From NCBI GenBank assembly GCA_965216325.1, contig OZ244160.1, positions 320,001 through 384,000 of the forward strand: a stretch of DNA of 64,000 nucleotides, in the 5' to 3' direction. Positions 1-64,000 of the stretch are shown one piece after another. The DNA is from Coraliomargarita sp. (GTDB taxonomy: Bacteria > Verrucomicrobiota > Verrucomicrobiia > Opitutales > Coraliomargaritaceae). Under the pieces are notes generated by a model that did no database searches, had not been told where the DNA came from, and worked only from the letters and a program-made list of their open reading frames with translations. A program made the translations under genes and the position numbers. How positions within the stretch are numbered: position 1 is the stretch's first letter; every line of letters starts with the position of its first letter.

Positions 1-1
1 G

Positions 2-52
2 TCGACCTCGGTTGGCATTGCAGCCTACGAGGCGCTGCGGCAGTTGAGGTAG
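2..52 (+). CDS. trmL: 3' end of a SpoU/TrmL-type tRNA methyltransferase (partial, runs off window start)
   Basis: Frame reads STSVGIAAYEALRQLR*, matching the SPOUT C-terminal SxxxxxxxYEAxRQ motif. Confidence 0.65.
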   Translation, partial: STSVGIAAYEALRQLR

Positions 53-118
53 GGGGCGATAGCCTTATCGAACTGCGTTGGTTGTATTGGCACGTTAAGG
101 ATAACGTGTCCTGCCTTT

Positions 119-1435
119 TTACTGCTGTTCGTGCTTCAGGTCGATGAGGATACTCTCGGCAATGCGCTGGCTGCTGCCTTTATTGCGCGTATGCCACTTG
201 CGTCCGGCTTCGCTCATTGATTGGCGTGCATCTGGATCTTGGGCAAGCTCCACAGCGGCCTGCACGAGTTCGTCTGGACTCTGCACTGTCCGAGCTGCGC
301 CATTGCGTACCAGTGAACTGGCGAGGACCTTGAAATTGGTCATCTTCGGGCCCATCAGCACGGGGATGCCGAGGCCAGCGGCTTCGATCGGTGTTTGGCC
401 GCCGTCGTTGGGTTCGAGGCTCTTACCGACAAAGGCTAGGTCAGCAGCTTGGGTCAGTCGGGTGAGTTCGCCCGTGGTATCGGCAAGATGGATTTTGAGA
501 TGCGCAGGTGCGTCTTTACCCTGTGAGCGTTGGTGCCAGGCGAGAGCCTGCTTTTCAAGGAGTTGCGCGATTTCTGCACCGCGCTCCGCGTGGCGCGGAA
601 CCAGTAGGAGTCGGCAGTCTACGCCAGCTTCGATCAGTTTTGCTTGAGCGGCGAGCATCGCTGCTTCCTCTCCCGGCCAAGTGGATGAGCCCAGTAGGAT
701 GAATGGAGCGTTCTTTTCGTTGCTTTCGAATCCGAGCTCACTGCGCAGTTCTTGAATGCCAGCTGCGTCGAGTGTTTGCCCAAAGTCGACGTCAAATTTG
801 ATACTGCCAGTGCAAACGGTGCTTTCGGGCGAGGCACCGAGTGTGATCAGGCGTTGCTGGTCCAGATTGGTGGCTGCGTAGATGTGGTCGAGTTGTCCGA
901 ACAGCCAAGCTGCTAGTTTACTTAGCTTGGAGTAGCGCTCGAAGCTCTTATCGGACATCCGAGCATTTACCAGAAATGCGGGCACCTCGTGCTTACGTGC
1001 TTGGTGAAGGTGCTCCGGCCAGAGTTCACTTTCAGTCAAAATGACTGCGTCGGGCTGAATGCGTTTCCAAGCGGTGTTCGAGAACAGCCAAAAATCGAGT
1101 GGGAAGATGCCGATACTGTAGACTTTGTCTGCATAGCGCTTGCGGGCTTCGACGTATGCGGTGCTAGTCGTGGTGGTGAGCACGATTTCGATATCGCCAT
1201 GCTTTTGTAGACCTTCAATGAGAGGGCCGATTGCAAAGATCTCACCGACACTTACGGCCTGTAGCCAAATCCGCTTTTTCCCGCTTTCAACTGTGGGCAG
1301 GCGGCGAAAGCGGCCGAATCGATGTTGGAAATCCTTCCGGTAACCGCCACGTCGCCACATGCGTAGCAGGTAGTAGGGCAGTGCAAGGCACAGGCCGGGA
1401 AGAAACATCAATCGATAGAACCAAATCATCCGCAT
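119..1435 (-). CDS. waaA: 3-deoxy-D-manno-octulosonic acid (Kdo) transferase
   Basis: IWLQAVSVGE, ESELWP, NARMS, GSIKFD, LVPRHAER, DTTGEL and GGQTPIEAA motifs. Confidence 0.95.
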   Translation of the reverse strand: MRMIWFYRLMFLPGLCLALPYYLLRMWRRGGYRKDFQHRFGRFRRLPTVESGKKRIWLQAVSVGEIFAIGPLIEGLQKHGDIEIVLTTTTSTAYVEARKRYADKVYSIGIFPLDFWLFSNTAWKRIQPDAVILTESELWPEHLHQARKHEVPAFLVNARMSDKSFERYSKLSKLAAWLFGQLDHIYAATNLDQQRLITLGASPESTVCTGSIKFDVDFGQTLDAAGIQELRSELGFESNEKNAPFILLGSSTWPGEEAAMLAAQAKLIEAGVDCRLLLVPRHAERGAEIAQLLEKQALAWHQRSQGKDAPAHLKIHLADTTGELTRLTQAADLAFVGKSLEPNDGGQTPIEAAGLGIPVLMGPKMTNFKVLASSLVRNGAARTVQSPDELVQAAVELAQDPDARQSMSEAGRKWHTRNKGSSQRIAESILIDLKHEQQ

Positions 1436-1443
1436 GGGATATG

Positions 1444-1475
1444 AAAGAGCCTTGGACTGATTCCAAGGCTCTTTT
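1444..1475 (-). terminator. Intrinsic terminator-like hairpin between the pagL-like gene and waaA
   Basis: aaagagccttgga-ctgat-tccaaggctcttt perfect stem. Confidence 0.6.
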
Positions 1476-1501
1476 GAGGTGTTTGCTCTTAATAATCGCT
1501 C

Positions 1502-2044
1502 TTAGAAGCTGTATGCTGCGGAGAAAGCGTGCATGTTTAGGCCGTCATTGTCGCTGTAGAGGCCGGCATTGGATGTATGCTGGTAGCTGTAGCCAATTTC
1601 GAACTGCTCGGTGATTTCCCAATGAATGCCGATGCTGGAGGTAAATTGGAAGAAGCCGCCCATCTCGTGGTCATCCTCTGGTTCATCCTCACTAATAAGT
1701 GTTGGGCCAACCGAGCCACTTAGATAGACTGGGAAGTCTTTATAGTGCAGGCGGAGTTGTGGTGCGGCGTGAATCAGAAAAGTTGTCTCGTCGTCGGAGT
1801 CCCATGCACCGATTGATGTTTTAAACTTTAAGTCCACATGCATCGCTTCAGTAAGATCCCAGTCCCACGAGGTGCCGATGATACCATAGACTTCAGCTCC
1901 CTTGATATTGATGCCGCTTTCATTGTCGGTCGTGCCTTGGATGCCGACTTGTTCAAAGAAAGAGCCCTCTGCTTTGGTGTCTTGGGCGATTAGAAGGGAG
2001 GAAGAGAGCGCGATCAATGCGCCTGCGCAAGCGATAGACTTCAT
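1502..2044 (-). CDS. Lipid A 3-O-deacylase (PagL)/acyloxyacyl hydrolase family outer-membrane beta-barrel
   Basis: Signal peptide, FQFTS..G, YQHTSNAGLYSDNDGLN catalytic H-x-S motif, C-terminal Phe. Confidence 0.85.
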   Translation of the reverse strand: MKSIACAGALIALSSSLLIAQDTKAEGSFFEQVGIQGTTDNESGINIKGAEVYGIIGTSWDWDLTEAMHVDLKFKTSIGAWDSDDETTFLIHAAPQLRLHYKDFPVYLSGSVGPTLISEDEPEDDHEMGGFFQFTSSIGIHWEITEQFEIGYSYQHTSNAGLYSDNDGLNMHAFSAAYSF

Positions 2045-2211
2045 AGATACTGTGATTCAGTGGGTTTGTGGTTAGCTAACGCATTTAGAAATAAAAATGT
2101 TACAATCTTGTGGTCAAGCATTAGAAACAGGTCTGGAGAGGCATTTCAGGTTCTTGGTTATTTTCTATTGACCTGAGGGAACTATCGCATTTTCTCACCA
2201 CCTTCCCACAA

Positions 2212-2570
<359 letters not shown>

Positions 2571-2581
2571 TCTGGCTATAT

Positions 2582-2608
2582 AGTCCGAGCATTGTTCGGG
2601 CTTTTTTT
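2582..2608 (+). terminator. Intrinsic terminator after the tRNA-Ser repeat array
   Basis: agtccgagc/gttcgggct stem followed by a T run. Confidence 0.75.
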
Positions 2609-2721
2609 ATGATTCGATCCTTAGAAGGTTCACCTGTAGCTCGTGTCTGCTTAAGTGTTGACTCAAATTGGCCAGTGGCTGTCCTACCTAGCCCTTACCA
2701 TCCTCACAACTATTTGGAATT

Positions 2722-4119
2722 ATGGCTATCTCAGATAAATACGACCTCGTTGTCATCGGCGGCGGACCTGCAGGTTACGCGGCAGCAATTCGCGCGGGCC
2801 AGCTCGGCAAGAAAGTTGCCTGCGTTGAGCAAGAGCGTCCCGGCGGCACTTGCTTGAACTGGGGTTGTATCCCCTCCAAAGCACTTTTGAAGAGCGCTGA
2901 GCTGTTCAATAAGATCAATCACTGTGAAGGCTTCGGTATCTCTGTGAAGGGCGTGAGCTACGACTTCGACAAGATTATCGGCCGCTCGCGAGGCGTCTCT
3001 GACACCATGGCAAAGGGGATCGAATTCCTGTTTAAGAAGAACAAGGTCGATTACATCAAGGGCGTCGGCACCATCACCGTTCCAGGTATGGTGGAAGTCA
3101 CGGATGGCCCAGACAAGGGCAAGATTCTTTCCACAGACAAGACTTTGATCGCGACGGGCTGTAAGCCACGTCAACTTCCCGATGTGGAAGTCGATGGTGA
3201 GCGTATCATGACTTCCCGTCAGGCGCTCGAAATGAAGAAGCAGCCAAAGTCCATCGTGATTGTAGGTGCAGGCGCGATCGGCGCTGAGTTTGCTTACTTC
3301 CTGAATGCATTCGGCACGAAGGTGACGCTGGTTGAAATGCTGGACCAAGTGCTACCGGTGGAAGATCACGAAGTTGCTGGTGTGGTTGAGCGCGAATTCA
3401 AGAAGCAGGGTATCGATTGCCGGACTTCGACTGCGGTGCAGAACATCAAGGTGGGTAAGAGCAACGTGAAGTTGGATCTCGTCAAGGGCGACAAGACGGA
3501 GTCGGTAACAGCTGACAGCGTCTTGGTCGCAATCGGTGTCGTTGCCAACACCCAAGGCCTACTCTCTCCGCGCACCAAGCTCGCTCAAGATCGCGGCTAC
3601 CTCAAGGTCGATGCGAACTACGAGACCAACGTGAAGGGGGTCTACGCAGCAGGTGACATCATTGGCCCGCCATGGCTTGCACACGTGGCAACTTACGAAG
3701 CCATCCAAGCGGTACAGGGTATGTTTGGCCACGGCCAGCCAAAGCAGGTTACAGATTTCCCAGGCTGCACTTACTGCATCCCGCAAGTGGCTTCCATCGG
3801 TAAGACTGAGAAGAAGCTCAAGGAAGAGGGCGTTGCTTACAAGGTGGGCAAGTTCCCATTCCAGGCATCTGGTAAGGCGGTTGCTTCCGGTGCACCTGAA
3901 GGCTTCGTGAAGCTGATCGTTGACGAGAAGTATGGCGAAATCCTCGGCGCACACATCGTCGGTGGCGATGCGACTGAGATGATCGCTGAATACTGCCTTG
4001 GCAAGAAGCTTGAAGTGACTGCGGAGGAGATCCACAACACGATCCACGCACACCCAACACTGGCCGAAGCAACTATGGAAGCCGCCGCTGCCGTCTTCGG
4101 TGAGGCGATCCACATCTAA
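2722..4119 (+). CDS. lpdA: Dihydrolipoyl dehydrogenase
   Basis: GGGPAGY FAD motif, GGTCLNWGCIPSK redox disulfide, GAGAIG NAD motif, HAHPTLAE. Confidence 0.97.
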   Translation: MAISDKYDLVVIGGGPAGYAAAIRAGQLGKKVACVEQERPGGTCLNWGCIPSKALLKSAELFNKINHCEGFGISVKGVSYDFDKIIGRSRGVSDTMAKGIEFLFKKNKVDYIKGVGTITVPGMVEVTDGPDKGKILSTDKTLIATGCKPRQLPDVEVDGERIMTSRQALEMKKQPKSIVIVGAGAIGAEFAYFLNAFGTKVTLVEMLDQVLPVEDHEVAGVVEREFKKQGIDCRTSTAVQNIKVGKSNVKLDLVKGDKTESVTADSVLVAIGVVANTQGLLSPRTKLAQDRGYLKVDANYETNVKGVYAAGDIIGPPWLAHVATYEAIQAVQGMFGHGQPKQVTDFPGCTYCIPQVASIGKTEKKLKEEGVAYKVGKFPFQASGKAVASGAPEGFVKLIVDEKYGEILGAHIVGGDATEMIAEYCLGKKLEVTAEEIHNTIHAHPTLAEATMEAAAAVFGEAIHI

Positions 4120-4137
4120 GTTGTAGCGTATTTAAGC

Positions 4138-4172
4138 AAAAAGCCGAACCTGTGATGGGTTCGGCTTTTTTT
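4138..4172. terminator. Bidirectional intrinsic terminator
   Basis: aaaaagccgaacc...gggttcggcttttttt between convergent genes. Confidence 0.85.
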
Positions 4173-4178
4173 ATGTAG

Positions 4179-4242
4179 TGGAGGGCAACGCTCCGTCGTT
4201 GCCGCTCTGTAGGTGGTGGCAATGGCGGAGCATTGCCCTCTA
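4179..4242. repeat. REP-like inverted dimer (ggagggcaacgctccgtcgttgcc family), copy 1
   Basis: Two inverted imperfect palindromes; the same family occurs at 29035-29101. Confidence 0.75.
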
Positions 4243-4248
4243 GTCGGG

Positions 4249-4596
4249 TTATAAATTGACGACATCACCATTGCTCAGGGTGATCTGGGTTTGTTTTACC
4301 AGGTGCTGGTGTGTCTGAGAGGCTCGGGATGCCGCGGCCAGTGGTTGTCTGGAGATCGGGGATGGGTTTTGGCGGCTTCGGCTACGGCGTTGGCGCAGCA
4401 GGTCGATTACATTGTTCTTCAGTATGTCTAATGAGATGATGACACTGACTGCAGTGACGACCAGTGCGAAGGTATACCAAGCAGAGGGCAGGACGGGCTC
4501 TAGGTAGAGTAAGGTATTTGCAAGTGTTGTGCCGGAGAGTGCCAGGGCGTAGAGGCCGCTGCGCAGGCGAATGGAGTGATAATCATGAACTGTCAT
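4249..4596 (-). CDS. Hypothetical membrane protein
   Basis: 115-aa ORF, two hydrophobic segments, basic low-complexity tail; fills the intergenic gap. Confidence 0.55.
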   Translation of the reverse strand: MTVHDYHSIRLRSGLYALALSGTTLANTLLYLEPVLPSAWYTFALVVTAVSVIISLDILKNNVIDLLRQRRSRSRQNPSPISRQPLAAASRASQTHQHLVKQTQITLSNGDVVNL

Positions 4597-4755
4597 GGGT
4601 TCATTATAACACCTTTGACAATCCGCTTCGAACTGGACTCAGGCACTAGTCTAGACCCCTCAGTTAGGAGTTCTGAAGGGCCCAGTTTGAAGTCGGGCCT
4701 GCTTTAGTTGATTATTTTAATTACTCTATCTATCTTGTTATTAGTACTTTATGTT

Positions 4756-7557
4756 TTAGTGTGCTTCGAGCCAATTGTCGCCGAGGCCGATTTCGATTTC
4801 GATGGGGCAGGCGAGCTCGAGGGCTTTTTGCATGCCCTCGCTGACGATTTGACGCAGCTGCGCTTCCTCGCTCGGCTCCATGTCGAAGATGAGTTCGTCG
4901 TGCACCTGTAGGAGCATGCGACTTTGCAGGCCTGCTGCTGTAATGGACTTTTGAATACGCACCATGGCCAATTTAATCATATCCGCGGCGGTGCCTTGAA
5001 TGGGCATGTTGATGGCGTTGCGTTCCGCGGCAGCGCGTATGGTGCCGTTGCCGGAGTTGATGTCGCGTAGGTAACGGCGGCGACCACAGACAGTTTCAAC
5101 GTAGCCCTTGCTTTTGGCGCTTTCTTTCTGCGCTTCCATGTAGCCGGGAATGCCGGGGAATTGGGCAAAGTAGCTGTTGATGATTTCCTGTGCTTCGGTG
5201 CGGCTGACCGTGCCGAGGCGTTGCGCGAGGCCAAAGGCTGAGATTCCGTAGGGGATGCCGAAGTTGACCATCTTGGCGGTGCTGCGTTGATTGCGTTCAA
5301 CGGCGTCGGGCTCGACGTCGAAGATCTTTGCAGCGGTTGCAGTGTGGATGTCACGCCCTTCTTTGAAGGCGGTGAGGAGGCCTTCGTCTTTGGTCAGTGC
5401 AGCGAGGATGCGCAGTTCGATCTGCGAGTAGTCCGCGGCGAGGAGTTTCCAGCCCTTGCGTGGGACGAAGGCTTTGCGAATGGCCCGGCCCTGCGAACTG
5501 CGGACAGGGATGTTTTGCAAGTTTGGATCGTTCGAGCTTAGGCGGCCGGTTGCGGTTTGCACCTGGCCGTAGTGGGTGTGCACGCGCCCGCTGACCGCAT
5601 CCACGGCTTGCGGTAACGCATCGATATAAGTGCTCTTTAGCTTGGAGAGTTGGCGATATTCGAGCAGGTCGGCGACGATTTGGTGCTTGGGTGCCAGGCC
5701 GGAGAGGACCTGTTCGTTGGTGGCGTATTGGCCAGTCTTGGTCTTCTTTGGCTTCTCAACTAGCTTGAGTTCGTCGAACAGCACTTCACCGAGTTGCTTG
5801 GGAGAGTTCAGATTGAACTCCCGGCCAGCGGCTTCATACACCGCGCTTTGTAGCGTTGCGATATGATCGCCGAGCGAGTATCCGATCTCTTTGAGTGTGT
5901 CTTCACACATCAGGATGCCTTCGCGTTCCATCGCGACGAGTACGGGGAGCAGCGGAGTTTCAATCTCGAAGAAAATCTTGGCTTGGCCGCTCTCCTCCAG
6001 CTTGGGCTCAAACAGTTGCCAGAGTTGCAGTGCGACGTCGGCGTCTTCGGTCGCGTAGTTGGCGAGGGCCTTGGGATCGACACCGGAGTAGTCGAGCGTT
6101 TCGCCTTTCTTGGCGTCAGGCAGCAGTTCGCTGAAACGCATCGGCGAGTATTGCAGATAATCTTCGGCGAGCGTGTCGAGGTTGTGTCGTTGTTCAGGGT
6201 CGATCAGTGCATGCGCGAGCATGGTGTCGTAGCAGGGGCCTTGGACGTCGCAGTCCTGTTCGGCGAGGATCGCGAGGTCGAACTTCAGGTTGTGCCCGAT
6301 CTTGGTGAGCGAAGTGTCGGCAAAGATGGGGCGCAGGGCGTTGAGGGCTTCCGTGCTGTTGGGCACCCACCAGCCGCTGTGGGCTTTGGTCGAAAAGCTG
6401 AGGCCGACCAGCTCGGCGCTACGTGGATTGAGGGCGGTGGTCTCGGTGTCGAATGCGAAACTGCCGGCTCCCTTGAGTTCGGCGACGAGTTCTGCGTATG
6501 AGCTGGCGCTATTGGCGACGCGGTAGTTGGTCTGGAGGTCGCCGAGTTTCTTAAACGCGACTTCCGGGATCAGGTCGAGTTGGCCAGAGGATGGTGCCGA
6601 ACGGGAGTTCGACGATTCCGCCGCTTTTTCGTCGTCCTCGCTCATTAGCACAAGGTCGTTGGCTGCCTCGGTCGTGGAAAAATCACTGCCGAAGATACGT
6701 TTGCCGAGGGTGCGAAATTCGAACTCGGTGAGCAGGGGGACGAGTTTTTCCTGTTCGGGTGCGTTGAGTTCGAGGTCGGCCCATTGGACTTCAATGGGCA
6801 CGTCGAGCTGAATGGTGGCTAGAGTCTTGGAGAGGCGGGCTTGATCGGCGTTGTCGCGGACTTTCTCCTGTTGCTTGCCCTTCAGCTCGTCGACGTGCTC
6901 AAGCAGGCCCTCGACCGTGTCGTATTTGGCGAGCAGCTTTTCCGCGGTCTTGGGGCCGATACCAGGGACGCCTGGGATGTTGTCAGCGGTGTCGCCACAG
7001 AGTCCGAGCATGTCGATTACCTGGTCGACGCGGGTGATGCCCCATTTTTCTTTGATTTCTTCGACGCCGAGGATTTCGCCGCCGTCGCCTTTGCGTCCGG
7101 GGCGATACATTTTGATCTTTTCGGTGACGAGCTGGCCAAAGTCTTTGTCCGGGGTGACCATGTAGATTTCGTCAAAGCCTTCGGCTTCGGCGCGGTGGGC
7201 GAGGGTGCCGATGATGTCGTCAGCCTCGTAGCCGTTCAATTTCAGCACGGGAATGCCGAATCCTTCGGCTACCCGGTCGAGGTGTGGCATGGCGGCACGC
7301 AGGTCCTCGGGCATTTCCTCGCGGTTGGCCTTATATTCCGGATGGATACGGTGGCGCTCGGTCGGGGCGGAAGTGTCGAATACCACCGCTAGGTGGCTGG
7401 GGTTCTGGTTCTTGATCAGCTCGATGAGGGTGCCCGTGAAACCAAAGATTGCCGAGGTGTTGAAGCCTTTGGAGGTGTAGATCGGGCTGCGAATGAGGGC
7501 GAAGTGCGCGCGGTAGGCCAGCGCCATGCCATCGAGAAGGTAAAGAGACTTTGACAT
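4756..7557 (-). CDS. polA: DNA polymerase I
   Basis: LLDGMALAYRAHFA 5'-3' exonuclease start, FDTET 3'-5' exonuclease, DYSQIELR, KMVNFGIPYG, QVHDEL; ATG at 7557. Confidence 0.98.
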   Translation of the reverse strand: MSKSLYLLDGMALAYRAHFALIRSPIYTSKGFNTSAIFGFTGTLIELIKNQNPSHLAVVFDTSAPTERHRIHPEYKANREEMPEDLRAAMPHLDRVAEGFGIPVLKLNGYEADDIIGTLAHRAEAEGFDEIYMVTPDKDFGQLVTEKIKMYRPGRKGDGGEILGVEEIKEKWGITRVDQVIDMLGLCGDTADNIPGVPGIGPKTAEKLLAKYDTVEGLLEHVDELKGKQQEKVRDNADQARLSKTLATIQLDVPIEVQWADLELNAPEQEKLVPLLTEFEFRTLGKRIFGSDFSTTEAANDLVLMSEDDEKAAESSNSRSAPSSGQLDLIPEVAFKKLGDLQTNYRVANSASSYAELVAELKGAGSFAFDTETTALNPRSAELVGLSFSTKAHSGWWVPNSTEALNALRPIFADTSLTKIGHNLKFDLAILAEQDCDVQGPCYDTMLAHALIDPEQRHNLDTLAEDYLQYSPMRFSELLPDAKKGETLDYSGVDPKALANYATEDADVALQLWQLFEPKLEESGQAKIFFEIETPLLPVLVAMEREGILMCEDTLKEIGYSLGDHIATLQSAVYEAAGREFNLNSPKQLGEVLFDELKLVEKPKKTKTGQYATNEQVLSGLAPKHQIVADLLEYRQLSKLKSTYIDALPQAVDAVSGRVHTHYGQVQTATGRLSSNDPNLQNIPVRSSQGRAIRKAFVPRKGWKLLAADYSQIELRILAALTKDEGLLTAFKEGRDIHTATAAKIFDVEPDAVERNQRSTAKMVNFGIPYGISAFGLAQRLGTVSRTEAQEIINSYFAQFPGIPGYMEAQKESAKSKGYVETVCGRRRYLRDINSGNGTIRAAAERNAINMPIQGTAADMIKLAMVRIQKSITAAGLQSRMLLQVHDELIFDMEPSEEAQLRQIVSEGMQKALELACPIEIEIGLGDNWLEAH

Positions 7558-7564
7558 GGGGAAG

Positions 7565-7595
7565 AACGTCGAACATCGAACGCTCGACGTCGAAC
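7565..7595. repeat. Degenerate heptamer tandem repeat (aacgtcg/aacatcg)
   Basis: aacgtcgaacatcgaacgctcgacgtcgaac just upstream of polA. Confidence 0.7.
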
Positions 7596-7615
7596 CCTGA
7601 ATTGGATTTGGGCAC

Positions 7616-7643
7616 AAAAAAGCCCTTCCACAGTGGAAGGGCT
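7616..7643 (-). terminator. Intrinsic terminator of the small basic protein gene
   Basis: agcccttccac/gtggaagggct stem with an A6 run (T6 on the minus strand). Confidence 0.8.
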
Positions 7644-7669
7644 AGAAAGTTGAAAATCAGCGCAGAGGC

Positions 7670-7829
<160 letters not shown>

Positions 7830-7948
7830 ATGGGCTCCTTGTTAAAAAGTGAAAGCGGGCGAATAAATGGGTCGGCGAGGCAAAGATCAAGGACTAATTT
7901 GCAGGTTTTTCTGGGGGATTTTATCACTTAGGGCAGTTCAATTTTCAT

Positions 7949-8032
7949 CTCTTAATCATAATCTTACTCTTAATCGTAATCCTCGACCTACTTAGAGGAG
8001 ATTAAGATTAAGAGTAGGAGTAAGATTAAGAG
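7949..8032. repeat. Inverted pair of hexamer tandem arrays (taatcN)n/(Ngatta)n, copy 1
   Basis: ctcttaatcataatcttactcttaatcgtaatcctc ... gagattaagattaagagtaggagtaagattaagag. Confidence 0.85.
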
Positions 8033-8081
8033 GTTTGCTCAAATCCTTTACAGGAGCGTCAATAGCGGCCAAGCAAAGAGT

Positions 8082-8468
8082 GTGCTTTTGATTTTTGTAG
8101 TTATAGGCTGCGCTCTCGGTGGAGTGTTGCGCTATCTGCTCATGACAGCGGTGACCCATCGTTTCGGCGATGCGTTTCCGTGGGGGACGCTGGTGGTCAA
8201 CACTTTGGGCAGTTTTCTGCTGGGGCTGGTGTTGGGGCTCGGCTTTCACCTCGAAGAGAGCTGGCAGCATATGGACAAGTTGCACGCGACCGCTGCGATC
8301 GGTTTTTGTGGAGGCCTGACAACGTTTTCGACCTTCAGCCTGCAGACTTTGTCGCTGCTTTCGCAGGGGCGGAAAGATCGTGTTGCCTACAATGTGTTCG
8401 GCAGCGTGTTGGTGTGCTGTTTTGCGGTGCTGCTGGGCTACTGGCTGGGGCAGGAGGTGCTCGGATGA
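8082..8468 (+). CDS. crcB: Fluoride channel Fluc/CrcB, subunit 1
   Basis: GCALGGVLRY, FPWGTLVVN, GFCGGLTTFSTF. Confidence 0.92.
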   Translation: MLLIFVVIGCALGGVLRYLLMTAVTHRFGDAFPWGTLVVNTLGSFLLGLVLGLGFHLEESWQHMDKLHATAAIGFCGGLTTFSTFSLQTLSLLSQGRKDRVAYNVFGSVLVCCFAVLLGYWLGQEVLG

Positions 8469-8860
8469 AGCTTCTTTTCTGGATTGCGCTCGGGAGTGGG
8501 CTCGGGGGCGCGTGCCGCTATGGTCTCGATGAGTTGGCGCTGGCGCTTAAAGGTGATGCTTTTCCGCTTTCCACACTCTTTATCAACATCACGGGGTCCT
8601 TGTTGATTGGTCTGCTCGCGGGGCGTTGGGCGATGGGGGGCGCGGCTAAACCACCGGCAGAGCGCTGGCATTTCTGGATGACAGGGGTCTGTGGCGGCTA
8701 CACGACTTTTTCGACTTTCAGTTGGCAGCTTCTGGATATGATGCAACTTGGCCACGGCCAAGCGGCTGGGTTTTATGGCGCCGCGAGTGTCGGATTCGGT
8801 TTGGTTGCGGTCTGGTTGGGCTTATCCCTGAGCGTGAGACGGCAGGTGGCGGTGAATTAG
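8465..8860 (+). CDS. crcB: Fluoride channel Fluc/CrcB, subunit 2
   Basis: ATG overlaps the upstream stop (ATGA); GLGGACRY, FPLSTLFIN, GVCGGYTTFSTF. Confidence 0.92.
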   Translation: MKLLFWIALGSGLGGACRYGLDELALALKGDAFPLSTLFINITGSLLIGLLAGRWAMGGAAKPPAERWHFWMTGVCGGYTTFSTFSWQLLDMMQLGHGQAAGFYGAASVGFGLVAVWLGLSLSVRRQVAVN

Positions 8861-8948
8861 TCTTTTGCTACACTCGAACAGTAAAGTTCTGGTTGCTTGC
8901 ATTTGAAGTTTCTCTGAGTCAATCGCTTGCAGATTTGTTGAGATTACC

Positions 8949-9431
8949 ATGGCGTATGAATTATGCGAACTGGGGTGCACTGCGATTGCCTACGAGGAGA
9001 TTCAAGAGCCCGGTGGAGAGTTCCCTTTGCTTGCACCGATGTCGCGGATTGCTGGGCAGCTTTCGGTGCATCTTGGTTCGGTCTATCTATTACAGCAGTA
9101 TGGCGGAAAGGGACTTTTGCTCGGTGAAGATGTGAGGCGGATGTCGCAGGGCTCAGTGATTGTAGATATTGCAATCGATCAGGGGGGCTGTGTTGAAACG
9201 AGTCATCCCACTACGTTTGATGCTCCCATTTATGTTGAAGAGGGGGTGGTTCACTGTTCGGTGCGCAACCTCCCTGTCGCCGTGTCACAAACGGCTAGCT
9301 GTGACTTGTCCGAGGCGAGCTTGCCTTATGTTGAACGAATCGCCCAGTTGGAACCAGCCGAGTTGTGTTTGGATCCGATGCTCAAGCCGGCCATTTGTAT
9401 TGTGGATGGCCATGTATTAGCGGCGCCGTGA
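8949..9431 (+). pseudogene. ald: Alanine dehydrogenase remnant (N-terminus and NAD-binding segment missing)
   Basis: AIAYE, LLAPMSRIAG and GGKGLLLG are joined directly to GSVIVDIAIDQGGCVETSHPTT; no GxGxxG segment. Confidence 0.8.
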
Positions 9432-9549
9432 ACCCGGTGAGCTATTTTAGTAAGAGGCACTGCTCAATTTTATAGTTGTTGCTAGCATTCTTGGTGGATG
9501 ATTCGGATTACCATTGTGATTCAGATTAAGAGCGTGAAGGGTGGCGTGG

Positions 9550-10446
9550 ATGGCTGATTTCAATGCACCGATTCTATTCTTTAACCGCGCGACACAGAGG
9601 CTCGAAACCGAGGATGTCTATGGCGAGGGCTTCTTGCGCTGGGCTTATGGCAATCCGCTTGGGCGTTTGACGGTCTCGGTAGCGGTGCAGCGCGCGTGGT
9701 TCTCCCGCTGGTATGGGTGGCGGATGGATCGTCCAGTGAGTCGCCAGAAGATCGCCCCCTTTCTTGAGGAGTTTGGTTTGGATGTTGGCGAGTTTGCGGA
9801 TCCCGTCGAAAGCTATGCGACCTTTAATGAGTTCTTTTATCGAAAGTTGAAAGCGGATGCGCGCCCACTGGCAGAATCCGAAGTTGTGTTTCCAGCGGAT
9901 GGCCGACATCTCGCGATCCCGGATGCGTCGGTACAGGACACGTTCTATATCAAGGGGCAGCGTTTTGATCTGGGCGCTTTCATCGGCGATGATGACCTCG
10001 CCAGAGACTTCGAGGGCGGCTCGATATTGATCTCGCGTTTGTGCCCGGTGGACTATCACCGTTTTCATTTCCCAGTCGCTGGGCAGGCGGGGGCGGCTCA
10101 GTTGCTACCCGGTAGCTTGCGCTCGGTGAGTCCGCTAGCGCTACGCCGGAACCTCTCGATTCTCTGGGAGAATCGGCGGGAGCGCACGCTGGTAGAAACG
10201 GAAAACCTTGGCAAGGTGCTGGTGATGGAGATCGGTGCAACCTGTGTGGGCGGCATTCATCAGACTTACCAGACTGGCTCGATCGCTAAGGGTACCGAGA
10301 AAGGCTACTTCTCCTTTGGGGGCTCCTGTGTCACGACAGTTTTTCAGAGGGGCGCGGTTGAGTTCGACGACGATCTAATCGAGCACTCTGCCACGGGGAT
10401 CGAAGTGTACGCTAAGATGGGGGAGTGTTGCGCTATACGAAGCTGA
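9550..10446 (+). CDS. psd: Phosphatidylserine decarboxylase proenzyme
   Basis: [41 protein letters not shown] cleavage motif. Confidence 0.93.
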
Positions 10447-10468
10447 ATCAGCCCAGCCCTACCAGCTG

Positions 10469-10954
10469 CTAGAGGCTCCAGAGGTAGCTGTGCTTCTGTG
10501 CAAATTCCTGGCCGTCGGGACCATTGATTGTGAAGCGCCATGCTGACGGCTTGATGCTGGTGCCATGTGTCCATGCCTCACCGGTCAGCCCTAGGAAGAT
10601 TTCTTTGGTGCGTGGTCGTTTGGTTGGCAAGGGAAACTGGTATTCGACTGCTTCAGTTGAGTCTGGAGTGAAGAACTCGCCTTTGATGACAGTGCCTTGT
10701 GGCATTTTGTTGAGCTTCGTGTCGAAGGAGAGTACAAAGTAGAATCCATCACGGACTTGTGGATCTGTTCGGACGATGACGCGATTACCCGTATACTCTG
10801 CACCGGTGCGATATTCATGCACGCGTTTGAAAGTCTCTTCAGCAATGAAGCGTGGAGATATATCGGTGATTTCGACTGAGGTAATGGCCTCTTTTGGGGT
10901 CGAGGAGCAGGCGGTCAAAAACAGGCTAAGGCAGGCGAGCAGGAAAATACGCAT
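10469..10954 (-). CDS. Hypothetical lipoprotein
   Basis: Lipobox LTAC after a hydrophobic leader; 161 aa. Confidence 0.75.
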   Translation of the reverse strand: MRIFLLACLSLFLTACSSTPKEAITSVEITDISPRFIAEETFKRVHEYRTGAEYTGNRVIVRTDPQVRDGFYFVLSFDTKLNKMPQGTVIKGEFFTPDSTEAVEYQFPLPTKRPRTKEIFLGLTGEAWTHGTSIKPSAWRFTINGPDGQEFAQKHSYLWSL

Positions 10955-11011
10955 GGGCGTTTAGATTCTTGAGCACGCGGGCCTTGTCAATGCCCGCTTC
11001 GCTTAGACTGG

Positions 11012-11290
11012 CTAAATGTCACGTTTACGAATGAGAACCTTACCCTCATACATCCAGCGGTTCACTCGAGCGCTGCCACGAGTAATGCGTTTCTTAACGA
11101 ATTCGATCCGGCGTATTACGCCATCAACGCTAAGGCGGCAGGTGTAGCTTGTTTCAGCCCACTCATCTGGGTCGGGCAAGAGTGTCGTGGCTTCGCGCAG
11201 TTGGGAGAGATTGGGAGTAAATTTGAATGCTTCCTCCTTCTGGCGGCTTTGGGAGCTTCGGCTTGAACTGGTTTCTGATTTTGAACGCAT
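11012..11290 (-). CDS. Hypothetical small basic protein
   Basis: 92-aa ATG ORF co-oriented with the lipoprotein gene. Confidence 0.55.
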   Translation of the reverse strand: MRSKSETSSSRSSQSRQKEEAFKFTPNLSQLREATTLLPDPDEWAETSYTCRLSVDGVIRRIEFVKKRITRGSARVNRWMYEGKVLIRKRDI

Positions 11291-11416
11291 AGGGGAATGT
11301 TATATTTCACTGAATGAGGGGCATCTCTGGCAACGGAAAAGCATAAAAGCTGACTTCTTTTCAAAATTCACTTGATTTCGGACGGCTACTTCTCCTTTTT
11401 GTCACCTTCTTTTTAA

Positions 11417-11490
<74 letters not shown>

Positions 11491-11625
11491 TGCTTCGCTC
11501 TGCGAGCTACGCATGGCGCAGCCATCCTAAGCTTGCAGTTGAGAAAGCTTGCTCTACATAGCTGAAAGCGACGCAGAGTTGAACCATGGGGATGGGGGTA
11601 TCCTAAAATGTATTACACATACATC

Positions 11626-11734
11626 TTGCGGTCTTTTCAGGAGTGGAGCGGGCAAATCACGAGTGATTAATATCGTGCTCTGTTTTCTGTTTGGGATTCC
11701 CGCGGTGATTCATGCACTGCTGGTGGTTCTTTAA
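11626..11734 (+). pseudogene. YqaE/Pmp3-family small membrane protein remnant
   Basis: LAVF in one frame, then RSGAGKSRVINIVLCFLFGIPAVIHALLVVL* in another; no N-terminus. Confidence 0.55.
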
Positions 11735-11761
11735 CGGGAACAAGCGCGAACTGAGTCGGGC

Positions 11762-11788
11762 AAGGGTGCAGCTTCAGTTGCACCTTTT
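11762..11788 (+). terminator. Intrinsic terminator
   Basis: aagggtgcagc/gttgcacctttt stem followed by Ts. Confidence 0.6.
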
Positions 11789-11860
11789 GTGTTTCGGGAT
11801 AAATCCCTTGCCTCCTCCTGATCGCTGACTTCTGATTCCAGCTCTCTGACCTCTGAATTT

Positions 11861-12433
11861 ATGGACCTCATCACTAATGCCGGCATTTTTGCCTATCCTC
11901 TAGTCGTCTTTTCGTTTATCGCGGTGTTCATTACGGTGGAGCGGTTGATTGCGCTGCGTAACTCCAGTGTCATTCCCAGGCACATGGTGGAGGCTTTTGT
12001 GGAGAGTCGGATTGAGGACATGGAGGCCGATACCAAATCAGTGATGGGGCGTGTGGTTACCTTTTTTCGCGAACGTAGCCCAGACCCGGATGCCTTGAAT
12101 GCCTTTGCCCGCCTCGAAGTCACGCGCATGGAGCGTGGTGTCTTTCTGCTGGAAATTGTGGTTGGTGCGTCACCGCTACTTGGTTTGCTGGGCACAGTTA
12201 CCGGTTTGACTCAAGTATTCGGCGGGTTTTCGGCAGAAACCGGTTTGCCGGACCCCGGTGTCTTCATTCAGGGCATCGCTTTGGCTCTGAATACAACAAT
12301 TCTCGGGCTTGCAGTGGCGATTCCTGCCTTGGTGGCGCATGCCTACCTCATGCGTCGGATCGATTCCCTCGCGGCTCGTATCAACGTGGGCGTTGAGTGC
12401 CTGACTGAATTGAGTGAAAAGAAGTCTGCCTAA
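11861..12433 (+). CDS. MotA/TolQ/ExbB proton-channel family protein
   Basis: SPLLGLLGTVTG, GIALALNTTILGLAVAIPA. Confidence 0.92.
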   Translation: MDLITNAGIFAYPLVVFSFIAVFITVERLIALRNSSVIPRHMVEAFVESRIEDMEADTKSVMGRVVTFFRERSPDPDALNAFARLEVTRMERGVFLLEIVVGASPLLGLLGTVTGLTQVFGGFSAETGLPDPGVFIQGIALALNTTILGLAVAIPALVAHAYLMRRIDSLAARINVGVECLTELSEKKSA

Positions 12434-12435
12434 GC

Positions 12436-12843
12436 ATGAGACAGAACGGCAGTCTAGTGAATCGGAAACGTCGCCAGCCGACGATCAACATTGTGCCGCT
12501 GGTTGATGTGCTGACGGTGTTGGTCTTCTTCTTCATGGTGACCATGCAGTTCAAGACCATGAGCGCTTTGAACATTACTGCGCCTGAGATTAAGTCTGCC
12601 GGTAAGAACGAGATCTCAGAGCAGATCGTGATTGCAGTAAACAAGGAGGGCGCAATGTACCTGAACGATCGTCTGGTGACCCTCGAGCAACTTGAAGCGG
12701 CAGTAGTCCTCGCGGGCGAAGCAACACCGAATATACCAGTGTTGTTGATTGCAGACGAGGATGCGCCGCTGAAGCATGTGACCTCAGTGATGGATACCTG
12801 CCGATTGAATAAGCTGAACAAGATCCGTTTGCAGTCGCGCTAG
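12436..12843 (+). CDS. ExbD/TolR biopolymer transport protein
   Basis: INIVPLVDVLTVLVFFFMV, LIADEDA. Confidence 0.92.
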   Translation: MRQNGSLVNRKRRQPTINIVPLVDVLTVLVFFFMVTMQFKTMSALNITAPEIKSAGKNEISEQIVIAVNKEGAMYLNDRLVTLEQLEAAVVLAGEATPNIPVLLIADEDAPLKHVTSVMDTCRLNKLNKIRLQSR

Positions 12844-12946
12844 TCCGTTATTCCTGCGATTTGGTGATATCCGCCAGATTGACAAGTAATTGACGGAAAC
12901 ATTAGCCTTGGTGGCTTGTCGGCAATGTTATTGCCGTTAATGAACA

Positions 12947-13918
12947 ATGAATACATCCACAACCCCAGTAGCTGAAACACTCCAAACTGTCCGTGATCGT
13001 GTCGGACAAGTTGTTGTGGGGCAGGAAAATTTAGTTGAGCGCCTTTTGCTTGCTTTGCTGTGCAATGGCCATGTCCTGCTTGAAGGTGTGCCCGGAGTGG
13101 CGAAGACCTTGACTGTTAATAGTATCGCTAAGGCAGTGCATGCCGAGTTCAGCCGAATTCAGTTTACACCCGACCTGTTGCCCGGGGATTTGACCGGGAC
13201 ACTGGTCTATGATCCGCGTGAGCATAGCTTCACTCCGGAAAAAGGCCCGATCTTTGCCAATTTACTCCTCGCGGACGAAGTGAACCGTGCGCCGGCTAAG
13301 GTGCAAAGTGCATTGCTGGAAGCGATGCAGGAAAAGCAGGTTACGCTGGGCAAGGAGACCTTTCAGTTGCCGAAGCCATTCCTCGTCTTGGCGACTCAGA
13401 ATCCGATCGAACAGGAGGGCACCTACATGCTTCCGGAGGCCCAGGTGGACCGCTTCATGTTCAAGCTCAAGGTCGGCTACCCCTCGATGGATGAGGAGTT
13501 GATCGTTATGCAGCGCATGGCCCGTGCTGAGCCAATGCTTGAGATTGAGCCGGTGCTTACGATTGAAGGTCTTATGGGGATGCGGGCTGAGATGGAGAAG
13601 GTCTTCATCGATGAGAAGGTGGAGAAATACATCCTTCGCCTCGTCGATGCGACCCGTCATCCGGAGAACTATGGTTTGGATGTTTCCAAGTATGTGCGCT
13701 TTGGCGCATCGCCGCGTGCTTCGATCTATCTGTCATTAGCTGCACGTGGCCATGCATTGATGCAAGGGCGTGATTATGCGACTCCGCAAGATGTGAAGGA
13801 TGTTGCGCACGATGTGCTGCGTCACCGTATGGCTATTTCCTACCGTGCCGAGGCTGAGTCGATCACATCCGATGACTTGCTGGATCAAATGCTCAAGCAA
13901 GTGCCGGTCGTCGAGTAA
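12947..13918 (+). CDS. moxR: MoxR-family AAA+ ATPase
   Basis: LLEGVPGVAKT, RIQFTPDLLPGD, LADEVNRAPAKVQSALLEAMQE, ATQNPIEQEGTY. Confidence 0.96.
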   Translation: MNTSTTPVAETLQTVRDRVGQVVVGQENLVERLLLALLCNGHVLLEGVPGVAKTLTVNSIAKAVHAEFSRIQFTPDLLPGDLTGTLVYDPREHSFTPEKGPIFANLLLADEVNRAPAKVQSALLEAMQEKQVTLGKETFQLPKPFLVLATQNPIEQEGTYMLPEAQVDRFMFKLKVGYPSMDEELIVMQRMARAEPMLEIEPVLTIEGLMGMRAEMEKVFIDEKVEKYILRLVDATRHPENYGLDVSKYVRFGASPRASIYLSLAARGHALMQGRDYATPQDVKDVAHDVLRHRMAISYRAEAESITSDDLLDQMLKQVPVVE

Positions 13919-13925
13919 GCGAAAG

Positions 13926-14002
13926 CTCTCTTAATCCTAATCGTAAGCTTAATCTCAACGCTGCCGCAAAGATTAGGATTATGCTTAAAAGTAAGATTAA
14001 GA
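13926..14002. repeat. Inverted pair of hexamer tandem arrays, copy 2 (inside the operon)
   Basis: ctcttaatcctaatcgtaagcttaatctc ... gattaggattatgcttaaaagtaagattaaga. Confidence 0.8.
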
Positions 14003-14012
14003 CTGTTGTAGA

Positions 14013-14882
14013 ATGTTAGACGAAATCGAAAGTCGCCTCAACTTGCTGGAGATGAAGTGCCGCCGTCCGGTGGAGCACTTGTTGGCCGGTGAGTATCGCT
14101 CGGTCTTCCGTGGTCGCGGAGTCGAGTTTGAGGATGTGCGCGTCTACCAACCGGGGGACGATGTGCGCACGATGGACTGGAAGGTGACTGCGCGCACAGG
14201 TGAAGCGCACATCAAGCGCTATATCGAAGAGCGTGAACAGTTCATTTATCTGTTAGTCGATATGTCGGCATCCATACTCCACGATCACGAGGGCTGTAAG
14301 CGCCAGGCGATGGTGGAGCTTTGTTCGCTGTTAACGATGGCAGCGATCAAGAATCAGGATCGTGTTGGTTTGATTCTCTTTACCGATCAGATCGAGCAAG
14401 TGGTGCCGCCTGGCAAGGGCCGCAGTCATGCCATGCGGATCATGGATGAGTTGATGAACTTTCAGCCGAAGGCGAAGGGCACCGACTTTGTTGAAATGCT
14501 GGGGCGTTTCGGGCATATGGCCCGCAAGCACTCGATTGCTTTCGTGGTCTCGGACTTTTTGACGGACGACTATGTGCGTGAACTTCAAGCCTTGGCCTTT
14601 AAGCATGACATCAATGCGATCCACATTGCTGGTGATGAGTTGCAGGAGGGGGGCACCACGGGTCTTGTGCGTATGGAAGATGCTGAGACGGGGGAGCAAC
14701 GTGTGGTCGATCTCACCCCGTGTGATGTGAATGCGCCTGTCCACACTGAACGCCTAAAGCAAGAGATGCTCGAGTCCGGCGTGAACTTGCTAAATCTCAA
14801 GCTGGGAGATGACTGCGTGGAAGCCCTGGCACGTTTTTTTCATGCACGTCAGCGACAGGAGGCAGACGAGACGGGAGGCTGA
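14013..14882 (+). CDS. DUF58 family (VWA-like) protein
   Basis: GEYRSVFRGRGVEFEDVRVYQPGDDVRTMDWKVTAR, VDMSAS. Confidence 0.93.
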   Translation: MLDEIESRLNLLEMKCRRPVEHLLAGEYRSVFRGRGVEFEDVRVYQPGDDVRTMDWKVTARTGEAHIKRYIEEREQFIYLLVDMSASILHDHEGCKRQAMVELCSLLTMAAIKNQDRVGLILFTDQIEQVVPPGKGRSHAMRIMDELMNFQPKAKGTDFVEMLGRFGHMARKHSIAFVVSDFLTDDYVRELQALAFKHDINAIHIAGDELQEGGTTGLVRMEDAETGEQRVVDLTPCDVNAPVHTERLKQEMLESGVNLLNLKLGDDCVEALARFFHARQRQEADETGG

Positions 14883-14884
14883 TA

Positions 14885-15622
14885 ATGCGGGGTCTAGTGA
14901 TCAGTTTATTGCTGTTGCCGATTGTTGCGATTGCGTATCCGCGCGAAGTGGAGTTTGGCTGGTCGCGGTCGGAGTGTCGTCCGGGAGATGTTATTGAGCT
15001 GCGTGCCAGTGGCGTCTTCGACGAACTGACAAGTTACGAGCTTCGCTTGCCGCAGCATAAAGATCTGCACCTCGTCGCGCATCAGCGCCATCCAGTTCAC
15101 TATGAGGATGGTGTTTATTCACAGCGCGATGTTTGGCTGCTGCAACCGAAGGCCGCAGGCACGATCCAGTTGGAGACTGTTCGTGTTATTTTGCGAACAG
15201 GAGGGGCCGTCACCGAGGAGGAGCGGGCGGTTCCAGCGTTACTCGTTGAGGCTTATTCGGATCCAGCAGATAGCAATGCACCCCAGTTGCTGGGAGACGA
15301 TGAAGCTATAACCGAAGAGACTGCTCCAATCTGGTGGGTGATTCTTTTGTGTGCTGTGGTTCCGGTGGTGCTGTTGTTCCTCTATTTACGTAAGCAGGAG
15401 CTTACAGATGCACCGGAGCAAGTATCCGTGGTGTCACTTGCAACTGTCCGCTCGAGCTTGGCTGAAGGCACTGTTCCGGTTGAGCAGATCGAACGACTCT
15501 TGGCAGATGGTTCGCAGCAATTGTCGGCGTCTCAGCGTGTTGCCTTGGAGTCTGCTATATATGGCCAGTCTACGGATGTTGCAGCTCTGTTGGCTGAACT
15601 AGCGAAGGAGGGGGTGGTATGA
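14885..15622 (+). CDS. Hypothetical membrane-anchored protein of the Bat operon
   Basis: Signal peptide, one later TM helix, tightly coupled to neighbours. Confidence 0.75.
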   Translation: MRGLVISLLLLPIVAIAYPREVEFGWSRSECRPGDVIELRASGVFDELTSYELRLPQHKDLHLVAHQRHPVHYEDGVYSQRDVWLLQPKAAGTIQLETVRVILRTGGAVTEEERAVPALLVEAYSDPADSNAPQLLGDDEAITEETAPIWWVILLCAVVPVVLLFLYLRKQELTDAPEQVSVVSLATVRSSLAEGTVPVEQIERLLADGSQQLSASQRVALESAIYGQSTDVAALLAELAKEGVV

Positions 15623-16644
15623 GTTTTGCGCATCTATGGATCCTCCTGTTCATCCCGCTGGTGCTTTGGCTTTTGCGCCGCCGCCGTAGTCGAACTTCAG
15701 TTGCAGTGGCTTCCGTGCGACTCTGGCCAGACGAAGAGGCGGGCAAGGCGCGTTTCTTGTGGATTCCGGTCTTCCTGCGTCGTGTAGCGATTATTCTGAT
15801 ACTCGTTGCGATTGCGCGTCCGCAGGCAGGAAGCACTTTTGATCTCGAAGTGACTGAGGGGATCGCGATTCAAATGCTCGTCGATGTCTCCAGTAGTATG
15901 GATATGAGTGTGCGTGATCTGGAGGGCAAGAAGACCTCCCGCATGAACGTCGCGAAAGAATTGGTCGAGCGCTTCATCGCCGGAGATGACGATCTATTGG
16001 ATGGCCGCCCGAATGATCTGATTGGATTGATTACGTTTGCTCGCTATGCCGATACGCGCAGTCCGTTGACCTTTGGGCATGATGCTTTGCTGCAAATTGT
16101 GCGCGGTCTGGAGATTCAGGAACGTCCGAATGAAGATGGCACCGCTTATGGTGATGCCTTGGCGATTGCGGCGGCACGTCTCAACAATCTAGAGGAGTTG
16201 AAACACGGAAGCTCAGGTGTGGATGCAGATGCGATCGAGAGCAAAGTGATCATCCTCTTGACCGATGGTGAGAATAATTCCGGTGCGCATTTGCCTTTGG
16301 AAGCGGCCGGTTTGGCCAAGGCATGGGGCTGTAAGATCTATGTCGTCAGCTTAGGGGAGTCCAATGAGGGCAAAGAGGATCTTGCTGAGGCGAATACACT
16401 CACGGCCGCTGAGCAAGTTCTGGAACACATCAGTCGTGAGACCGGCGGCATCTTCCGACAGGCGCACGACTTGGAGTCCTTAATCGAGGTCTATGCGGAA
16501 ATCGATCAGTTGGAACGTTCACAGATTTCGAATCGTAGTTTTGATCGGGTGGCGGAGTGGTTCTGGCTACCGCTTGCAGTTGGGCTTGGCTGTTTGCTCT
16601 TGGGGTTAATTTTGGAGGCAACTTGGTTGCGCGTGGTGCCATGA
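15619..16644 (+). CDS. BatA-like VWA domain protein
   Basis: N-terminal TM segments, ARPQ, MIDAS DVSSSM, GTAYGDAL, ILLTDGENN. Confidence 0.9.
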   Translation: MSFAHLWILLFIPLVLWLLRRRRSRTSVAVASVRLWPDEEAGKARFLWIPVFLRRVAIILILVAIARPQAGSTFDLEVTEGIAIQMLVDVSSSMDMSVRDLEGKKTSRMNVAKELVERFIAGDDDLLDGRPNDLIGLITFARYADTRSPLTFGHDALLQIVRGLEIQERPNEDGTAYGDALAIAAARLNNLEELKHGSSGVDADAIESKVIILLTDGENNSGAHLPLEAAGLAKAWGCKIYVVSLGESNEGKEDLAEANTLTAAEQVLEHISRETGGIFRQAHDLESLIEVYAEIDQLERSQISNRSFDRVAEWFWLPLAVGLGCLLLGLILEATWLRVVP

Positions 16645-18764
16645 TAAACGGATTTGTATTTCAATGGCCGGCGATGTTTACGCTCCTGTTACTCGTGCCT
16701 GTGCTCGTTTGGTTGCTCGGATATGCGCGCAAGCAACGCCTGAAGCTGATTGATGCCTTGGGCGGTGGATTGACTACGCATCGACGTTTGCGTGATGTGT
16801 TGCGCGTGCTGGCTTTTGTGTTGGTGGTGTTTGCTTTGGCACGTCCGGGCCACTCGCCACGCAGTGAACCGGTGTCGCGCTATGGCCGTGATGTTGTTTT
16901 TGCACTGGATGTGTCCCGCAGTATGCTGGCTGAAGATGCGAGGCCGAGCCGATTGGAGGTCGCTAAGCAAGGTATTCGCGATGCCTTGGATGACCTCGGC
17001 AATGAGCGTGTCGGACTCGTCGTCTATGCGGGCAGTGCATCGATCCTCTGTCCGCTGACTTACGATTATGATTTTGTTCGTTATATGCTCGAACAGGCGC
17101 ATCCGCGCAGTGTCGACTTCGGTGGCACGACTTTGCAAGCAGCCGTCGAGAAGGTGGTGGACCAAGTTTTTATCGAAGGACGCGAGGGTGTGCAGGATCT
17201 CGTCGTGCTAACGGATGGTGGTGACCATGGTTCTCAGATGGCGAAGGTAGTTGAGATCCTTGAAGCCAAACAGGTGGATGTTTTGGCTGTCGGACTTGGC
17301 GACCCACATCGTGGATCGCCGATTCCGATTGCCGACGCAGATGGCGCTGCCGCCTTTGTGGAACGGGATGGAATTCGCGTTACCACCAAACTCGAAGACG
17401 AGGCCTTACGTAGTTTTGCCGCGAACAGTTCGCATGCGGATTATGTGGCGGTTGGTGTCAGCCCCTTTGATTTGGGGCAGCTGTATCGAGACTATGCGCT
17501 GAATAAACAAGTCGTCGTCGCACAAAGTGATACCGGGGTGCTCATCTATCAGGAGGCTGCAGTCTTCTTCCTCGTGCCAGCCATTGTCTTATTGCTGCTC
17601 TCTGAGTGCTGGGGGGCACGTGGCCTCCAGCTTGGTCAAGCGGCGCTTTGGTTGGCATTTGTTGGACTGACGCCAAGCAGTGAAGCTGCGGATACACAAT
17701 TTCGGGCCGAGTTCGATGCTGCGGTGCAGTTGTTCGAACGCGCGTCGTTTGAGGATGCTGAGCTTCAGTTTGCGACTTTGTATGGTGATGCCTCGGAAGC
17801 ATCTGCGAATCCGGCTGACTTGGCCGCGCTGCAGGTGAATCGGGGGCTGTGCTTGGTTGAACTCGCTAAAGTGCAAGCTGCGCAGAATCCAGCAGTGGCG
17901 TTGTCCTATGCGGAGGCCGCTCAACTGGCCTTCCTCTCTGCCAAGCGATATGCGCCTGATCTAGACCGTGCAGGGCTTCGCTTGCAGTCGACAGCTGCTT
18001 TGCTCGTTGAACTCGAAGAGCAGATCGAGGAGCAACGTGAAGCAGAAGATGAGCTGAATGAGGCGATGCAGGCCTTGATTGAACAACTGCAAGCCTTGCT
18101 CGAAGCGCAGACAAAACTACGTCATACCTGTGACGCGAGCGATGTGAATCGTCGTCCACGTAAGCCGAAAGGGCAACCTGCTCCAGCCGTAGTGGCACCA
18201 CAGACCGCTCCAGAGAATGCAAAGCAGTTTGTGAGTCGTCAGCTGGAGTTGTTGGAAGAAGCTCAGCGCGCCGAGAAAGCCATGCAGGAGATTGATGCGC
18301 AATTATCCGGCGGCATTCCGGGCGTGCCAGCGATGGATACTATTTTGACGGAGCCTCTCAAGTTCATGCAACAGGTGAAGGCTGCGCAAGATCAGGCTGC
18401 AAAGCACCTTGCTGCTTGGGCCTCATGGCCCGCTGGACGTGCCTCGCAGCTATCGGCTGAGCAAACCCTACAAAAGATTTTGGACTTACTCGCGGGTGAC
18501 TCGCAGCAGCACTCGGAGGAGAGCGACGAGTGGGATGAATACGAAGAGGAATACGACTACGAATATATGGAGGATTCCGACCAAGATAGTATGATGAGCT
18601 CTGACTCGATGCAGGGAGACTTTGCCGCGGGCGGTGACATGCAGGAGCTACCAGTGCCAAATTATTCAGCCGAGGATATTCTCCTGGAAGAGCAGGGCAG
18701 TCTGCAGTTCCGCCAGCAAAAACGTGCCAGCGCCAATGCTGCGAAAGTGGAGAAGGACTACTAA
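16641..18764 (+). CDS. BatB-like VWA protein fused to a TPR/coiled-coil and acidic tail
   Basis: ALARP, DVSRSM, LTDGGD, helical repeats, C-terminal KVEKDY (BatC-like ending). Confidence 0.85.
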   Translation: MINGFVFQWPAMFTLLLLVPVLVWLLGYARKQRLKLIDALGGGLTTHRRLRDVLRVLAFVLVVFALARPGHSPRSEPVSRYGRDVVFALDVSRSMLAEDARPSRLEVAKQGIRDALDDLGNERVGLVVYAGSASILCPLTYDYDFVRYMLEQAHPRSVDFGGTTLQAAVEKVVDQVFIEGREGVQDLVVLTDGGDHGSQMAKVVEILEAKQVDVLAVGLGDPHRGSPIPIADADGAAAFVERDGIRVTTKLEDEALRSFAANSSHADYVAVGVSPFDLGQLYRDYALNKQVVVAQSDTGVLIYQEAAVFFLVPAIVLLLLSECWGARGLQLGQAALWLAFVGLTPSSEAADTQFRAEFDAAVQLFERASFEDAELQFATLYGDASEASANPADLAALQVNRGLCLVELAKVQAAQNPAVALSYAEAAQLAFLSAKRYAPDLDRAGLRLQSTAALLVELEEQIEEQREAEDELNEAMQALIEQLQALLEAQTKLRHTCDASDVNRRPRKPKGQPAPAVVAPQTAPENAKQFVSRQLELLEEAQRAEKAMQEIDAQLSGGIPGVPAMDTILTEPLKFMQQVKAAQDQAAKHLAAWASWPAGRASQLSAEQTLQKILDLLAGDSQQHSEESDEWDEYEEEYDYEYMEDSDQDSMMSSDSMQGDFAAGGDMQELPVPNYSAEDILLEEQGSLQFRQQKRASANAAKVEKDY

Positions 18765-18765
18765 G

Positions 18766-21297
18766 ATGCGTTGGTTGATTTCAGTTTGTATATTAGGGTT
18801 GTTCGGCAGTCTTTCGGCTGAAGAGGTGACTGCGTCGGCTGCCGAGCTTGAGGTTCAGGTCGTCCCAATCGAGATACGTGACCAGTCTTTTTTCACGGAT
18901 CGCGTCGCGACAGCGGTGGTTTACTTTGATGCAGTAGTAAAGGCCCCTGAGGAGACAATCTTGGTAACGGATACTTGCAATGTCGTCTCGATCGAGGTGG
19001 CGGAAACTACAGACTCGGTGAAGGGCAAGTCGGCTGCGCTGTTTCGTTTCCTTCCGCTTAAGACCGGCATTGTGACCTTGCCCTCGCTTGAGTTTAAATC
19101 GGTGGAAATCGTCTATCAGACTGCAGAGCAGCAAATACGAGTCGGAGAGCCGCTGCGATCTGCAGAGATGTCCTTATCACTTCAGCCGCAGAAACTGGTC
19201 GTTTATGCAGGAGAGCCCTTGCGACTGGATTTGGCTTGGAACTGTGAGTTACCAGCTGCGGCCTTGCGTGCGCTAAGCTTGAATCCTTCGTTCTTTACCG
19301 ACTCTGCGATCGAGGTCGTAATCCCGCGTAATACCTCCCCCGAAGATATTCAGGTTGGTTTGCCGATTGGCGGGCGTCGCGTAATCGCTGAGCGCATACT
19401 GAACCCAGAGAAGGGCAAACAACTCGGCCGAATCGAGCTACCGATGTATCTGCGCTTCAAAGAGGCAGGTCACTACACCTTACCCGAAACACGTCTGGAT
19501 CTTTCGGTCTTACGAAAAGCGGGTGGGGACTTTGGTCGTTACGCTGCGCACTTTAACAACGGCTTCTTTGAAGCGGTCGATGCCGGCGAGGCGTATGAGC
19601 GTGTCTATGCGACCGCGCCTGCGATTGAGATCGAAGTGTTGCCGCTCCCGGCGGAAGAGCAGCAGGCGAGCTTTAGTGGACTCTTCGCACCGATCGAAAT
19701 CGACATTTCGCTTAAACCGACCGAGGCGAGGATCGGTGAGTTGATGGAGCTTGAAATCAAACTGACCGGCAGGGCGCCTCATGGTATGTTGGAGCTTCCT
19801 CAACTCAGCTTACAGCCCGGACTTCGTGAACGCTTCATCGTTGATGACAACTTTGGCCGCCTGTGGCACGAAGAGGGTACGATCTTTCGCACCAGAGTGC
19901 GTGCACTCAGTACTACGATACAGGGCTTTCCGTCCTTACAGTTTCAAGTCTTCGACCCAGAGACTGGACGATTCACACTGCAGCGCACCGAAGCGATTCC
20001 GTTGGAACTGAGTCCAAGCGTATCAGGCGAAGCATATTTACCACTTAAATCTTTTGAAGGCGCAGCCGTTGCCTTAACGAACCAACCAGAAGGCATCTGG
20101 CATAACATGGAGGCCAATCCTATGAACGATCTTCTCAACAGTCTCTTCAGCTTTGTTCGACAGGCCTTCTGGCCCTTGTTGATTCTTGGCCCGATCGCCT
20201 TCGCTTGTTTGTTGCCGCTGGCTCGTGAGCGACGTCGTCGTGCCTTGGACGAGCGCTACCGTATGCGCGCCGAAGCCTATGCAGCTTTTCGCAAACTTAC
20301 AGGAGACTCACAGGCCAAGTGGAATGCCTTTCTGCGTTTTATGGCGCTGACTTTCAACTCAGCGGATAAGACCTGGACACAAAGTGATACACAAAAAGAA
20401 CTCGCTGAGATCGGGGCAGACGACGCAATGATCGAAGATCTTGTTGCGATGCACCAATCTGCAGACGCTCAGGATTTCAGTGCAGACGGGTCTCAAGCCA
20501 AATTCAAGAATCTGGATACGCTGGCGAAGCAGATCAGCCAGCTAGCAGGGAAATCCGCGCTGCTGTTTTTACTAGTTGTAGTCATACTGCCACGCGATGC
20601 TCAGGCCAATGATTTTACCGATTCGGAACGACTCTTTGCACAAGCTGAAGCAGAAGTTCCCAGCAGCGAGGCAGCAATTGCGCTCTATCAAGATGCAGCT
20701 CTCAAGGCGGAAGCCGCAGCGCGTGCCAACTCACATCCCGGTGTGGCTTGGTATAATGCGGGCAATGCATGGTTCCAGGCAGGCTATCTTGGTCGTGCAA
20801 TCGTCGCCTATCGCAGTGCACAGAATCTCTTACCCTTTGATTCACGCATCATAGAAAATCTCGCTGCAGCGCGTGCCATGGCGCTCAATGATGTGCCTGT
20901 TGAGAAGAGCTGGTGGCAGAAACTGCCACTGACTTGGCTGAAGGTTTTCGTGGTTTTCATTAGTTTCAGCTTTTGGGCTCTGCTTTTGTTGCAGATGCGC
21001 TATCGCCAGCGTCTAATTCTAAGCGCCGCAATAGCGCTTGGCCTGATCCTGCTGGCTGTATCTGGATTACTGATACAACGATCAGTCACTTTCAAGCAAG
21101 CAGGCGTAGTGATTGTGGATGCGGTTTATGCCAAGAAAGGGCCTAGCTATGCGTATGCGAATGCGTTCAATGAGCCCTTGCATGATGGGCTTGAGTTTGT
21201 GCTGATCGAGCAGCGCGGAGACTGGGGGCTGATTGAACTTATCGATACCCGCCAGTGCTGGTTGCCGATGAGTCAGCTACAGCTGATTGAGGAGTAG
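18766..21297 (+). CDS. BatD-like protein with C-terminal TPR and SH3-like (BatE-like) region
   Basis: Signal peptide, Ig-like BatD segments, WYNAGNAWFQAGYLGRAIVAY TPR, LHDG..F...GDW SH3-like end. Confidence 0.8.
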   Translation: MRWLISVCILGLFGSLSAEEVTASAAELEVQVVPIEIRDQSFFTDRVATAVVYFDAVVKAPEETILVTDTCNVVSIEVAETTDSVKGKSAALFRFLPLKTGIVTLPSLEFKSVEIVYQTAEQQIRVGEPLRSAEMSLSLQPQKLVVYAGEPLRLDLAWNCELPAAALRALSLNPSFFTDSAIEVVIPRNTSPEDIQVGLPIGGRRVIAERILNPEKGKQLGRIELPMYLRFKEAGHYTLPETRLDLSVLRKAGGDFGRYAAHFNNGFFEAVDAGEAYERVYATAPAIEIEVLPLPAEEQQASFSGLFAPIEIDISLKPTEARIGELMELEIKLTGRAPHGMLELPQLSLQPGLRERFIVDDNFGRLWHEEGTIFRTRVRALSTTIQGFPSLQFQVFDPETGRFTLQRTEAIPLELSPSVSGEAYLPLKSFEGAAVALTNQPEGIWHNMEANPMNDLLNSLFSFVRQAFWPLLILGPIAFACLLPLARERRRRALDERYRMRAEAYAAFRKLTGDSQAKWNAFLRFMALTFNSADKTWTQSDTQKELAEIGADDAMIEDLVAMHQSADAQDFSADGSQAKFKNLDTLAKQISQLAGKSALLFLLVVVILPRDAQANDFTDSERLFAQAEAEVPSSEAAIALYQDAALKAEAAARANSHPGVAWYNAGNAWFQAGYLGRAIVAYRSAQNLLPFDSRIIENLAAARAMALNDVPVEKSWWQKLPLTWLKVFVVFISFSFWALLLLQMRYRQRLILSAAIALGLILLAVSGLLIQRSVTFKQAGVVIVDAVYAKKGPSYAYANAFNEPLHDGLEFVLIEQRGDWGLIELIDTRQCWLPMSQLQLIEE

Positions 21298-21304
21298 GGA
21301 TTTA

Positions 21305-21622
21305 CTATTTTCTACCGTAGGCAGATTGTTCGTCTGCAACTGCACCGACACTTCTATCTTTTTCGACGAGATCCCCTTCGACGTATTGGTGGATGAGGCC
21401 GGAGATGAGGGCCTGATAAGGAATGCCTTTTTGCGCGGCCTTGCGTTGGATGCCTTGTAGGTCGTGGCTGCTCAGAGGTATGTTAATACGTTTGCCCTTC
21501 TTAAAGGTGTCGTCGCTTGAGCGGGCGAGCATCTTCAGCAGTTCGCTCGATGGTGTTTCGAGTTTCATTTGGCCGCTTTCATAAGCTTCAAGAAGCTCTT
21601 TTTCTTCGGGATCTAGTTTCAT
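21305..21622 (-). CDS. Antitoxin (CopG/BrnA-like ribbon-helix-helix)
   Basis: MKLDPEEKELLEAYESG...KRINIPLSSHDL..IQRKAAQKGIPYQALISGLIHQY. Confidence 0.8.
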   Translation of the reverse strand: MKLDPEEKELLEAYESGQMKLETPSSELLKMLARSSDDTFKKGKRINIPLSSHDLQGIQRKAAQKGIPYQALISGLIHQYVEGDLVEKDRSVGAVADEQSAYGRK

Positions 21623-21899
21623 TTGGGTTCGATCTCCTTTCTCAACTCTTTGGTCGCTTTTCGACTCGGGAAGGCTCTCTTCAGAAAAATGGTTTCGTCG
21701 TCTTGGATATAGGGAACGAGGTAGATGTAATTGTTGATCGGAATGAAGAATACTTCCAGATGAGGATAGTCTTCGACATTCGGGTGTTTTGTTTTTTCCA
21801 GATGATTCCGTTGCTAAGTAATAGCGCGATTTCTTCGAAGGAGGTGCCACGTTCGGCCTTGAGCCATTCTTTTTTCTCAGGATCCCAGTCAAATTTCAC
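21619..21899 (-). pseudogene. BrnT/DUF4258-like toxin, frameshifted
   Basis: VKFDWDPEKKEWLKAERGTSFEEI... continues after a shift at the A6 run (T6 at 21792-21797) as HPNVEDYP...YLVPYIQDDETIFLKRAFPSRKATK; stop overlaps the antitoxin ATG. Confidence 0.85.
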
Positions 21900-22009
21900 A
21901 GATAGTAGTGTGTGCCTTTTAGGCATCCTGTTAATTTATGTTTAAGTAGGAAGGCTACGGCGTATGCTATGAGCTTTTCTTTTCAGTTAAACTCAATGAT
22001 TCTGCCGTC

Positions 22010-22453
22010 ATGTATCGCTATACACTCATCGCCATTGGAAAAATGAAGAACCGCTCGTTGGCGGCGCTCTGTGATGACTTCTCCAAGCGCTTGAAGCGGC
22101 AGGGTAACTTTGAGTTGGTTGAATTGAAGGACGGTGATGTCGAAAGTGAAGGCCAGCGTATCTTAGAAGCGCTCGCAAAGCGTGGTGATGCACAGGTGTT
22201 CGCGATGGCAGAGGAAGGCAAGACACGCAGTTCAGCAAGGCTTGCAAAAGAATTATATGCGCTGCAGGGCCAACCGGCAGTGTTTATTATCGGTGGGGCT
22301 TATGGTTTGAGTGAAGCGGTGAAGCAGCGCGCGGATGGTCTGTTTGCACTCTCACCGATGACTTTTACTCACGAGATCGCTCGGATGATTTTGTGCGAAC
22401 AGCTTTACCGGGCGGTTTCGATCAATGCCGGATCAAAGTATCACCACGAGTGA
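22010..22453 (+). CDS. rlmH: 23S rRNA (pseudouridine1915-N3)-methyltransferase
   Basis: IAIGKMK, FIIGGAYGL, LSPMTFTHEIAR...EQLYRA...YHH. Confidence 0.95.
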   Translation: MYRYTLIAIGKMKNRSLAALCDDFSKRLKRQGNFELVELKDGDVESEGQRILEALAKRGDAQVFAMAEEGKTRSSARLAKELYALQGQPAVFIIGGAYGLSEAVKQRADGLFALSPMTFTHEIARMILCEQLYRAVSINAGSKYHHE

Positions 22454-22459
22454 TCAAAG

Positions 22460-22566
22460 GTAGGGGCTTCGCTTGCCATTCGACCATGAGCTCAGGCCGA
22501 AGGGCGGAGCCCGTCTGACCGGAAGGATGGCTTAAACTTTGCGGGCGTCGCAAGCAACGCCCCTAC
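22460..22566. repeat. GTAG-type REP inverted dimer with a ~30-bp palindrome inserted in the left arm
   Basis: gtaggggcttcgcttgc[...]ggagccc ... gggcgtcgcaagcaacgcccctac. Confidence 0.75.
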
Positions 22567-22569
22567 GGC

Positions 22570-23589
22570 TTAGCTTAATCGCTGCAAAATGGGTTGGAAC
22601 GCAGGACGAATGTGTTCCGCCAAGTCCTGATTCGCATAGGCGACCCAATTCACTGCAGTGGTCGTATCCAAAGGGCAATTCAGTTGGCTGCCGTCTGGAT
22701 GCTCAATCACGCAGCCTGCTTCTTCAAGGAGCAGGGCACCTGCAACATCATAGGGATGTGCACAGAGGTTGTCTTGAATGTCCAGCACACTGAAGGCAAG
22801 TGGTCGAATGTCGGCGATGAATCGGTCGTGCCCGGCAAGCATCTCATAGATTTGACCACCGCTTGAAATATATTGGTCATTGAAGACCACGGGTGTGCCA
22901 TTGCCGTCATCCCCATAGAGTGCCTCCCAGAGTGCTTCTTCGATCTGCGCGAGCAGGGTTAAGCCTGCAGGGAAGAAGCGGCTGATGGTTCCAAAGGCAT
23001 GACGCACATCACTGGCTTGGCTGGGGCGTAGCTCGATCGCTGTAGTTGAAAACTGATTACGCACATCAATCGCAACGGTCTTTAGTCCGCCGCCGCGTGT
23101 GGCACTCAGTTGATCCGCTCGCCACTGTCTTGAGGTTGGAATTTCCGTCATCGCGGAGACTTGGATATCCTGGAGACAGTTCTCGTCGCCCCGTTGCGGT
23201 GCGATGGCTGCGATGATCCATGCTGAGCGCTTGTCATACATGATGCCGCGGGTGCCGTCGATTGGATCGATGATGCACTTGAGGCGGGTTTCGGAGAGGG
23301 GGGTGTCGCTGGGGTAAGTGAGCGTCTCTGTATCTTCCAGACCTTCCATTATGATCTGGACTGGATGCTCGGCGCTCCAATTGGTCTTGAACCAGGCCTC
23401 GATCGCGGACTCGGCCACTTTATCGATGGCATAGATCACATCGGCTGCCGTTTCTTCTGAAATTGCCGCTAGCTCCTCGGGTTGGTGGCTTTCTCTGGCT
23501 GTCAGGATCGCTTTAAGGATGCTGAGTTGGAGGTCGCAGAGTTGGTCCTGCAGCTGGACTTTGAGTTGAGTATCCACGCTCTCGGTCAT
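22570..23589 (-). CDS. Inositol monophosphatase/FIG superfamily protein
   Basis: IIDPIDGTRG and HPYDVAG motifs; start could instead be the ATG at 23640. Confidence 0.8.
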   Translation of the reverse strand: MTESVDTQLKVQLQDQLCDLQLSILKAILTARESHQPEELAAISEETAADVIYAIDKVAESAIEAWFKTNWSAEHPVQIIMEGLEDTETLTYPSDTPLSETRLKCIIDPIDGTRGIMYDKRSAWIIAAIAPQRGDENCLQDIQVSAMTEIPTSRQWRADQLSATRGGGLKTVAIDVRNQFSTTAIELRPSQASDVRHAFGTISRFFPAGLTLLAQIEEALWEALYGDDGNGTPVVFNDQYISSGGQIYEMLAGHDRFIADIRPLAFSVLDIQDNLCAHPYDVAGALLLEEAGCVIEHPDGSQLNCPLDTTTAVNWVAYANQDLAEHIRPAFQPILQRLS

Positions 23590-23668
23590 GCGGTAGAGTT
23601 TGCCGCTTTGCAACTCTTTCGCGGTGTTCTTCCTTGCCATTGGATACGATAGACTAAGCCTGTGAGGT

Positions 23669-24760
23669 ATGAGCAAACGATTTGTTGTGATCATGGCCGG
23701 TGGCCGAGGGGAGCGTTTTTGGCCGGAAAGCCGTTTGGCGCGCCCAAAGCAGTTATTGCCGATTGTCGGCGAGAAAGCCATGTTGGCGCAGACGGTGGAT
23801 CGTCTCGCTGGCTTAGTGGATGCCAAAGATGTCTTTGTGATTACCAATGCTGAGCAACGCGATGCGGTTTTGGAGGTCTGCCCGGATCTGGATCCCGCTA
23901 AGGTGATTGGCGAGCCGATGGGGCGTGATACCGCGGCTGCGGTTGGCTTGGCAACGGTGCTGGTGCGCCGAGAAGATCCGGATGCAACCTTTGCGATGCT
24001 GCCAGCAGATGCCGTGATTCACGATGCGGAAGGGCTTCGCTCGACGCTCGAGACTGCCTTCAGCGTGGCTGAGGCTCAGTCGGTGCTGGCGACGATCGGT
24101 ATTACCGCGAGCTTCCCGGCGACTGGATACGGTTATATTCAACAAGGCGATGTGCTGGGTGAGTTCGCTGGGCGCACGGTGTTCAATGTGAAGCGCTTTG
24201 TCGAGAAGCCTGACCTGGCGACGGCCGAGAGCTACCTGGAATCCGGTGATTACTTCTGGAACGCGGGCATGTTTGTCTGGTCGGTTGCATCGATTGTAGC
24301 TGAGTTGGAAAGCAGCACAGCCTCGCTTTGGTCCTCGTTGCAGGCAATCGATGCAGGGCTGGAAGCGGGCACGGACTTGAATGCGCTTCTGGCTGAACAC
24401 TATCCGAACTTGGAGAAGATCTCGGTCGACTACGCGATCATCGAGAAGGCGCGGAATGTCGTCATGGTTGAGTCCGGTTTTGATTGGGATGATGTCGGGG
24501 AGTGGCCCGCAGTTGAACGCCACTACCCAGCGGATGAAGCGGGCAACGTGGTGCGTGGCTCAGCGCACCTAGAGCAGGCATCCGGCAATATCGTCTTTTC
24601 CCGTGACGAGGATCACCTCGTGGCCTTGCTCGGTGTGGATGACTTGATCGTGGTGAAGACTGACGACGCGACTCTGGTGTGCCATAAGGACAAGGCGCAG
24701 GAAATCAAAGCGCTGGTTCAGGCAGTTGGCGCGAAAGAAGCCTACCGGAAACTCATGTGA
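23669..24760 (+). CDS. manC: Mannose-1-phosphate guanylyltransferase
   Basis: IMAGGRGERFWPESR...PKQ, EPMGRDTA, TGYGYI, FVEKP, WNAGMF, ISVDYA, WDDVGEW. Confidence 0.95.
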   Translation: MSKRFVVIMAGGRGERFWPESRLARPKQLLPIVGEKAMLAQTVDRLAGLVDAKDVFVITNAEQRDAVLEVCPDLDPAKVIGEPMGRDTAAAVGLATVLVRREDPDATFAMLPADAVIHDAEGLRSTLETAFSVAEAQSVLATIGITASFPATGYGYIQQGDVLGEFAGRTVFNVKRFVEKPDLATAESYLESGDYFWNAGMFVWSVASIVAELESSTASLWSSLQAIDAGLEAGTDLNALLAEHYPNLEKISVDYAIIEKARNVVMVESGFDWDDVGEWPAVERHYPADEAGNVVRGSAHLEQASGNIVFSRDEDHLVALLGVDDLIVVKTDDATLVCHKDKAQEIKALVQAVGAKEAYRKLM

Positions 24761-24772
24761 ACTTCCGCAAGG

Positions 24773-24855
24773 TTGAACATCGAACGCTAAATAGTGAACT
24801 TTGAATTAGCAGGATCGGTCGTCTGGCTTCTGTTCTCTGAAATCTGATTTCTGAC
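24773..24855. repeat. Degenerate heptamer repeats (ttgaaca/tcgaacg, then tctgatt/tctgact-like)
   Basis: ttgaacatcgaacgctaaatagtgaactttgaa ... tctggcttctgttctctgaaatctgatttctgac; a similar tract lies at ~11826-11856. Confidence 0.55.
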
Positions 24856-24858
24856 ACA

Positions 24859-25305
24859 ATGAATTATCTCGGTATTGATTGGGGGGAGAAGCGTATCGGC
24901 CTCGCGCATGCGGATGAGGTCGGTATCGCCTTGCCGCTGCAGGCTGCGGTGGCGCCCTCGAAGAAGGCTCGCATGCAGCACATTGAGCAAATGATTCGTG
25001 AACGCCGAATCGATGAGCTTGTGGTCGGCTATCCGCTCAATATGGACGGTTCGGTAGGATTTAAGGCCAAGGAAGTCGACGTGTTTATTGGTGAGTTGGA
25101 ACGACGTTTTAAACTGCCGGTTCATCGTATCGACGAGCGCTTGTCCAGCCACTCGGTGGAGCAAGGCTTGAAGGGACAGAAGAAAAAGCCCGATCGCAAG
25201 AGCGGTGAGATCGACTCGCGGGCTGCGGCACTAATTCTGCAGGACTTTGTAGAAGAACGGAATATGAATCAGCCAATGCCCATGCCAGAGGAGGACTGGG
25301 ATTAG
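24859..25305 (+). CDS. ruvX: Holliday junction resolvase-like/pre-16S rRNA nuclease YqgF
   Basis: LGIDWGEKRIGLA, VVGYPLNMDG, DERLSS, DSRAAALILQ. Confidence 0.95.
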   Translation: MNYLGIDWGEKRIGLAHADEVGIALPLQAAVAPSKKARMQHIEQMIRERRIDELVVGYPLNMDGSVGFKAKEVDVFIGELERRFKLPVHRIDERLSSHSVEQGLKGQKKKPDRKSGEIDSRAAALILQDFVEERNMNQPMPMPEEDWD

Positions 25306-25373
25306 GCTAAAAAACTTAGAATTCCTTGCTTGACCGCATGCCCTGAGCGTGGGCATTTTACGCATTTGCTTCA

Positions 25374-25449
<76 letters not shown>

Positions 25450-25451
25450 TT

Positions 25452-25476
25452 AAAAGCCCGCGTTCTGCGGGCTTTT
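25452..25476 (+). terminator. Intrinsic terminator
   Basis: aaaagcccgc/gcgggctttt. Confidence 0.8.
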
Positions 25477-25550
25477 GTGTTTATTCTGAAAATTCGTGAA
25501 AATAGGGTTGATCTTCATTCGTAGCGCGCTTTTCTCATCGGCTCTGGTAT

Positions 25551-25641
<91 letters not shown>

Positions 25642-25685
25642 TTTCCAACACCCGCAGCAATGTGGGTTTTTTAATAGTACTACCC

Positions 25686-26090
25686 ATGGAAGAAACACTT
25701 ATCATCCTAAAGCCTGACTGCATGGAGAAGCGCATTGCGGGCGAAGTCATTTCACGCTTTGAAAAAGCTGGTTTCGATATCGTTGCCTCCAAGGTGATGC
25801 AACTCGATGGCCCAATCCTCCGTGAGCACTACGCGCACGTTGCGGATAAGCCGTTCTTCCCTGAGATCGAGGCATTCATGAGCTCTTGCCCGGTGATGCC
25901 AATGATACTTCGTGGCGACGGTGTGATTGCTAAGGTGCGTGATCTCCTCGGCCCAACGAACTCTCAAGAAGCGCCAGCAGGCACCATTCGCGGTGATCTG
26001 GGCACTGATATGATGCGCAATGTGGTGCATGCTTCGGACGGTCCGGAAACTGCAGCTGCTGAGAAGAAGCGCTTCTTCCCTGAGCTCTAA
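25686..26090 (+). CDS. ndk: Nucleoside-diphosphate kinase
   Basis: TLIILKPD, EHYAH, PAGTIRGD, NVVHASD. Confidence 0.97.
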   Translation: MEETLIILKPDCMEKRIAGEVISRFEKAGFDIVASKVMQLDGPILREHYAHVADKPFFPEIEAFMSSCPVMPMILRGDGVIAKVRDLLGPTNSQEAPAGTIRGDLGTDMMRNVVHASDGPETAAAEKKRFFPEL

Positions 26091-26093
26091 GCT

Positions 26094-26573
26094 GTGAAGG
26101 TTAAAACCGGCCTCGGACTTGACAGCCACCGTTTCGTTGAAGGCGAGGCGGATAAGGCGTTTGTGTTGGGCGGCTTGGTTTTTGACGACGTGCCGGCTCT
26201 GGCTGGCAATAGCGATGCAGATGTGATTCTGCATGCGCTGACTGATGCGATCAGTGGGGTTACTGGTCGCACTGTAATCGGTGCTGTTGCGGACGAGATG
26301 TGTCAGCGCGGCATTACCGATAGCAAAGAATACCTTAAAGTTGCCCTCGAAGATTTGGGCGACTGGCAACTCAGTCACGTGTCGATTGCGCTAGAGTGCA
26401 AGCGCCCGAAAATTGACCCGAAAGTGCCGGCTCTGCGCGAATCCATTGCCGGTTTGCTTGGCCTGACGGTGGATGCCGTCTGTATCACGGCAACTACCGG
26501 CGAGAAGCTCAACGATGTCGGCCGCGGGCTTGGCATCCATGCGACTGTCATTGTGACGGCGGTTCAGGTCTAG
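26094..26573 (+). CDS. ispF: 2-C-methyl-D-erythritol 2,4-cyclodiphosphate synthase
   Basis: GLGLDSHRF, NSDADVILHALTDA, ATTGEKL. Confidence 0.93.
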   Translation: MKVKTGLGLDSHRFVEGEADKAFVLGGLVFDDVPALAGNSDADVILHALTDAISGVTGRTVIGAVADEMCQRGITDSKEYLKVALEDLGDWQLSHVSIALECKRPKIDPKVPALRESIAGLLGLTVDAVCITATTGEKLNDVGRGLGIHATVIVTAVQV

Positions 26574-26742
26574 GTGTGAAAGTGAACTCAGCTTTCGCGT
26601 ATTCGCGGAGAGTCGAGAAGTGCACCTTTAGAGCTTTTATCTATTTTTACACTTGTAAGGGGGGGCGCAGAGTTTGCCATGCGGTGTATAACTACTACCG
26701 ATTGTATGTCGTGGTGGTTTTTTAACAAATAAACAACACACT

Positions 26743-27780
26743 ATGAAAACAAAAATTACTCTGGCATCCGCATTGATGGCGGTTTCCGGTTTCGTGAACG
26801 CTGAGATCGTTGTTAACGATTTCCTCTCGTTCGAGGGGTTTGTGGATATGTCTTATTCACATACTGATATTGATTCGGACTCTGCTGCTATTGGGAGTGG
26901 ATCCGATAACAGCTTTGGTATTGATCAGGTTGAAATCGTTTGGTTGTTCGATTTTGATAAGGTTACTGCTCAGATTGACCTCGAATATGAAGAGGCTGGT
27001 GACGACATGGAAGTCGAGCAGGCATTTGTGACGTATCACTTTGATAATGGTGGTGCGATTACTGCTGGGCGCTTTGCGTCCATGCTCGGGTTCGAAGCCT
27101 TTGAGCCCACTGGCCTCTAGCAGTATTCCTTTGCGTATGATTACGGCATCCTTCCTGGTTATGCGCAGGGTGTGAAGTTTACGCACGAGTCTGATAACAG
27201 CTTCTTTGGAGTTTCTCTCCTCGATAGCTACACCGAGTTTGATGGCTATGATGGTCGTCTTGGCGGTTCGGGCGATTCCAATTGGGCAGTCGAATTGGCT
27301 GGTGCTTACTATCTGGAAAATGGACTCTCGTTCTTCCTCGGTGGCTACTATGAAGATGCAGAAGGTCCATCTCTTGAAGGAGAAACATATGCAGTAAATG
27401 CATACGTAACTTACGAAACGGGTGCGTGGATTTTTGCGGCCGAAGTTAATTTTGGTAATTCTGAAACTGGTGCTTATTCTACTCTTACCTCGGGAGTCGA
27501 TGATGATGCCGTGTCTGGTTTGCTTATGGCAAACTATGCGTATAGTGAGCAAGGTTCGATCACAGGTCGTATTAGTTATGAGACATTCGATTGGGATAAC
27601 CCATTCGAAGATGAGTTAGAGCAAATCAAGTATACGCTCGCACACAATTGGGCCTTCACTGATAACCTATCTCTTGTTGCTGAAGTCAGCTTCGCAGATG
27701 CCGACTTTGATGCAACAGACGCATTTGATGGAGATTTCGAGGTGTTGACTGGAGCAATTGAATTGCTCTTCGCATTCTAG
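26743..27780 (+). pseudogene. Outer-membrane porin/beta-barrel gene interrupted by one in-frame TAG (27118-27120)
   Basis: Signal peptide, amphipathic beta-strands, C-terminal ELLFAF; both ORF halves are in the same frame (EPTGL*QYSFAY). Confidence 0.85.
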
Positions 27781-27805
27781 TCTAATTCTTATTAGAAACG
27801 AATTT

Positions 27806-27839
27806 AAAGCTCCTCGGTTCCGGCCGAGGAGCTTTTTTT
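27806..27839 (+). terminator. Intrinsic terminator of the porin gene; target of the group IIC intron
   Basis: aaagctcctcgg/ccgaggagc followed by T7. Confidence 0.9.
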
Positions 27840-27841
27840 GT

Positions 27842-28996
27842 GTGCGCCCGGCAGGGCGCACTTACTCGACAGTGATTATTAATGGAAATTGATGAAAGTC
27901 TGTTACTCGCCCGGCAAGGGGAAGAGTTAGCCGAAGGGCAACTGCGGCATCGCGAGGTGTTCGTGGGAAGGAAGCCTATGGCAAAGCACTGGCCTGACGA
28001 ACAGGAATCGCATAAGAGGCGTTTGCGTTGGATGAGGAGGCACAGAACTTCAAAGTCCGAAACTTGCCCGGAAAGCGCAGGCGTATATGCGGCAGGCATA
28101 AGTGTGACGGTAAGTGCGCATTACCCGGGGAGGTCTCTGAACATGCTACTGGCTACCAGTGTCGCGAGGCACTGGGATGTGTTTAGAGAAGTCAGCCGAG
28201 ATCATAGTAGCCTGCACAGGTCGCGGGCGAAGGATCGAACCGAAGAACGACAACAAGGACTGAGACCATGAGCGAGAGCAGGGAAGCAGAAGCTGGCGGC
28301 ACCACCCGTCAGACCCGCGTGGAAGGAACCGGACGGCATCTGGGGCGAGTCCATGCGGGCGCATCAAGCGCGCCATCGGCCTTGGAGACCAAACTGAAGC
28401 TGAAGGTCAACCACCTCAAAAGCGCGGTGGATCGTCCGAGCCGCCGGATCTTCCTCGGCTACAGCTTCACTGGGGGCAAGCATAGCCGCATTCGCGTGCC
28501 CAAACAGACGACTCAAAAGATGAAGTCCAAGCTGCGGAAACTCTGCCGCAAAGGGCGCGGGCGCAACCTGCGCCGCTTCATCGCTGAGACGCTCAATCCA
28601 GTGCTACGCGGCTGGACGAACTACTTCCGCCTGAGTCAGACGAAAACCTTCGCCGGGGAACTGGACGAATGGTTGCGACATCGCTTGCGGTGCATCCTCT
28701 GGCGACAGTGGAAACGTCCCCACACCCGCTACAGGAAGCTGGTGCAGCTTGGGCTCAGCCCCGAATGTGCCCGCAAAAGCAGCTACAACGGACGCGGGGC
28801 GTGGTTTAACAGCGGAGCCTCTCACATGAACCAAGCCCTCCCACGCAAAGCCTTCACGCAAATGAAGCTCCTATCTGTCTATGATTTGCTCGAATTGATG
28901 AGAGCCGAAATCCTTCTTCGGAACCGCCGTGATACGTGAACCGTACGTCCGGTGGTGTGAGAGCTTGGAGCGGGCAACCGCTCCCGGCTACTCGAT
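27842..28996 (+). mobile_element. Group IIC intron with an internally deleted intron-encoded protein
   Basis: 5' GTGCGCCCGGC; cattacccggggagg and agaagtcagccgag motifs; domain V gaaccgccgtgatacg...cgtacgtccggtggtgt; domain VI ending ctcgAT; sits right after a terminator. Confidence 0.92.
28268..28939 (+). CDS. Maturase-only (RT7 plus X/thumb) intron-encoded protein; no YADD
   Basis: LKLKVNHLKS, FLGYSF, LNPVLRGWTNYF, LDEWLRHRLRCILWRQWK; no RT0-RT5 motifs. Confidence 0.85.
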   Translation: MSESREAEAGGTTRQTRVEGTGRHLGRVHAGASSAPSALETKLKLKVNHLKSAVDRPSRRIFLGYSFTGGKHSRIRVPKQTTQKMKSKLRKLCRKGRGRNLRRFIAETLNPVLRGWTNYFRLSQTKTFAGELDEWLRHRLRCILWRQWKRPHTRYRKLVQLGLSPECARKSSYNGRGAWFNSGASHMNQALPRKAFTQMKLLSVYDLLELMRAEILLRNRRDT

Positions 28997-29034
28997 ATCT
29001 GCGTTTCTGCAGATGCTAGTTGCCGATAGCAAAA

Positions 29035-29101
29035 TGGAGGGCAACCCTCCGTCCTTGCCATAACCTAGTGGTTGGCGGCAACGACGGAGCATTGCCCTCC
29101 A
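29035..29101. repeat. REP-like inverted dimer, copy 2
   Basis: tggagggcaaccctccgtccttgcc ... ggcaacgacggagcattgccctcca. Confidence 0.75.
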
Positions 29102-29132
29102 TCTAAACCAAATTTCCTCTCGCGCTTAGAGC

Positions 29133-30809
29133 CTATCCGCCGATCAGCCCCATGGTTTTGAGGAGGCTGGAAGTGTAGGGGATCAGCTGTTTCTTGCGGC
29201 TGACGATGCCCGGCATCTCATAGATGTGTTCGTAGGTCTTCTGTGGGTAGTTGATTTGGCTCTTTAGGTCCTCATTGCCAGCAACCACGAGTAAGGAGTC
29301 CTGGGTATTGATGTCGGTCACCAGTAGGAAGCTGAACAGGAGTTCTTCTTGATCGCGATAGCTCTCTAAGGCTGCGCTCAGTGCATCTTGATTGCTCCAG
29401 AAATTGTTGAAGCCCAGTTCTTCGATCTGAGCGACGGAATAACTAATGTCTCCATCCTCACGATAGATTTTACAGTCTGAAGTGACGACCTGTTCCGGCG
29501 GAAGGTTTACAATCACCGAGCCCGAAGAGAAGATCAGTTCTGCAAGCGCTTCTGCCTTGATGCCGGCGATCGGGGCCAGCCAGTCAAGCAGTTCGCCCTC
29601 AAGTGGCGTGGTCGTCGGGCTGTTCAGTAGAAGCGTGTCAGAAATGATTCCGGCCATCAGCACGCCCGCAATGCCTGGCTCAGGTGTCAGGCTTTGTGCG
29701 CGGAACAGGTCTGCGACAATCGAGCAGGTGGAGCCTACAGGGCGGTTGATAAACAGAATTGGCTGTTCACTGGGGATATTGCCCAAGCGGTGGTGGTCGA
29801 GGATCTCAGTAATTTGCACTTCATCTGCACCTGTGACTGCTTGTCCCAGTTCGTTGTGGTCGACGAGTGCGATACGTGTTGTGCTTGGGCGTAGGATGTC
29901 ACTCTTCGAGAAAACACCGAGCAATTCACGGTTATCATTGACCACCATGTAGAGGGGGTCGTTAAGGTGCGCTATTCGGCTTTTGACAGAACTGATCCGA
30001 TCTTCCGGAGTGAAGCATTTCACATCGGGATCGATTAGGCGTTCAATGTGAGTGGCGGTGCGGATGATCCAAGACGTAGTTGCCGAATCAAACGGGCTGA
30101 CAATTAAAGAGACGCCTTGCTTCTTCGCGCGCTCGACCACTTCGGGTTCGACGTCGAGGGCGCCGGTGATCACCAGTAGGCGCACGCCCAATTGTAAACA
30201 GCGTTCTTGGATGTCCCAGCGATCTCCAACAATGATGATGCTTTGCTTCGCGGAGGTGCCTTCTTCCTTGTGATGTTGACCAAAGGAGCGAATATCCATC
30301 GCACCAATTCGCACATAGAGTTCCTCTAGAGAGTCCTCGTTCACCAAGTTGAGCACTTTGGCATTCAGCGAGCGAATGATCGCGGAAACCGTTGTGTGCA
30401 CGCGGCGCATGTCACGCGGGGCACGTGGTTTGGGAATGAAGGATTCACCAAGGTCGAAAATGGAAATGGTGCCCTCGAGCTTATTCTTGTCGTCGACTAC
30501 AGGTAGGGCACGCACATCATATTCGTCGATGAGTTCAAGTGCTTCGGCACAGGTATTCGCTTTGGTTACGGTTTGCACGGTGCGCGTCATGATGTCCTCG
30601 ATTCGAGGCGTTACGTCACCAATAAACTTTGGTAGCGGGAGATCAAAGCGTTCTAATATTGCATCCACCCGTGCATTTGAGTTGCCGCAACGGGCTGCGA
30701 CGTAATGTGTTTCACCTATGGCGTGCTTGTAGGCTTCGTAAGCGATTGCAGAGCAGATGGCATCTGCGTCTGGGTTCTTGTGGCCTAGGATATAGATCGG
30801 GTCTGGCAT
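29133..30809 (-). CDS. Mn-dependent (family II) inorganic pyrophosphatase with CBS-DRTGG-CBS insert
   Basis: GHKNPDADAICSA, LVDHNE, ILDHH, SDTLL, IIIVGDR, SRKKQ. Confidence 0.93.
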   Translation of the reverse strand: MPDPIYILGHKNPDADAICSAIAYEAYKHAIGETHYVAARCGNSNARVDAILERFDLPLPKFIGDVTPRIEDIMTRTVQTVTKANTCAEALELIDEYDVRALPVVDDKNKLEGTISIFDLGESFIPKPRAPRDMRRVHTTVSAIIRSLNAKVLNLVNEDSLEELYVRIGAMDIRSFGQHHKEEGTSAKQSIIIVGDRWDIQERCLQLGVRLLVITGALDVEPEVVERAKKQGVSLIVSPFDSATTSWIIRTATHIERLIDPDVKCFTPEDRISSVKSRIAHLNDPLYMVVNDNRELLGVFSKSDILRPSTTRIALVDHNELGQAVTGADEVQITEILDHHRLGNIPSEQPILFINRPVGSTCSIVADLFRAQSLTPEPGIAGVLMAGIISDTLLLNSPTTTPLEGELLDWLAPIAGIKAEALAELIFSSGSVIVNLPPEQVVTSDCKIYREDGDISYSVAQIEELGFNNFWSNQDALSAALESYRDQEELLFSFLLVTDINTQDSLLVVAGNEDLKSQINYPQKTYEHIYEMPGIVSRKKQLIPYTSSLLKTMGLIGG

Positions 30810-30905
30810 GGTGACGATTAGCGATATAGAAAAGGGAACCCTAGCTAACGCAGAATTCCGCAGACCTTCAAAGGTTATTTTATCGTGAAATCCACAAAAA
30901 GGCAC

Positions 30906-30935
30906 AAAAAAGCCGACTACATCAGTAGTCGGCTT
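30906..30935 (-). terminator. Intrinsic terminator
   Basis: aagccgactac/gtagtcggctt with an A run. Confidence 0.8.
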
Positions 30936-30960
30936 GGCTTATGTAAATTTGAAGCTGCTA

Positions 30961-31683
30961 CTAATTACTCGCAGTTGGAGCGAGCTTGATATTCGCAGAG
31001 TCGTGAATCTTGGTGATGTCGTCGGTCAGCAGTCCATTACTTGGATCAACGAGTTGGCCATCATCGCCTTTCAAGTCGTTGTAAAATGAGACGTGACCAT
31101 CAAGGAATGCAATGTGGCCGCCGCGCCCCCAAGGGGTCGTTTTGCCCCATACGCCAACTGCACCTTCGCTGAGGCCACGTGTCCATGTGAGTGGGGTGGT
31201 TGATGCTGGATCATTGCCGCCTGCCGCAAGTGCAAAGTCATAGCCTACTGGAGCATCTGACGACCAGTCAGGAGATGTCTGGAATGCGTTATCGGCGTCT
31301 CTGTATCCAATTACCTCGGGGATGGTCTTGCCTTCGTTCTCGTAGTCGGTGACTAGCGGGTCTGTTCCAATGAGCCAAATAGACGCATCGGTAAGGTCGA
31401 CCTTATCTGCGAGGAACTCGGCAACACCCTGAACGCTATCTGTATAGCCTGCGTTGGTTAGCTTTGTAGATGTGAGCACCTTTACTTTACCACCAGACGT
31501 TGAGTAAGTCGCATAAGAGACAGCAATCGAACGAATGTTCGCAGAGGACTTCATCTTGTTGGCCACTTCTCGGACCTTGCCAACAGCAGGAATAAGGATC
31601 GCGGCAAGGATGCCGATGATCGCAATAACAGTCAGTAGTTCAATGAGGGTGAAACCCGCACGTGAGGCTTTTTTGATACGCAT
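30961..31683 (-). CDS. Prepilin-type N-methylation domain protein with an H-X9-DG-type C-terminal motif
   Basis: GFTLIELLTVIAIIGILAAILIP; GHIAFLDGHV. Confidence 0.9.
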   Translation of the reverse strand: MRIKKASRAGFTLIELLTVIAIIGILAAILIPAVGKVREVANKMKSSANIRSIAVSYATYSTSGGKVKVLTSTKLTNAGYTDSVQGVAEFLADKVDLTDASIWLIGTDPLVTDYENEGKTIPEVIGYRDADNAFQTSPDWSSDAPVGYDFALAAGGNDPASTTPLTWTRGLSEGAVGVWGKTTPWGRGGHIAFLDGHVSFYNDLKGDDGQLVDPSNGLLTDDITKIHDSANIKLAPTASN

Positions 31684-31914
31684 AATAGTATGTATGAATA
31701 AATGGGGTTGAGACTTTACGGCTCCTTCCTAGAGCCCGCATAACACAACGATAGTTATGCGGGGACAGAAGTTAAGTCCATAATTTTGTTGGCTAATTTT
31801 GGCTGTGGTGGGCCTACTGGACCTACTTAGGCGCTTTTTAAATTTTTGCATAAAATTTCAGATCAAGAGTTGACAGTACCAAAAATTTTGATGTTCTCCG
31901 TGCTTTCTTGGTTA

Positions 31915-31992
<78 letters not shown>

Positions 31993-31994
31993 AT

Positions 31995-32025
31995 AAAAGC
32001 CTTCACGCAAGTGGGGGCTTTTTTT
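31995..32025 (+). terminator. Intrinsic terminator after tRNA-Pro
   Basis: aaaagccttcac-gcaa-gtgggggc followed by a T run. Confidence 0.75.
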
Positions 32026-32109
32026 GTCGCTGGGAGTCAGAGATGAGTTCCGAGCGTAGCGACATGACCGGGCCGCTGCTAGGAACCGGACCAGCTGCGA
32101 AGCAGATTA

Positions 32110-32198
32110 CGTATCGCCATTCCGATTGCTACCGATGGGGATACTTTTGCATTATAAGAGAAATAGAAACGGTTCGTGATGCCATCCCCGTAGGCCGA
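32110..32198 (+). repeat. 89-bp imperfect direct repeat, left copy
   Basis: Ungapped match to 33301-33389, about 70/89 identical by hand count. Confidence 0.85.
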
Positions 32199-32300
32199 TT
32201 TCCATCAGTAAGCCCAGCCAACCATGGCTGGGCTTACTTGTATCTGATTTCCAAATATTGCACCTCGACAAAACCGTAAAGTAATGCTTTATGGTTATCT

Positions 32301-33287
32301 GTGGATTTAGACGGAGTATCAAAAAAGAAGGAGCGGCTGGATGTTTATCGCCCTCTGCCGCCTGAACTTGTGCGTAATCTTGAGGAGTGGTTCTTAGTTG
32401 AGCTGACTTATACGAGTAATGCGCTTGAAGGGAATACCTTGTCACGTAAAGAGACAGCGGCAGTTGTGGAGAAGGGGCTTACTGTTGGTGGCAAGACCTT
32501 GGTTGAGCATCTTGAAGCAACGAATCACGCCAAAGCTTTGAAGGATGTGCTCCGTTTGTCACAAACCCCAACTGGCGAACTTAGATTGGTAGATGTGCTA
32601 CAGATTCATGAAACGGTTCTACGTGGGATTGATGATGACAATGCGGGGCATTTTCGAACGATTCCTGTTCGTATCTCGGGTTCCCCGGTGATTCTCCCAA
32701 ATCCTGTGAAAGTGCCAAATATGATGGAGGCGTTCATCGAATGGGTGGTCACGAGCACGCATCTACATCCTGTAGAATTGGCTGCGGAGGCGCACTATCA
32801 GTTGGTGACGATTCATCCATTTGTGGATGGAAATGGGCGGACCGCTCGACTGTTGATGAATTTGATCCTGATGCAGAATGGCTATCCACCAGCGATCATC
32901 CGAACGCGAGACCGATTGAAGTATATCGGCGGTTTGGAAAAGGCGCAGCTAGGTGGCCCCAAGGGCGACTACAACAAAGTGATTGGAGATGCTGTTGATC
33001 GATCACTAGACATCTACCTAAAGGCTGCTGGAGGGGAAGTCGCTGATACAGATTCGGGTCGAGCGCCGGACTTGCTCCGTATAGGCCAATTGGCTCGTGA
33101 GACTGGGGAGAGCAATGCGACAATTCGCTACTGGACGAAGGAAGGCCTTTTGAATGTGGCCGATACAACGGATTCCGGTTATCAGCTTTATCACCCAGGA
33201 ATGATTCAGCGTGCTGCGAAGATTCGTGAGCTTCAGGGACAACGATTCACTCTAAGTGAAATTAAAGGCCAACTTGATAAAGAATAG
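32301..33287 (+). CDS. Fic-domain protein (class II) with C-terminal MerR-type HTH
   Basis: TSNALEGN inhibitory motif, HPFVDGNGRTAR active motif, LRIGQLARETGESNATIRYWTKEGLL HTH. Confidence 0.92.
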   Translation: MDLDGVSKKKERLDVYRPLPPELVRNLEEWFLVELTYTSNALEGNTLSRKETAAVVEKGLTVGGKTLVEHLEATNHAKALKDVLRLSQTPTGELRLVDVLQIHETVLRGIDDDNAGHFRTIPVRISGSPVILPNPVKVPNMMEAFIEWVVTSTHLHPVELAAEAHYQLVTIHPFVDGNGRTARLLMNLILMQNGYPPAIIRTRDRLKYIGGLEKAQLGGPKGDYNKVIGDAVDRSLDIYLKAAGGEVADTDSGRAPDLLRIGQLARETGESNATIRYWTKEGLLNVADTTDSGYQLYHPGMIQRAAKIRELQGQRFTLSEIKGQLDKE

Positions 33288-33300
33288 ATTCTTCTAATTT

Positions 33301-33389
33301 CGTATCGCTATCCCCATTGCTACCATTGGGGATGCAAGGTCATTTTTAGAAAATTAGAATCGGTTCGCAATGCCATCCCTGTAGGCCGA
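33301..33389 (+). repeat. 89-bp imperfect direct repeat, right copy
   Basis: Matches 32110-32198; contains an atcccca/tggggat hairpin. Confidence 0.85.
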
Positions 33390-33403
33390 CCACCGAGAAA
33401 CTA

Positions 33404-33439
33404 CCTAAGCTTCTCATTTAGAGCAGCTTAGGGATTTTT
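33404..33439 (+). terminator. Terminator-like hairpin
   Basis: cctaagct...agcttagg followed by Ts. Confidence 0.5.
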
Positions 33440-33590
33440 ATGCCTAGATTTCTCGGTTCACAATGTCGCACAATGGGCTGTTTTGAGCCAATACTGTGTA
33501 GATTTAGCTACACAACTTTATGCTGCTATTTCTTGGTTCTCGTCTTGTTCGATCCATTTGAAGAGCGAATCGCGTCTTATGAGGACACGC

Positions 33591-33785
33591 TTACCTTTCC
33601 TCAGGGTAGGCTGCGGGGGTATAGAAGTGAAACTTCGCATTTAGATAGATGGTTTGGTTCGCTGGATTTTCGGGTAAGGTTTTTACTGAAAGGTCGCCTA
33701 TAGTTTCGGAGGCAGAGGTTGGCTGCTGAGCATTTACGTGCAGCAACAATTGCGTAAAACAGATAAATAGGAAATGCGTCTTCAT
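33591..33785 (-). pseudogene. Truncated secreted-protein 5' remnant
   Basis: MKTHFLFICFTQLLLHVNAQQ signal peptide, then an early stop at the island edge. Confidence 0.4.
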
Positions 33786-33825
33786 TACGGTCTGTATCAG
33801 TGACGATCTGTGGGCGAATGTCTGT

Positions 33826-35688
33826 TTAGTCTTGTCCATGCTTAAGATATTCCATCCGCCAGAGGGCAAAGTTGCCCTTGCGTGGTCCCTTTGCCCACGC
33901 GGTTTTTTTCAATGGTTCAGCATTAATCGTGAAACCTTTGGTATCCTGCAGGAGGACTGCAGTGTTGAGGATCAGGTTCGCTCTGCCAGAGTCTGTCTCG
34001 GCTTGGAGGGCTTCCATTAATACCGGACGTGGATCCGCTTGTTCGTTGAGTGCAAGGAACTCGGCGGCTCGAGTGCGCACTAGTGAGTCCTCATTCTCGT
34101 TCTGGGCAATGCTGGCTGCCTGTTCGTAGAAGGGAGCTGCTTGACTGCCGAAATTGCTGCAAGTGATCAAGCCCCAGTAGCGCTGCATCGAGTCGTCGGA
34201 ATTGAGCGCAGCTTGAATCGACGACTTGGCTTCGGGGAAGGGCTGCAGACTAAGGTTGGCGATGCGAAGTAGCTCACCGATTCGGTCATGATTTGCCGCA
34301 CCATATGCAGTTGGATTGCTACCGCCTTCCTTCAATAGAATCGGTTCAGGAATAAAGCTTAGGTCGGGCATGGATTGTAGACGTTCATTGAGTCGTCTGC
34401 GCAGCTCGAGTAGCTTATTCGTATAGGCAGGATCGTTGGCGAGGTTGACGAGTTCGTGTGGGTCGTTCTTGAGGTCGTAGAGTGCCTCGGGCAGACGAGG
34501 CTGGAAGAACTGACTTTGTGCTTCGTTGAGCTCACCTGCTTCAAACAGTTCACGCCATTCCTGATACGCTAGCATCTTGTAGCGATAGTTGTTTTGCAGC
34601 CCATCGATGTTAAAGGGCTGGAAGTTACGCATGTATTTAAACTGACCTTTGCGCAGTGTGCGCACGAAGTCATACTTTTCGTCGAAACGGTCGGCATAGC
34701 CGAACGCTTCGTCGCGACTGTTGAGCTCATCGAGTGTGACTCCCTTACCCAGGAAGGCGGTGCCATCAATTGCTTCAGGGATTTCAGCATTGGCCAAGTT
34801 GAGCACGGTCGCAGCGAGGTCGACAAATTCAACAAAGCCATCAATACGGCTGCCTGCGGGGGCGGGCGACAGGTGCTGCCACTTTTCAGGAATATATACC
34901 ACCATCGGCACACGTAGACCGCTTTCATAGATGTAACCTTTGCCACGTGGAAGAACGCCACCATGGTCGCCGTAGTAGAAGATGATTGTGTCGTCCATCA
35001 GACCTTCTGCTTCGAGTTCAGCAACAACTGCGCTCATTTCTTGGTCCACTTTACTATGTAGGCCCAAATAGCGCGCGTAGCTGTAACGGAAGGTCTCGCT
35101 GTCGGGGTGGTAGGGGAAAACTTTGATGTCGTCAGGATTGATGTCTGTCGACGTGTTCATGTTGCCGAAATGCATTCGGCTCTCATGGGTGGTTGCAAAA
35201 TTCTTGACGTGGAAGAACGGCTGTCCTGGAGCACGGTCCTTGTAGGAAAACTTTCGGTTGGTGCTATCCCATGCGTCCTTAATGGTTTCCGGGTTAAAGT
35301 TGTAATCCATTTTACCCGGGTTGGTGGTATAATAGCCTGCTTGGCGCAAATAGTAGGGGAACAGCTTCAGGCCTTCCGGCATCGGAACGGTTTGTTGCTT
35401 ACGATGATAATGGGCACCGACCCGAGGGCCATAGCATCCTGAGATGATGGTGCTGCGGGCGGTTGAGCAGACAGGAGCACAGGAGAATGCGTTGTTGAAG
35501 ACGAGGCCTCCCGCAGCGAGGCGTTCGACTGTTGGCATGGCTGCGCCTTGTTCCGGATTATAGAGACGAAGCCAGTCGGCGGAGTTGTCTTCGGTGACGA
35601 GCCACACGATATTGGGTCTGTCTTGTTCAGCGTGAGTGCAGAGCGTTGCGACTAGGTAACTGACAATGAATAGTAAGGTTGTCTTCAT
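33826..35688 (-). CDS. Formylglycine-dependent sulfatase with a C-terminal HEAT-like region
   Basis: Signal peptide, PNIVWLVTED, CSTAR, YGDHG, LYDLKNDPHE. Confidence 0.93.
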   Translation of the reverse strand: MKTTLLFIVSYLVATLCTHAEQDRPNIVWLVTEDNSADWLRLYNPEQGAAMPTVERLAAGGLVFNNAFSCAPVCSTARSTIISGCYGPRVGAHYHRKQQTVPMPEGLKLFPYYLRQAGYYTTNPGKMDYNFNPETIKDAWDSTNRKFSYKDRAPGQPFFHVKNFATTHESRMHFGNMNTSTDINPDDIKVFPYHPDSETFRYSYARYLGLHSKVDQEMSAVVAELEAEGLMDDTIIFYYGDHGGVLPRGKGYIYESGLRVPMVVYIPEKWQHLSPAPAGSRIDGFVEFVDLAATVLNLANAEIPEAIDGTAFLGKGVTLDELNSRDEAFGYADRFDEKYDFVRTLRKGQFKYMRNFQPFNIDGLQNNYRYKMLAYQEWRELFEAGELNEAQSQFFQPRLPEALYDLKNDPHELVNLANDPAYTNKLLELRRRLNERLQSMPDLSFIPEPILLKEGGSNPTAYGAANHDRIGELLRIANLSLQPFPEAKSSIQAALNSDDSMQRYWGLITCSNFGSQAAPFYEQAASIAQNENEDSLVRTRAAEFLALNEQADPRPVLMEALQAETDSGRANLILNTAVLLQDTKGFTINAEPLKKTAWAKGPRKGNFALWRMEYLKHGQD

Positions 35689-35692
35689 CAAT

Positions 35693-35915
35693 CTATTGGT
35701 GATTAAAGCGGAGAGGATACAGCGATTCGGCGGTTTGACGGATGGCAGCCACCATTTCAACATAAGGCGTGTCGCACACATCGACCAGCCCGACTTGGAA
35801 GTTTTCTCCGTCTCCGCGGCCAGTGTAGGCCTGCTCGCGGAAAGTTAACCAATGTGCGCCGACAATGTTGTCGCGCTTCATGGATTCGCGCATGTAGAAC
35901 GTGTAGGAGGCAACT
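35693..35915 (-). pseudogene. C-terminal remnant of a GH50 (beta-agarase-like) glycoside hydrolase
   Basis: IVGAHW..F.EQAYTGRGDGENFQVGLVDVCDTPY matches the GH50 C-terminal motif. Confidence 0.75.
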
Positions 35916-36145
35916 CTGCCGACAAACACTGCAAAAAGCGACAGAATCGACCTGAAGCCTGAAAAGCAAGTGCTCCGGGCTGATTAAATCATACGATTCA
36001 AGGCTGTAGCCTTTCCAAAACAGAGCGCATAGATCAAAGTCCATTCATTGAAGCGGGGTTGGTGTGGTAGGTTTTGTGTGAGAACTTTACCTATAACACC
36101 TTCTCCGCTTCTTTGCATACATCCCCCAGAAATCGGCGATGAACC
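35916..36145 (-). mobile_element. ISL3-family left end plus the first ~42 transposase codons
   Basis: GG-starting end (ggttcatcgccgatt) abuts the ThuA-like stop; MDFDLCALFWKGY...FCSVCRQ resembles the ISL3 N-terminus and CxxC. Confidence 0.6.
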
Positions 36146-36955
36146 TTATTTTTTGTATCCGGGGCTTATCTGGCCATCTTTATCCAGCTTGTCCGCGGCC
36201 CAAAGAACACCTAGGGCTATCATTTTTTTGTAGACATCTTGTTCCATAGTTGAGGTGTCATGACCTAGTGTTGTACCAAACATTTTAATCCCCAAATTAG
36301 TGTGAGAAAAAATACATTCCTCGGTATATTTATCGCCCTGCAGAGTGGTTCCAGTTGCCAGAGATTGAGTCGTTTCTTTCAGAGTTGTTTCGTAGAGTTC
36401 GCCTTTTTCTGATTGCCAGCCATCGGAGCCGAGAGCCTTCATGACCGGGTGAGTTTTGTCCGTAACTTCAATTTTAAGCGGGGAAGGGTGGTGGTGACGA
36501 ACGCTGTTAAGACCGCAGATTCTATCCCATGCTTCACGTTTTGTTTTAAACCAAGTATGGAAAGAACCATGAGTCATGATCACACCGACTTTGTTTTTGA
36601 TATGATTATCGATCACTTTATCAATGGCGTCATCATCCTTAAAGAAGACTTGGCAGTGATTGTGAAGAACCACATCATAACCTTTGCAGAAGTCACCCTT
36701 GAAAACTTCCGGAAGTTTGTCTTCAGTGGGGGCAACTGGATGCTCTTTGGTAGATGTCCACTTTATGGTAACTTCAGCATTAATCTGACTTTCGATAGCC
36801 TCTTTTAATACAGGGGCTTGTTCTTCATAATCATGCCATCCACCACCAGTGATCATTAAGACTTTTATGGGATTAACTTCAGTGCTTGCACAGGCGAGAC
36901 TGGTACAAAGTATGATTAGCAATGTTGTTATTTTTTTCATTTTTTTTGTGGTCAT
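36146..36955 (-). CDS. ThuA-like (class I glutamine amidotransferase-like) secreted protein
   Basis: Signal peptide, KVLMITGGGWHDY, HPVMK, GELY, TTLGH, GVLWAA. Confidence 0.85.
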   Translation of the reverse strand: MTTKKMKKITTLLIILCTSLACASTEVNPIKVLMITGGGWHDYEEQAPVLKEAIESQINAEVTIKWTSTKEHPVAPTEDKLPEVFKGDFCKGYDVVLHNHCQVFFKDDDAIDKVIDNHIKNKVGVIMTHGSFHTWFKTKREAWDRICGLNSVRHHHPSPLKIEVTDKTHPVMKALGSDGWQSEKGELYETTLKETTQSLATGTTLQGDKYTEECIFSHTNLGIKMFGTTLGHDTSTMEQDVYKKMIALGVLWAADKLDKDGQISPGYKK

Positions 36956-37000
36956 GGCATTCCTCCTTATAACGTTTTAATGTTTATACTTTGAAGCTGC

Positions 37001-38929
37001 TTACTTAATGCCCAGGTGTACTTCGGCGAATTGAAGACCAGAGGACTTTTTCACGGATTCTGTAATCAGAAGTTTGTATGTGCTGAATGCCTGGCCAGTG
37101 GCTAGTTTGAAATCACGTGCTTGAAGGCGGGAGGTGAACTGCTCATCCGTACGTTTATCCAGCGACGTCCAGTTTTTTCCATCATTTGAGCCCAAAAGCT
37201 CCCATGACTTCGGATCGCGCTCAGGCATGTCATTGCCACTGACAATGGTGTATGTTGTTGCTGTCAGTGACGACCCTTTTAATGAGAAAACAAAGGAGGC
37301 CGGAAATGTGGGGTTGCCATGGTAATATTTGGTGCCGTAGTTCCCGTCCACCAGTGTCTCTGGTCTGTGTTTGCCTTCAGTGTTTGCACTGGCAGTAACC
37401 GACGCATCCAGTCTTGGTTTTGATGATTTTGTGGCAGCATTCTTATGCCCTTTATTCGCAGCCCAATGGCTCGTCAATTTGTCAGCGGATCCTTTGTTTT
37501 GTGACTCCCAAGTAACCAGTTTACCGGGCTTATCAACATCGAGTGGATCTCCCATCTCTTTCTGAAGTTCAACAAATTCTCTCTTTAACTCCTGTATCTT
37601 TGTGGCGTACTCAGGGTTATCGATTAAATCATTCATCTCAGCCGGATCGTTCTTAATGTTGAACAGGCGCATTTTCTTTGCGGCATGTGGATAGAAGATA
37701 AGTTTCCAGTTATCCTTCAGAATCATGCGCTGAGAGTTCATGTACTTGCCATAAATTCTATCGTACTGAACCGTCTTCTCTCCCTTGATCAAAGGCATCA
37801 GACTTTTGAATTCCACATGGTCCGGTTTTTCGACACCAGCAATCTCAATTGCTGTAGCCATCGCATCCTGAAGGTAGATAGGCGTATCAATTTTGGAATC
37901 TGGTTTTATTCCCGGTCCGACAATAATAAAGGGAGGACGCATCGAGTGTTCATACATACTCTGTTTGCCCATCAAACCGTGATGGCCTGCCGCCAGACCG
38001 TGGTCCGCAGTAAAGATAATGTAGGTGTTGTCCGCTTTTCCACTCGCTTCCAAAGCATCCAGCATGCGCCCGATATGGTGATCCATATAGGTGATTGATG
38101 CATAGTACTCCTGACGGTTGCGCTTTACCGCATACTCCGTTCGAGGATAGGGTGCCAGAACTTCGTCTCGTAGTTTTTTTCCGCAAATCTCTGCTGCATA
38201 CGGGTACTCAGGCATATAGTTCTCCGGGATTTTGATAGAATCAAGCGGGTACATATCCACATACTCTTTTGGAGCCTGACGCGGGTCGTGCGGAGCATTA
38301 AAGGCCAGGTACATGAAGAAGGGCTTGTCATCATTCTTGACCTTGTCAAAGAACGTAAGGGTATTATCGGCCACCACCTGAGTCCAGTGGGTCCCCCCTC
38401 TCCAAAACCCTTGCTGTCTTTTGTCCCAGGGCAACCACTCGCTCTCATAGAGCTCCGGCTTAAAGGTACGCTTGTAGCGTGCAGGTGTCTGGTTCGGCAT
38501 ACCACCACGTACATCCTTCTTTACGTCAAAACGCGGGTTAGCGTGTACGTGCCATTTACCTGTCATGTACGTGGTATAGCCGGCGCTATTCATGATTTGA
38601 GACCAGTGCGGGTACTGTTTGACACCTTTCTCGGCCCGGTTAACAAAGCGGCCCGAGTTGAGCATGGCCCGGCTGGCAACACATACTGCTCCGTCCCAAG
38701 CTCCCATATTATAGGTATGGGTAAACGACACCCCACGTTTCACCAAACGGTCAAGATTCGGCGTTTTTATATTCAATTGTCCGTACGCACCGATCGATTC
38801 ATAGGTCTGATCATCGGCAAAGATGAACATCACGTTGGGCTTTTCCGCAGCACCTTCCGCGGCTGACAACTGACCGGCAAAGGCCAGTGCTGCTGCCGTT
38901 AGGATGGTTTTTATTTTTTGGGTGATCAT
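37001..38929 (-). CDS. Sulfatase with a C-terminal F5/8 type C (discoidin/CBM32-like) domain
   Basis: PNVMFIFADDQ, CVASR, GKWH, TADHG; SGNDMPERDPKSWELLGSNDG. Confidence 0.93.
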   Translation of the reverse strand: MITQKIKTILTAAALAFAGQLSAAEGAAEKPNVMFIFADDQTYESIGAYGQLNIKTPNLDRLVKRGVSFTHTYNMGAWDGAVCVASRAMLNSGRFVNRAEKGVKQYPHWSQIMNSAGYTTYMTGKWHVHANPRFDVKKDVRGGMPNQTPARYKRTFKPELYESEWLPWDKRQQGFWRGGTHWTQVVADNTLTFFDKVKNDDKPFFMYLAFNAPHDPRQAPKEYVDMYPLDSIKIPENYMPEYPYAAEICGKKLRDEVLAPYPRTEYAVKRNRQEYYASITYMDHHIGRMLDALEASGKADNTYIIFTADHGLAAGHHGLMGKQSMYEHSMRPPFIIVGPGIKPDSKIDTPIYLQDAMATAIEIAGVEKPDHVEFKSLMPLIKGEKTVQYDRIYGKYMNSQRMILKDNWKLIFYPHAAKKMRLFNIKNDPAEMNDLIDNPEYATKIQELKREFVELQKEMGDPLDVDKPGKLVTWESQNKGSADKLTSHWAANKGHKNAATKSSKPRLDASVTASANTEGKHRPETLVDGNYGTKYYHGNPTFPASFVFSLKGSSLTATTYTIVSGNDMPERDPKSWELLGSNDGKNWTSLDKRTDEQFTSRLQARDFKLATGQAFSTYKLLITESVKKSSGLQFAEVHLGIK

Positions 38930-39194
38930 TTTATGCTCCTTTGTTAACTTTTTTTCGCCCGCGTTTATCTGCTATTCAGATGTGGACTATTTTTTCCACT
39001 TAACTTTCTTATCAAAACAAGGCCTGTCCGCTTTGTTTTTACTCAATTTATTAAAATTTAAAATTGCCGGGTAACTTATTGTTAATGTTCCAGCTTTTGC
39101 GAAATTTTATTTTAACATGAAGGCTCGTTTCACTCGCTCGGTATTCGCCTTCAAATGCTTTTACTTCTTTTTACTGTTCTTCTTGCCCATTTTC

Positions 39195-41009
39195 TTATCT
39201 GTTGGTCTTTGAATGACAGATATCATCGTGCGTGAAATCGGCCAACGGCAGTCCAAGCCCTTCACGAGTTTGCCATCCTCTCTTATCCCCAGTGTAGATA
39301 TCACAATTGAGAACATATGCATATTTTGCAGCCTGACGTTTTCCGTTGACGACAAATCCAGTACGCAGTTCATTAGCAACACCTTTTTTAAGCGATACTT
39401 TAAATGTCACCTCTTTTGCCCCTTCCGGGATAGCAATTTCCTGTTTGTTTCCGGCAAAGTCGATGTATGCTTTGTCTGCTCCAAGTGCTTTTCCACTGTA
39501 TTTAGCATTGATCGCCTGATCTGCTTCCGCAGCCCAGCGACGGATTGAGACTTCGTAATTACCATCGATAAGAACATCAACCATCCATGGAGCATCGACA
39601 GTTGGTTTGCTTGGAATATGAGTTTGATTCCAGCAAGGCAATCCTTTCGGCACCATATGGTCATGCGATGTAAGTACAGTTGGATTCTGTTCCTTTGCTC
39701 CCAATGCGACACTGCTGAAAATATGGTGTTCCTTGGACACATCAGACCAGAACGACTCATACTGTCCACGCATCATATTAAACACTTCTGGGAACTTCTG
39801 AGCAACATCATTTTTCTGCATCGGATCATTTTTGATATCGAACAACTGTTTTCCATTAACTAGACGCCACTTGTCGGTCATCACCGATGATTGCCTCCAT
39901 TTTCGAGGAGTTACGACACGCTGTGATTCCACAACGAGAGAACGATTACGAAGAGAGTTTTTATCACCGTAAATTATATTCTTAATGCTTGTCCCATCGA
40001 ACTTTACTGACGGTGCTTTAAGATCCAGCATATCAATAAATGTTGGTAGAATATCAAGGTGTGCAGTTAGCTGATTCACATCTTTACCACCACCAATTTT
40101 ACCTTCCGGCCAACGCATGAACCACGGCACACGGTGCCCACCTTCGTACTGAGAACCTTTTCCGCCACGCATACCCCCAGAGTTATAGCGTGCCCCAGCC
40201 GAGCTTCCGTTATCTGTTGTATACACAAGAATCGTGTTCTCCTCAATTCCTTCAGCTTTAAGCATTTCGCGCAGTGCTCCAAAGTTATCGTCAATATTGG
40301 TGATCATCCCGTAAAAACCTTCTGGAGTTTTAGTGTGATTGTACATATCCAGATATTTCTGGGGAGCGCGCATTGGTCCATGCGGAGCATTCGGTGCAAT
40401 ATAGGCAAAAAACGGCTTACCGCTTTCTTTACTCTGTTTAATAAATTTCTTCGCTTCGCCGAACCAGTTATCAGTACAGAATCCTTCAAACTTTTTAAAT
40501 TCACCATTAACATAATAGGTATCGTTAAAGTAATCATTCCCCCAGAAATCTGGAGTCTGCCCCACTCCGCCACCACCGTGCATTGCCACATAGGTGAATC
40601 CACGGTCTTCAGGACGATATGGGAACGCGTCTCCAAGATGCCATTTGCCGAATAAACCTGTCTCGTAGCCATTTTCAGAAAATACATTTGCCATTGTGAC
40701 TTCACGTGTACGCAGCATGTTGCGGCCAAGAACTGTATGCCATACTCCAACGCGGCCTGAATAACGTCCCGTCATAAGAGCAGAACGAGTCGGTGCACAT
40801 GTCGGATCCACGTGGTAGTTTGTCAATCGCACACTGTCTGTGTAGAACGAATCAATATTCGGTGTTTTTATCATATCATTCCCATGACACCCCATATCAC
40901 CATATCCCTGATCATCGGTGAGAACGATAATTACATTCGGCTTATCAGCTGCAGTTGCAGCGCACCCCAATATGCCTAACCCCAAAAGCCCTAAACAATG
41001 TTTGTTCAT
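39195..41009 (-). CDS. Arylsulfatase-family sulfatase
   Basis: PNVIIVLTDDQGY, CAPTRSALMTG, GKWHLG, TDNG, YEGGHRVP. Confidence 0.95.
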   Translation of the reverse strand: MNKHCLGLLGLGILGCAATAADKPNVIIVLTDDQGYGDMGCHGNDMIKTPNIDSFYTDSVRLTNYHVDPTCAPTRSALMTGRYSGRVGVWHTVLGRNMLRTREVTMANVFSENGYETGLFGKWHLGDAFPYRPEDRGFTYVAMHGGGGVGQTPDFWGNDYFNDTYYVNGEFKKFEGFCTDNWFGEAKKFIKQSKESGKPFFAYIAPNAPHGPMRAPQKYLDMYNHTKTPEGFYGMITNIDDNFGALREMLKAEGIEENTILVYTTDNGSSAGARYNSGGMRGGKGSQYEGGHRVPWFMRWPEGKIGGGKDVNQLTAHLDILPTFIDMLDLKAPSVKFDGTSIKNIIYGDKNSLRNRSLVVESQRVVTPRKWRQSSVMTDKWRLVNGKQLFDIKNDPMQKNDVAQKFPEVFNMMRGQYESFWSDVSKEHHIFSSVALGAKEQNPTVLTSHDHMVPKGLPCWNQTHIPSKPTVDAPWMVDVLIDGNYEVSIRRWAAEADQAINAKYSGKALGADKAYIDFAGNKQEIAIPEGAKEVTFKVSLKKGVANELRTGFVVNGKRQAAKYAYVLNCDIYTGDKRGWQTREGLGLPLADFTHDDICHSKTNR

Positions 41010-41044
41010 ATTACATACTCCCTTATTTGTTAACTTTTTTCGAT

Positions 41045-41636
41045 TGATGTGCCCTGAGATTGTTGGACAGAGGATTCCGTTATTTTGATGTTTGGTGTTT
41101 ATGGACTAGTTGTAGTTGATGCAAGCCGTTAGGCTTGTGTTAATGCCCCCCATGGGGGGCGCGGATTTTTCCTCGAACTGAATCGGGTTTTTATAGCCCA
41201 GCGAGGAGTGTTTCCGGAAGCGGTTATAGAACACTTCGATATACTCGAAGGCGTTGCTGCGGGCCGCATTTTCGTCGAAGAAGACTTCATCGCCGACTGT
41301 CGATGTCTTGTATCGACCATAGAAGGATTCCTGAGCGGCATTGTCATAGCAGTTGCCTTTAGCGCTCATGCTCTGCTCGATTCCGAAGCACTTCAACATG
41401 GCTTCGTAATCGTAGCTGGCATACGTGCTTCCACGGTCACTGTGATGGATCAGTCCCTTTGGCAGTTCGCCGCCGCGGGTCAGCACGGCAGCCTGTAGCG
41501 CTTGGCAAACCAACTTTGAGTCATTGCGCGAAGAGACACTCCAGCCAATGATCCGGCGACTATACAGGTCCATTACTGTGGCCAGATAACACCAGCCATG
41601 TTGCACCCGAAGATAGGTCGTGTCCGCAACCCAGAC
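41045..41636 (-). mobile_element. IS3-family remnant (right IR plus OrfB DDE core)
   Basis: Terminal tgatgtgccctgagattgttggaca resembles IS3 IRs; WVADTTY, DLYSRRIIGW, HSDRGS, GNCYDNA..ESF, YNRFRKHSSLGY. Confidence 0.9.
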
Positions 41637-42832
41637 GGGGCGGAAGCCTTGCTGCAGATCAACCGTGAGTTCATTGTCTGGGCGATGGATCGCATTGTGC
41701 CCGGGCGGCTCTTGCATGGTGGAGAACTCGAGTGGTTTTTCGACGACACGCAATTGGAGGTGACTGGCAAGTGCTTCGAATCAGCGGTGATCAACTACGA
41801 GGGCAATACGACTTTGTCCTGCAGACGCTGTGGGTTGGGCCGTTTCTGGCCTGCGGTTGGCTGGGCAAAGGCAGTCGCGATTGCAGCGAACTTTTGCCCG
41901 AACAGTTGGAGCAATGCGAAGCCCTGCTTGGCAGCTACAAGAGTTACCTGTATGCAGACAGTGGGTCCAGTGCCGGGGTCTATCTCAACAAACTGGGCGA
42001 AACAGTGGATCGTTTCAGCGTCAGTTACAACAAGTGGACTGAAGGACCGGAGCGCTGCGCCAAAGAGTTGCCGGAGTCGGCGTGGAGCGACGAGCAGATC
42101 GTGCGTTGGCGCGATGGCAAAGAACACCGTGCCCAGCACGCTTGGCTGCGCTATCAGCCGGAGGGCTGCGAGCAGCCACAGCTCTTTGCGGTGACGCGTC
42201 ACCAACTGGCCGATGAGGAACTGTTCGGGCGCTATGCCTTCATCTGCTGTGAGTCGGGGCGTGAGGGGCGCGCCGATATGGCCGTGGAGCGGCACAAGCT
42301 CAAAGGCGACCGGGAGCGCCAGTTCTCACAAGTGCTCACCGACATGGATTTGCACCATCCCCCATGCAAGAGTCTGGCAGCCAATCAGGTCTTCTATGCA
42401 ATCGGCGCGCTCGCGCACAACCTGCTCCAAGCGATCAAACTGATTCACCTGCCCGACCACGAGCAGCCCATACGTATCCGCACCCTGCTGCATGTGCTCA
42501 TGCTCATCCCTGTAACCTTCAAGCGCCATGCCCGTCAGCTCAAAGCAGTGTGCTGTGTGAACAGCCGTTGGCTGCCATGGTGGCGCAAGTTTGCCCACGA
42601 ACTAGACGCACTCTCGGCGCTCTACAAGTTGCGCCCCTCGCCAGGCTGATGCCGATCAAATTGCCCCGATACCCCTACGCGGACGCTGAGCCGCTCGCAC
42701 TACCAATCCGCCCGAATCCCGTAACCCGAAGCAGGTATCACGATCCGAACTACCCGTTCGGATGCGCCAGCTTGCGCGAAACGAACAAAACACTCTACAC
42801 AGAGAAAACTTTTACACTGCTAAGGATCGGGG
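41637..42832 (+). mobile_element. IS1380-family transposase remnant (5'-truncated, frameshift near 41821) with right end
   Basis: FFDDTQLEV, YADSG, HKLKGDRE, ANQVF...LAHNL; end ctaaggatcgggg. Confidence 0.7.
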
Positions 42833-42844
42833 CGTATTTTTCCC

Positions 42845-45541
42845 TCATTGCTTTAAGATTTTGATATAATCAATATTCATACAGTATACCGAAGCAGATT
42901 CCGCTTTTAGTTCTACCTTGTTCACACCAGCTTTTAGCGTAATTGACTCTGAATGATCTTCCCACTTGCCCCAATCTCCGGTGCGTTTACAGTGAAGCGT
43001 TTTTATCTTTTCACCATTTATGTGGAGAGCGACAGATTTACTATCCCCACTGCCAGACGCATATCTCAGAGTCATAGTATGGGTGCCAGCCTTTGATGCC
43101 TTAACAGTAAAGGTCATATTTCCCCGGGTCGTGTTGTAAAAACCCTCGACAAAACCTGTTCCGGAGTAACCAGCGTGATTGTTAGCAGTGCTACATTCAT
43201 CCAATTTTGCATATTCAGCCTCATAAACACCGCTTTTTTCAGCCCTTTCTATTTCTATCAGAGAGACATCGATGTACTGACCTCCGCCTGCGTTCTGGCA
43301 ATGAACAGCCAAGGTGTTTTGGCCCTTTTTGAGCGCCGCCTGGGCTTCGGGCGAGATTTTAACAACCTTGTATTCAGTCGTATAACCAACAAGCTTTGCG
43401 GCCTGTACACCATTGATATAGACAGTTGCGTCCTCATCCCAAAACGCATCGAGCATAAGTGATCCCTCTCCCGGATCAAAGCTGAAAGAACTCCTTATCC
43501 AGATGTTTGGCGTGGTCCACTCGGTTTTGATGAAAGTACCTGGAGTATTTCTACTCCCGATTCCGGCAGGACCCTCAGTCCAGTTGTTTGCTGTGAACTC
43601 AGGATTCATCCAATTTTTAGCCGGCTTCGTTGTCGTATAGCGCACGGGAACTTTGTTGGCTTTGGCGCGTTTGATGACGTACTTGCGAGGCACCACTTTT
43701 TTATAGAGCGGCGCGTGAATTTCCTTCAGGGTTTCGGCCGGAATCTTGATGACCTTGCGGTCATAACTCATCAGGCCGTTGATCTCCAGTTCAACATCAG
43801 ATGTTTGTGTATAGATCCCACCGGCAACACCGCTGCGTTTGAGGTCGAGTAGACGCCTGGCCGACTCTTTATATCGGTCAAGAAGTTCGTTCAGACTTTT
43901 AGGCACCGAGCCGTAGCTGTATGGTCTTCCTTTTGAAGTCCAACGGTTTTCTTTTGGCACAAAAAAGCCGTGTCCGCCATATTCACCGACAACCTTAATG
44001 TAATCATCGAAGCGGGGATCTTCGGTAGGGAATTTAGGATGAGGATACTGGTGATGATCGGCCACATCGCCGACAGGCCAGAAGTTTCCTCCGCTTGCAC
44101 CATTCACCAGACGGCTGGGATCATAATCGACAGTCCATTGGACCACCTTCATCGTCCTGTGCTGCGCCCATCCTTCATTGAACGGGACCCAGGACACGAT
44201 GCTCGGGTAATTGTATAAATAGTCGATCATTTCCTTGAGTTCATACATAAACTGTTGGTGAGCAGCTTCCGGCCAGTTGGGCTCGGTTGGATTCGGTTCC
44301 AAATGGGAATTCCACTTGGCATGAGGTGATCCCGAGACCTGATCCTGCCAGACCATCATGCCGACCTTGTCGCAGTGGGCGTAATAACGGCGCGGACGGA
44401 CCTTGATGTGATTGCGAATACAGTTGAATCCGGCCGCCTTGAGGTAATCGATATCGAAACGCATAGCCTCGTCTGACGCAGGGGTCAACAGCCCATCGGG
44501 AAACCAGCCCTGATCCAAAGGCCCGAGGTGGAAAATTTCCTTTCCGTTGAGGGTAAAGCGCCAGTTGCCAGCCTCGTCCTGCATCTTGCCAACGGTGCGC
44601 AGTCCCGTGTATGACTCAACGGTATCAACGGAGTCCTTACCAGAAAGAAGTTCAACCTTTAGCTCATACAGGTGCGGGGTGTCCGGTGTCCACAGCTTAG
44701 CGTCTTTGATGGGAAGGACTGTATTTTCAAGAGAGCCCGTGGCCGAGGCCACCTCTTTGCCCTCATAGAATGCCGTCACCTTCACACTGGAGGCTTTAAC
44801 CGCGGCGTCATTAATAAATGTCTTTACCGAGATGGCAGCGGGTGCAATTGTTGTATCAATCTTAATGCGCTTGATGTAGGTCTGCGGTACGGATTCCAAC
44901 CATACAGTCTGCCAGATACCCGATACGCGAGTGTACCATATGCCATGTGGTCTGCGTGACTGCTTACCTAATAGCTGGTATTTTTCGGTTTCGTCGATGA
45001 CCTTAACGGAGATTGTATTCTCGCCTTCGATAGCGGCATCGGTAATGTCAAAGGAGAAGGGGGTGTTGCCGCCCTTGTGGGTTCCAACCAAGGTACCGTT
45101 GACCCAGGCCGTGCACTCATAGTCTACCGCTTCAAAATGCAGGAGATGACGATGGTCCTTTTTCTTTAAATCGAATGTCCGCTGATACCACAGTTCTTCA
45201 CTAGGTTCGAGAAGGCGTTGTACTCCGGAAAGGCTCGACTCAATGCAGAACGGCACCAAGATATCGCCATTCCATTTATCGGGAGCACTGCTACTCGCAT
45301 GCTTAGAGCGCTTTAAGACGGCGTACTGCCATAGTCCGTTAAGATTCTGCCAGTTCTCGCGAACCATCTGCGGACGTGGGTACTCCTGCCAGACATTCTC
45401 CGGCGTCACCGATTCAGCAAATTTCGTTTTGATATTATCACCTGCCGGTTTCCAATCTGTGGTAGTTTCAGCGGCTGATACTTGACCGGCAAAGGCCAGT
45501 GCAGCTACCGCGAAGATGTTTTTTATTTTTTTTGTGATCGT
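42845..45541 (-). CDS. GH2 glycoside hydrolase with C-terminal CBM35/CBM6-like module; start codon is ACG
   Basis: YPRPQMVR..W.NLNG.W, GPLDQGWFPDG, WVPFNEGW, VGEYGG, YTQTSDVELE; YEAE...GYSGTGFV CBM; in-frame leader starts ACG-ATC. Confidence 0.88.
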   Translation of the reverse strand, partial: TITKKIKNIFAVAALAFAGQVSAAETTTDWKPAGDNIKTKFAESVTPENVWQEYPRPQMVRENWQNLNGLWQYAVLKRSKHASSSAPDKWNGDILVPFCIESSLSGVQRLLEPSEELWYQRTFDLKKKDHRHLLHFEAVDYECTAWVNGTLVGTHKGGNTPFSFDITDAAIEGENTISVKVIDETEKYQLLGKQSRRPHGIWYTRVSGIWQTVWLESVPQTYIKRIKIDTTIAPAAISVKTFINDAAVKASSVKVTAFYEGKEVASATGSLENTVLPIKDAKLWTPDTPHLYELKVELLSGKDSVDTVESYTGLRTVGKMQDEAGNWRFTLNGKEIFHLGPLDQGWFPDGLLTPASDEAMRFDIDYLKAAGFNCIRNHIKVRPRRYYAHCDKVGMMVWQDQVSGSPHAKWNSHLEPNPTEPNWPEAAHQQFMYELKEMIDYLYNYPSIVSWVPFNEGWAQHRTMKVVQWTVDYDPSRLVNGASGGNFWPVGDVADHHQYPHPKFPTEDPRFDDYIKVVGEYGGHGFFVPKENRWTSKGRPYSYGSVPKSLNELLDRYKESARRLLDLKRSGVAGGIYTQTSDVELEINGLMSYDRKVIKIPAETLKEIHAPLYKKVVPRKYVIKRAKANKVPVRYTTTKPAKNWMNPEFTANNWTEGPAGIGSRNTPGTFIKTEWTTPNIWIRSSFSFDPGEGSLMLDAFWDEDATVYINGVQAAKLVGYTTEYKVVKISPEAQAALKKGQNTLAVHCQNAGGGQYIDVSLIEIERAEKSGVYEAEYAKLDECSTANNHAGYSGTGFVEGFYNTTRGNMTFTVKASKAGTHTMTLRYASGSGDSKSVALHINGEKIKTLHCKRTGDWGKWEDHSESITLKAGVNKVELKAESASVYCMNIDYIKILKQ

Positions 45542-45598
45542 GGTGTTTTTCTTTATTAAATGTTTCTTGATTACTTCTACTTACTTTTCAGATGCGGA

Positions 45599-47947
45599 CT
45601 ATTTCTTCCACTCAACTTTCTTATCAAACTGAAACCAATCCAGGTTAAACATGCCGCCCCCTTGTCCGGTAAAGACCAGGTAGAGATCCTGCTTGCCGCT
45701 CAGGCCGCTTACCTCGCAGGACATCTCATCCCAGAAACCCCAGTTTCCAGTAGGTTTCACGCGACAGGAACCGAGCAGTTTGCCGCTTGCGCTACCCAGC
45801 CTCAGCTCAATGGTGCCGCCGTTTTTGTTGCCGCATGCTACCCGAGCCGTAAACGTTTTGATTCCCTCAGGGAACTCCATGCCCTCGAACATAATCCAGT
45901 GACCGTTGTCGATATATCCAAGGTGATGCCCAGAACCTGAGCTTTCTTTTTTCGTGCCGGAATTTCTTGTGTACGCCTCTGCCTGGATACCGGAAAAAGG
46001 CTTTGGTTTATAAACGGGAATGTAGACATTCTCCTCCGGAGAACCCGCATGGTTCAACCATCCTCCTCTTGAATCAGTATAGTCGTTGATCTTGTTCACC
46101 AGCGCATCGTAGCCATCAGGCTTAGATTTAGAGACGAGCGTGTTTTCTATGATATTTGTTGCATTCTTACTGATATCTTTACGCCAACTCCCTGTCGCAT
46201 TCGTCCAGAATATATTATTTGTGAATTTATTCTTCCACGTTCCATGATCCGCATAGATGCAGTGGACTCCCTTAAGACTGGCATTGAGGGCTTTGCCCAC
46301 ATTATACTGCCATAGGGTATCCTGTCCGGCTTCCCAGGTGTAGAGGGCACCGCCATCTCTCATTCTGGTCATCCAGTCTTCCAGAATGTTGTATTCAATA
46401 AGGTTATTGCTGACATGGAGTTTGGCAATCATTGAGGCATGGGTATAGGGACGGTCTTTTTTTAGTTCATCCCAGCGAGCCTGATACATGGCCTGCTTGT
46501 TGCCGTAGGAATCGGTGGTATCCACTTTCTCTTTGTCATTCATCTGGTCGGGTTTCATGCCGACGATAGAAACTGCTGCGTAGGGCATCTCTTTGAACCA
46601 GTTATACCTAACCTTGTTATTATGGCTGCCATATATTTGGACTGGATTGGAATGCATATAATCGAGCCCCATGTGGTGGATGTAGTTTCGTTCAATCAGG
46701 TGACTGTGGTTGAGATCGACATCTCCCGGGCCATAACCGGTAATACTGACTCCGCCTGAATTGTTGTACGCGATCTCATTGCCTGTAATAAATACTCTCT
46801 GCGCATAGTGATCCAGAGCAATTCCCTGTGACCCGGAGTTGGCGATCACACAGCTGTCAATGACAATATCCCGTACACCCTGGAGGAATATCATCGCATC
46901 CGAGCTCTCCCCATTTCGAGTGAGCCATTTCGGGTCGTACTCATGCTCACGAGTAAAATCACTGTACCTGAACACCAGATTGCGCAGTTCCACATGATGC
47001 ACCTGCCGCTTCCACGCCTGCTCCTCTTCATCCCCCTGAAAGCGGACGAGTTCACTCAATGAGGGAGAAAACGTCTTCTTGCCATCCATGGTGCCGTCTG
47101 CAGGCCAGTAATAGATCTTGCCCGCAGCTGAATCCACCACATATTCATTCTCTGAATCCAGAAGTGGAATGGCATTGCGTAAGTTATAGTAGCCTCCGTC
47201 GAGCCACGACCAGCGATTTATAGGGTTATACTGAACGGTTAAATCGCTGTGCAGTCGTGCCGTACTCTTTTCCGGATCGATATCGCTCAACGTACCTATA
47301 ATGTTCCACCACATGGCGGTGGTCATATTGATTTCGGCATCATCGTTCTTGGGGAAGTTCTTAAGCGCTCCGGCGGGAAATCTCAATAGGCGCCCTTTAA
47401 CCGCCTCAGGACTACCAGCTGTCAATTGTGGCCATTTCTTATAATATGTCTCGACTTGAGCCTGAGCGATCTGCTGTCTCACACCGTTCACAAAGAGATA
47501 TTGCGGACGCCAGCCTTTCTCAATGCTGGCCTCGAAAAGCTTACCCTTGGCAAGGTCTGGCAGTCCCGCCGGGTAGTCGCTTACTTTCTTCCAGCCGGTG
47601 ACGTATTTCTTGCTGGTGATGCGGGCTGTCTCTTTGGGGTAGGAGCGGTATACCACAGGCTTTCCCTCTTCGCCGGAATCCTGAGGGGTCAGAACAAAGG
47701 TTTCGCTTAGATTGTATTCGCCCTCGCGCAGATAGACCGTGATGCCACCCGCGGGCAGCGGATTCGTCTTGCGGTACGCTCGAATCGCATCGCGCGACTT
47801 GGCAAGGGTCAGGAATGGCTTGGCTTCGGTGCCTGGATTTGTGTCTTTTCCGTCCAGGGCGACGTAGAACGTTTCCGCCGCTGACAACTGGCCGGCAAAG
47901 GCCAGTGCAGCTACCGTGATCATGGTTTTTATTTTTTGGGTGATCAT
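45599..47947 (-). CDS. Right-handed parallel beta-helix enzyme (GH141-like) with C-terminal CBM6
   Basis: FYVA.DGKDTNPGT..KPF, VYLREGEY, DGGALY; IQAEAY...GYIDNGHW...TGNWG...DLYLVFTG..FNLDWF. Confidence 0.85.
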   Translation of the reverse strand: MITQKIKTMITVAALAFAGQLSAAETFYVALDGKDTNPGTEAKPFLTLAKSRDAIRAYRKTNPLPAGGITVYLREGEYNLSETFVLTPQDSGEEGKPVVYRSYPKETARITSKKYVTGWKKVSDYPAGLPDLAKGKLFEASIEKGWRPQYLFVNGVRQQIAQAQVETYYKKWPQLTAGSPEAVKGRLLRFPAGALKNFPKNDDAEINMTTAMWWNIIGTLSDIDPEKSTARLHSDLTVQYNPINRWSWLDGGYYNLRNAIPLLDSENEYVVDSAAGKIYYWPADGTMDGKKTFSPSLSELVRFQGDEEEQAWKRQVHHVELRNLVFRYSDFTREHEYDPKWLTRNGESSDAMIFLQGVRDIVIDSCVIANSGSQGIALDHYAQRVFITGNEIAYNNSGGVSITGYGPGDVDLNHSHLIERNYIHHMGLDYMHSNPVQIYGSHNNKVRYNWFKEMPYAAVSIVGMKPDQMNDKEKVDTTDSYGNKQAMYQARWDELKKDRPYTHASMIAKLHVSNNLIEYNILEDWMTRMRDGGALYTWEAGQDTLWQYNVGKALNASLKGVHCIYADHGTWKNKFTNNIFWTNATGSWRKDISKNATNIIENTLVSKSKPDGYDALVNKINDYTDSRGGWLNHAGSPEENVYIPVYKPKPFSGIQAEAYTRNSGTKKESSGSGHHLGYIDNGHWIMFEGMEFPEGIKTFTARVACGNKNGGTIELRLGSASGKLLGSCRVKPTGNWGFWDEMSCEVSGLSGKQDLYLVFTGQGGGMFNLDWFQFDKKVEWKK

Positions 47948-47986
47948 GCTATATCCTTTTATTATTTTTCTCGAACGCTACTGAAA

Positions 47987-49801
47987 TCATTTCACTTCCA
48001 ACTTTAGCAGTTTGCCTTTGAATTTTTCTTTAGGCGATTTGGGGTCTACCGGATTCCTATGATCGAAGCCGACGCTTAGGTCTCCGAGAGGCCACTTGCT
48101 TATCCAATGACCGCCAGATTGAGAGCTCACGGCCTCGCTGTCTCCAACCTGCACAAACAGGTGCCCTTTATCATCCATACCCGCCGCAAAGCTGAATTTC
48201 CCTGCTGGTGCGGAGGTGCTGACGCGTTCAAGGTGGTTCATACCTGTTGATACGGCAAACACCAGTTCGCCGCCGTTGAGATAGAGAGAGTAGCCGACTG
48301 CGGTTCCACCGTGCGCCAGCACAACCTGCTTGGCATCTGCAGGGACTTCCATCTCACCGCTGATTTTAAACGCTTTTTTCACCATGGCTGGTGCGCTCTT
48401 TGATGCATAAACGTCACCCACCTTGACCTTTGACCAGTCGAGTTTTGCGGCAACTTTTTCTTTGCTGCCACCAGCTATCGTTTTTCGGAGTTCATCAATG
48501 ACTGACTTTAATTTGCTTAATTCAGTTTGTTCACGCTCCATGAGTGAATCATAATTAAGATTTTTCTTTTCAAAATGACCCGTGAATTTCTGATAGGTGT
48601 ATTTATTATTCTTGTTCAAAACACCGTAGTCGACATTACGAGCCCAGGTTTCACCTCTATACCAGACGTATACATGCTCCTTAACGCGCTCACCTTTTCC
48701 GGATAGTACGGGCCACAAACTTACCCCATCTCCCGGATAATTCTCGGGCAGTGGAGCTCCGGACACTTCACAAAGAGTCGGCATGATATCGGAGAACTCA
48801 ACCAGTTCTTTGGATTCAAGTTTCGGAGAAATGACACCCGGCCAGTTAACCACTAGTGGAACGCGCGTCCCCGTTTCTGCAACTTTACCTTTGCCTCCTT
48901 TGATCTCACGCCCGGACCACTTGGTCTTGATTGGCGCGTCGGTTCCGTTATCGCCTGTAAAGATCACCATGGTGTTGTCGCGAATACCAAGTTCATCGAG
49001 TTTGGCCACGATCTTCCCAACCACCTTGTCCACATGCTGCACCATGTCTCTAAAGTGTTTCTTCTGGAGGTCATAGCCGCCCGGCCCCTTGTAGGTTTTT
49101 GATCCAGGCGATTTGGGATCCCAGTCATCGGAATCGGGTGTGGCATCAAAAGGGCAATGGGGCAGGACCATCGGGTAATAAGCAAGGAAAGGTTTATCCT
49201 TGTTTGTCTCGATAAAATCGCAGATGAAGTCTGACATCACATCCGGGCCGTATTCGCCCTTGTTGTAATCTACCGGTTTACCGTTAATCTCAAGGTGCGG
49301 GTTGGGATAACGGGAGTCAAACTGGGTTCCCTTTTTTTCTCTGGGACGTGTATGTTGCCAGAGGCAGGCCTGGTCAAAACCGAAGTGCTGAGCTGCGTCC
49401 GGTTGTCTACCCAGTTGCCATTTCCCGGCAATGACCGTCGCATATCCGGCCTTCTTCAGTTGATGGGCAAAGGTTTTCTGTGAGCGGTCAAGTACACCGA
49501 ACGTTTTGTAGTTTCTAACATTGTACTGACCGGTCATGATTTTGACTCGTGACGGCGTACACAGCGGGTTGGCAAAGCACTGCTCAAAGCGAACACCCTC
49601 TGCTGCAAGCTTGTCGATGTGGGGCGTGTTGTAATCTTCACAGCCGTTGGCACTGATACACTCATAGCCCATGTCATCGGCCATGATCAAGATGATGTTT
49701 GGTTTCGAGTTTTCTGCTCCAGCTAATATACTCATAGAGCAAGCAAATAGAACTACCATCTGCCTTACTATCTTGTGAGTGTTACTTATCTTTGTAGTCA
49801 T
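47987..49801 (-). CDS. Sulfatase with a C-terminal LamG/concanavalin-like module
   Basis: PNIILIMADDMG, CTPSR, GKWQLG, GDNG; VVLAHGG..VGYSLYL...LSVGFD. Confidence 0.93.
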   Translation of the reverse strand: MTTKISNTHKIVRQMVVLFACSMSILAGAENSKPNIILIMADDMGYECISANGCEDYNTPHIDKLAAEGVRFEQCFANPLCTPSRVKIMTGQYNVRNYKTFGVLDRSQKTFAHQLKKAGYATVIAGKWQLGRQPDAAQHFGFDQACLWQHTRPREKKGTQFDSRYPNPHLEINGKPVDYNKGEYGPDVMSDFICDFIETNKDKPFLAYYPMVLPHCPFDATPDSDDWDPKSPGSKTYKGPGGYDLQKKHFRDMVQHVDKVVGKIVAKLDELGIRDNTMVIFTGDNGTDAPIKTKWSGREIKGGKGKVAETGTRVPLVVNWPGVISPKLESKELVEFSDIMPTLCEVSGAPLPENYPGDGVSLWPVLSGKGERVKEHVYVWYRGETWARNVDYGVLNKNNKYTYQKFTGHFEKKNLNYDSLMEREQTELSKLKSVIDELRKTIAGGSKEKVAAKLDWSKVKVGDVYASKSAPAMVKKAFKISGEMEVPADAKQVVLAHGGTAVGYSLYLNGGELVFAVSTGMNHLERVSTSAPAGKFSFAAGMDDKGHLFVQVGDSEAVSSQSGGHWISKWPLGDLSVGFDHRNPVDPKSPKEKFKGKLLKLEVK

Positions 49802-51126
49802 TATTTATTCTTACCAGATTGGCCGTTGTCGGCCTGTTGTTTCATCCAGACCGCGAGCTGCTCGCGCATCTCCTTGAGAACTTGTTCGTACTCTGGATTA
49901 TGAACTAAGTTATTCTGTTCGTAAGGATCTTTATCAATGGCAAACAGCATCTCTTTCGGGGGAGTGATTATATCGTCCATAGTACTCTTTGCCTTAGAGT
50001 CTGTTTCCGCCAGTGCGTGCCACGACGCTAAGGTTTCTTTGGGACCTGTCTTGCCCCAGGCTTTGCAGGAAAACTTTGCTCCGGGCTTTGTGTTCAAAAT
50101 GTATTTGTACTTTTTCGAACGCACACTGCGTAGAGGAACTCCGGGGTTGGTCTGAATGCCGTAGGTCCATTGTGCGTGCTCCTTCTTCGTGCCCTTAAGC
50201 ACATCGGCAAAACTGAAACCGTCAAAACCACGTCCGCCGTCGGCTGCACCATCCCGTCCCGTATCGATAACCTTTGGATCTCCGCCAGCAAGCTCGACCA
50301 GGGTCGGTACCACATCCACATAGCGCACCATAGCATCGGTAACCGTTCCGGCTTGAACCTGTCCGGGCCAGCGGGCAATCAATGCCGTGCGCAGTCCCAT
50401 ATCGTAACAAGTCCATTTTGCGCGAGGAAAGGCGGAGCCCTGCTCACTGGTAAATAGAACGAGCGTATCCTGATCCTTATTCGTCGCTTTAAGGGTATCG
50501 AGAAGTCCCTTAACCTGCTTGTCCAGGGCAGAGATCTCCTTGTAATACATACTTAGTGCAGTACGGGTCTCTGGTGTATCCAACAGGTAGGGCGGTATCG
50601 TAAAGCTCGCGGGGTCATAGGAAATATTCTTTCCCTCAGTCCAGGGTAAATGCGGATTGTGTGAGCAGAAGATGTAGGCAAACGGTTTCTCTCCTTCACA
50701 AAGTTTCTTGAGAGATGCGTTTTTAAAAGGGAACGATGTCTTTGGCCCGAAGTGTGTCTTTCCCTGCAGCGCTACGGTGTAGCCCAAGGCCTCCAGATGA
50801 TGCACGACGCTCTTGGTTCCCGGGTGGACTTTGGTATGGTTGGCAACGGCTCCGTTGCGTTTAGGGAAAAGACCGGTATAAAGCTGCTGTCGGGTGGGCG
50901 CACACATGGCTGTGGCAGTGAAACAGTGGGTAAAACGCTTCCCTTCCTTCGCCAGAGCATCCAGAGTCGGTGTTTTGACATCTTGATTCCCGTAACAACC
51001 AACATCGGCCCAGCTCATGTCATCGGCAACGATCAATACAATGTTGGGTTTATTACCTGCTGACAACTGACCGGCAAAGGCTAGTGCAACTACCGTGAGC
51101 ATGATTTTTAGTTTTTGGGTGATCAT
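49801..51126 (-). CDS. Sulfatase (N-sulfoglucosamine sulfohydrolase-like)
   Basis: PNIVLIVADD, CAPTR, GKTH, PHLPW, SEQG, KWTCYD.G. Confidence 0.92.
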   Translation of the reverse strand: MITQKLKIMLTVVALAFAGQLSAGNKPNIVLIVADDMSWADVGCYGNQDVKTPTLDALAKEGKRFTHCFTATAMCAPTRQQLYTGLFPKRNGAVANHTKVHPGTKSVVHHLEALGYTVALQGKTHFGPKTSFPFKNASLKKLCEGEKPFAYIFCSHNPHLPWTEGKNISYDPASFTIPPYLLDTPETRTALSMYYKEISALDKQVKGLLDTLKATNKDQDTLVLFTSEQGSAFPRAKWTCYDMGLRTALIARWPGQVQAGTVTDAMVRYVDVVPTLVELAGGDPKVIDTGRDGAADGGRGFDGFSFADVLKGTKKEHAQWTYGIQTNPGVPLRSVRSKKYKYILNTKPGAKFSCKAWGKTGPKETLASWHALAETDSKAKSTMDDIITPPKEMLFAIDKDPYEQNNLVHNPEYEQVLKEMREQLAVWMKQQADNGQSGKNK

Positions 51127-51166
51127 GCTATATCCTTTTATTCACTTTTTTCGATCGCTGCTGAAA

Positions 51167-53098
51167 TCATTTCACGCTCAACTTTAGCAGTTTGCCTTTG
51201 AATTTTTCTTTAGGCGACTTGGGGTCTACCGGATTCCCATAATCGAAGCCGACGCTTAGGTCTTCGACAGGCCACTTGCTTATCCAATGATCGCCCGCTT
51301 GGGAACGCACAGCCTCGTTGTCTCCAACCTGCACAAACAGGTGCCCTTTATCATCCATTCCCGCCGCAAAGCCGAATTTCCCTGCTGGAGCCGGAGTTTT
51401 GACGCGTTCAAGGTGTTTCTTGCCTGTTGATACAGCAAACACCAGCTCGCCGTTGTTGAGGTAGAGAGTGTAGCCGACTGCGGCTCCACCATGGGCCAGA
51501 ACAACTTGCTTCGCCTCGGCAGGGACTTCCATTTCTCCGCTGATTTTAAACGCTTTCTTCACCATGGCTGGCGCGCTCTTTGATGCATAAACGTCACCCA
51601 CCTTGACCTTTGACCAGTCGAGTTTTGCGGCAACTTTTTGTATTCCTTTGCGGCCACCAGGCTTAATACCACTACCAATCTCCTTTTGCTTTTCGCCAAT
51701 GAGACCCTCGAGGCGTTTGAAGACTTCAGGATACTTGTCTGCAAGATTCGTTTTTTCTCCTGGATCAGACTCTAAATCGTACAAGGCTTTTTGTCCTGCT
51801 TTCCTCTTTAAGCCCCAGGAGCCTCCACCGAGGGCCTCCTGCAACTTCCATTTGCCACTGCGAACGGCCTGTACATCCCAGCCATAGAGATAAAAGAAGT
51901 CTTTTTCAGGCACCTCTCCTTCTTCAAGGGCAAGGAGCGGCCAAATGTTCTGCCCATCGATCACTCTGTCGTTCGGCAGTGGCTGCCCCGCCAGTGTGGC
52001 GATTGTCGGGAATAGATCCAACATGGAGGTAACTTGGGTACATACTCTGCCGGCAGCCACCTTCCCGGGCCAGCGGATGATCATCGGCACACGCTGTCCA
52101 CCCTCATGAGTTGAGAACTTCCCTCCTTTTAGGGGCTTGGCGCTTCCACTCAGCTCCCCCAACCCAAGCCAGGGGCCGTTGTCTGAGGTGAAAATGACCA
52201 GAGTATTGTCGTCAATATTCAATTCTTTCAATGTTGTCAGCAGACGCCCGACATTGGCGTCCAGCTCCTCAATGGTATCTCCATAGAAGCCCTGCTTGCT
52301 TTTGCCCCGGAATGGGTTGGTTGCTGCAAGGGGGATGTGGGGCATCGCGTGCGGCAGATAGATAAAAAACGGCTTATTTTCATTTGCATTGGTTTTGATA
52401 AATGTAATGGCCTCATCGGTATAACGCTGGGTCAGAGTCGTCTGATCCACCGGAAACTCAATTACCTCTTCATTGAGCATTAGAGGTAATTTAAATTTCT
52501 CATGGGGAGATTTTAAGCCACCGCCTTTCTTCGAATAGGCACCAGATTGAATTTTCTGCACCGTCGCTCCGCCGTTGAGCTTTAGGTCAGATGCCAGGGG
52601 TGCTGTTTTATCAATCCACATATCGTTGCTGTAGGGAATACCCAAATAATAATCAAAACCCTGTCGAGTAGGGAGAAACTCGGACTTGTGGCCCAGGTGC
52701 CATTTGCCGATACAAGCCGTCGCGTATCCGGCGTTCTTAAGAACTTCTGCAATGGTCACCTCTGTTGTGGGAAAGCCATGGGAGTCATGAGGGAACAATA
52801 CGTTTGGTACCTTACAGCGGGTGGGATAGCGACCCGTCAACATTGCAGCGCGCGAAGGTGAACACACGGCATTTGCCGAATAAAAATCGGTAAAACGAAC
52901 ACCTTCAGCAGCCATGCGGTCGAGGTTGGGGGTATTGATATCTTGCGCGCCGTAGCACCCCGCATCGGCATAGCCCATATCATCGGTGAAAATTACTATC
53001 ACGTTGGGGCTTTTTGTGGTGGCTTCACCGGCGAACAACTGGCCGGCAAAGGCCAGTGCAGTTACCGTGAGAATCATTGTTATTGTTTTTGTGCTCAT
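51167..53098 (-). CDS. Arylsulfatase A-like sulfatase with a C-terminal LamG/concanavalin-like module
   Basis: PNVIVIFTDDMGY, CSPSRAAMLTGRY, GKWHLG, SDNGPW; same tail as 47987-49801. Confidence 0.94.
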   Translation of the reverse strand: MSTKTITMILTVTALAFAGQLFAGEATTKSPNVIVIFTDDMGYADAGCYGAQDINTPNLDRMAAEGVRFTDFYSANAVCSPSRAAMLTGRYPTRCKVPNVLFPHDSHGFPTTEVTIAEVLKNAGYATACIGKWHLGHKSEFLPTRQGFDYYLGIPYSNDMWIDKTAPLASDLKLNGGATVQKIQSGAYSKKGGGLKSPHEKFKLPLMLNEEVIEFPVDQTTLTQRYTDEAITFIKTNANENKPFFIYLPHAMPHIPLAATNPFRGKSKQGFYGDTIEELDANVGRLLTTLKELNIDDNTLVIFTSDNGPWLGLGELSGSAKPLKGGKFSTHEGGQRVPMIIRWPGKVAAGRVCTQVTSMLDLFPTIATLAGQPLPNDRVIDGQNIWPLLALEEGEVPEKDFFYLYGWDVQAVRSGKWKLQEALGGGSWGLKRKAGQKALYDLESDPGEKTNLADKYPEVFKRLEGLIGEKQKEIGSGIKPGGRKGIQKVAAKLDWSKVKVGDVYASKSAPAMVKKAFKISGEMEVPAEAKQVVLAHGGAAVGYTLYLNNGELVFAVSTGKKHLERVKTPAPAGKFGFAAGMDDKGHLFVQVGDNEAVRSQAGDHWISKWPVEDLSVGFDYGNPVDPKSPKEKFKGKLLKLSVK

Positions 53099-53171
53099 GG
53101 TGTTTCCCTTTATTAAATGTTTCTCGCTCGCATCTATCTGCTATTCAGAAGCGGACTATTTCTTCCACATT

Positions 53172-53197
53172 GATCCGCGCGCTGACGCGCACGGATC
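53172..53197. repeat. Short REP-like palindrome at a junction breakpoint
   Basis: gatccgcgcgc-tgac-gcgcacggatc. Confidence 0.6.
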
Positions 53198-53236
53198 GTT
53201 TATGCGATCACTTCGTGTCTTTATCTTCTGTGGGTA

Positions 53237-55540
53237 TTATTCTGCATCTTCATATACCAGAGAGACATCGATGTACTGACCACCGCCTGCGTTCTGGCAA
53301 TGAACAGCCAAGGTGTTTTGGCCCTTTTTGAGCGCCGCCTGGGCTTCGGGCGAGATTTTAACATCCTTGTATCCAGTCGTATAACCAACAAGCTTTGCGG
53401 CCTGTACGCCATTGATATAGACAGTTGCGTCCTCATCCCAAAACGCATCGAGCATCAGTGATCCCTCTCCCGGATCAAAGCTGAAAGAACTCCTTATCCA
53501 GATGTTTGGCGTGGTCCACTCGGTTTTGATGAAAGTACCTGGAGTATTTCTACTCCCGATTCCGGCAGGACCCTCAGTCCAGTTGTTTGCTGTGAACTCA
53601 GGATTCATCCAATTTTTAGCCGGCTTCGTTGTCGTATAGCGCACGGGAACTTTGTTGGCTTTGGCGCGTTTGATGACGTACTTGCGAGGCACCACTTTTT
53701 TATAGAGCGGCGCGTGAATTTCCTTCAGGGTTTCGGCCGGAATCTTGATGATCTTGCGGTCATAACTCATCAGGCCGTTGATCTCCAGTTCAACATCAGA
53801 TGTTTGTGTATAGATCCCACCGGCAACACCGCTGCGTTTGAGGTCGAGTAGACGCCTGGCCGACTCTTTATATCGGTCAAGAAGTTCGTTCAGACTTTTA
53901 GGCACCGAGCCGTAGCTGTATGGTCTTCCTTTTGAAGTCCAACGGTTTTCTTTTGGCACAAAAAAGCCGTGTCCGCCATATTCACCGACAACCTTAATGT
54001 AATCATCGAAGCGGGGATCTTCGGTAGGGAATTTAGGATGAGGATACTGGTGATGATCGGCCACATCGCCGACAGGCCAGAAGTTTCCTCCGCTTGCACC
54101 ATTCACCAGACGGCTGGGATCATAATCGACAGTCCATTGGACCACCTTCATCGTCCTGTGCTGCGCCCATCCTTCATTGAACGGGACCCAGGACACGATG
54201 CTCGGGTAATTGTATAAATAGTCGATCATTTCCTTGAGTTCATACATAAACTGTTGGTGAGCAGCTTCCGGCCAGTTGGGCTCGGTTGGATTCGGTTCCA
54301 AATGGGAATTCCACTTGGCATGAGGTGATCCCGAGACCTGATCCTGCCAGACCATCATGCCGACCTTGTCGCAGTGGGCGTAATAACGGCGCGGACGGAC
54401 CTTGATGTGATTGCGAATGCAGTTGAATCCGGCTGCCTTCAGGTAATCGATATCGAAACGCATAGCCTCGTCTGACGCAGGGGTCAGCAGCCCATCGGGA
54501 AACCAGCCCTGATCCAAAGGCCCGAGGTGGAAAATTTCCTTTCCGTTGAGGGTAAAGCGCCAGTTGCCAGCCTCGTCCTGCATCTTACCAACGGTGCGCA
54601 GTCCCGTGTATGACTCAACGGTATCAATGGAGTCCTTACCAGAAAGAAGTTCAACCTTTAGCTCATACAGGTGCGGGGTGTCCGGTGTCCACAGCTTAGC
54701 GTCTTTGATGGGAAGGACTGTATTTTCAAGAGAGCCCGTAGCCGACGCAACCTCTTTGCCCTCATAGAATGCCGTCACCTTCACACTGGAGGCTTTAACC
54801 GCGGCGTCATTAATAAATGTCTTTACCGAGATGGCAGCGGGTGCAATTGTTGTATCAATCTTAATGCGCTTGATGTAGGTCTGCGGTACGGATTCCAACC
54901 ATACAGTCTGCCAGATACCCGATACGCGAGTGTACCATATGCCATGTGGTCTGCGTGACTGCTTACCTAATAGCTGGTATTTTTCGGTTTCGTCGATGAC
55001 CTTAACGGAGATTGTATTCTCGCCTTCGATAGCGGCATCGGTAATGTCAAAGGAGAAGGGGGTGTTGCCGCCCTTGTGGGTTCCAACCAAGGTACCGTTG
55101 ACCCAGGCCGTGCACTCATAGTCTACCGCTTCAAAATGCAGGAGATGACGATGGTCCTTTTTCTTTAAATCGAATGTCCGCTGATACCACAGTTCTTCAC
55201 TAGGTTCGAGAAGGCGTTGTACTCCGGAAAGGCTCGACTCAATGCAGAACGGCACCAAGATATTGCCATTCCATTTATCGGGAGCACTGCTACTCGCATG
55301 CTTAGAGCGCTTTAAGACGGCGTACTGCCATAGTCCGTTAAGATTCTGCCAGTTCTCGCGAACCATCTGCGGACGTGGGTACTCCTGCCAGACATTCTCA
55401 GGCGTCACCGATTCAGCAAATTTCGTTTTGATATTATCACCTGCCGGTTTCCAATCTGTGGTAGTTTCAGCGGCTGATACTTGACCGGCAAAGGCCAGGG
55501 CAGCTATCGTGCCTAATGTTTTTACTCTTTTTTTGATCAT
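53237..55540 (-). CDS. GH2 glycoside hydrolase, paralog without the terminal CBM
   Basis: Near-identical to 43259-45470; ends DVSLVYEDAE*. Confidence 0.9.
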   Translation of the reverse strand: MIKKRVKTLGTIAALAFAGQVSAAETTTDWKPAGDNIKTKFAESVTPENVWQEYPRPQMVRENWQNLNGLWQYAVLKRSKHASSSAPDKWNGNILVPFCIESSLSGVQRLLEPSEELWYQRTFDLKKKDHRHLLHFEAVDYECTAWVNGTLVGTHKGGNTPFSFDITDAAIEGENTISVKVIDETEKYQLLGKQSRRPHGIWYTRVSGIWQTVWLESVPQTYIKRIKIDTTIAPAAISVKTFINDAAVKASSVKVTAFYEGKEVASATGSLENTVLPIKDAKLWTPDTPHLYELKVELLSGKDSIDTVESYTGLRTVGKMQDEAGNWRFTLNGKEIFHLGPLDQGWFPDGLLTPASDEAMRFDIDYLKAAGFNCIRNHIKVRPRRYYAHCDKVGMMVWQDQVSGSPHAKWNSHLEPNPTEPNWPEAAHQQFMYELKEMIDYLYNYPSIVSWVPFNEGWAQHRTMKVVQWTVDYDPSRLVNGASGGNFWPVGDVADHHQYPHPKFPTEDPRFDDYIKVVGEYGGHGFFVPKENRWTSKGRPYSYGSVPKSLNELLDRYKESARRLLDLKRSGVAGGIYTQTSDVELEINGLMSYDRKIIKIPAETLKEIHAPLYKKVVPRKYVIKRAKANKVPVRYTTTKPAKNWMNPEFTANNWTEGPAGIGSRNTPGTFIKTEWTTPNIWIRSSFSFDPGEGSLMLDAFWDEDATVYINGVQAAKLVGYTTGYKDVKISPEAQAALKKGQNTLAVHCQNAGGGQYIDVSLVYEDAE

Positions 55541-55597
55541 GCTATATCCCTTTATTAAATGTTTCTCGCTCGCATCTATCTGCTATTCAGAAGCGGA

Positions 55598-57937
55598 CTA
55601 TTTCTTCCACTCAACTTTCTTATCAAACTCAAACCAATCCAGGTTAAACATGCCGCTCCCTTGCCCGGTAAAGACCAGGTAGAGATCCTGCTTGCCGCTC
55701 AGGCCGCTTACCTCGCAGGACATCTCATCCCAGAAACCCCAGTTTCCAGTAGGTTTCACGCGACAGGAACCGAGCAGTTTACCGCTTGCACTACCCAGCC
55801 TCAGCTCAATGGTGCCGCCATTTTTGTTGCCGCATGCTACCCGAGCCGTAAACGTTTTGATTCCCTCAGGGAACTCCATGCCCTCGAACATAATCCAGTG
55901 ACCGTTGTCGATATATCCAAGGTGATGCCCAGAACCTGAGCTTTCTTTTTTCGTGCCGGAATTTCTTGTGTACGCCTCTGCCTGGACGCCGGAAATAGGC
56001 TTTGGTTTATAGACGGGGAAATACACATTCTTCTCAGGAGAACCCGCACGGTTCAACCATCCCCCTTTTGAAGCGGCATAGTTATCGATTTTTCCGCGCA
56101 AGGCATCGTAGCCGGCAGGTTTTGTTTTCGAGACGACGATATCCTTTATGATATTGGTTTTGTTTTTACTATTATTGTTGAGCCAGAGATCTGTTTGATT
56201 GGTCCAGAATATGCAATTTCTATACGTATTCTTGTAGGTGTCATCATCCAGATGCAGGCAGTGTGATTGGTCAGCACCCACGTTGAGAGCTTTGCCCACA
56301 TTATACTGCCATAGGGTATCCAGTCCGGCTTCCCAGCTGTAGAGAGCGCCACCATCTCTCATCCTGGTCATCCAGTCTTCCAGGATGTTATACTCAACAA
56401 GATTATTGCTGGAGTGGAGTTTGGGAATCTTTGATGCGAGACCATAGGGCCGGTCTTTTTTCAGCTCATCCCAGCGTGCCTGGTACATGGCCTGCTTGTT
56501 GCCGTAGGAATCGGTTGTATCCACTCGTTTCGGATCATTCATCTGGTCGGGCTTCATGCCGATGATGGAAACTGCCGCGTAGGGCATCTCTTTGAACCAG
56601 TTATACCTAACCTTGTTATTATGGCTGCCATATATTTGGACTGGATTGGAGTGCATGTAATCGAGCCCCATGTGGTGGATATAGTTTCGCTCAATCAGGT
56701 GACTGTGGTTGAGATCGACATCTCCCGGGCCATAACCGGTAATACTGACTCCGCCTGAATTGTTGTACGCGATCTCATTGCCTGTAATAAATACTCTCTG
56801 CGCATAGTGATCCAGAGCTATTCCCTGAGATCCGGAGTTGGCGATCACACAGCTGTCAATCACAATATCCCGTACACCCTGGAGGAATATCATCGCATCC
56901 GAGCTCTCCCCATTTCGCGTGAGCCATTTCGGGTCGTACTCATGTTCACGGGTAAAATCACTGTACCTGAATACCAGATTGCGCAGCTCCACATGGTGCA
57001 CCTGCTGCTTCCACGCCTGCTCCTCTTCGTCTCCCTGAAAGCGGACGAGTTCACTCAATGAGGGAGAAAACGTCTTCTTGCCATCCATGGTGCCGTCTGC
57101 AGGCCAGTAATAGATCTTACCCGCAGCTGAATCCACCACATATTCATTCTCTGAATCCAGCAGTGGGATCGCATTGCGCAAGTTGTACCAACCACCGCCA
57201 TACAGCCTTATGTTACGGTATTGCACCGTTATATCGCTGTGCAGTCGTGCCGTACTCTTTTCCGGATCGATATCGCTCAACGTACCTATGATGTTCCACC
57301 AGACGGCGGTGGTCATAACGATTTCGGCATCATCGTTCCTGGGAAAGTTCTTAAGCGCTCCGGCAGGAAACCGCAACAATCGTCCTTTTACGGCTTCAGG
57401 GTGGCCACCGCTCAATCGGGGCCATTTCTTGAAGAATGTCCGGACCTGCGCCTGGGCGATCTGCTGTCTCACACCGTTCACAAAGAGATATTGCGGACGC
57501 CAGCCTTTCTCAATGCTCGCCTCGAAAACCTTACCCTTGGCAAGCTCCGGCAGCCCCGCCGGGTAGTCACTTACTTTCTTCCAGCCGGTGATGTATTTCT
57601 TGCTGGTGATTCGGGCTGTTTCTTTGGGATAGGAGCGGTATACCACAGGCTTTCCCTCTTCGCCGGAATCCTGAGGGGTCAGAATAAAGGTTTCGCTTAG
57701 ATTGTATTCGCCCTCGCGCAGATAGACCGTGAAGCCACCCGCGGGCAGCGGATTCGTCTTGCGGTACGCTCGAATCGCATCGCGCGACTTGGCAAGGGTC
57801 AGGAATGGCTTGGCTTCGGTGCCCGGGTTTGTGTCTTTTCCGTCCGGGGCGACGTAGAACGTTTCGCCGGCGAACAACTGACCGGCAAAGGTCAGTGCAG
57901 CTACCGTGAGGGGCTTCATTAATTTTTGGGTGATCAT
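55598..57937 (-). CDS. Right-handed beta-helix enzyme (GH141-like) with CBM6, paralog of 45599-47947
   Basis: Same architecture, patchy divergence. Confidence 0.85.
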   Translation of the reverse strand: MITQKLMKPLTVAALTFAGQLFAGETFYVAPDGKDTNPGTEAKPFLTLAKSRDAIRAYRKTNPLPAGGFTVYLREGEYNLSETFILTPQDSGEEGKPVVYRSYPKETARITSKKYITGWKKVSDYPAGLPELAKGKVFEASIEKGWRPQYLFVNGVRQQIAQAQVRTFFKKWPRLSGGHPEAVKGRLLRFPAGALKNFPRNDDAEIVMTTAVWWNIIGTLSDIDPEKSTARLHSDITVQYRNIRLYGGGWYNLRNAIPLLDSENEYVVDSAAGKIYYWPADGTMDGKKTFSPSLSELVRFQGDEEEQAWKQQVHHVELRNLVFRYSDFTREHEYDPKWLTRNGESSDAMIFLQGVRDIVIDSCVIANSGSQGIALDHYAQRVFITGNEIAYNNSGGVSITGYGPGDVDLNHSHLIERNYIHHMGLDYMHSNPVQIYGSHNNKVRYNWFKEMPYAAVSIIGMKPDQMNDPKRVDTTDSYGNKQAMYQARWDELKKDRPYGLASKIPKLHSSNNLVEYNILEDWMTRMRDGGALYSWEAGLDTLWQYNVGKALNVGADQSHCLHLDDDTYKNTYRNCIFWTNQTDLWLNNNSKNKTNIIKDIVVSKTKPAGYDALRGKIDNYAASKGGWLNRAGSPEKNVYFPVYKPKPISGVQAEAYTRNSGTKKESSGSGHHLGYIDNGHWIMFEGMEFPEGIKTFTARVACGNKNGGTIELRLGSASGKLLGSCRVKPTGNWGFWDEMSCEVSGLSGKQDLYLVFTGQGSGMFNLDWFEFDKKVEWKK

Positions 57938-57993
57938 AGTAGATCCTTTATTAAATGTTTCTCGCCCGCGTTTATCTGATATTCAGAAGCGGA

Positions 57994-60813
57994 CTATTTC
58001 TTCCACTCAACTTTCTTATCAAACTCAAACCAATCCAGGTTAAACATGCCGCCCCCTTGTCCGGTAAAGACCAGGTAGAGATCCTGCTTGCCGCTCAGGC
58101 CGCTTACCTCGCTGGACATCTCCTCCCAGTTAGCCCATCCTCCAGTAGGTTTCACGCGACAGGAGCCGAGCAGTGTGCCGCTTTTACTACCCAATCTCAA
58201 CTCAATGGTGCCGCCATTGTTATTGCCGCATGATGCGTGAGCCGTAAACTTTTTGATTCCCTCAGGGAACTCCATGCCCTCGAACATAATCCAGTGACCG
58301 TTGTCGATATATCCGATATGGTCACTTTGATCGTTGCTTTCAATAACCATTCCCTTGGATTTCTTACTAAATGTTTCCGCCTCAATTCGGTCGGCAACAG
58401 CTTCCGGGGAGGGGGTGAATCTCTCAAGCATCTCTTTTTGTATCGCAGCAGCGGAGGCATGAGGACTTTTGACTCCCGAATAGATCACCAGGTCGTCGCT
58501 TTTATCAATGCCATTGCTGGAGACTGTTGCGGTAACGACAACCCGACCTGTGCCCTTCAGAGTCACCAATCCTTTACTGTCAATTGACGCTATGGCAGGG
58601 GCGCTACTAGTGTAGGTGAGTTTGGCAGATGAGAGATCGGCCTCATACCATTTTTCCGTCTTGCCGCTTATACTTGTCTGCAGCGTGTCACCGGGCTTGG
58701 CTTCCAGGTATGTATCATGACCTTTGCCCTTAAGGAACACACGGTGCAGTTTGCCATTCTTTGGTGAAAAGGAGAAACTTTTGAGCAGGCCGACTTTACT
58801 GGTATCAATGGATCTCATCCCCATCGCCAAAGCAGGAGAGTTCTCTTTTAGACGGTAATCACGTTCTTTGGCGTTGATAAAATGCGGGTCCGTCATCTTA
58901 CTGTTTTGGTCGGCATTTTTTTTCTTTGTCGCATCCTGCCAGGCGCTTAGTGAACTTCCCCCTTTTGGAAAGTTAAATTTTCCCTGCTTGTTAAAGTAGA
59001 TGTTGTAGTCCATCTCACCAAGGGATCTGATATCTTTAAAGCGGAAGGTAAGGCGGTCTGCTCCGTTACCATGCACACCTCCATCGCCATGGACTTTTTG
59101 TGCATGATCGCTGTAGATGATATTGTTATAGAAGAACAGCTTTCTCGCTGGTTCAATATAATGGGAGAGGTTAGCTGCTCCGTGTTCAGACAAACTTGCA
59201 TCAAATACATTATTATAAATCAGATTATCAACGCCTTTTGACATGAGCTGAGCATTGACTGCTGGTGTCTTCGTGTCATAGACAATATTATTCCTGATTG
59301 TCCAGTAATCAGAACCATCGTCCAGAAAGATACTATGTCCGCGCCATCCGCCCTTGGGGCTTCCCGTGTAAGCGTTTATGATGATGTTGTTGTCAACGAC
59401 ATTACCACGGCCTCCTCCCCAACACTCGATACCCCCGCCATCGGCAGAATCGGCGCCAAGGTCATACATGTAGTTGTAGCGAAATATATTTTTGTTGGAG
59501 TGTATATATTTATCCCAGTCAGAAAACTTCACGTGTCCCAAGCCCACAGTATTGCGTACGCCATAACGGGCTCCTTTCAGCGAGATCCCATAACGTCGTG
59601 ACTGATGAATGAGGTTGTGTTCGATAATATTCTCAGCGCTCTGATAAATCTGCACACCTGTTGCGTGATTCACAGTTGCCATGATATTAGAGATTTCATT
59701 ATTGCTGATGATGTTGCCTTTATTGATCACTTCGGTGTTGTCTTTATGAAGCAGTAGGCCGGCTAGGTAGACTCCGCTGTAACCGAGGTTTGTCATTTTA
59801 CAGCCGGATACCGTGTTGTTCTGTGCCCAACCGTACAGGGAGACTGCGTGGAGGGGGGCATCATGGAGATCGCAGTCAAGAACCTGAATATTCTTGGCGT
59901 TTTCCATCAGGATAAGCGACGTACGCAGCGTTTCCGGGTAGTCGGCATTTTGACGTTCATACCCATCAATTGTTGTTCCACTGTAACAGGGCATGCTGGC
60001 ATTAAAGTCAGTTAAGAGTATTTCCAGTCCCTGGATTTTTATGTTGCTGACTGGCTGCTTGCCACTTTCACCCTTGAACGTAAAGACGCTCTTGGCCGTT
60101 GGCCGGATCACAGCATCCAGTTCTTTTTTGTTTTTGGGATAGTAGTAGAGATATCCGGCATCAGAATTGACCGCCCATTCTCCAGGTTCATTGATAAACT
60201 CAACATCGCCGCTGTAGTGACGTAATCCTCCGCTGAATTTGCTTTTGGGATAATCGCTGACAGGCTGGTTCTTGTCATTCAACTTGATTTTAAGGTATTC
60301 AGACATCCATGCGCCTTGATAGTAGGCCTGAACGTTGCGGATCGACTTCGGCTGCTTCCATTTGTTTTCCTTAGCGATTGAGGCAAGCTTCCCATCGACA
60401 AGTAAAGACCAAAACTCAATGTCTTTACCAATGTTGGCTTTCATGATGCCGTCTTTATACGGCTCCCAGTTTGTTACGGGCACCCCACCAATGATGACAG
60501 GTTTTTCATCCTTGTAGTTCCGGTACGTGATATACTGGCCGTCTGGGCCGCTGTCACGGTGATCAAAACGGATGCTCTCTTTGATGTGGTACACGCCACC
60601 TCGTATGTTCACGACGACGGATTCTTTTGAATCTTTATTGAGCTTCCTCACCGCATCCCGGGCCTGGGTTATGGTGGCAAAGGGGCTCTTTAGGGTTCCC
60701 GAGTTTGTGTCTTTTCCGTCCGGGGCGACGTAGAATGTTTCGGCGGCTGATAATTGACCGGCAAAGGCCAGGGCAGCGATCGTGAAGATGGTTTTTATTT
60801 TGTGGGTGATCAT
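57994..60813 (-). CDS. Right-handed beta-helix enzyme with Ig-like (Big_2) domain and CBM6
   Basis: FYVAPDG, IRGGVY, DGGGIE, IFLDDG, DPHF..DYRL, YTSSAPAIASIDSKG; shared CBM6 tail. Confidence 0.85.
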   Translation of the reverse strand: MITHKIKTIFTIAALAFAGQLSAAETFYVAPDGKDTNSGTLKSPFATITQARDAVRKLNKDSKESVVVNIRGGVYHIKESIRFDHRDSGPDGQYITYRNYKDEKPVIIGGVPVTNWEPYKDGIMKANIGKDIEFWSLLVDGKLASIAKENKWKQPKSIRNVQAYYQGAWMSEYLKIKLNDKNQPVSDYPKSKFSGGLRHYSGDVEFINEPGEWAVNSDAGYLYYYPKNKKELDAVIRPTAKSVFTFKGESGKQPVSNIKIQGLEILLTDFNASMPCYSGTTIDGYERQNADYPETLRTSLILMENAKNIQVLDCDLHDAPLHAVSLYGWAQNNTVSGCKMTNLGYSGVYLAGLLLHKDNTEVINKGNIISNNEISNIMATVNHATGVQIYQSAENIIEHNLIHQSRRYGISLKGARYGVRNTVGLGHVKFSDWDKYIHSNKNIFRYNYMYDLGADSADGGGIECWGGGRGNVVDNNIIINAYTGSPKGGWRGHSIFLDDGSDYWTIRNNIVYDTKTPAVNAQLMSKGVDNLIYNNVFDASLSEHGAANLSHYIEPARKLFFYNNIIYSDHAQKVHGDGGVHGNGADRLTFRFKDIRSLGEMDYNIYFNKQGKFNFPKGGSSLSAWQDATKKKNADQNSKMTDPHFINAKERDYRLKENSPALAMGMRSIDTSKVGLLKSFSFSPKNGKLHRVFLKGKGHDTYLEAKPGDTLQTSISGKTEKWYEADLSSAKLTYTSSAPAIASIDSKGLVTLKGTGRVVVTATVSSNGIDKSDDLVIYSGVKSPHASAAAIQKEMLERFTPSPEAVADRIEAETFSKKSKGMVIESNDQSDHIGYIDNGHWIMFEGMEFPEGIKKFTAHASCGNNNGGTIELRLGSKSGTLLGSCRVKPTGGWANWEEMSSEVSGLSGKQDLYLVFTGQGGGMFNLDWFEFDKKVEWKK

Positions 60814-60814
60814 G

Positions 60815-63097
60815 CTATTCTCCTTTGTTATTTTTAGGGATTATATTTAAAGAATCTGATTTCAGTTGTAGACGTGCTCCCTTGGGAATGGATACTACTT
60901 GCCAACTTTGGTTGGCATTAAGCGTTAGGGCGTCTTTCGCATTGCGGGCCGATTCAACCAAGACCTTTACCTCAGCATCAAAGGGTGTGGGATTGTAAAG
61001 GCTGAGGGTGACTGTTGATCCCTCGTGCTCAAGCGACTCGAGTTCGATGTTGTCGAAAACGGTGACGTGGCCGGTATCAGGCTGAATATAGATTCCCGGA
61101 ATTTCCAAAGTCGTCAGCATAAACGCCGTCTCTGGCCAACTGCTGGATCCAAAGAGCGAGCCACCGACGCCATCAGGACCTTCCCAGTCACTGAGATTTA
61201 CCCGTTCACACATCCAGCCCGGCTGCATGTGTGAGCTTAATGGTCGATCGGCACGGGACAGGTATTGTGGAATTCCATGGGCGATATCTTTTATGAGATC
61301 CAGAGCCACTTCATCGCCAGTTAATCTCCAAAGCCTGAATAGAGAATCTCCAGAGAATGTACAGATCCCCGGTGCACCGTGTTTGTTCTGAATGTTGGCC
61401 CATACCGCGCCGGTACTACGGGCATCATCCTGCCCAAGTGACGAATCGGTCGGAAAGCTATAATCGTAGGACACTACCCAGGTGGCAGCTTGACGAAGCA
61501 TCTCTTGGGCGGCTTGAGCCCATTCAGTCGATCCGGTTTTCTCCAAAAGAGCAACAAACGACTCCACCAAAGCAAATGCGGCTTCAGAATCAGGAGCAGA
61601 TAAAATTTCTCCCGGACCACCTGTGGTGATGCCCTGAACAACAAAGTCCTGATAATATTTTCTCGCAGAAGCTTCGGCTACTTGCAGATACGTGTTGTCA
61701 TTAAAAAACTCAGAAGCAAGTACCAGTGCACCTGGAACAATACCACCGGATGCTGAACCGCCAATGAGCAGTTCTCCGGTCTCAACATCGACCCATTGAC
61801 CAAACTGGCCAGATTGTTCCCATAAACGGACAAATGCATCGGCGAGTTTTTTGAGAGAGTTGCTCCAGGATTCAGGTACTTCCACGCCCTGCTTCTTGAG
61901 CAGATCGAGTTGTTTGATACCAAAATAGAGCCAGTCACCGCTTTTACGCACCATGTGCAGGTTGTGCTTGTAGGGGGTGTCTACACCGTCGCTGTAAAAT
62001 GCTTGGCCGTCGCCCAGGCCCATAAAAAATCCTGAGGGGGCCTGTGTCTTCTCAAAGATCATCTCAAGGTTACGCATCGCTCGGGCACGGGTCTCGGCAC
62101 TCCCCTGTGCCAGCATCGGCAGCGTCATGATGCCGCCGCCTACCCAGCCAATCTGCCAGAGAAAGCAGAGTGGTTTGCTTGCAGTCTCAAAGGTGGTGTG
62201 AAAGTTGGGAGCCAGTTTGTAGTAACCATCCTCTTCCACCCAGTTGTCGCGGTTGTATTTCTCTTCGATGATTTTCCAGCCTGCGCTGTAAGGAAGTTTG
62301 CAGCGGGGTTCAGAAGTATAGAGAGAGCACTTGCGAAGATCACAAAAGCGATCGAATAATCCCTGCAGTTGCGGTGCTTCAAAAGCTGTTACCACAAGTT
62401 TGAGGGTGATTTCGTCACCTGCTGACCAGGCGACACCTCGGTCGTCGCTGGGCGTCGGCTCTTTGCAGTGATTATGGTAAAGCTCTCGCACCGAGGGAGC
62501 AGTCAGCAGAAATCGGCATGAACCTTTTCCGCAACGCTCTACTGTAAGGCCATGGTTGCCGAAGCAGGATCCTTGCTCGGAAAAGAGTAAAAAGCCCTGC
62601 TTCTGTGAAGGGGAGTAAAATCCCATACAGGGAACGGATGTATCGCCGGTGGTCTGCTCTATGCGCCCCGAATCCTTGCTCAACTGAGGCACAGGGGTCG
62701 TGGTCGTCGGCATATCAGGCCGGAATTGTGATCTATCCTTCCACATAGGTGGGTAGGGGGTGTCATAGATATCGAAATCGTTTCCGTTGTAGACCGCACA
62801 GGGCAGCATTGTATAGTTATCATCCTGCCAGCCGGCAAACTCAAAGGCCACGCCAACCCCGGCAGAATCAATACTCCCGGATACTACTTTAAAGTTCACC
62901 TCCAGTTCCAAATATCTAGTATCGCCCACGTGGTTTTCTGAGACCTTCACCGCAGACTGCCATTGGGCACCGCCAAAGGAGACTTGTTGATCAGCTTCAG
63001 CGCTAGCTTCTTCTTTCAGGCAGTTCTGATCGTAGCGTCGCAGAACCGGAGTCATACTGCCCTCGAGTGAACCAAGAGTTTTTTGTAGATAATCCAT
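60815..63097 (-). CDS. Hypothetical cytoplasmic protein, possibly an (alpha/alpha)-barrel carbohydrate-active enzyme
   Basis: 760 aa, no signal peptide, Trp/Tyr-rich helical C-terminal half (WQIGWVGG, GGPGEIL.APDSE, ERVNLSDWE), coupled to neighbours. Confidence 0.7.
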   Translation of the reverse strand: MDYLQKTLGSLEGSMTPVLRRYDQNCLKEEASAEADQQVSFGGAQWQSAVKVSENHVGDTRYLELEVNFKVVSGSIDSAGVGVAFEFAGWQDDNYTMLPCAVYNGNDFDIYDTPYPPMWKDRSQFRPDMPTTTTPVPQLSKDSGRIEQTTGDTSVPCMGFYSPSQKQGFLLFSEQGSCFGNHGLTVERCGKGSCRFLLTAPSVRELYHNHCKEPTPSDDRGVAWSAGDEITLKLVVTAFEAPQLQGLFDRFCDLRKCSLYTSEPRCKLPYSAGWKIIEEKYNRDNWVEEDGYYKLAPNFHTTFETASKPLCFLWQIGWVGGGIMTLPMLAQGSAETRARAMRNLEMIFEKTQAPSGFFMGLGDGQAFYSDGVDTPYKHNLHMVRKSGDWLYFGIKQLDLLKKQGVEVPESWSNSLKKLADAFVRLWEQSGQFGQWVDVETGELLIGGSASGGIVPGALVLASEFFNDNTYLQVAEASARKYYQDFVVQGITTGGPGEILSAPDSEAAFALVESFVALLEKTGSTEWAQAAQEMLRQAATWVVSYDYSFPTDSSLGQDDARSTGAVWANIQNKHGAPGICTFSGDSLFRLWRLTGDEVALDLIKDIAHGIPQYLSRADRPLSSHMQPGWMCERVNLSDWEGPDGVGGSLFGSSSWPETAFMLTTLEIPGIYIQPDTGHVTVFDNIELESLEHEGSTVTLSLYNPTPFDAEVKVLVESARNAKDALTLNANQSWQVVSIPKGARLQLKSDSLNIIPKNNKGE

Positions 63098-64000
63098 TAC
63101 ACTGCTCCTCCGGCATCTGATGGTGCTGTCGACTTGGCGTCGATTTCGTCACGGATTTCCTCACATCGCTTCTTAGTCAAAGGGTAGAACCAAATGGCCG
63201 ACATGGCAATCAGGAAGCCTACCGGTTGAGAGATGACCAGTGCCAGTAACCAGAACTTGATGGTAGCCGGGTCTTGGATATCCAGTTTGCTGTCAAATCC
63301 GGAAGCCACCAGAAGAAAGCCCTGTAGGCCCATGGCCACTCCAAGCGCCAGTTTGTCAGCAGTGCTGAATACGGCACTGAAAAAAGCTTCGCGGCGATGT
63401 CCAGAGTTGAGTTCATCCAGATCGCATACATCGGCAAGCATGGAGTTGTTGATCATTGGCATGGTGTTGGTGAATATACCAATCAGGATGCCGGTAATAA
63501 GGCAGGGCCATTGCATGGATACTTCACCCAGGAAGGGAAGGGTGGTGGTCAGGAAGGCGCCATCGGCGTCGGTAAAAGTAAACCAGAGGCTCAAGTAAGC
63601 CACAGTACTCATGCCTAATAGCGTTAGTAGGCACCGCTTCTTTCCCAGGTAATCCGCAAGCTTGGCGATAAAGGGCATGGCGACAAGGCAGGTGATGTTG
63701 ATCGAGTTGAAAAAGATAGCCATGTACGCTGACCCAACCTTTTGGTCGCCTTTGCTGATGTAATAGAGAAAGATGTACATGAAGAATATTCCGGTCACCG
63801 CCATACAGAACTTGGCTATGAAATTGCTCACCACAATCAGCCAGAAAGGCTTGTTGTGTAGAGTAAACTTTATCGCATCGAGAAAGCGCACTTTCTCTTC
63901 TTTCGGCGTATGGACAGTCTTCCCCTCCTTACAAAACAGGACTGAAGGAAGACCCGATAGAACCAAAAGTAAAGCAACACCAGCACTGACATAAAGGACA
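63097..64000 (-). CDS. MFS sugar transporter, GPH/MelB family (partial, runs off window end)
   Basis: NKPF, GKKR, SMLADVCD.DEL..G.RREA, YPLT motifs; frame open to the edge. Confidence 0.92.
   Translation of the reverse strand, partial: VLYVSAGVALLLVLSGLPSVLFCKEGKTVHTPKEEKVRFLDAIKFTLHNKPFWLIVVSNFIAKFCMAVTGIFFMYIFLYYISKGDQKVGSAYMAIFFNSINITCLVAMPFIAKLADYLGKKRCLLTLLGMSTVAYLSLWFTFTDADGAFLTTTLPFLGEVSMQWPCLITGILIGIFTNTMPMINNSMLADVCDLDELNSGHRREAFFSAVFSTADKLALGVAMGLQGFLLVASGFDSKLDIQDPATIKFWLLALVISQPVGFLIAMSAIWFYPLTKKRCEEIRDEIDAKSTAPSDAGGAV

Follow-up and report, generated by a model that had tools for sequence, protein, structure and literature searches.

The window, by which we mean the whole stretch of 64,000 nt that was analysed (Coraliomargarita sp., GCA_965216325.1, contig OZ244160.1, positions 320,001-384,000), carries an array of eight minus-strand genes that begin with one common Sec-type leader of about 27 codons and have a conserved RBS. 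By Pfam, these genes represent three sulfatase subfamilies, two GH2 genes and three beta-helix/CBM6 genes. A preliminary description had proposed that eight dissimilar enzyme genes bear one leader; this was borne out, and the pattern proved more extensive than had been seen there. The 21-nt core of the leader, GCACTGGCCTTTGCCGGTCAG, has eight minus-strand matches in the window with 0-2 mismatches, where 0 are expected, and CCTTTGCCGG occurs exactly in all eight copies (0.14 expected). Each copy of the core lies 39 nt 3' of an ATG and heads a long ORF, with the exception of 45541, where the codon is ACG.

In order of coordinate, and with every gene on the minus strand, the array begins with sulfatase S1a (37001-38929; sulfatase plus F5/8 type C domain by Pfam), whose 27-codon leader (38849-38929) was recognised by its core match and translates as MITQKIKTILTAAALAFAGQLSAAE. 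The leader of the GH2+CBM6 gene 42845-45541 occupies 45461-45541; it has the ACG start, a weakened SD and a hybrid sequence. Core match, Pfam and translation together define the leaders of a beta-helix+CBM6 gene (45599-47947; leader 47867-47947), sulfatase S1b (49801-51126; leader 51046-51126), sulfatase S1c (51167-53098; leader 53018-53098), a GH2 gene (53237-55540; leader 55460-55540) and a further beta-helix+CBM6 gene (55598-57937; leader 57857-57937). Between the S1b leader and that of the beta-helix gene at 47947, identity is 92%. The last leader (60733-60813; core match, Pfam) belongs to a beta-helix+Big_2+CBM6 gene (57994-60813) that directly adjoins an unknown 760-aa gene and has its RBS inside the 3' end of the latter. 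The 760-aa protein, which found no sequence match in Pfam, NCBIfam or PDB, forms with an MFS sugar transporter (Pfam) a conserved upstream scaffold (60815-63999, minus strand) that also adjoins the array of Lentisphaera marina, with 86% nucleotide identity.

Two sulfatases within the array (39195-41009 and 47987-49801, minus strand; Pfam) lack the common leader; the start of the second overlaps the S1b stop, and S1c has the same C-terminal domain as this second gene. IS debris interrupts the array at 41045-42650 (no strand assigned). By Pfam, it comprises an IS3-type rve fragment (41106-41753) and one of DDE_Tnp_1_4 (41732-42649). A second copy of the IS3 piece 41045-41636 lies just outside the window (window coordinates 69833-69242, 98% identity). 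The GC content of the array is 46-51%, against 53.3% for the genome. A genome-wide search with the core at up to three mismatches returned nine matches in 3.06 Mb, the eight of the array and one copy 47 kb away, and none elsewhere; two four-mismatch matches, at window coordinates 90368 and 92387, were discarded as non-leaders. A scan of the array gave 17 promoter-like sites where 20.2 are expected and 16 terminator-like sites where 20.6 are expected.

The leader has the layout MITQKIKT / ILTVAALAFAG / QLSA-AE (the hyphen marks the predicted cleavage), in which the n, h and c regions of a Sec/SPase I signal can be recognised by inspection. Neither Cys nor RR is found in 25 leaders, so that lipobox and twin-arginine motif are absent. 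To the eye, nothing sets the peptide apart from ordinary signals of the Sec/SPase I kind, and export is predicted.

Seven of the eight leader genes are preceded by one of two conserved spacers with an RBS, as the preliminary description had stated: five are of type A and two of type B, and an AAAGGA-type RBS is present in all. Joint alignment places spacer A, always on the minus strand, at 55541-55597, at 57938-57993, at 45542-45598, 3' of the CBM6 tail of the beta-helix gene 45599-47947, and, together with relics of a CBM6 tail, at 38930-39016 and 53099-53168. The relic at 38930-39016 reads FDKKVKWKK followed by a stop, yet no CBM6 gene lies upstream there; this spacer is homologous to the L. 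marina joint between beta-helix CBM6 and S1a-GH43, and the block extends to 39016. The relic at 53099-53168 lies downstream of a GH2 gene that lost its CBM6. Spacer B at 47948-47986 (minus strand) forms one common block with the C-terminal ~165 codons of sulfatase 47987-49801, and at 51127-51166 (minus strand; self-comparison and joint alignment) it follows sulfatase S1c. A TTGATA-18-AATAGT sequence was noted at three spacer-A joints, with no evidence of function.

Blocks that consist of upstream gene tail, spacer and leader are common to different downstream enzymes. The block of CBM6, spacer A and leader at 45465-45919 matches 57861-58314 with 86% identity, and that of sulfatase C-terminal domain, spacer B and leader at 47880-48474 matches 51059-51660 with 89.5%. 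We further found a second leader family, in which about 770 nt of upstream gene, spacer and leader are 95-100% identical before a GH2-like and a GH29 gene. Here identity is 100% across the leader and ends at the end of the signal peptide.

Age and distribution of the leader

To count codons, we compared 256 pairs of leaders on different enzyme families, drawn from 25 leaders; two diverged L. marina leaders (876638 and 871885) were excluded from codon, tree and diversity counts. Identical residues were encoded by identical codons in 3229 of 4176 cases, which is 0.77 against 0.34 expected from genome codon usage, the pairs not being independent. The conservation at the DNA level, including synonymous positions, that had been claimed for the leader thus holds, and the counts support the view that it is homologous DNA and not a convergent peptide. 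In orthologous enzyme bodies between genomes, the share of identical codons is 0.74-0.86. The three sulfatases are 30-34% identical in their mature parts with a body codon identity of 0.36-0.41, which is the random level; their leaders have 10 of 14 to 14 of 16 codons identical. Judged by codons, the leader is much younger than the genes behind it, because its codon identity is at the level of orthologues and that of the sulfatase bodies at the random level. By comparison, the age of the module is roughly that of the split which separates the loci of different genomes; the mean third-position diversity among the 25 leaders is 0.28.

DNA homology between different folds stops 64-85 nt past the ATG, and the predicted cleavage in QLSA-AE lies at about +69, in agreement with the earlier claim that similarity ends at the cleavage site. 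We also scanned the genome for homology that begins upstream of an ORF, enters it and stops at codons 15-43; of the 20 pairs returned, 17 belong to the common leader, one belongs to the second leader family in the same region, and two are artefacts. A third leader-like locus (genome 1.584-1.590 Mb) was rejected as an artefact; there, paralogous sulfatases are homologous around their catalytic motif, which follows internal Met codons.

The same array was found in other genomes. In L. marina IMCC 11369, all seven core matches of the 5.3-Mb genome share one strand and fall within a 19-kb stretch. With two diverged copies added, its array comprises nine tandem leader genes: beta-helix+CBM6, sulfatase-GH43, two GH95, three sulfatases, GH29 and PA14-beta-helix. 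Other leaders come from an Opitutia MAG, a MAG labelled Chloroflexi (5 copies) and two more metagenome contigs. Matches to the leader pattern in Pseudomonas fluvialis (L030) and in metagenome contigs L035 and L038 sit inside unrelated ORFs, not at an N-terminus, and were dropped as chance matches. Genes common to the flanks of the loci encode an AraC-type regulator, an MFS transporter and two unknown proteins that have no signal peptide. Enzyme genes are 84-94% identical to the window in nucleotides, and RpoB is 71%, 59% and about 55% identical in amino acids. RpoB served as a coarse kinship marker in place of 16S rRNA, for which the genome, with 24 kb reading N, gave no match. Gene order, which if fixed across strains was to count against recombination at the joints, varies among genomes carrying these 84-94% identical genes. 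Taken together, the comparison shows that, by these identities, the whole arrangement has moved between Verrucomicrobiota and Lentisphaerota. The module is best read as part of a horizontally mobile gene pool for fucose-containing sulfated polysaccharides in marine members of the two phyla.

Leaders and enzyme bodies with different histories

In order to relate the leaders to the enzymes, we compared the leader tree with the enzyme families. The two are incongruent, family labels requiring 12 changes on the tree where the minimum is 6. The nearest leader belongs to another enzyme family for 17 of the 25 leaders and to the same family for 6; 2 are tied. The preliminary description had proposed to test whether the closest homologues carry other leaders, and some do: GH95 orthologues of the window genome and L. 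marina have bodies about 91% identical and unrelated leaders. GH95 orthologues with 99% identical bodies have leaders that differ at 4 of 17 comparable codons. A paralogue of S1a at window coordinate 111 kb has a 96.4% identical body and a different upstream flank; by hand count from the alignment, no more than about 60% of aligned leader positions agree. In this comparison the history of the module is separate from that of the enzyme bodies, and the module heads at least five unrelated catalytic folds.

Within the window, self-blastn detected a segmental duplication of beta-helix plus GH2, with copy 1 at 43256-47973 and copy 2 at 53255-57964 (both minus strand; 93.6% identity over 4728 nt). 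The upstream end of copy 1 lies 26 nt before the beta-helix ATG, in the RBS/leader joint. Since two of the eight leader copies belong to this one recent 4.7-kb duplication, the eight leaders do not stand for eight independent events. The bodies of the two GH2 copies are 99% identical; nevertheless, the leader of 42845-45541 is a hybrid, S1c-type in its 5' half and GH2-type in its 3' half. From -12 to +42 its identity is 0.83 to the S1c-type leader versus 0.67 to the GH2 paralogue, and from +43 on it is 1.00/0.99 to the GH2 paralogue, which places the crossover just before the invariant core. Degraded copies also occur: one has the ACG start, one is a 98-aa stump of leader and sulfatase, and one is a diverged leader with an in-frame TAG.

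Between genomes, 28 of 47 ends of homology blocks in the array fall in joint intervals, which make up 6.2% of its length; this enrichment overstates the case, because gene starts are natural block ends and the 47 ends are not independent. The breakpoints scatter across the joint, and some map to domain linkers, such as those near 48460/51640 and 45919/55918. Four-gamete counting puts the minimum at 8 events in 90 nt, a figure to which recurrent mutation could contribute, and a PHI-like permutation test on the leaders was not significant (p = 0.09). Genome labels on the leader tree need 13 changes; shuffled labels need 13.8, and 125 of 300 shuffles reach a value as low. For leaders on different families, the mean identity is 0.81 when the genomes differ, and 0.79 and 0.83 when both leaders come from one genome. 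As the leaders do not cluster by genome, there is no sign of current homogenisation within genomes. Between joints of the window genome, the longest run of perfect identity has a median of 18 nt and reaches at least 22 nt in 14 of 36 pairs. For E. coli RecA, perfect runs of about 18-22 nt are near the lower limit for efficient homologous recombination.

Four sequencing runs were compared as contigs, in which rare variants are therefore invisible. In X15 and X16, runs of the organism itself, the apparent joints carry extra letters and none was taken as a rearrangement; the joint from 53005 to 60737 was rejected, being a contig of the copy at window coordinate 107.9 kb that cross-maps onto paralogous leaders. 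A contig of metagenome X1 joins 55549 to 53106 with 62 letters that fit both sides, and one of metagenome X4 joins 58251 to 55854 with 64 such letters. Both junctions connect places 2.4 kb apart inside common CBM6/spacer sequence. Either a missing cassette or simply a mosaic joint in a relative could account for them, the contigs being too short to tell. Uncovered parts in X1, X4 and X15 were left without interpretation, and twelve further metagenome runs, with shares of 0.18-0.30, were not used.

Mechanism and alternative explanations

Collectively, these results suggest a portable module of RBS and signal peptide, probably reshuffled by general recombination at leaders and domain linkers; we give this reading, drawn from sequence comparison, a probability of roughly 0.58. 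The module would be a portable 5' unit of about 100 nt, with an AAAGGA-type RBS and a Sec/SPase I signal peptide of 23-27 codons, and would provide each gene with translation initiation and with export via the general Sec pathway. Its first acquisition by an enzyme gene would have been a rare in-frame recombination at the boundary of signal peptide and mature protein, where the joint is expected because only there do both parts stay working. Once present as tandem direct repeats, the module would offer homology for RecA-type unequal crossing-over and short conversion tracts, and the conserved tails before it (CBM6, sulfatase C-terminal domain, F5/8 domain) would add to that homology. Enzyme genes could in this way be duplicated, deleted, reordered and exchanged, also after transfer between genomes. 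The outcome is best read as integron-like, but without a dedicated recombinase or site. The preliminary description had taken the unit of gene tail, spacer, RBS and leader for an integron-like recombination joint. The decoupled leader, the border-spanning blocks, the variable order and the leader swaps support such a joint; no integron-specific feature was found. In the window there is neither an integrase nor an attC-like site, and recombination would rest on short homology.

Conservation of the module could instead be driven by function, the module being kept for a special role in these enzymes and recombination being incidental. Tuned translation initiation, an mRNA hairpin, post-transcriptional control and sorting to a particular destination are candidate roles, which even jointly we consider unlikely. 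The third positions of GCC-TTT-GCC in the core are invariant in 25 leaders, where the mean diversity is 0.28, the region right after the ATG is A-rich, the RBS is conserved and the same module is kept in two phyla, all of which would fit such a role. A core hairpin, CUGGCC-N6-GGYCAG, is possible, with 96% of cells paired and with G-C, G-U and A-U alternatives at one pair, and it is predicted by RNAalifold. However, the hairpin, although present, shows no covariation beyond conservation (288 of 500 shuffles do as well), and as evidence of function it was set aside. The peptide has the ordinary n/h/c layout of Sec signals with many residues varying, other secreted enzymes of the locus have other leaders, and no candidate sorting machinery is co-conserved among the common flanking genes. 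Selection would explain why the module is retained, but not the hybrid leaders, the border-spanning blocks or the leader swaps between orthologues.

A historical relic appears improbable. According to this explanation, one burst of grafting in an ancestral locus was followed by vertical descent, rearrangement and HGT, and the leader has no continuing role; leaders that do not cluster by genome would agree with it, as would a third-position diversity comparable in size to the divergence that separates orthologues of different genomes. In contrast, some events are evidently recent. In the second leader family, the leaders before two different enzymes are 100% identical, one GH2 leader is hybrid despite 99% identical bodies, the leaders of GH95 orthologues with 99% identity differ at the 4 of 17 codons, and the S1a paralogue with its 96.4% identical body has a different leader.

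A site-specific system of integron or shufflon type, with an unrecognised recombinase acting on the palindromic leader core, is very improbable. Every cassette has one orientation, the core is a short palindrome, and at least one crossover maps beside it, as such a system would produce. The 36 window ORFs that were scanned, however, gave no Pfam match to a tyrosine or serine recombinase, Phage_integrase or resolvase. Their mobile-element matches are the rve fragment, the DDE_Tnp_1_4 fragment and a group II intron maturase (GIIM) domain, so that the earlier remark that no recombinase is visible in the window applies to integrases but passes over the transposase fragments. Different mobile-element genes accompany the two arrays: the window has IS3-type debris, and beside the L. 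marina array lies an ORF that resembles an IS transposase by reading of its N-terminus only. Furthermore, the breakpoints are spread and do not lie at one nucleotide, and the stem has only 5-6 pairs, unlike attC. Simple paralogy, in which the leader is common only because the genes are mutual duplicates, accounts for part of the pattern (two GH2 and two beta-helix genes belong to the one 4.7-kb duplication, and the first mature residues are common to all three beta-helix genes) but is ruled out as a full explanation, as sulfatase, GH2, beta-helix, GH95 and GH29 are unrelated Pfam families and the 30-34% identical sulfatases have random codon identity in the body and not in the leader.

The findings bear on a puzzle. 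Loci for sulfated algal polysaccharides hold dozens of enzymes, and how these are rapidly assembled and retuned has to be explained; a decoupled head for expression and export, which marks the borders of duplicated, swapped and reordered genes of unrelated folds, offers a concrete route of assembly. More tentatively, the module of RBS and signal peptide might act as a homology-based cassette adaptor, a RecA-dependent analogue of the integron attachment site. In that case, the same ~100 nt would recombine and also guarantee translation and export of the enzyme that lands behind it, marine PVC bacteria of different phyla with the same scaffold could trade, duplicate and drop enzymes, and the enzyme set could be adjusted to whichever algal glycan is available. 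Were recombination at the head active, it would amount to a counterpart of cassette systems based on general recombination, and to a natural plug-and-play secretion adaptor of use in enzyme engineering. The leader could also serve as a DNA tag for retrieving members of the enzyme pool from marine metagenomes. A full-text literature search, with subscription-only literature outside its scope, found no paper on common leaders in polysaccharide-utilisation loci.

Comparison with known systems

Prochlorosin and other lanthipeptide precursors, like those of cone-snail toxins, combine a conserved N-terminal leader with a variable body, the border lying at the processing site. Those leaders go with a dedicated modifying or processing enzyme and short cargo of one family, whereas here a general Sec-like leader heads whole enzymes. 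In the vsa, vsp and vpma loci of Mycoplasma, the 5' UTR and signal peptide are conserved in DNA and take part in recombination, with inversions by a site-specific recombinase determining which of the paralogous lipoproteins is expressed. Unlike in the vsa and vpma loci, all copies described here are direct repeats, with no inverted copies and no recombinase found in the window, and the genes of the array are presumably co-expressed enzymes.

The sequence-variable mosaic (SVM) signal of phytoplasmas (Pfam PF12113) is conserved at both the amino-acid and the nucleotide level. As in the array, one DNA-conserved signal heads diverse secreted proteins in repeated, mobile and mosaic clusters. In phytoplasmas these are small effectors in phage-like units of a pathogen with a reduced genome; here they are large catabolic enzymes in an operon-like array. 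The SVM/potential mobile unit gene clusters are treated in PMC3743221. No match to PF12113 at E <= 0.001 was found among the eight leader proteins, and the resemblance is functional only.

Integrons hold cassettes in one orientation with a repeated junction element, vary in content and order between hosts and are exchanged horizontally. The array resembles them in orientation (8 of 8 leader genes on the minus strand in the window, 7 of 7 on one strand in L. marina) and in differing orders. It differs in that no IntI, attI or attC was found at the array among the window ORFs scanned, and in that the repeat is 5', is translated and supplies an RBS and an export signal instead of depending solely on a common promoter, recombination probably depending on homology. 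Palindromes of attC type (~60-140 nt) were not encountered at the cassette ends, where the only conserved pairing of the joint is the 5-6-bp stem of the leader core.

The lpl tandem cluster of S. aureus offers a parallel for general recombination. Tsuru and Kobayashi (2008; PMC2568036) describe a conserved sequence in every ORF that is a site of homologous recombination, a recombination unit that spans two adjacent genes, phylogenies that are incongruent across the conserved site, and rearrangements that vary between genomes; the genes are paralogues of one family, with the conserved site in mid-gene. The array likewise has a conserved nucleotide stretch in the ORFs of a cluster, although the two sulfatases within it lack this stretch. 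It has border-spanning blocks as well (45465-45919/57861-58314 and 47880-48474/51059-51660, and likewise in the second leader family), and the histories to either side of the conserved nucleotides are incongruent. Unlike in lpl, the site is an RBS and signal peptide at the 5' end of the gene, the genes behind it have unrelated folds, and the module is common to two phyla.

A common leader on eight enzyme genes

We found eight copies of a 21-nt core in the window, all on the minus strand and with 0-2 mismatches, and none in 100 shuffles; CCTTTGCCGG was exact in 8/8 copies, with 0.14 expected. In each copy the core starts 39 nt past the first codon of a long open reading frame. Pfam assigned these minus-strand genes to the sulfatases S1a (37001-38929, with an F5/8 domain), S1b (49801-51126) and S1c (51167-53098), to GH2 enzymes at 42845-45541 (with CBM6) and 53237-55540, and to right-handed beta-helix proteins with a C-terminal CBM6 at 45599-47947, 55598-57937 and 57994-60813. 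The copies amount to fewer than eight independent cases, because two beta-helix and GH2 pairs are the copies of a single 4.7-kb segmental duplication (93.6% identity). Transposase debris, in the form of one rve and one DDE_Tnp_1_4 fragment, interrupts this array at 41.0-42.65 kb.

The leader peptide, MITQKIKTxLTVAALAFAGQLSA|AE, has 2 or 3 basic residues and a hydrophobic stretch 11-13 residues long, with small residues ahead of the likely cut, and contains neither Cys nor RR; by inspection, it is predicted to be an ordinary Sec/SPase I signal. An AAAGGA-type RBS precedes all eight genes, 8-12 nt before the ATG, and seven of the eight have one of two spacer types upstream. Type A (n=5) sits after a CBM6 tail or its remnant, and type B (n=2) after a particular sulfatase C-terminal domain. 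The preliminary description had noted both the eight same-leader genes of three enzyme types and the two conserved, RBS-bearing spacers, and both observations held. A weak sigma-70-like match, TTGATA-18-AATAGT, lies in the CBM6 coding end before spacer A at 45598-45627, 55597-55626 and 57993-58022; promoter-like sites in the array were overall not above chance.

A search of the complete 3.06-Mb genome (up to 3 mismatches) returned nine copies of the core, all in this region: the eight in the array and one 47 kb on, downstream of a GH95 gene on the + strand (G000:C1:427879-428175 in contig numbering; window-coordinate 107879). Behind this ninth copy only 98 codons of an S1c-type sulfatase remain as a stump; the same GH95-to-S1c neighbourhood occurs in Lentisphaera marina, where the sulfatase is intact. 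Unrelated leaders were found on two other sulfatases within the array and on the enzymes around it. With nine copies only and such neighbours, the leader is therefore not the organism's general signal-peptide style.

Among 25 leaders from five sources, identical residues in the 256 pairs across different enzyme families, which are not independent, used identical codons in 3229/4176 cases (0.77), against 0.34 expected from genome codon usage. Since the corresponding fraction was 0.74-0.86 for orthologous enzyme bodies between genomes, the leaders of unrelated enzymes resemble one another about as closely as between-genome orthologues do. In the three sulfatase subfamilies the value was 0.36-0.41 for the bodies (30-34% amino acid identity) and 10/14 to 14/16 for the leaders. 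Judged by codon identity, the leader is thus homologous DNA, much younger than the ancient enzyme bodies behind it. DNA homology between different folds stops 64-85 nt past the ATG, with the predicted cleavage site at about +69. Conservation at the DNA level, synonymous positions included, and an end of similarity at the cleavage site had both been claimed earlier, and are borne out by these values.

The locus in other bacteria

Joint DNA was not detected in the 40 nearest genomes searched, which were drawn from the same genus (n=3), family (n=21) and order (n=16), and the beta-helix enzyme had no close orthologue among them, the best catalytic match being 27% identical. Pattern scans of public collections detected the leader in Lentisphaera marina IMCC 11369, in a MAG titled Opitutia bacterium ARS76, in two further metagenome contigs, and, with five copies on three contigs, in a possibly mis-binned MAG titled Chloroflexi bacterium SI047_bin16. 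A word search of leader protein residues 1-40 against 5.8 billion proteins gave only five matches, all metagenomic. Two were informative: one is a 530-aa sulfatase whose subfamily lacks such a leader in the window genome, the other a GH141-like enzyme carrying half of this leader.

In L. marina, 7/7 core matches lay on one strand within 19 kb, with 0 elsewhere in 5.3 Mb. Once two diverged leader copies are added, the array there comprises nine tandem genes, in the order beta-helix+CBM6, sulfatase-GH43 fusion, GH95, sulfatase, second GH95, sulfatase, GH29 fucosidase (with the first half of the leader only), sulfatase and PA14-beta-helix protein. The S1a-type sulfatase there carries a fused GH43 domain (L055:5384-7816, in one of the L. 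marina array regions; 811 aa), whereas its window orthologue has F5/8 type C instead; leader swapping is accompanied by a swap of domains at the linker.

Array enzyme genes were 84-94% identical in DNA to their counterparts in other genomes, and the window genome and L. marina have in common a flanking scaffold of an AraC-type regulator (94% nt identity), two ~760-aa proteins and an MFS transporter. RpoB identity to the window genome, in contrast, was 80% for a same-order relative, 71% for the Opitutia MAG, 59% for L. marina and ~55% for the third MAG (SI047_bin16). GC content was 46-51% in the array against 53.3% in the genome, and 44.7% in the L. marina region. Gene identity and shared scaffold set against RpoB at 59-71%, together with the lower array GC, indicate that the locus moved horizontally across phyla. 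The whole enzyme locus, window 36996-63999, is shared with L. marina NZ_JAQZZL010000002.1 at 865-895 kb (regions L054/L055) despite the RpoB value of 59%. At the locus head lie two conserved ~760-aa proteins, one at 60815-63097 and one a 754-aa ORF just past the window end, both also present in L. marina; the former had no signal peptide and no sequence match in Pfam, NCBIfam or PDB. Judging by family names (GH29, GH95, GH141-like beta-helix, GH2 and many sulfatases), the likely substrate would be a sulfated polysaccharide that contains fucose.

Other mobile-element traces were observed. IS3-type pieces at 41045-41636 and window-coordinate 69242-69833, beyond the window end, are 98% identical and inverted and bracket most of the array and the regulator; this is a composite-transposon-like layout, of which the window copy is a fragment. 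A group II intron maturase (GIIM) domain is encoded in an ORF at 28268-28939, just ahead of the polysaccharide locus.

Leader and enzyme histories

The nearest leader belonged to another enzyme family in 17/25 cases and to the same family in 6/25, with 2/25 ties. On a maximum-likelihood leader tree (84 nt, weak support), 12 changes of family label were required, against 6 under strict co-descent; shuffled labels needed 16.1 on average, and 0/300 shuffles were as low as 12. Some leader-body co-descent is left, yet at least six switches are implied by this tree, so that the two histories, whose comparison had been proposed, are decoupled. Single homologues with differing leaders show this more clearly: GH95 genes from L. 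marina and from the window genome (in the latter case outside the window) are ~91% identical from about codon 45 on, with unrelated leaders. Between L. marina and the third MAG, GH95 bodies are 99% identical and 4/17 comparable leader codons differ. An S1a paralogue 72 kb away (G000:C1:431095-432578; window-coordinate 111 kb) is 96.4% identical over 1431 nt, in a block that ends inside the leader; its leader matches at ~60% of aligned positions (count from the alignment) and has an in-frame TAG, and upstream lies the tail of a different gene, a 760-aa-protein homologue.

The two GH2 bodies are 99% identical, whereas from -12 to +42 one gene has only 67% identity with its counterpart and most resembles S1c-type leaders (83%); identity resumes from +43 on, just ahead of the invariant core. 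Unequal crossover between a GH2 leader and that of the sulfatase downstream of GH2 would give exactly this hybrid footprint. The GH2+CBM6 gene starts with ACG at 45541-45539, where all other copies have ATG, behind AAAGAA (45552-45545) in place of AAAGGA; its 898-codon frame is open, and initiation at the first canonical codon, GTG at 45409, would leave out the signal peptide. It looks like a recently silenced duplicate. With one ACG start and weakened RBS, one stump and one stop in the leader, leader copies are also being lost.

Blocks crossing gene borders recur before different enzymes: CBM6, spacer A and leader at 86% (45465-45919 and 57861-58314), and sulfatase C-terminal domain, spacer B and leader at 89.5% (47880-48474 and 51059-51660). 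One end of the 4.7-kb duplication lies 26 nt ahead of the ATG of a leader. The pattern is sharper in a second, unrelated leader, MKRISKLFPVVALFTGLSLCTTHAVDV, which lies just outside the window (G000:C1:432576-435806; window-coordinates 112576-115806) and is 100% identical from -25 to +81 before two genes, one GH2-like (728 aa) and one GH29 (586 aa); ~770 nt of the upstream gene are also 95% identical, and all similarity ends at the signal-peptide end. A genome-wide scan for shared leaders flagged 20 pairs, namely 17 of the main leader, 1 of the MKRISKLFPVVALFTGLSLCTTHAVDV leader and 2 artefacts.

Gene order was not fixed among genomes carrying the array. The window order is S1c, S1b, a leaderless sulfatase and beta-helix, whereas on one metagenome contig that sulfatase is followed directly by S1b. 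In L. marina a beta-helix gene precedes S1a; the window S1a, now behind a different gene, retains 87 nt of the beta-helix/S1a joint, including the CBM6-tail relic. When between-genome blocks of at least 400 nt were counted and ends at contig ends dropped, 28/47 block ends inside the array fell in joint intervals, which cover 6.2% of it, an enrichment that is overstated, since the ends depend on one another and conservation naturally breaks off at gene starts. Most remaining ends recur at domain linkers, e.g. where CBM6 or the shared sulfatase C-terminal domain begins. Collectively, these alignments showed a module with a young history of its own, heading at least five unrelated folds, common to a horizontally mobile cross-phylum locus and marking the ends of duplicated, swapped and reordered segments.

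Probable recombination at the leaders, and known systems

We favour, at a probability of about 0.58, the reading that a portable RBS and signal module spread and was reshuffled by general recombination at leaders, as in an lpl-type process. First capture would have been a rare in-frame recombination at the signal-peptide/mature border, the only place where capture is visible because both parts stay functional there under selection. Later, unequal crossing-over and short conversion tracts between tandem direct repeats may have followed, helped by the conserved domain tails upstream. Leaders did not cluster by genome in the leader tree (13 label changes against 13.8 in shuffles), and identity was 0.79 and 0.83 within genomes and 0.81 between them; ongoing within-genome homogenisation is therefore unsupported. 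The four-gamete minimum was 8 events in 90 nt, part of which could be recurrent mutation, and a permutation test for recombination in leaders gave p = 0.09. Perfect-identity runs between joints had a median of 18 nt, which is marginal for RecA by E. coli figures, and reached at least 22 nt in 14/36 pairs. The recombination joint of the preliminary description is thus partly supported by decoupled leaders, border-spanning blocks and order changes, but not as a site of continuing homogenisation.

Conservation of the module for its function is unlikely, though it deserves the most weight among the alternatives. The third positions of GCC-TTT-GCC are invariant in 25 leaders, and a 5-6-bp hairpin forms in the core, with 96% of cells paired; however, the hairpin has no covariation beyond conservation, and function would leave hybrid leaders and border-crossing blocks unexplained. 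The invariant core in all eight leaders (e.g. 38870-38887) is a small palindrome, CUGGCC-N6-GGYCAG, whose pairing is kept by Gly-codon T/C and one G-to-A change; the leader alignment gave no statistical support for selection on core structure. A one-off historical graft is less probable still, being contradicted by recent events, namely the hybrid GH2 leader, the GH95 and S1a leader differences and the 100% identity of MKRISKLFPVVALFTGLSLCTTHAVDV. A dedicated site-specific recombination system is very improbable: no recombinase was found in the 36 window ORFs scanned, as first noted from the sequence, and the crossover point is not fixed. Simple paralogy is refuted as a full explanation by the unrelated families and by sulfatase bodies at 0.36-0.41 identical codons against leaders at 10/14-14/16.

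The shared-leader pattern is real and striking. Its likeness to integron arrays, suggested earlier, stands for the outcome only, the process being read as ordinary recombination at a conserved repeat, with no recombinase in the ORFs scanned. Searches of open-access papers and preprints turned up no description of shared leaders across unrelated polysaccharide-utilisation-locus enzymes. Ordinary recombination at a conserved intragenic repeat is already known as a process; we know of no description of such a repeat on a translated RBS and signal module, with unrelated-fold cargo and cross-phylum spread. Phytoplasma SVM/PMU proteins have a common signal sequence conserved at the nucleotide level. 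They are among the nearest analogues, and they occur in clusters (PMC3743221). For the S. aureus lpl cluster, a conserved stretch in every ORF is described as the recombination site, and the inherited unit as reaching from an ORF's 3' part into the 5' part of the following one (PMC2568036). By the favoured reading, the array resembles lpl in recombination at a conserved intragenic repeat and in an inherited unit spanning two adjacent genes, but differs in its cargo: lpl carries paralogues, whereas the array carries unrelated enzymes, and its conserved stretch doubles as an expression/export adaptor.
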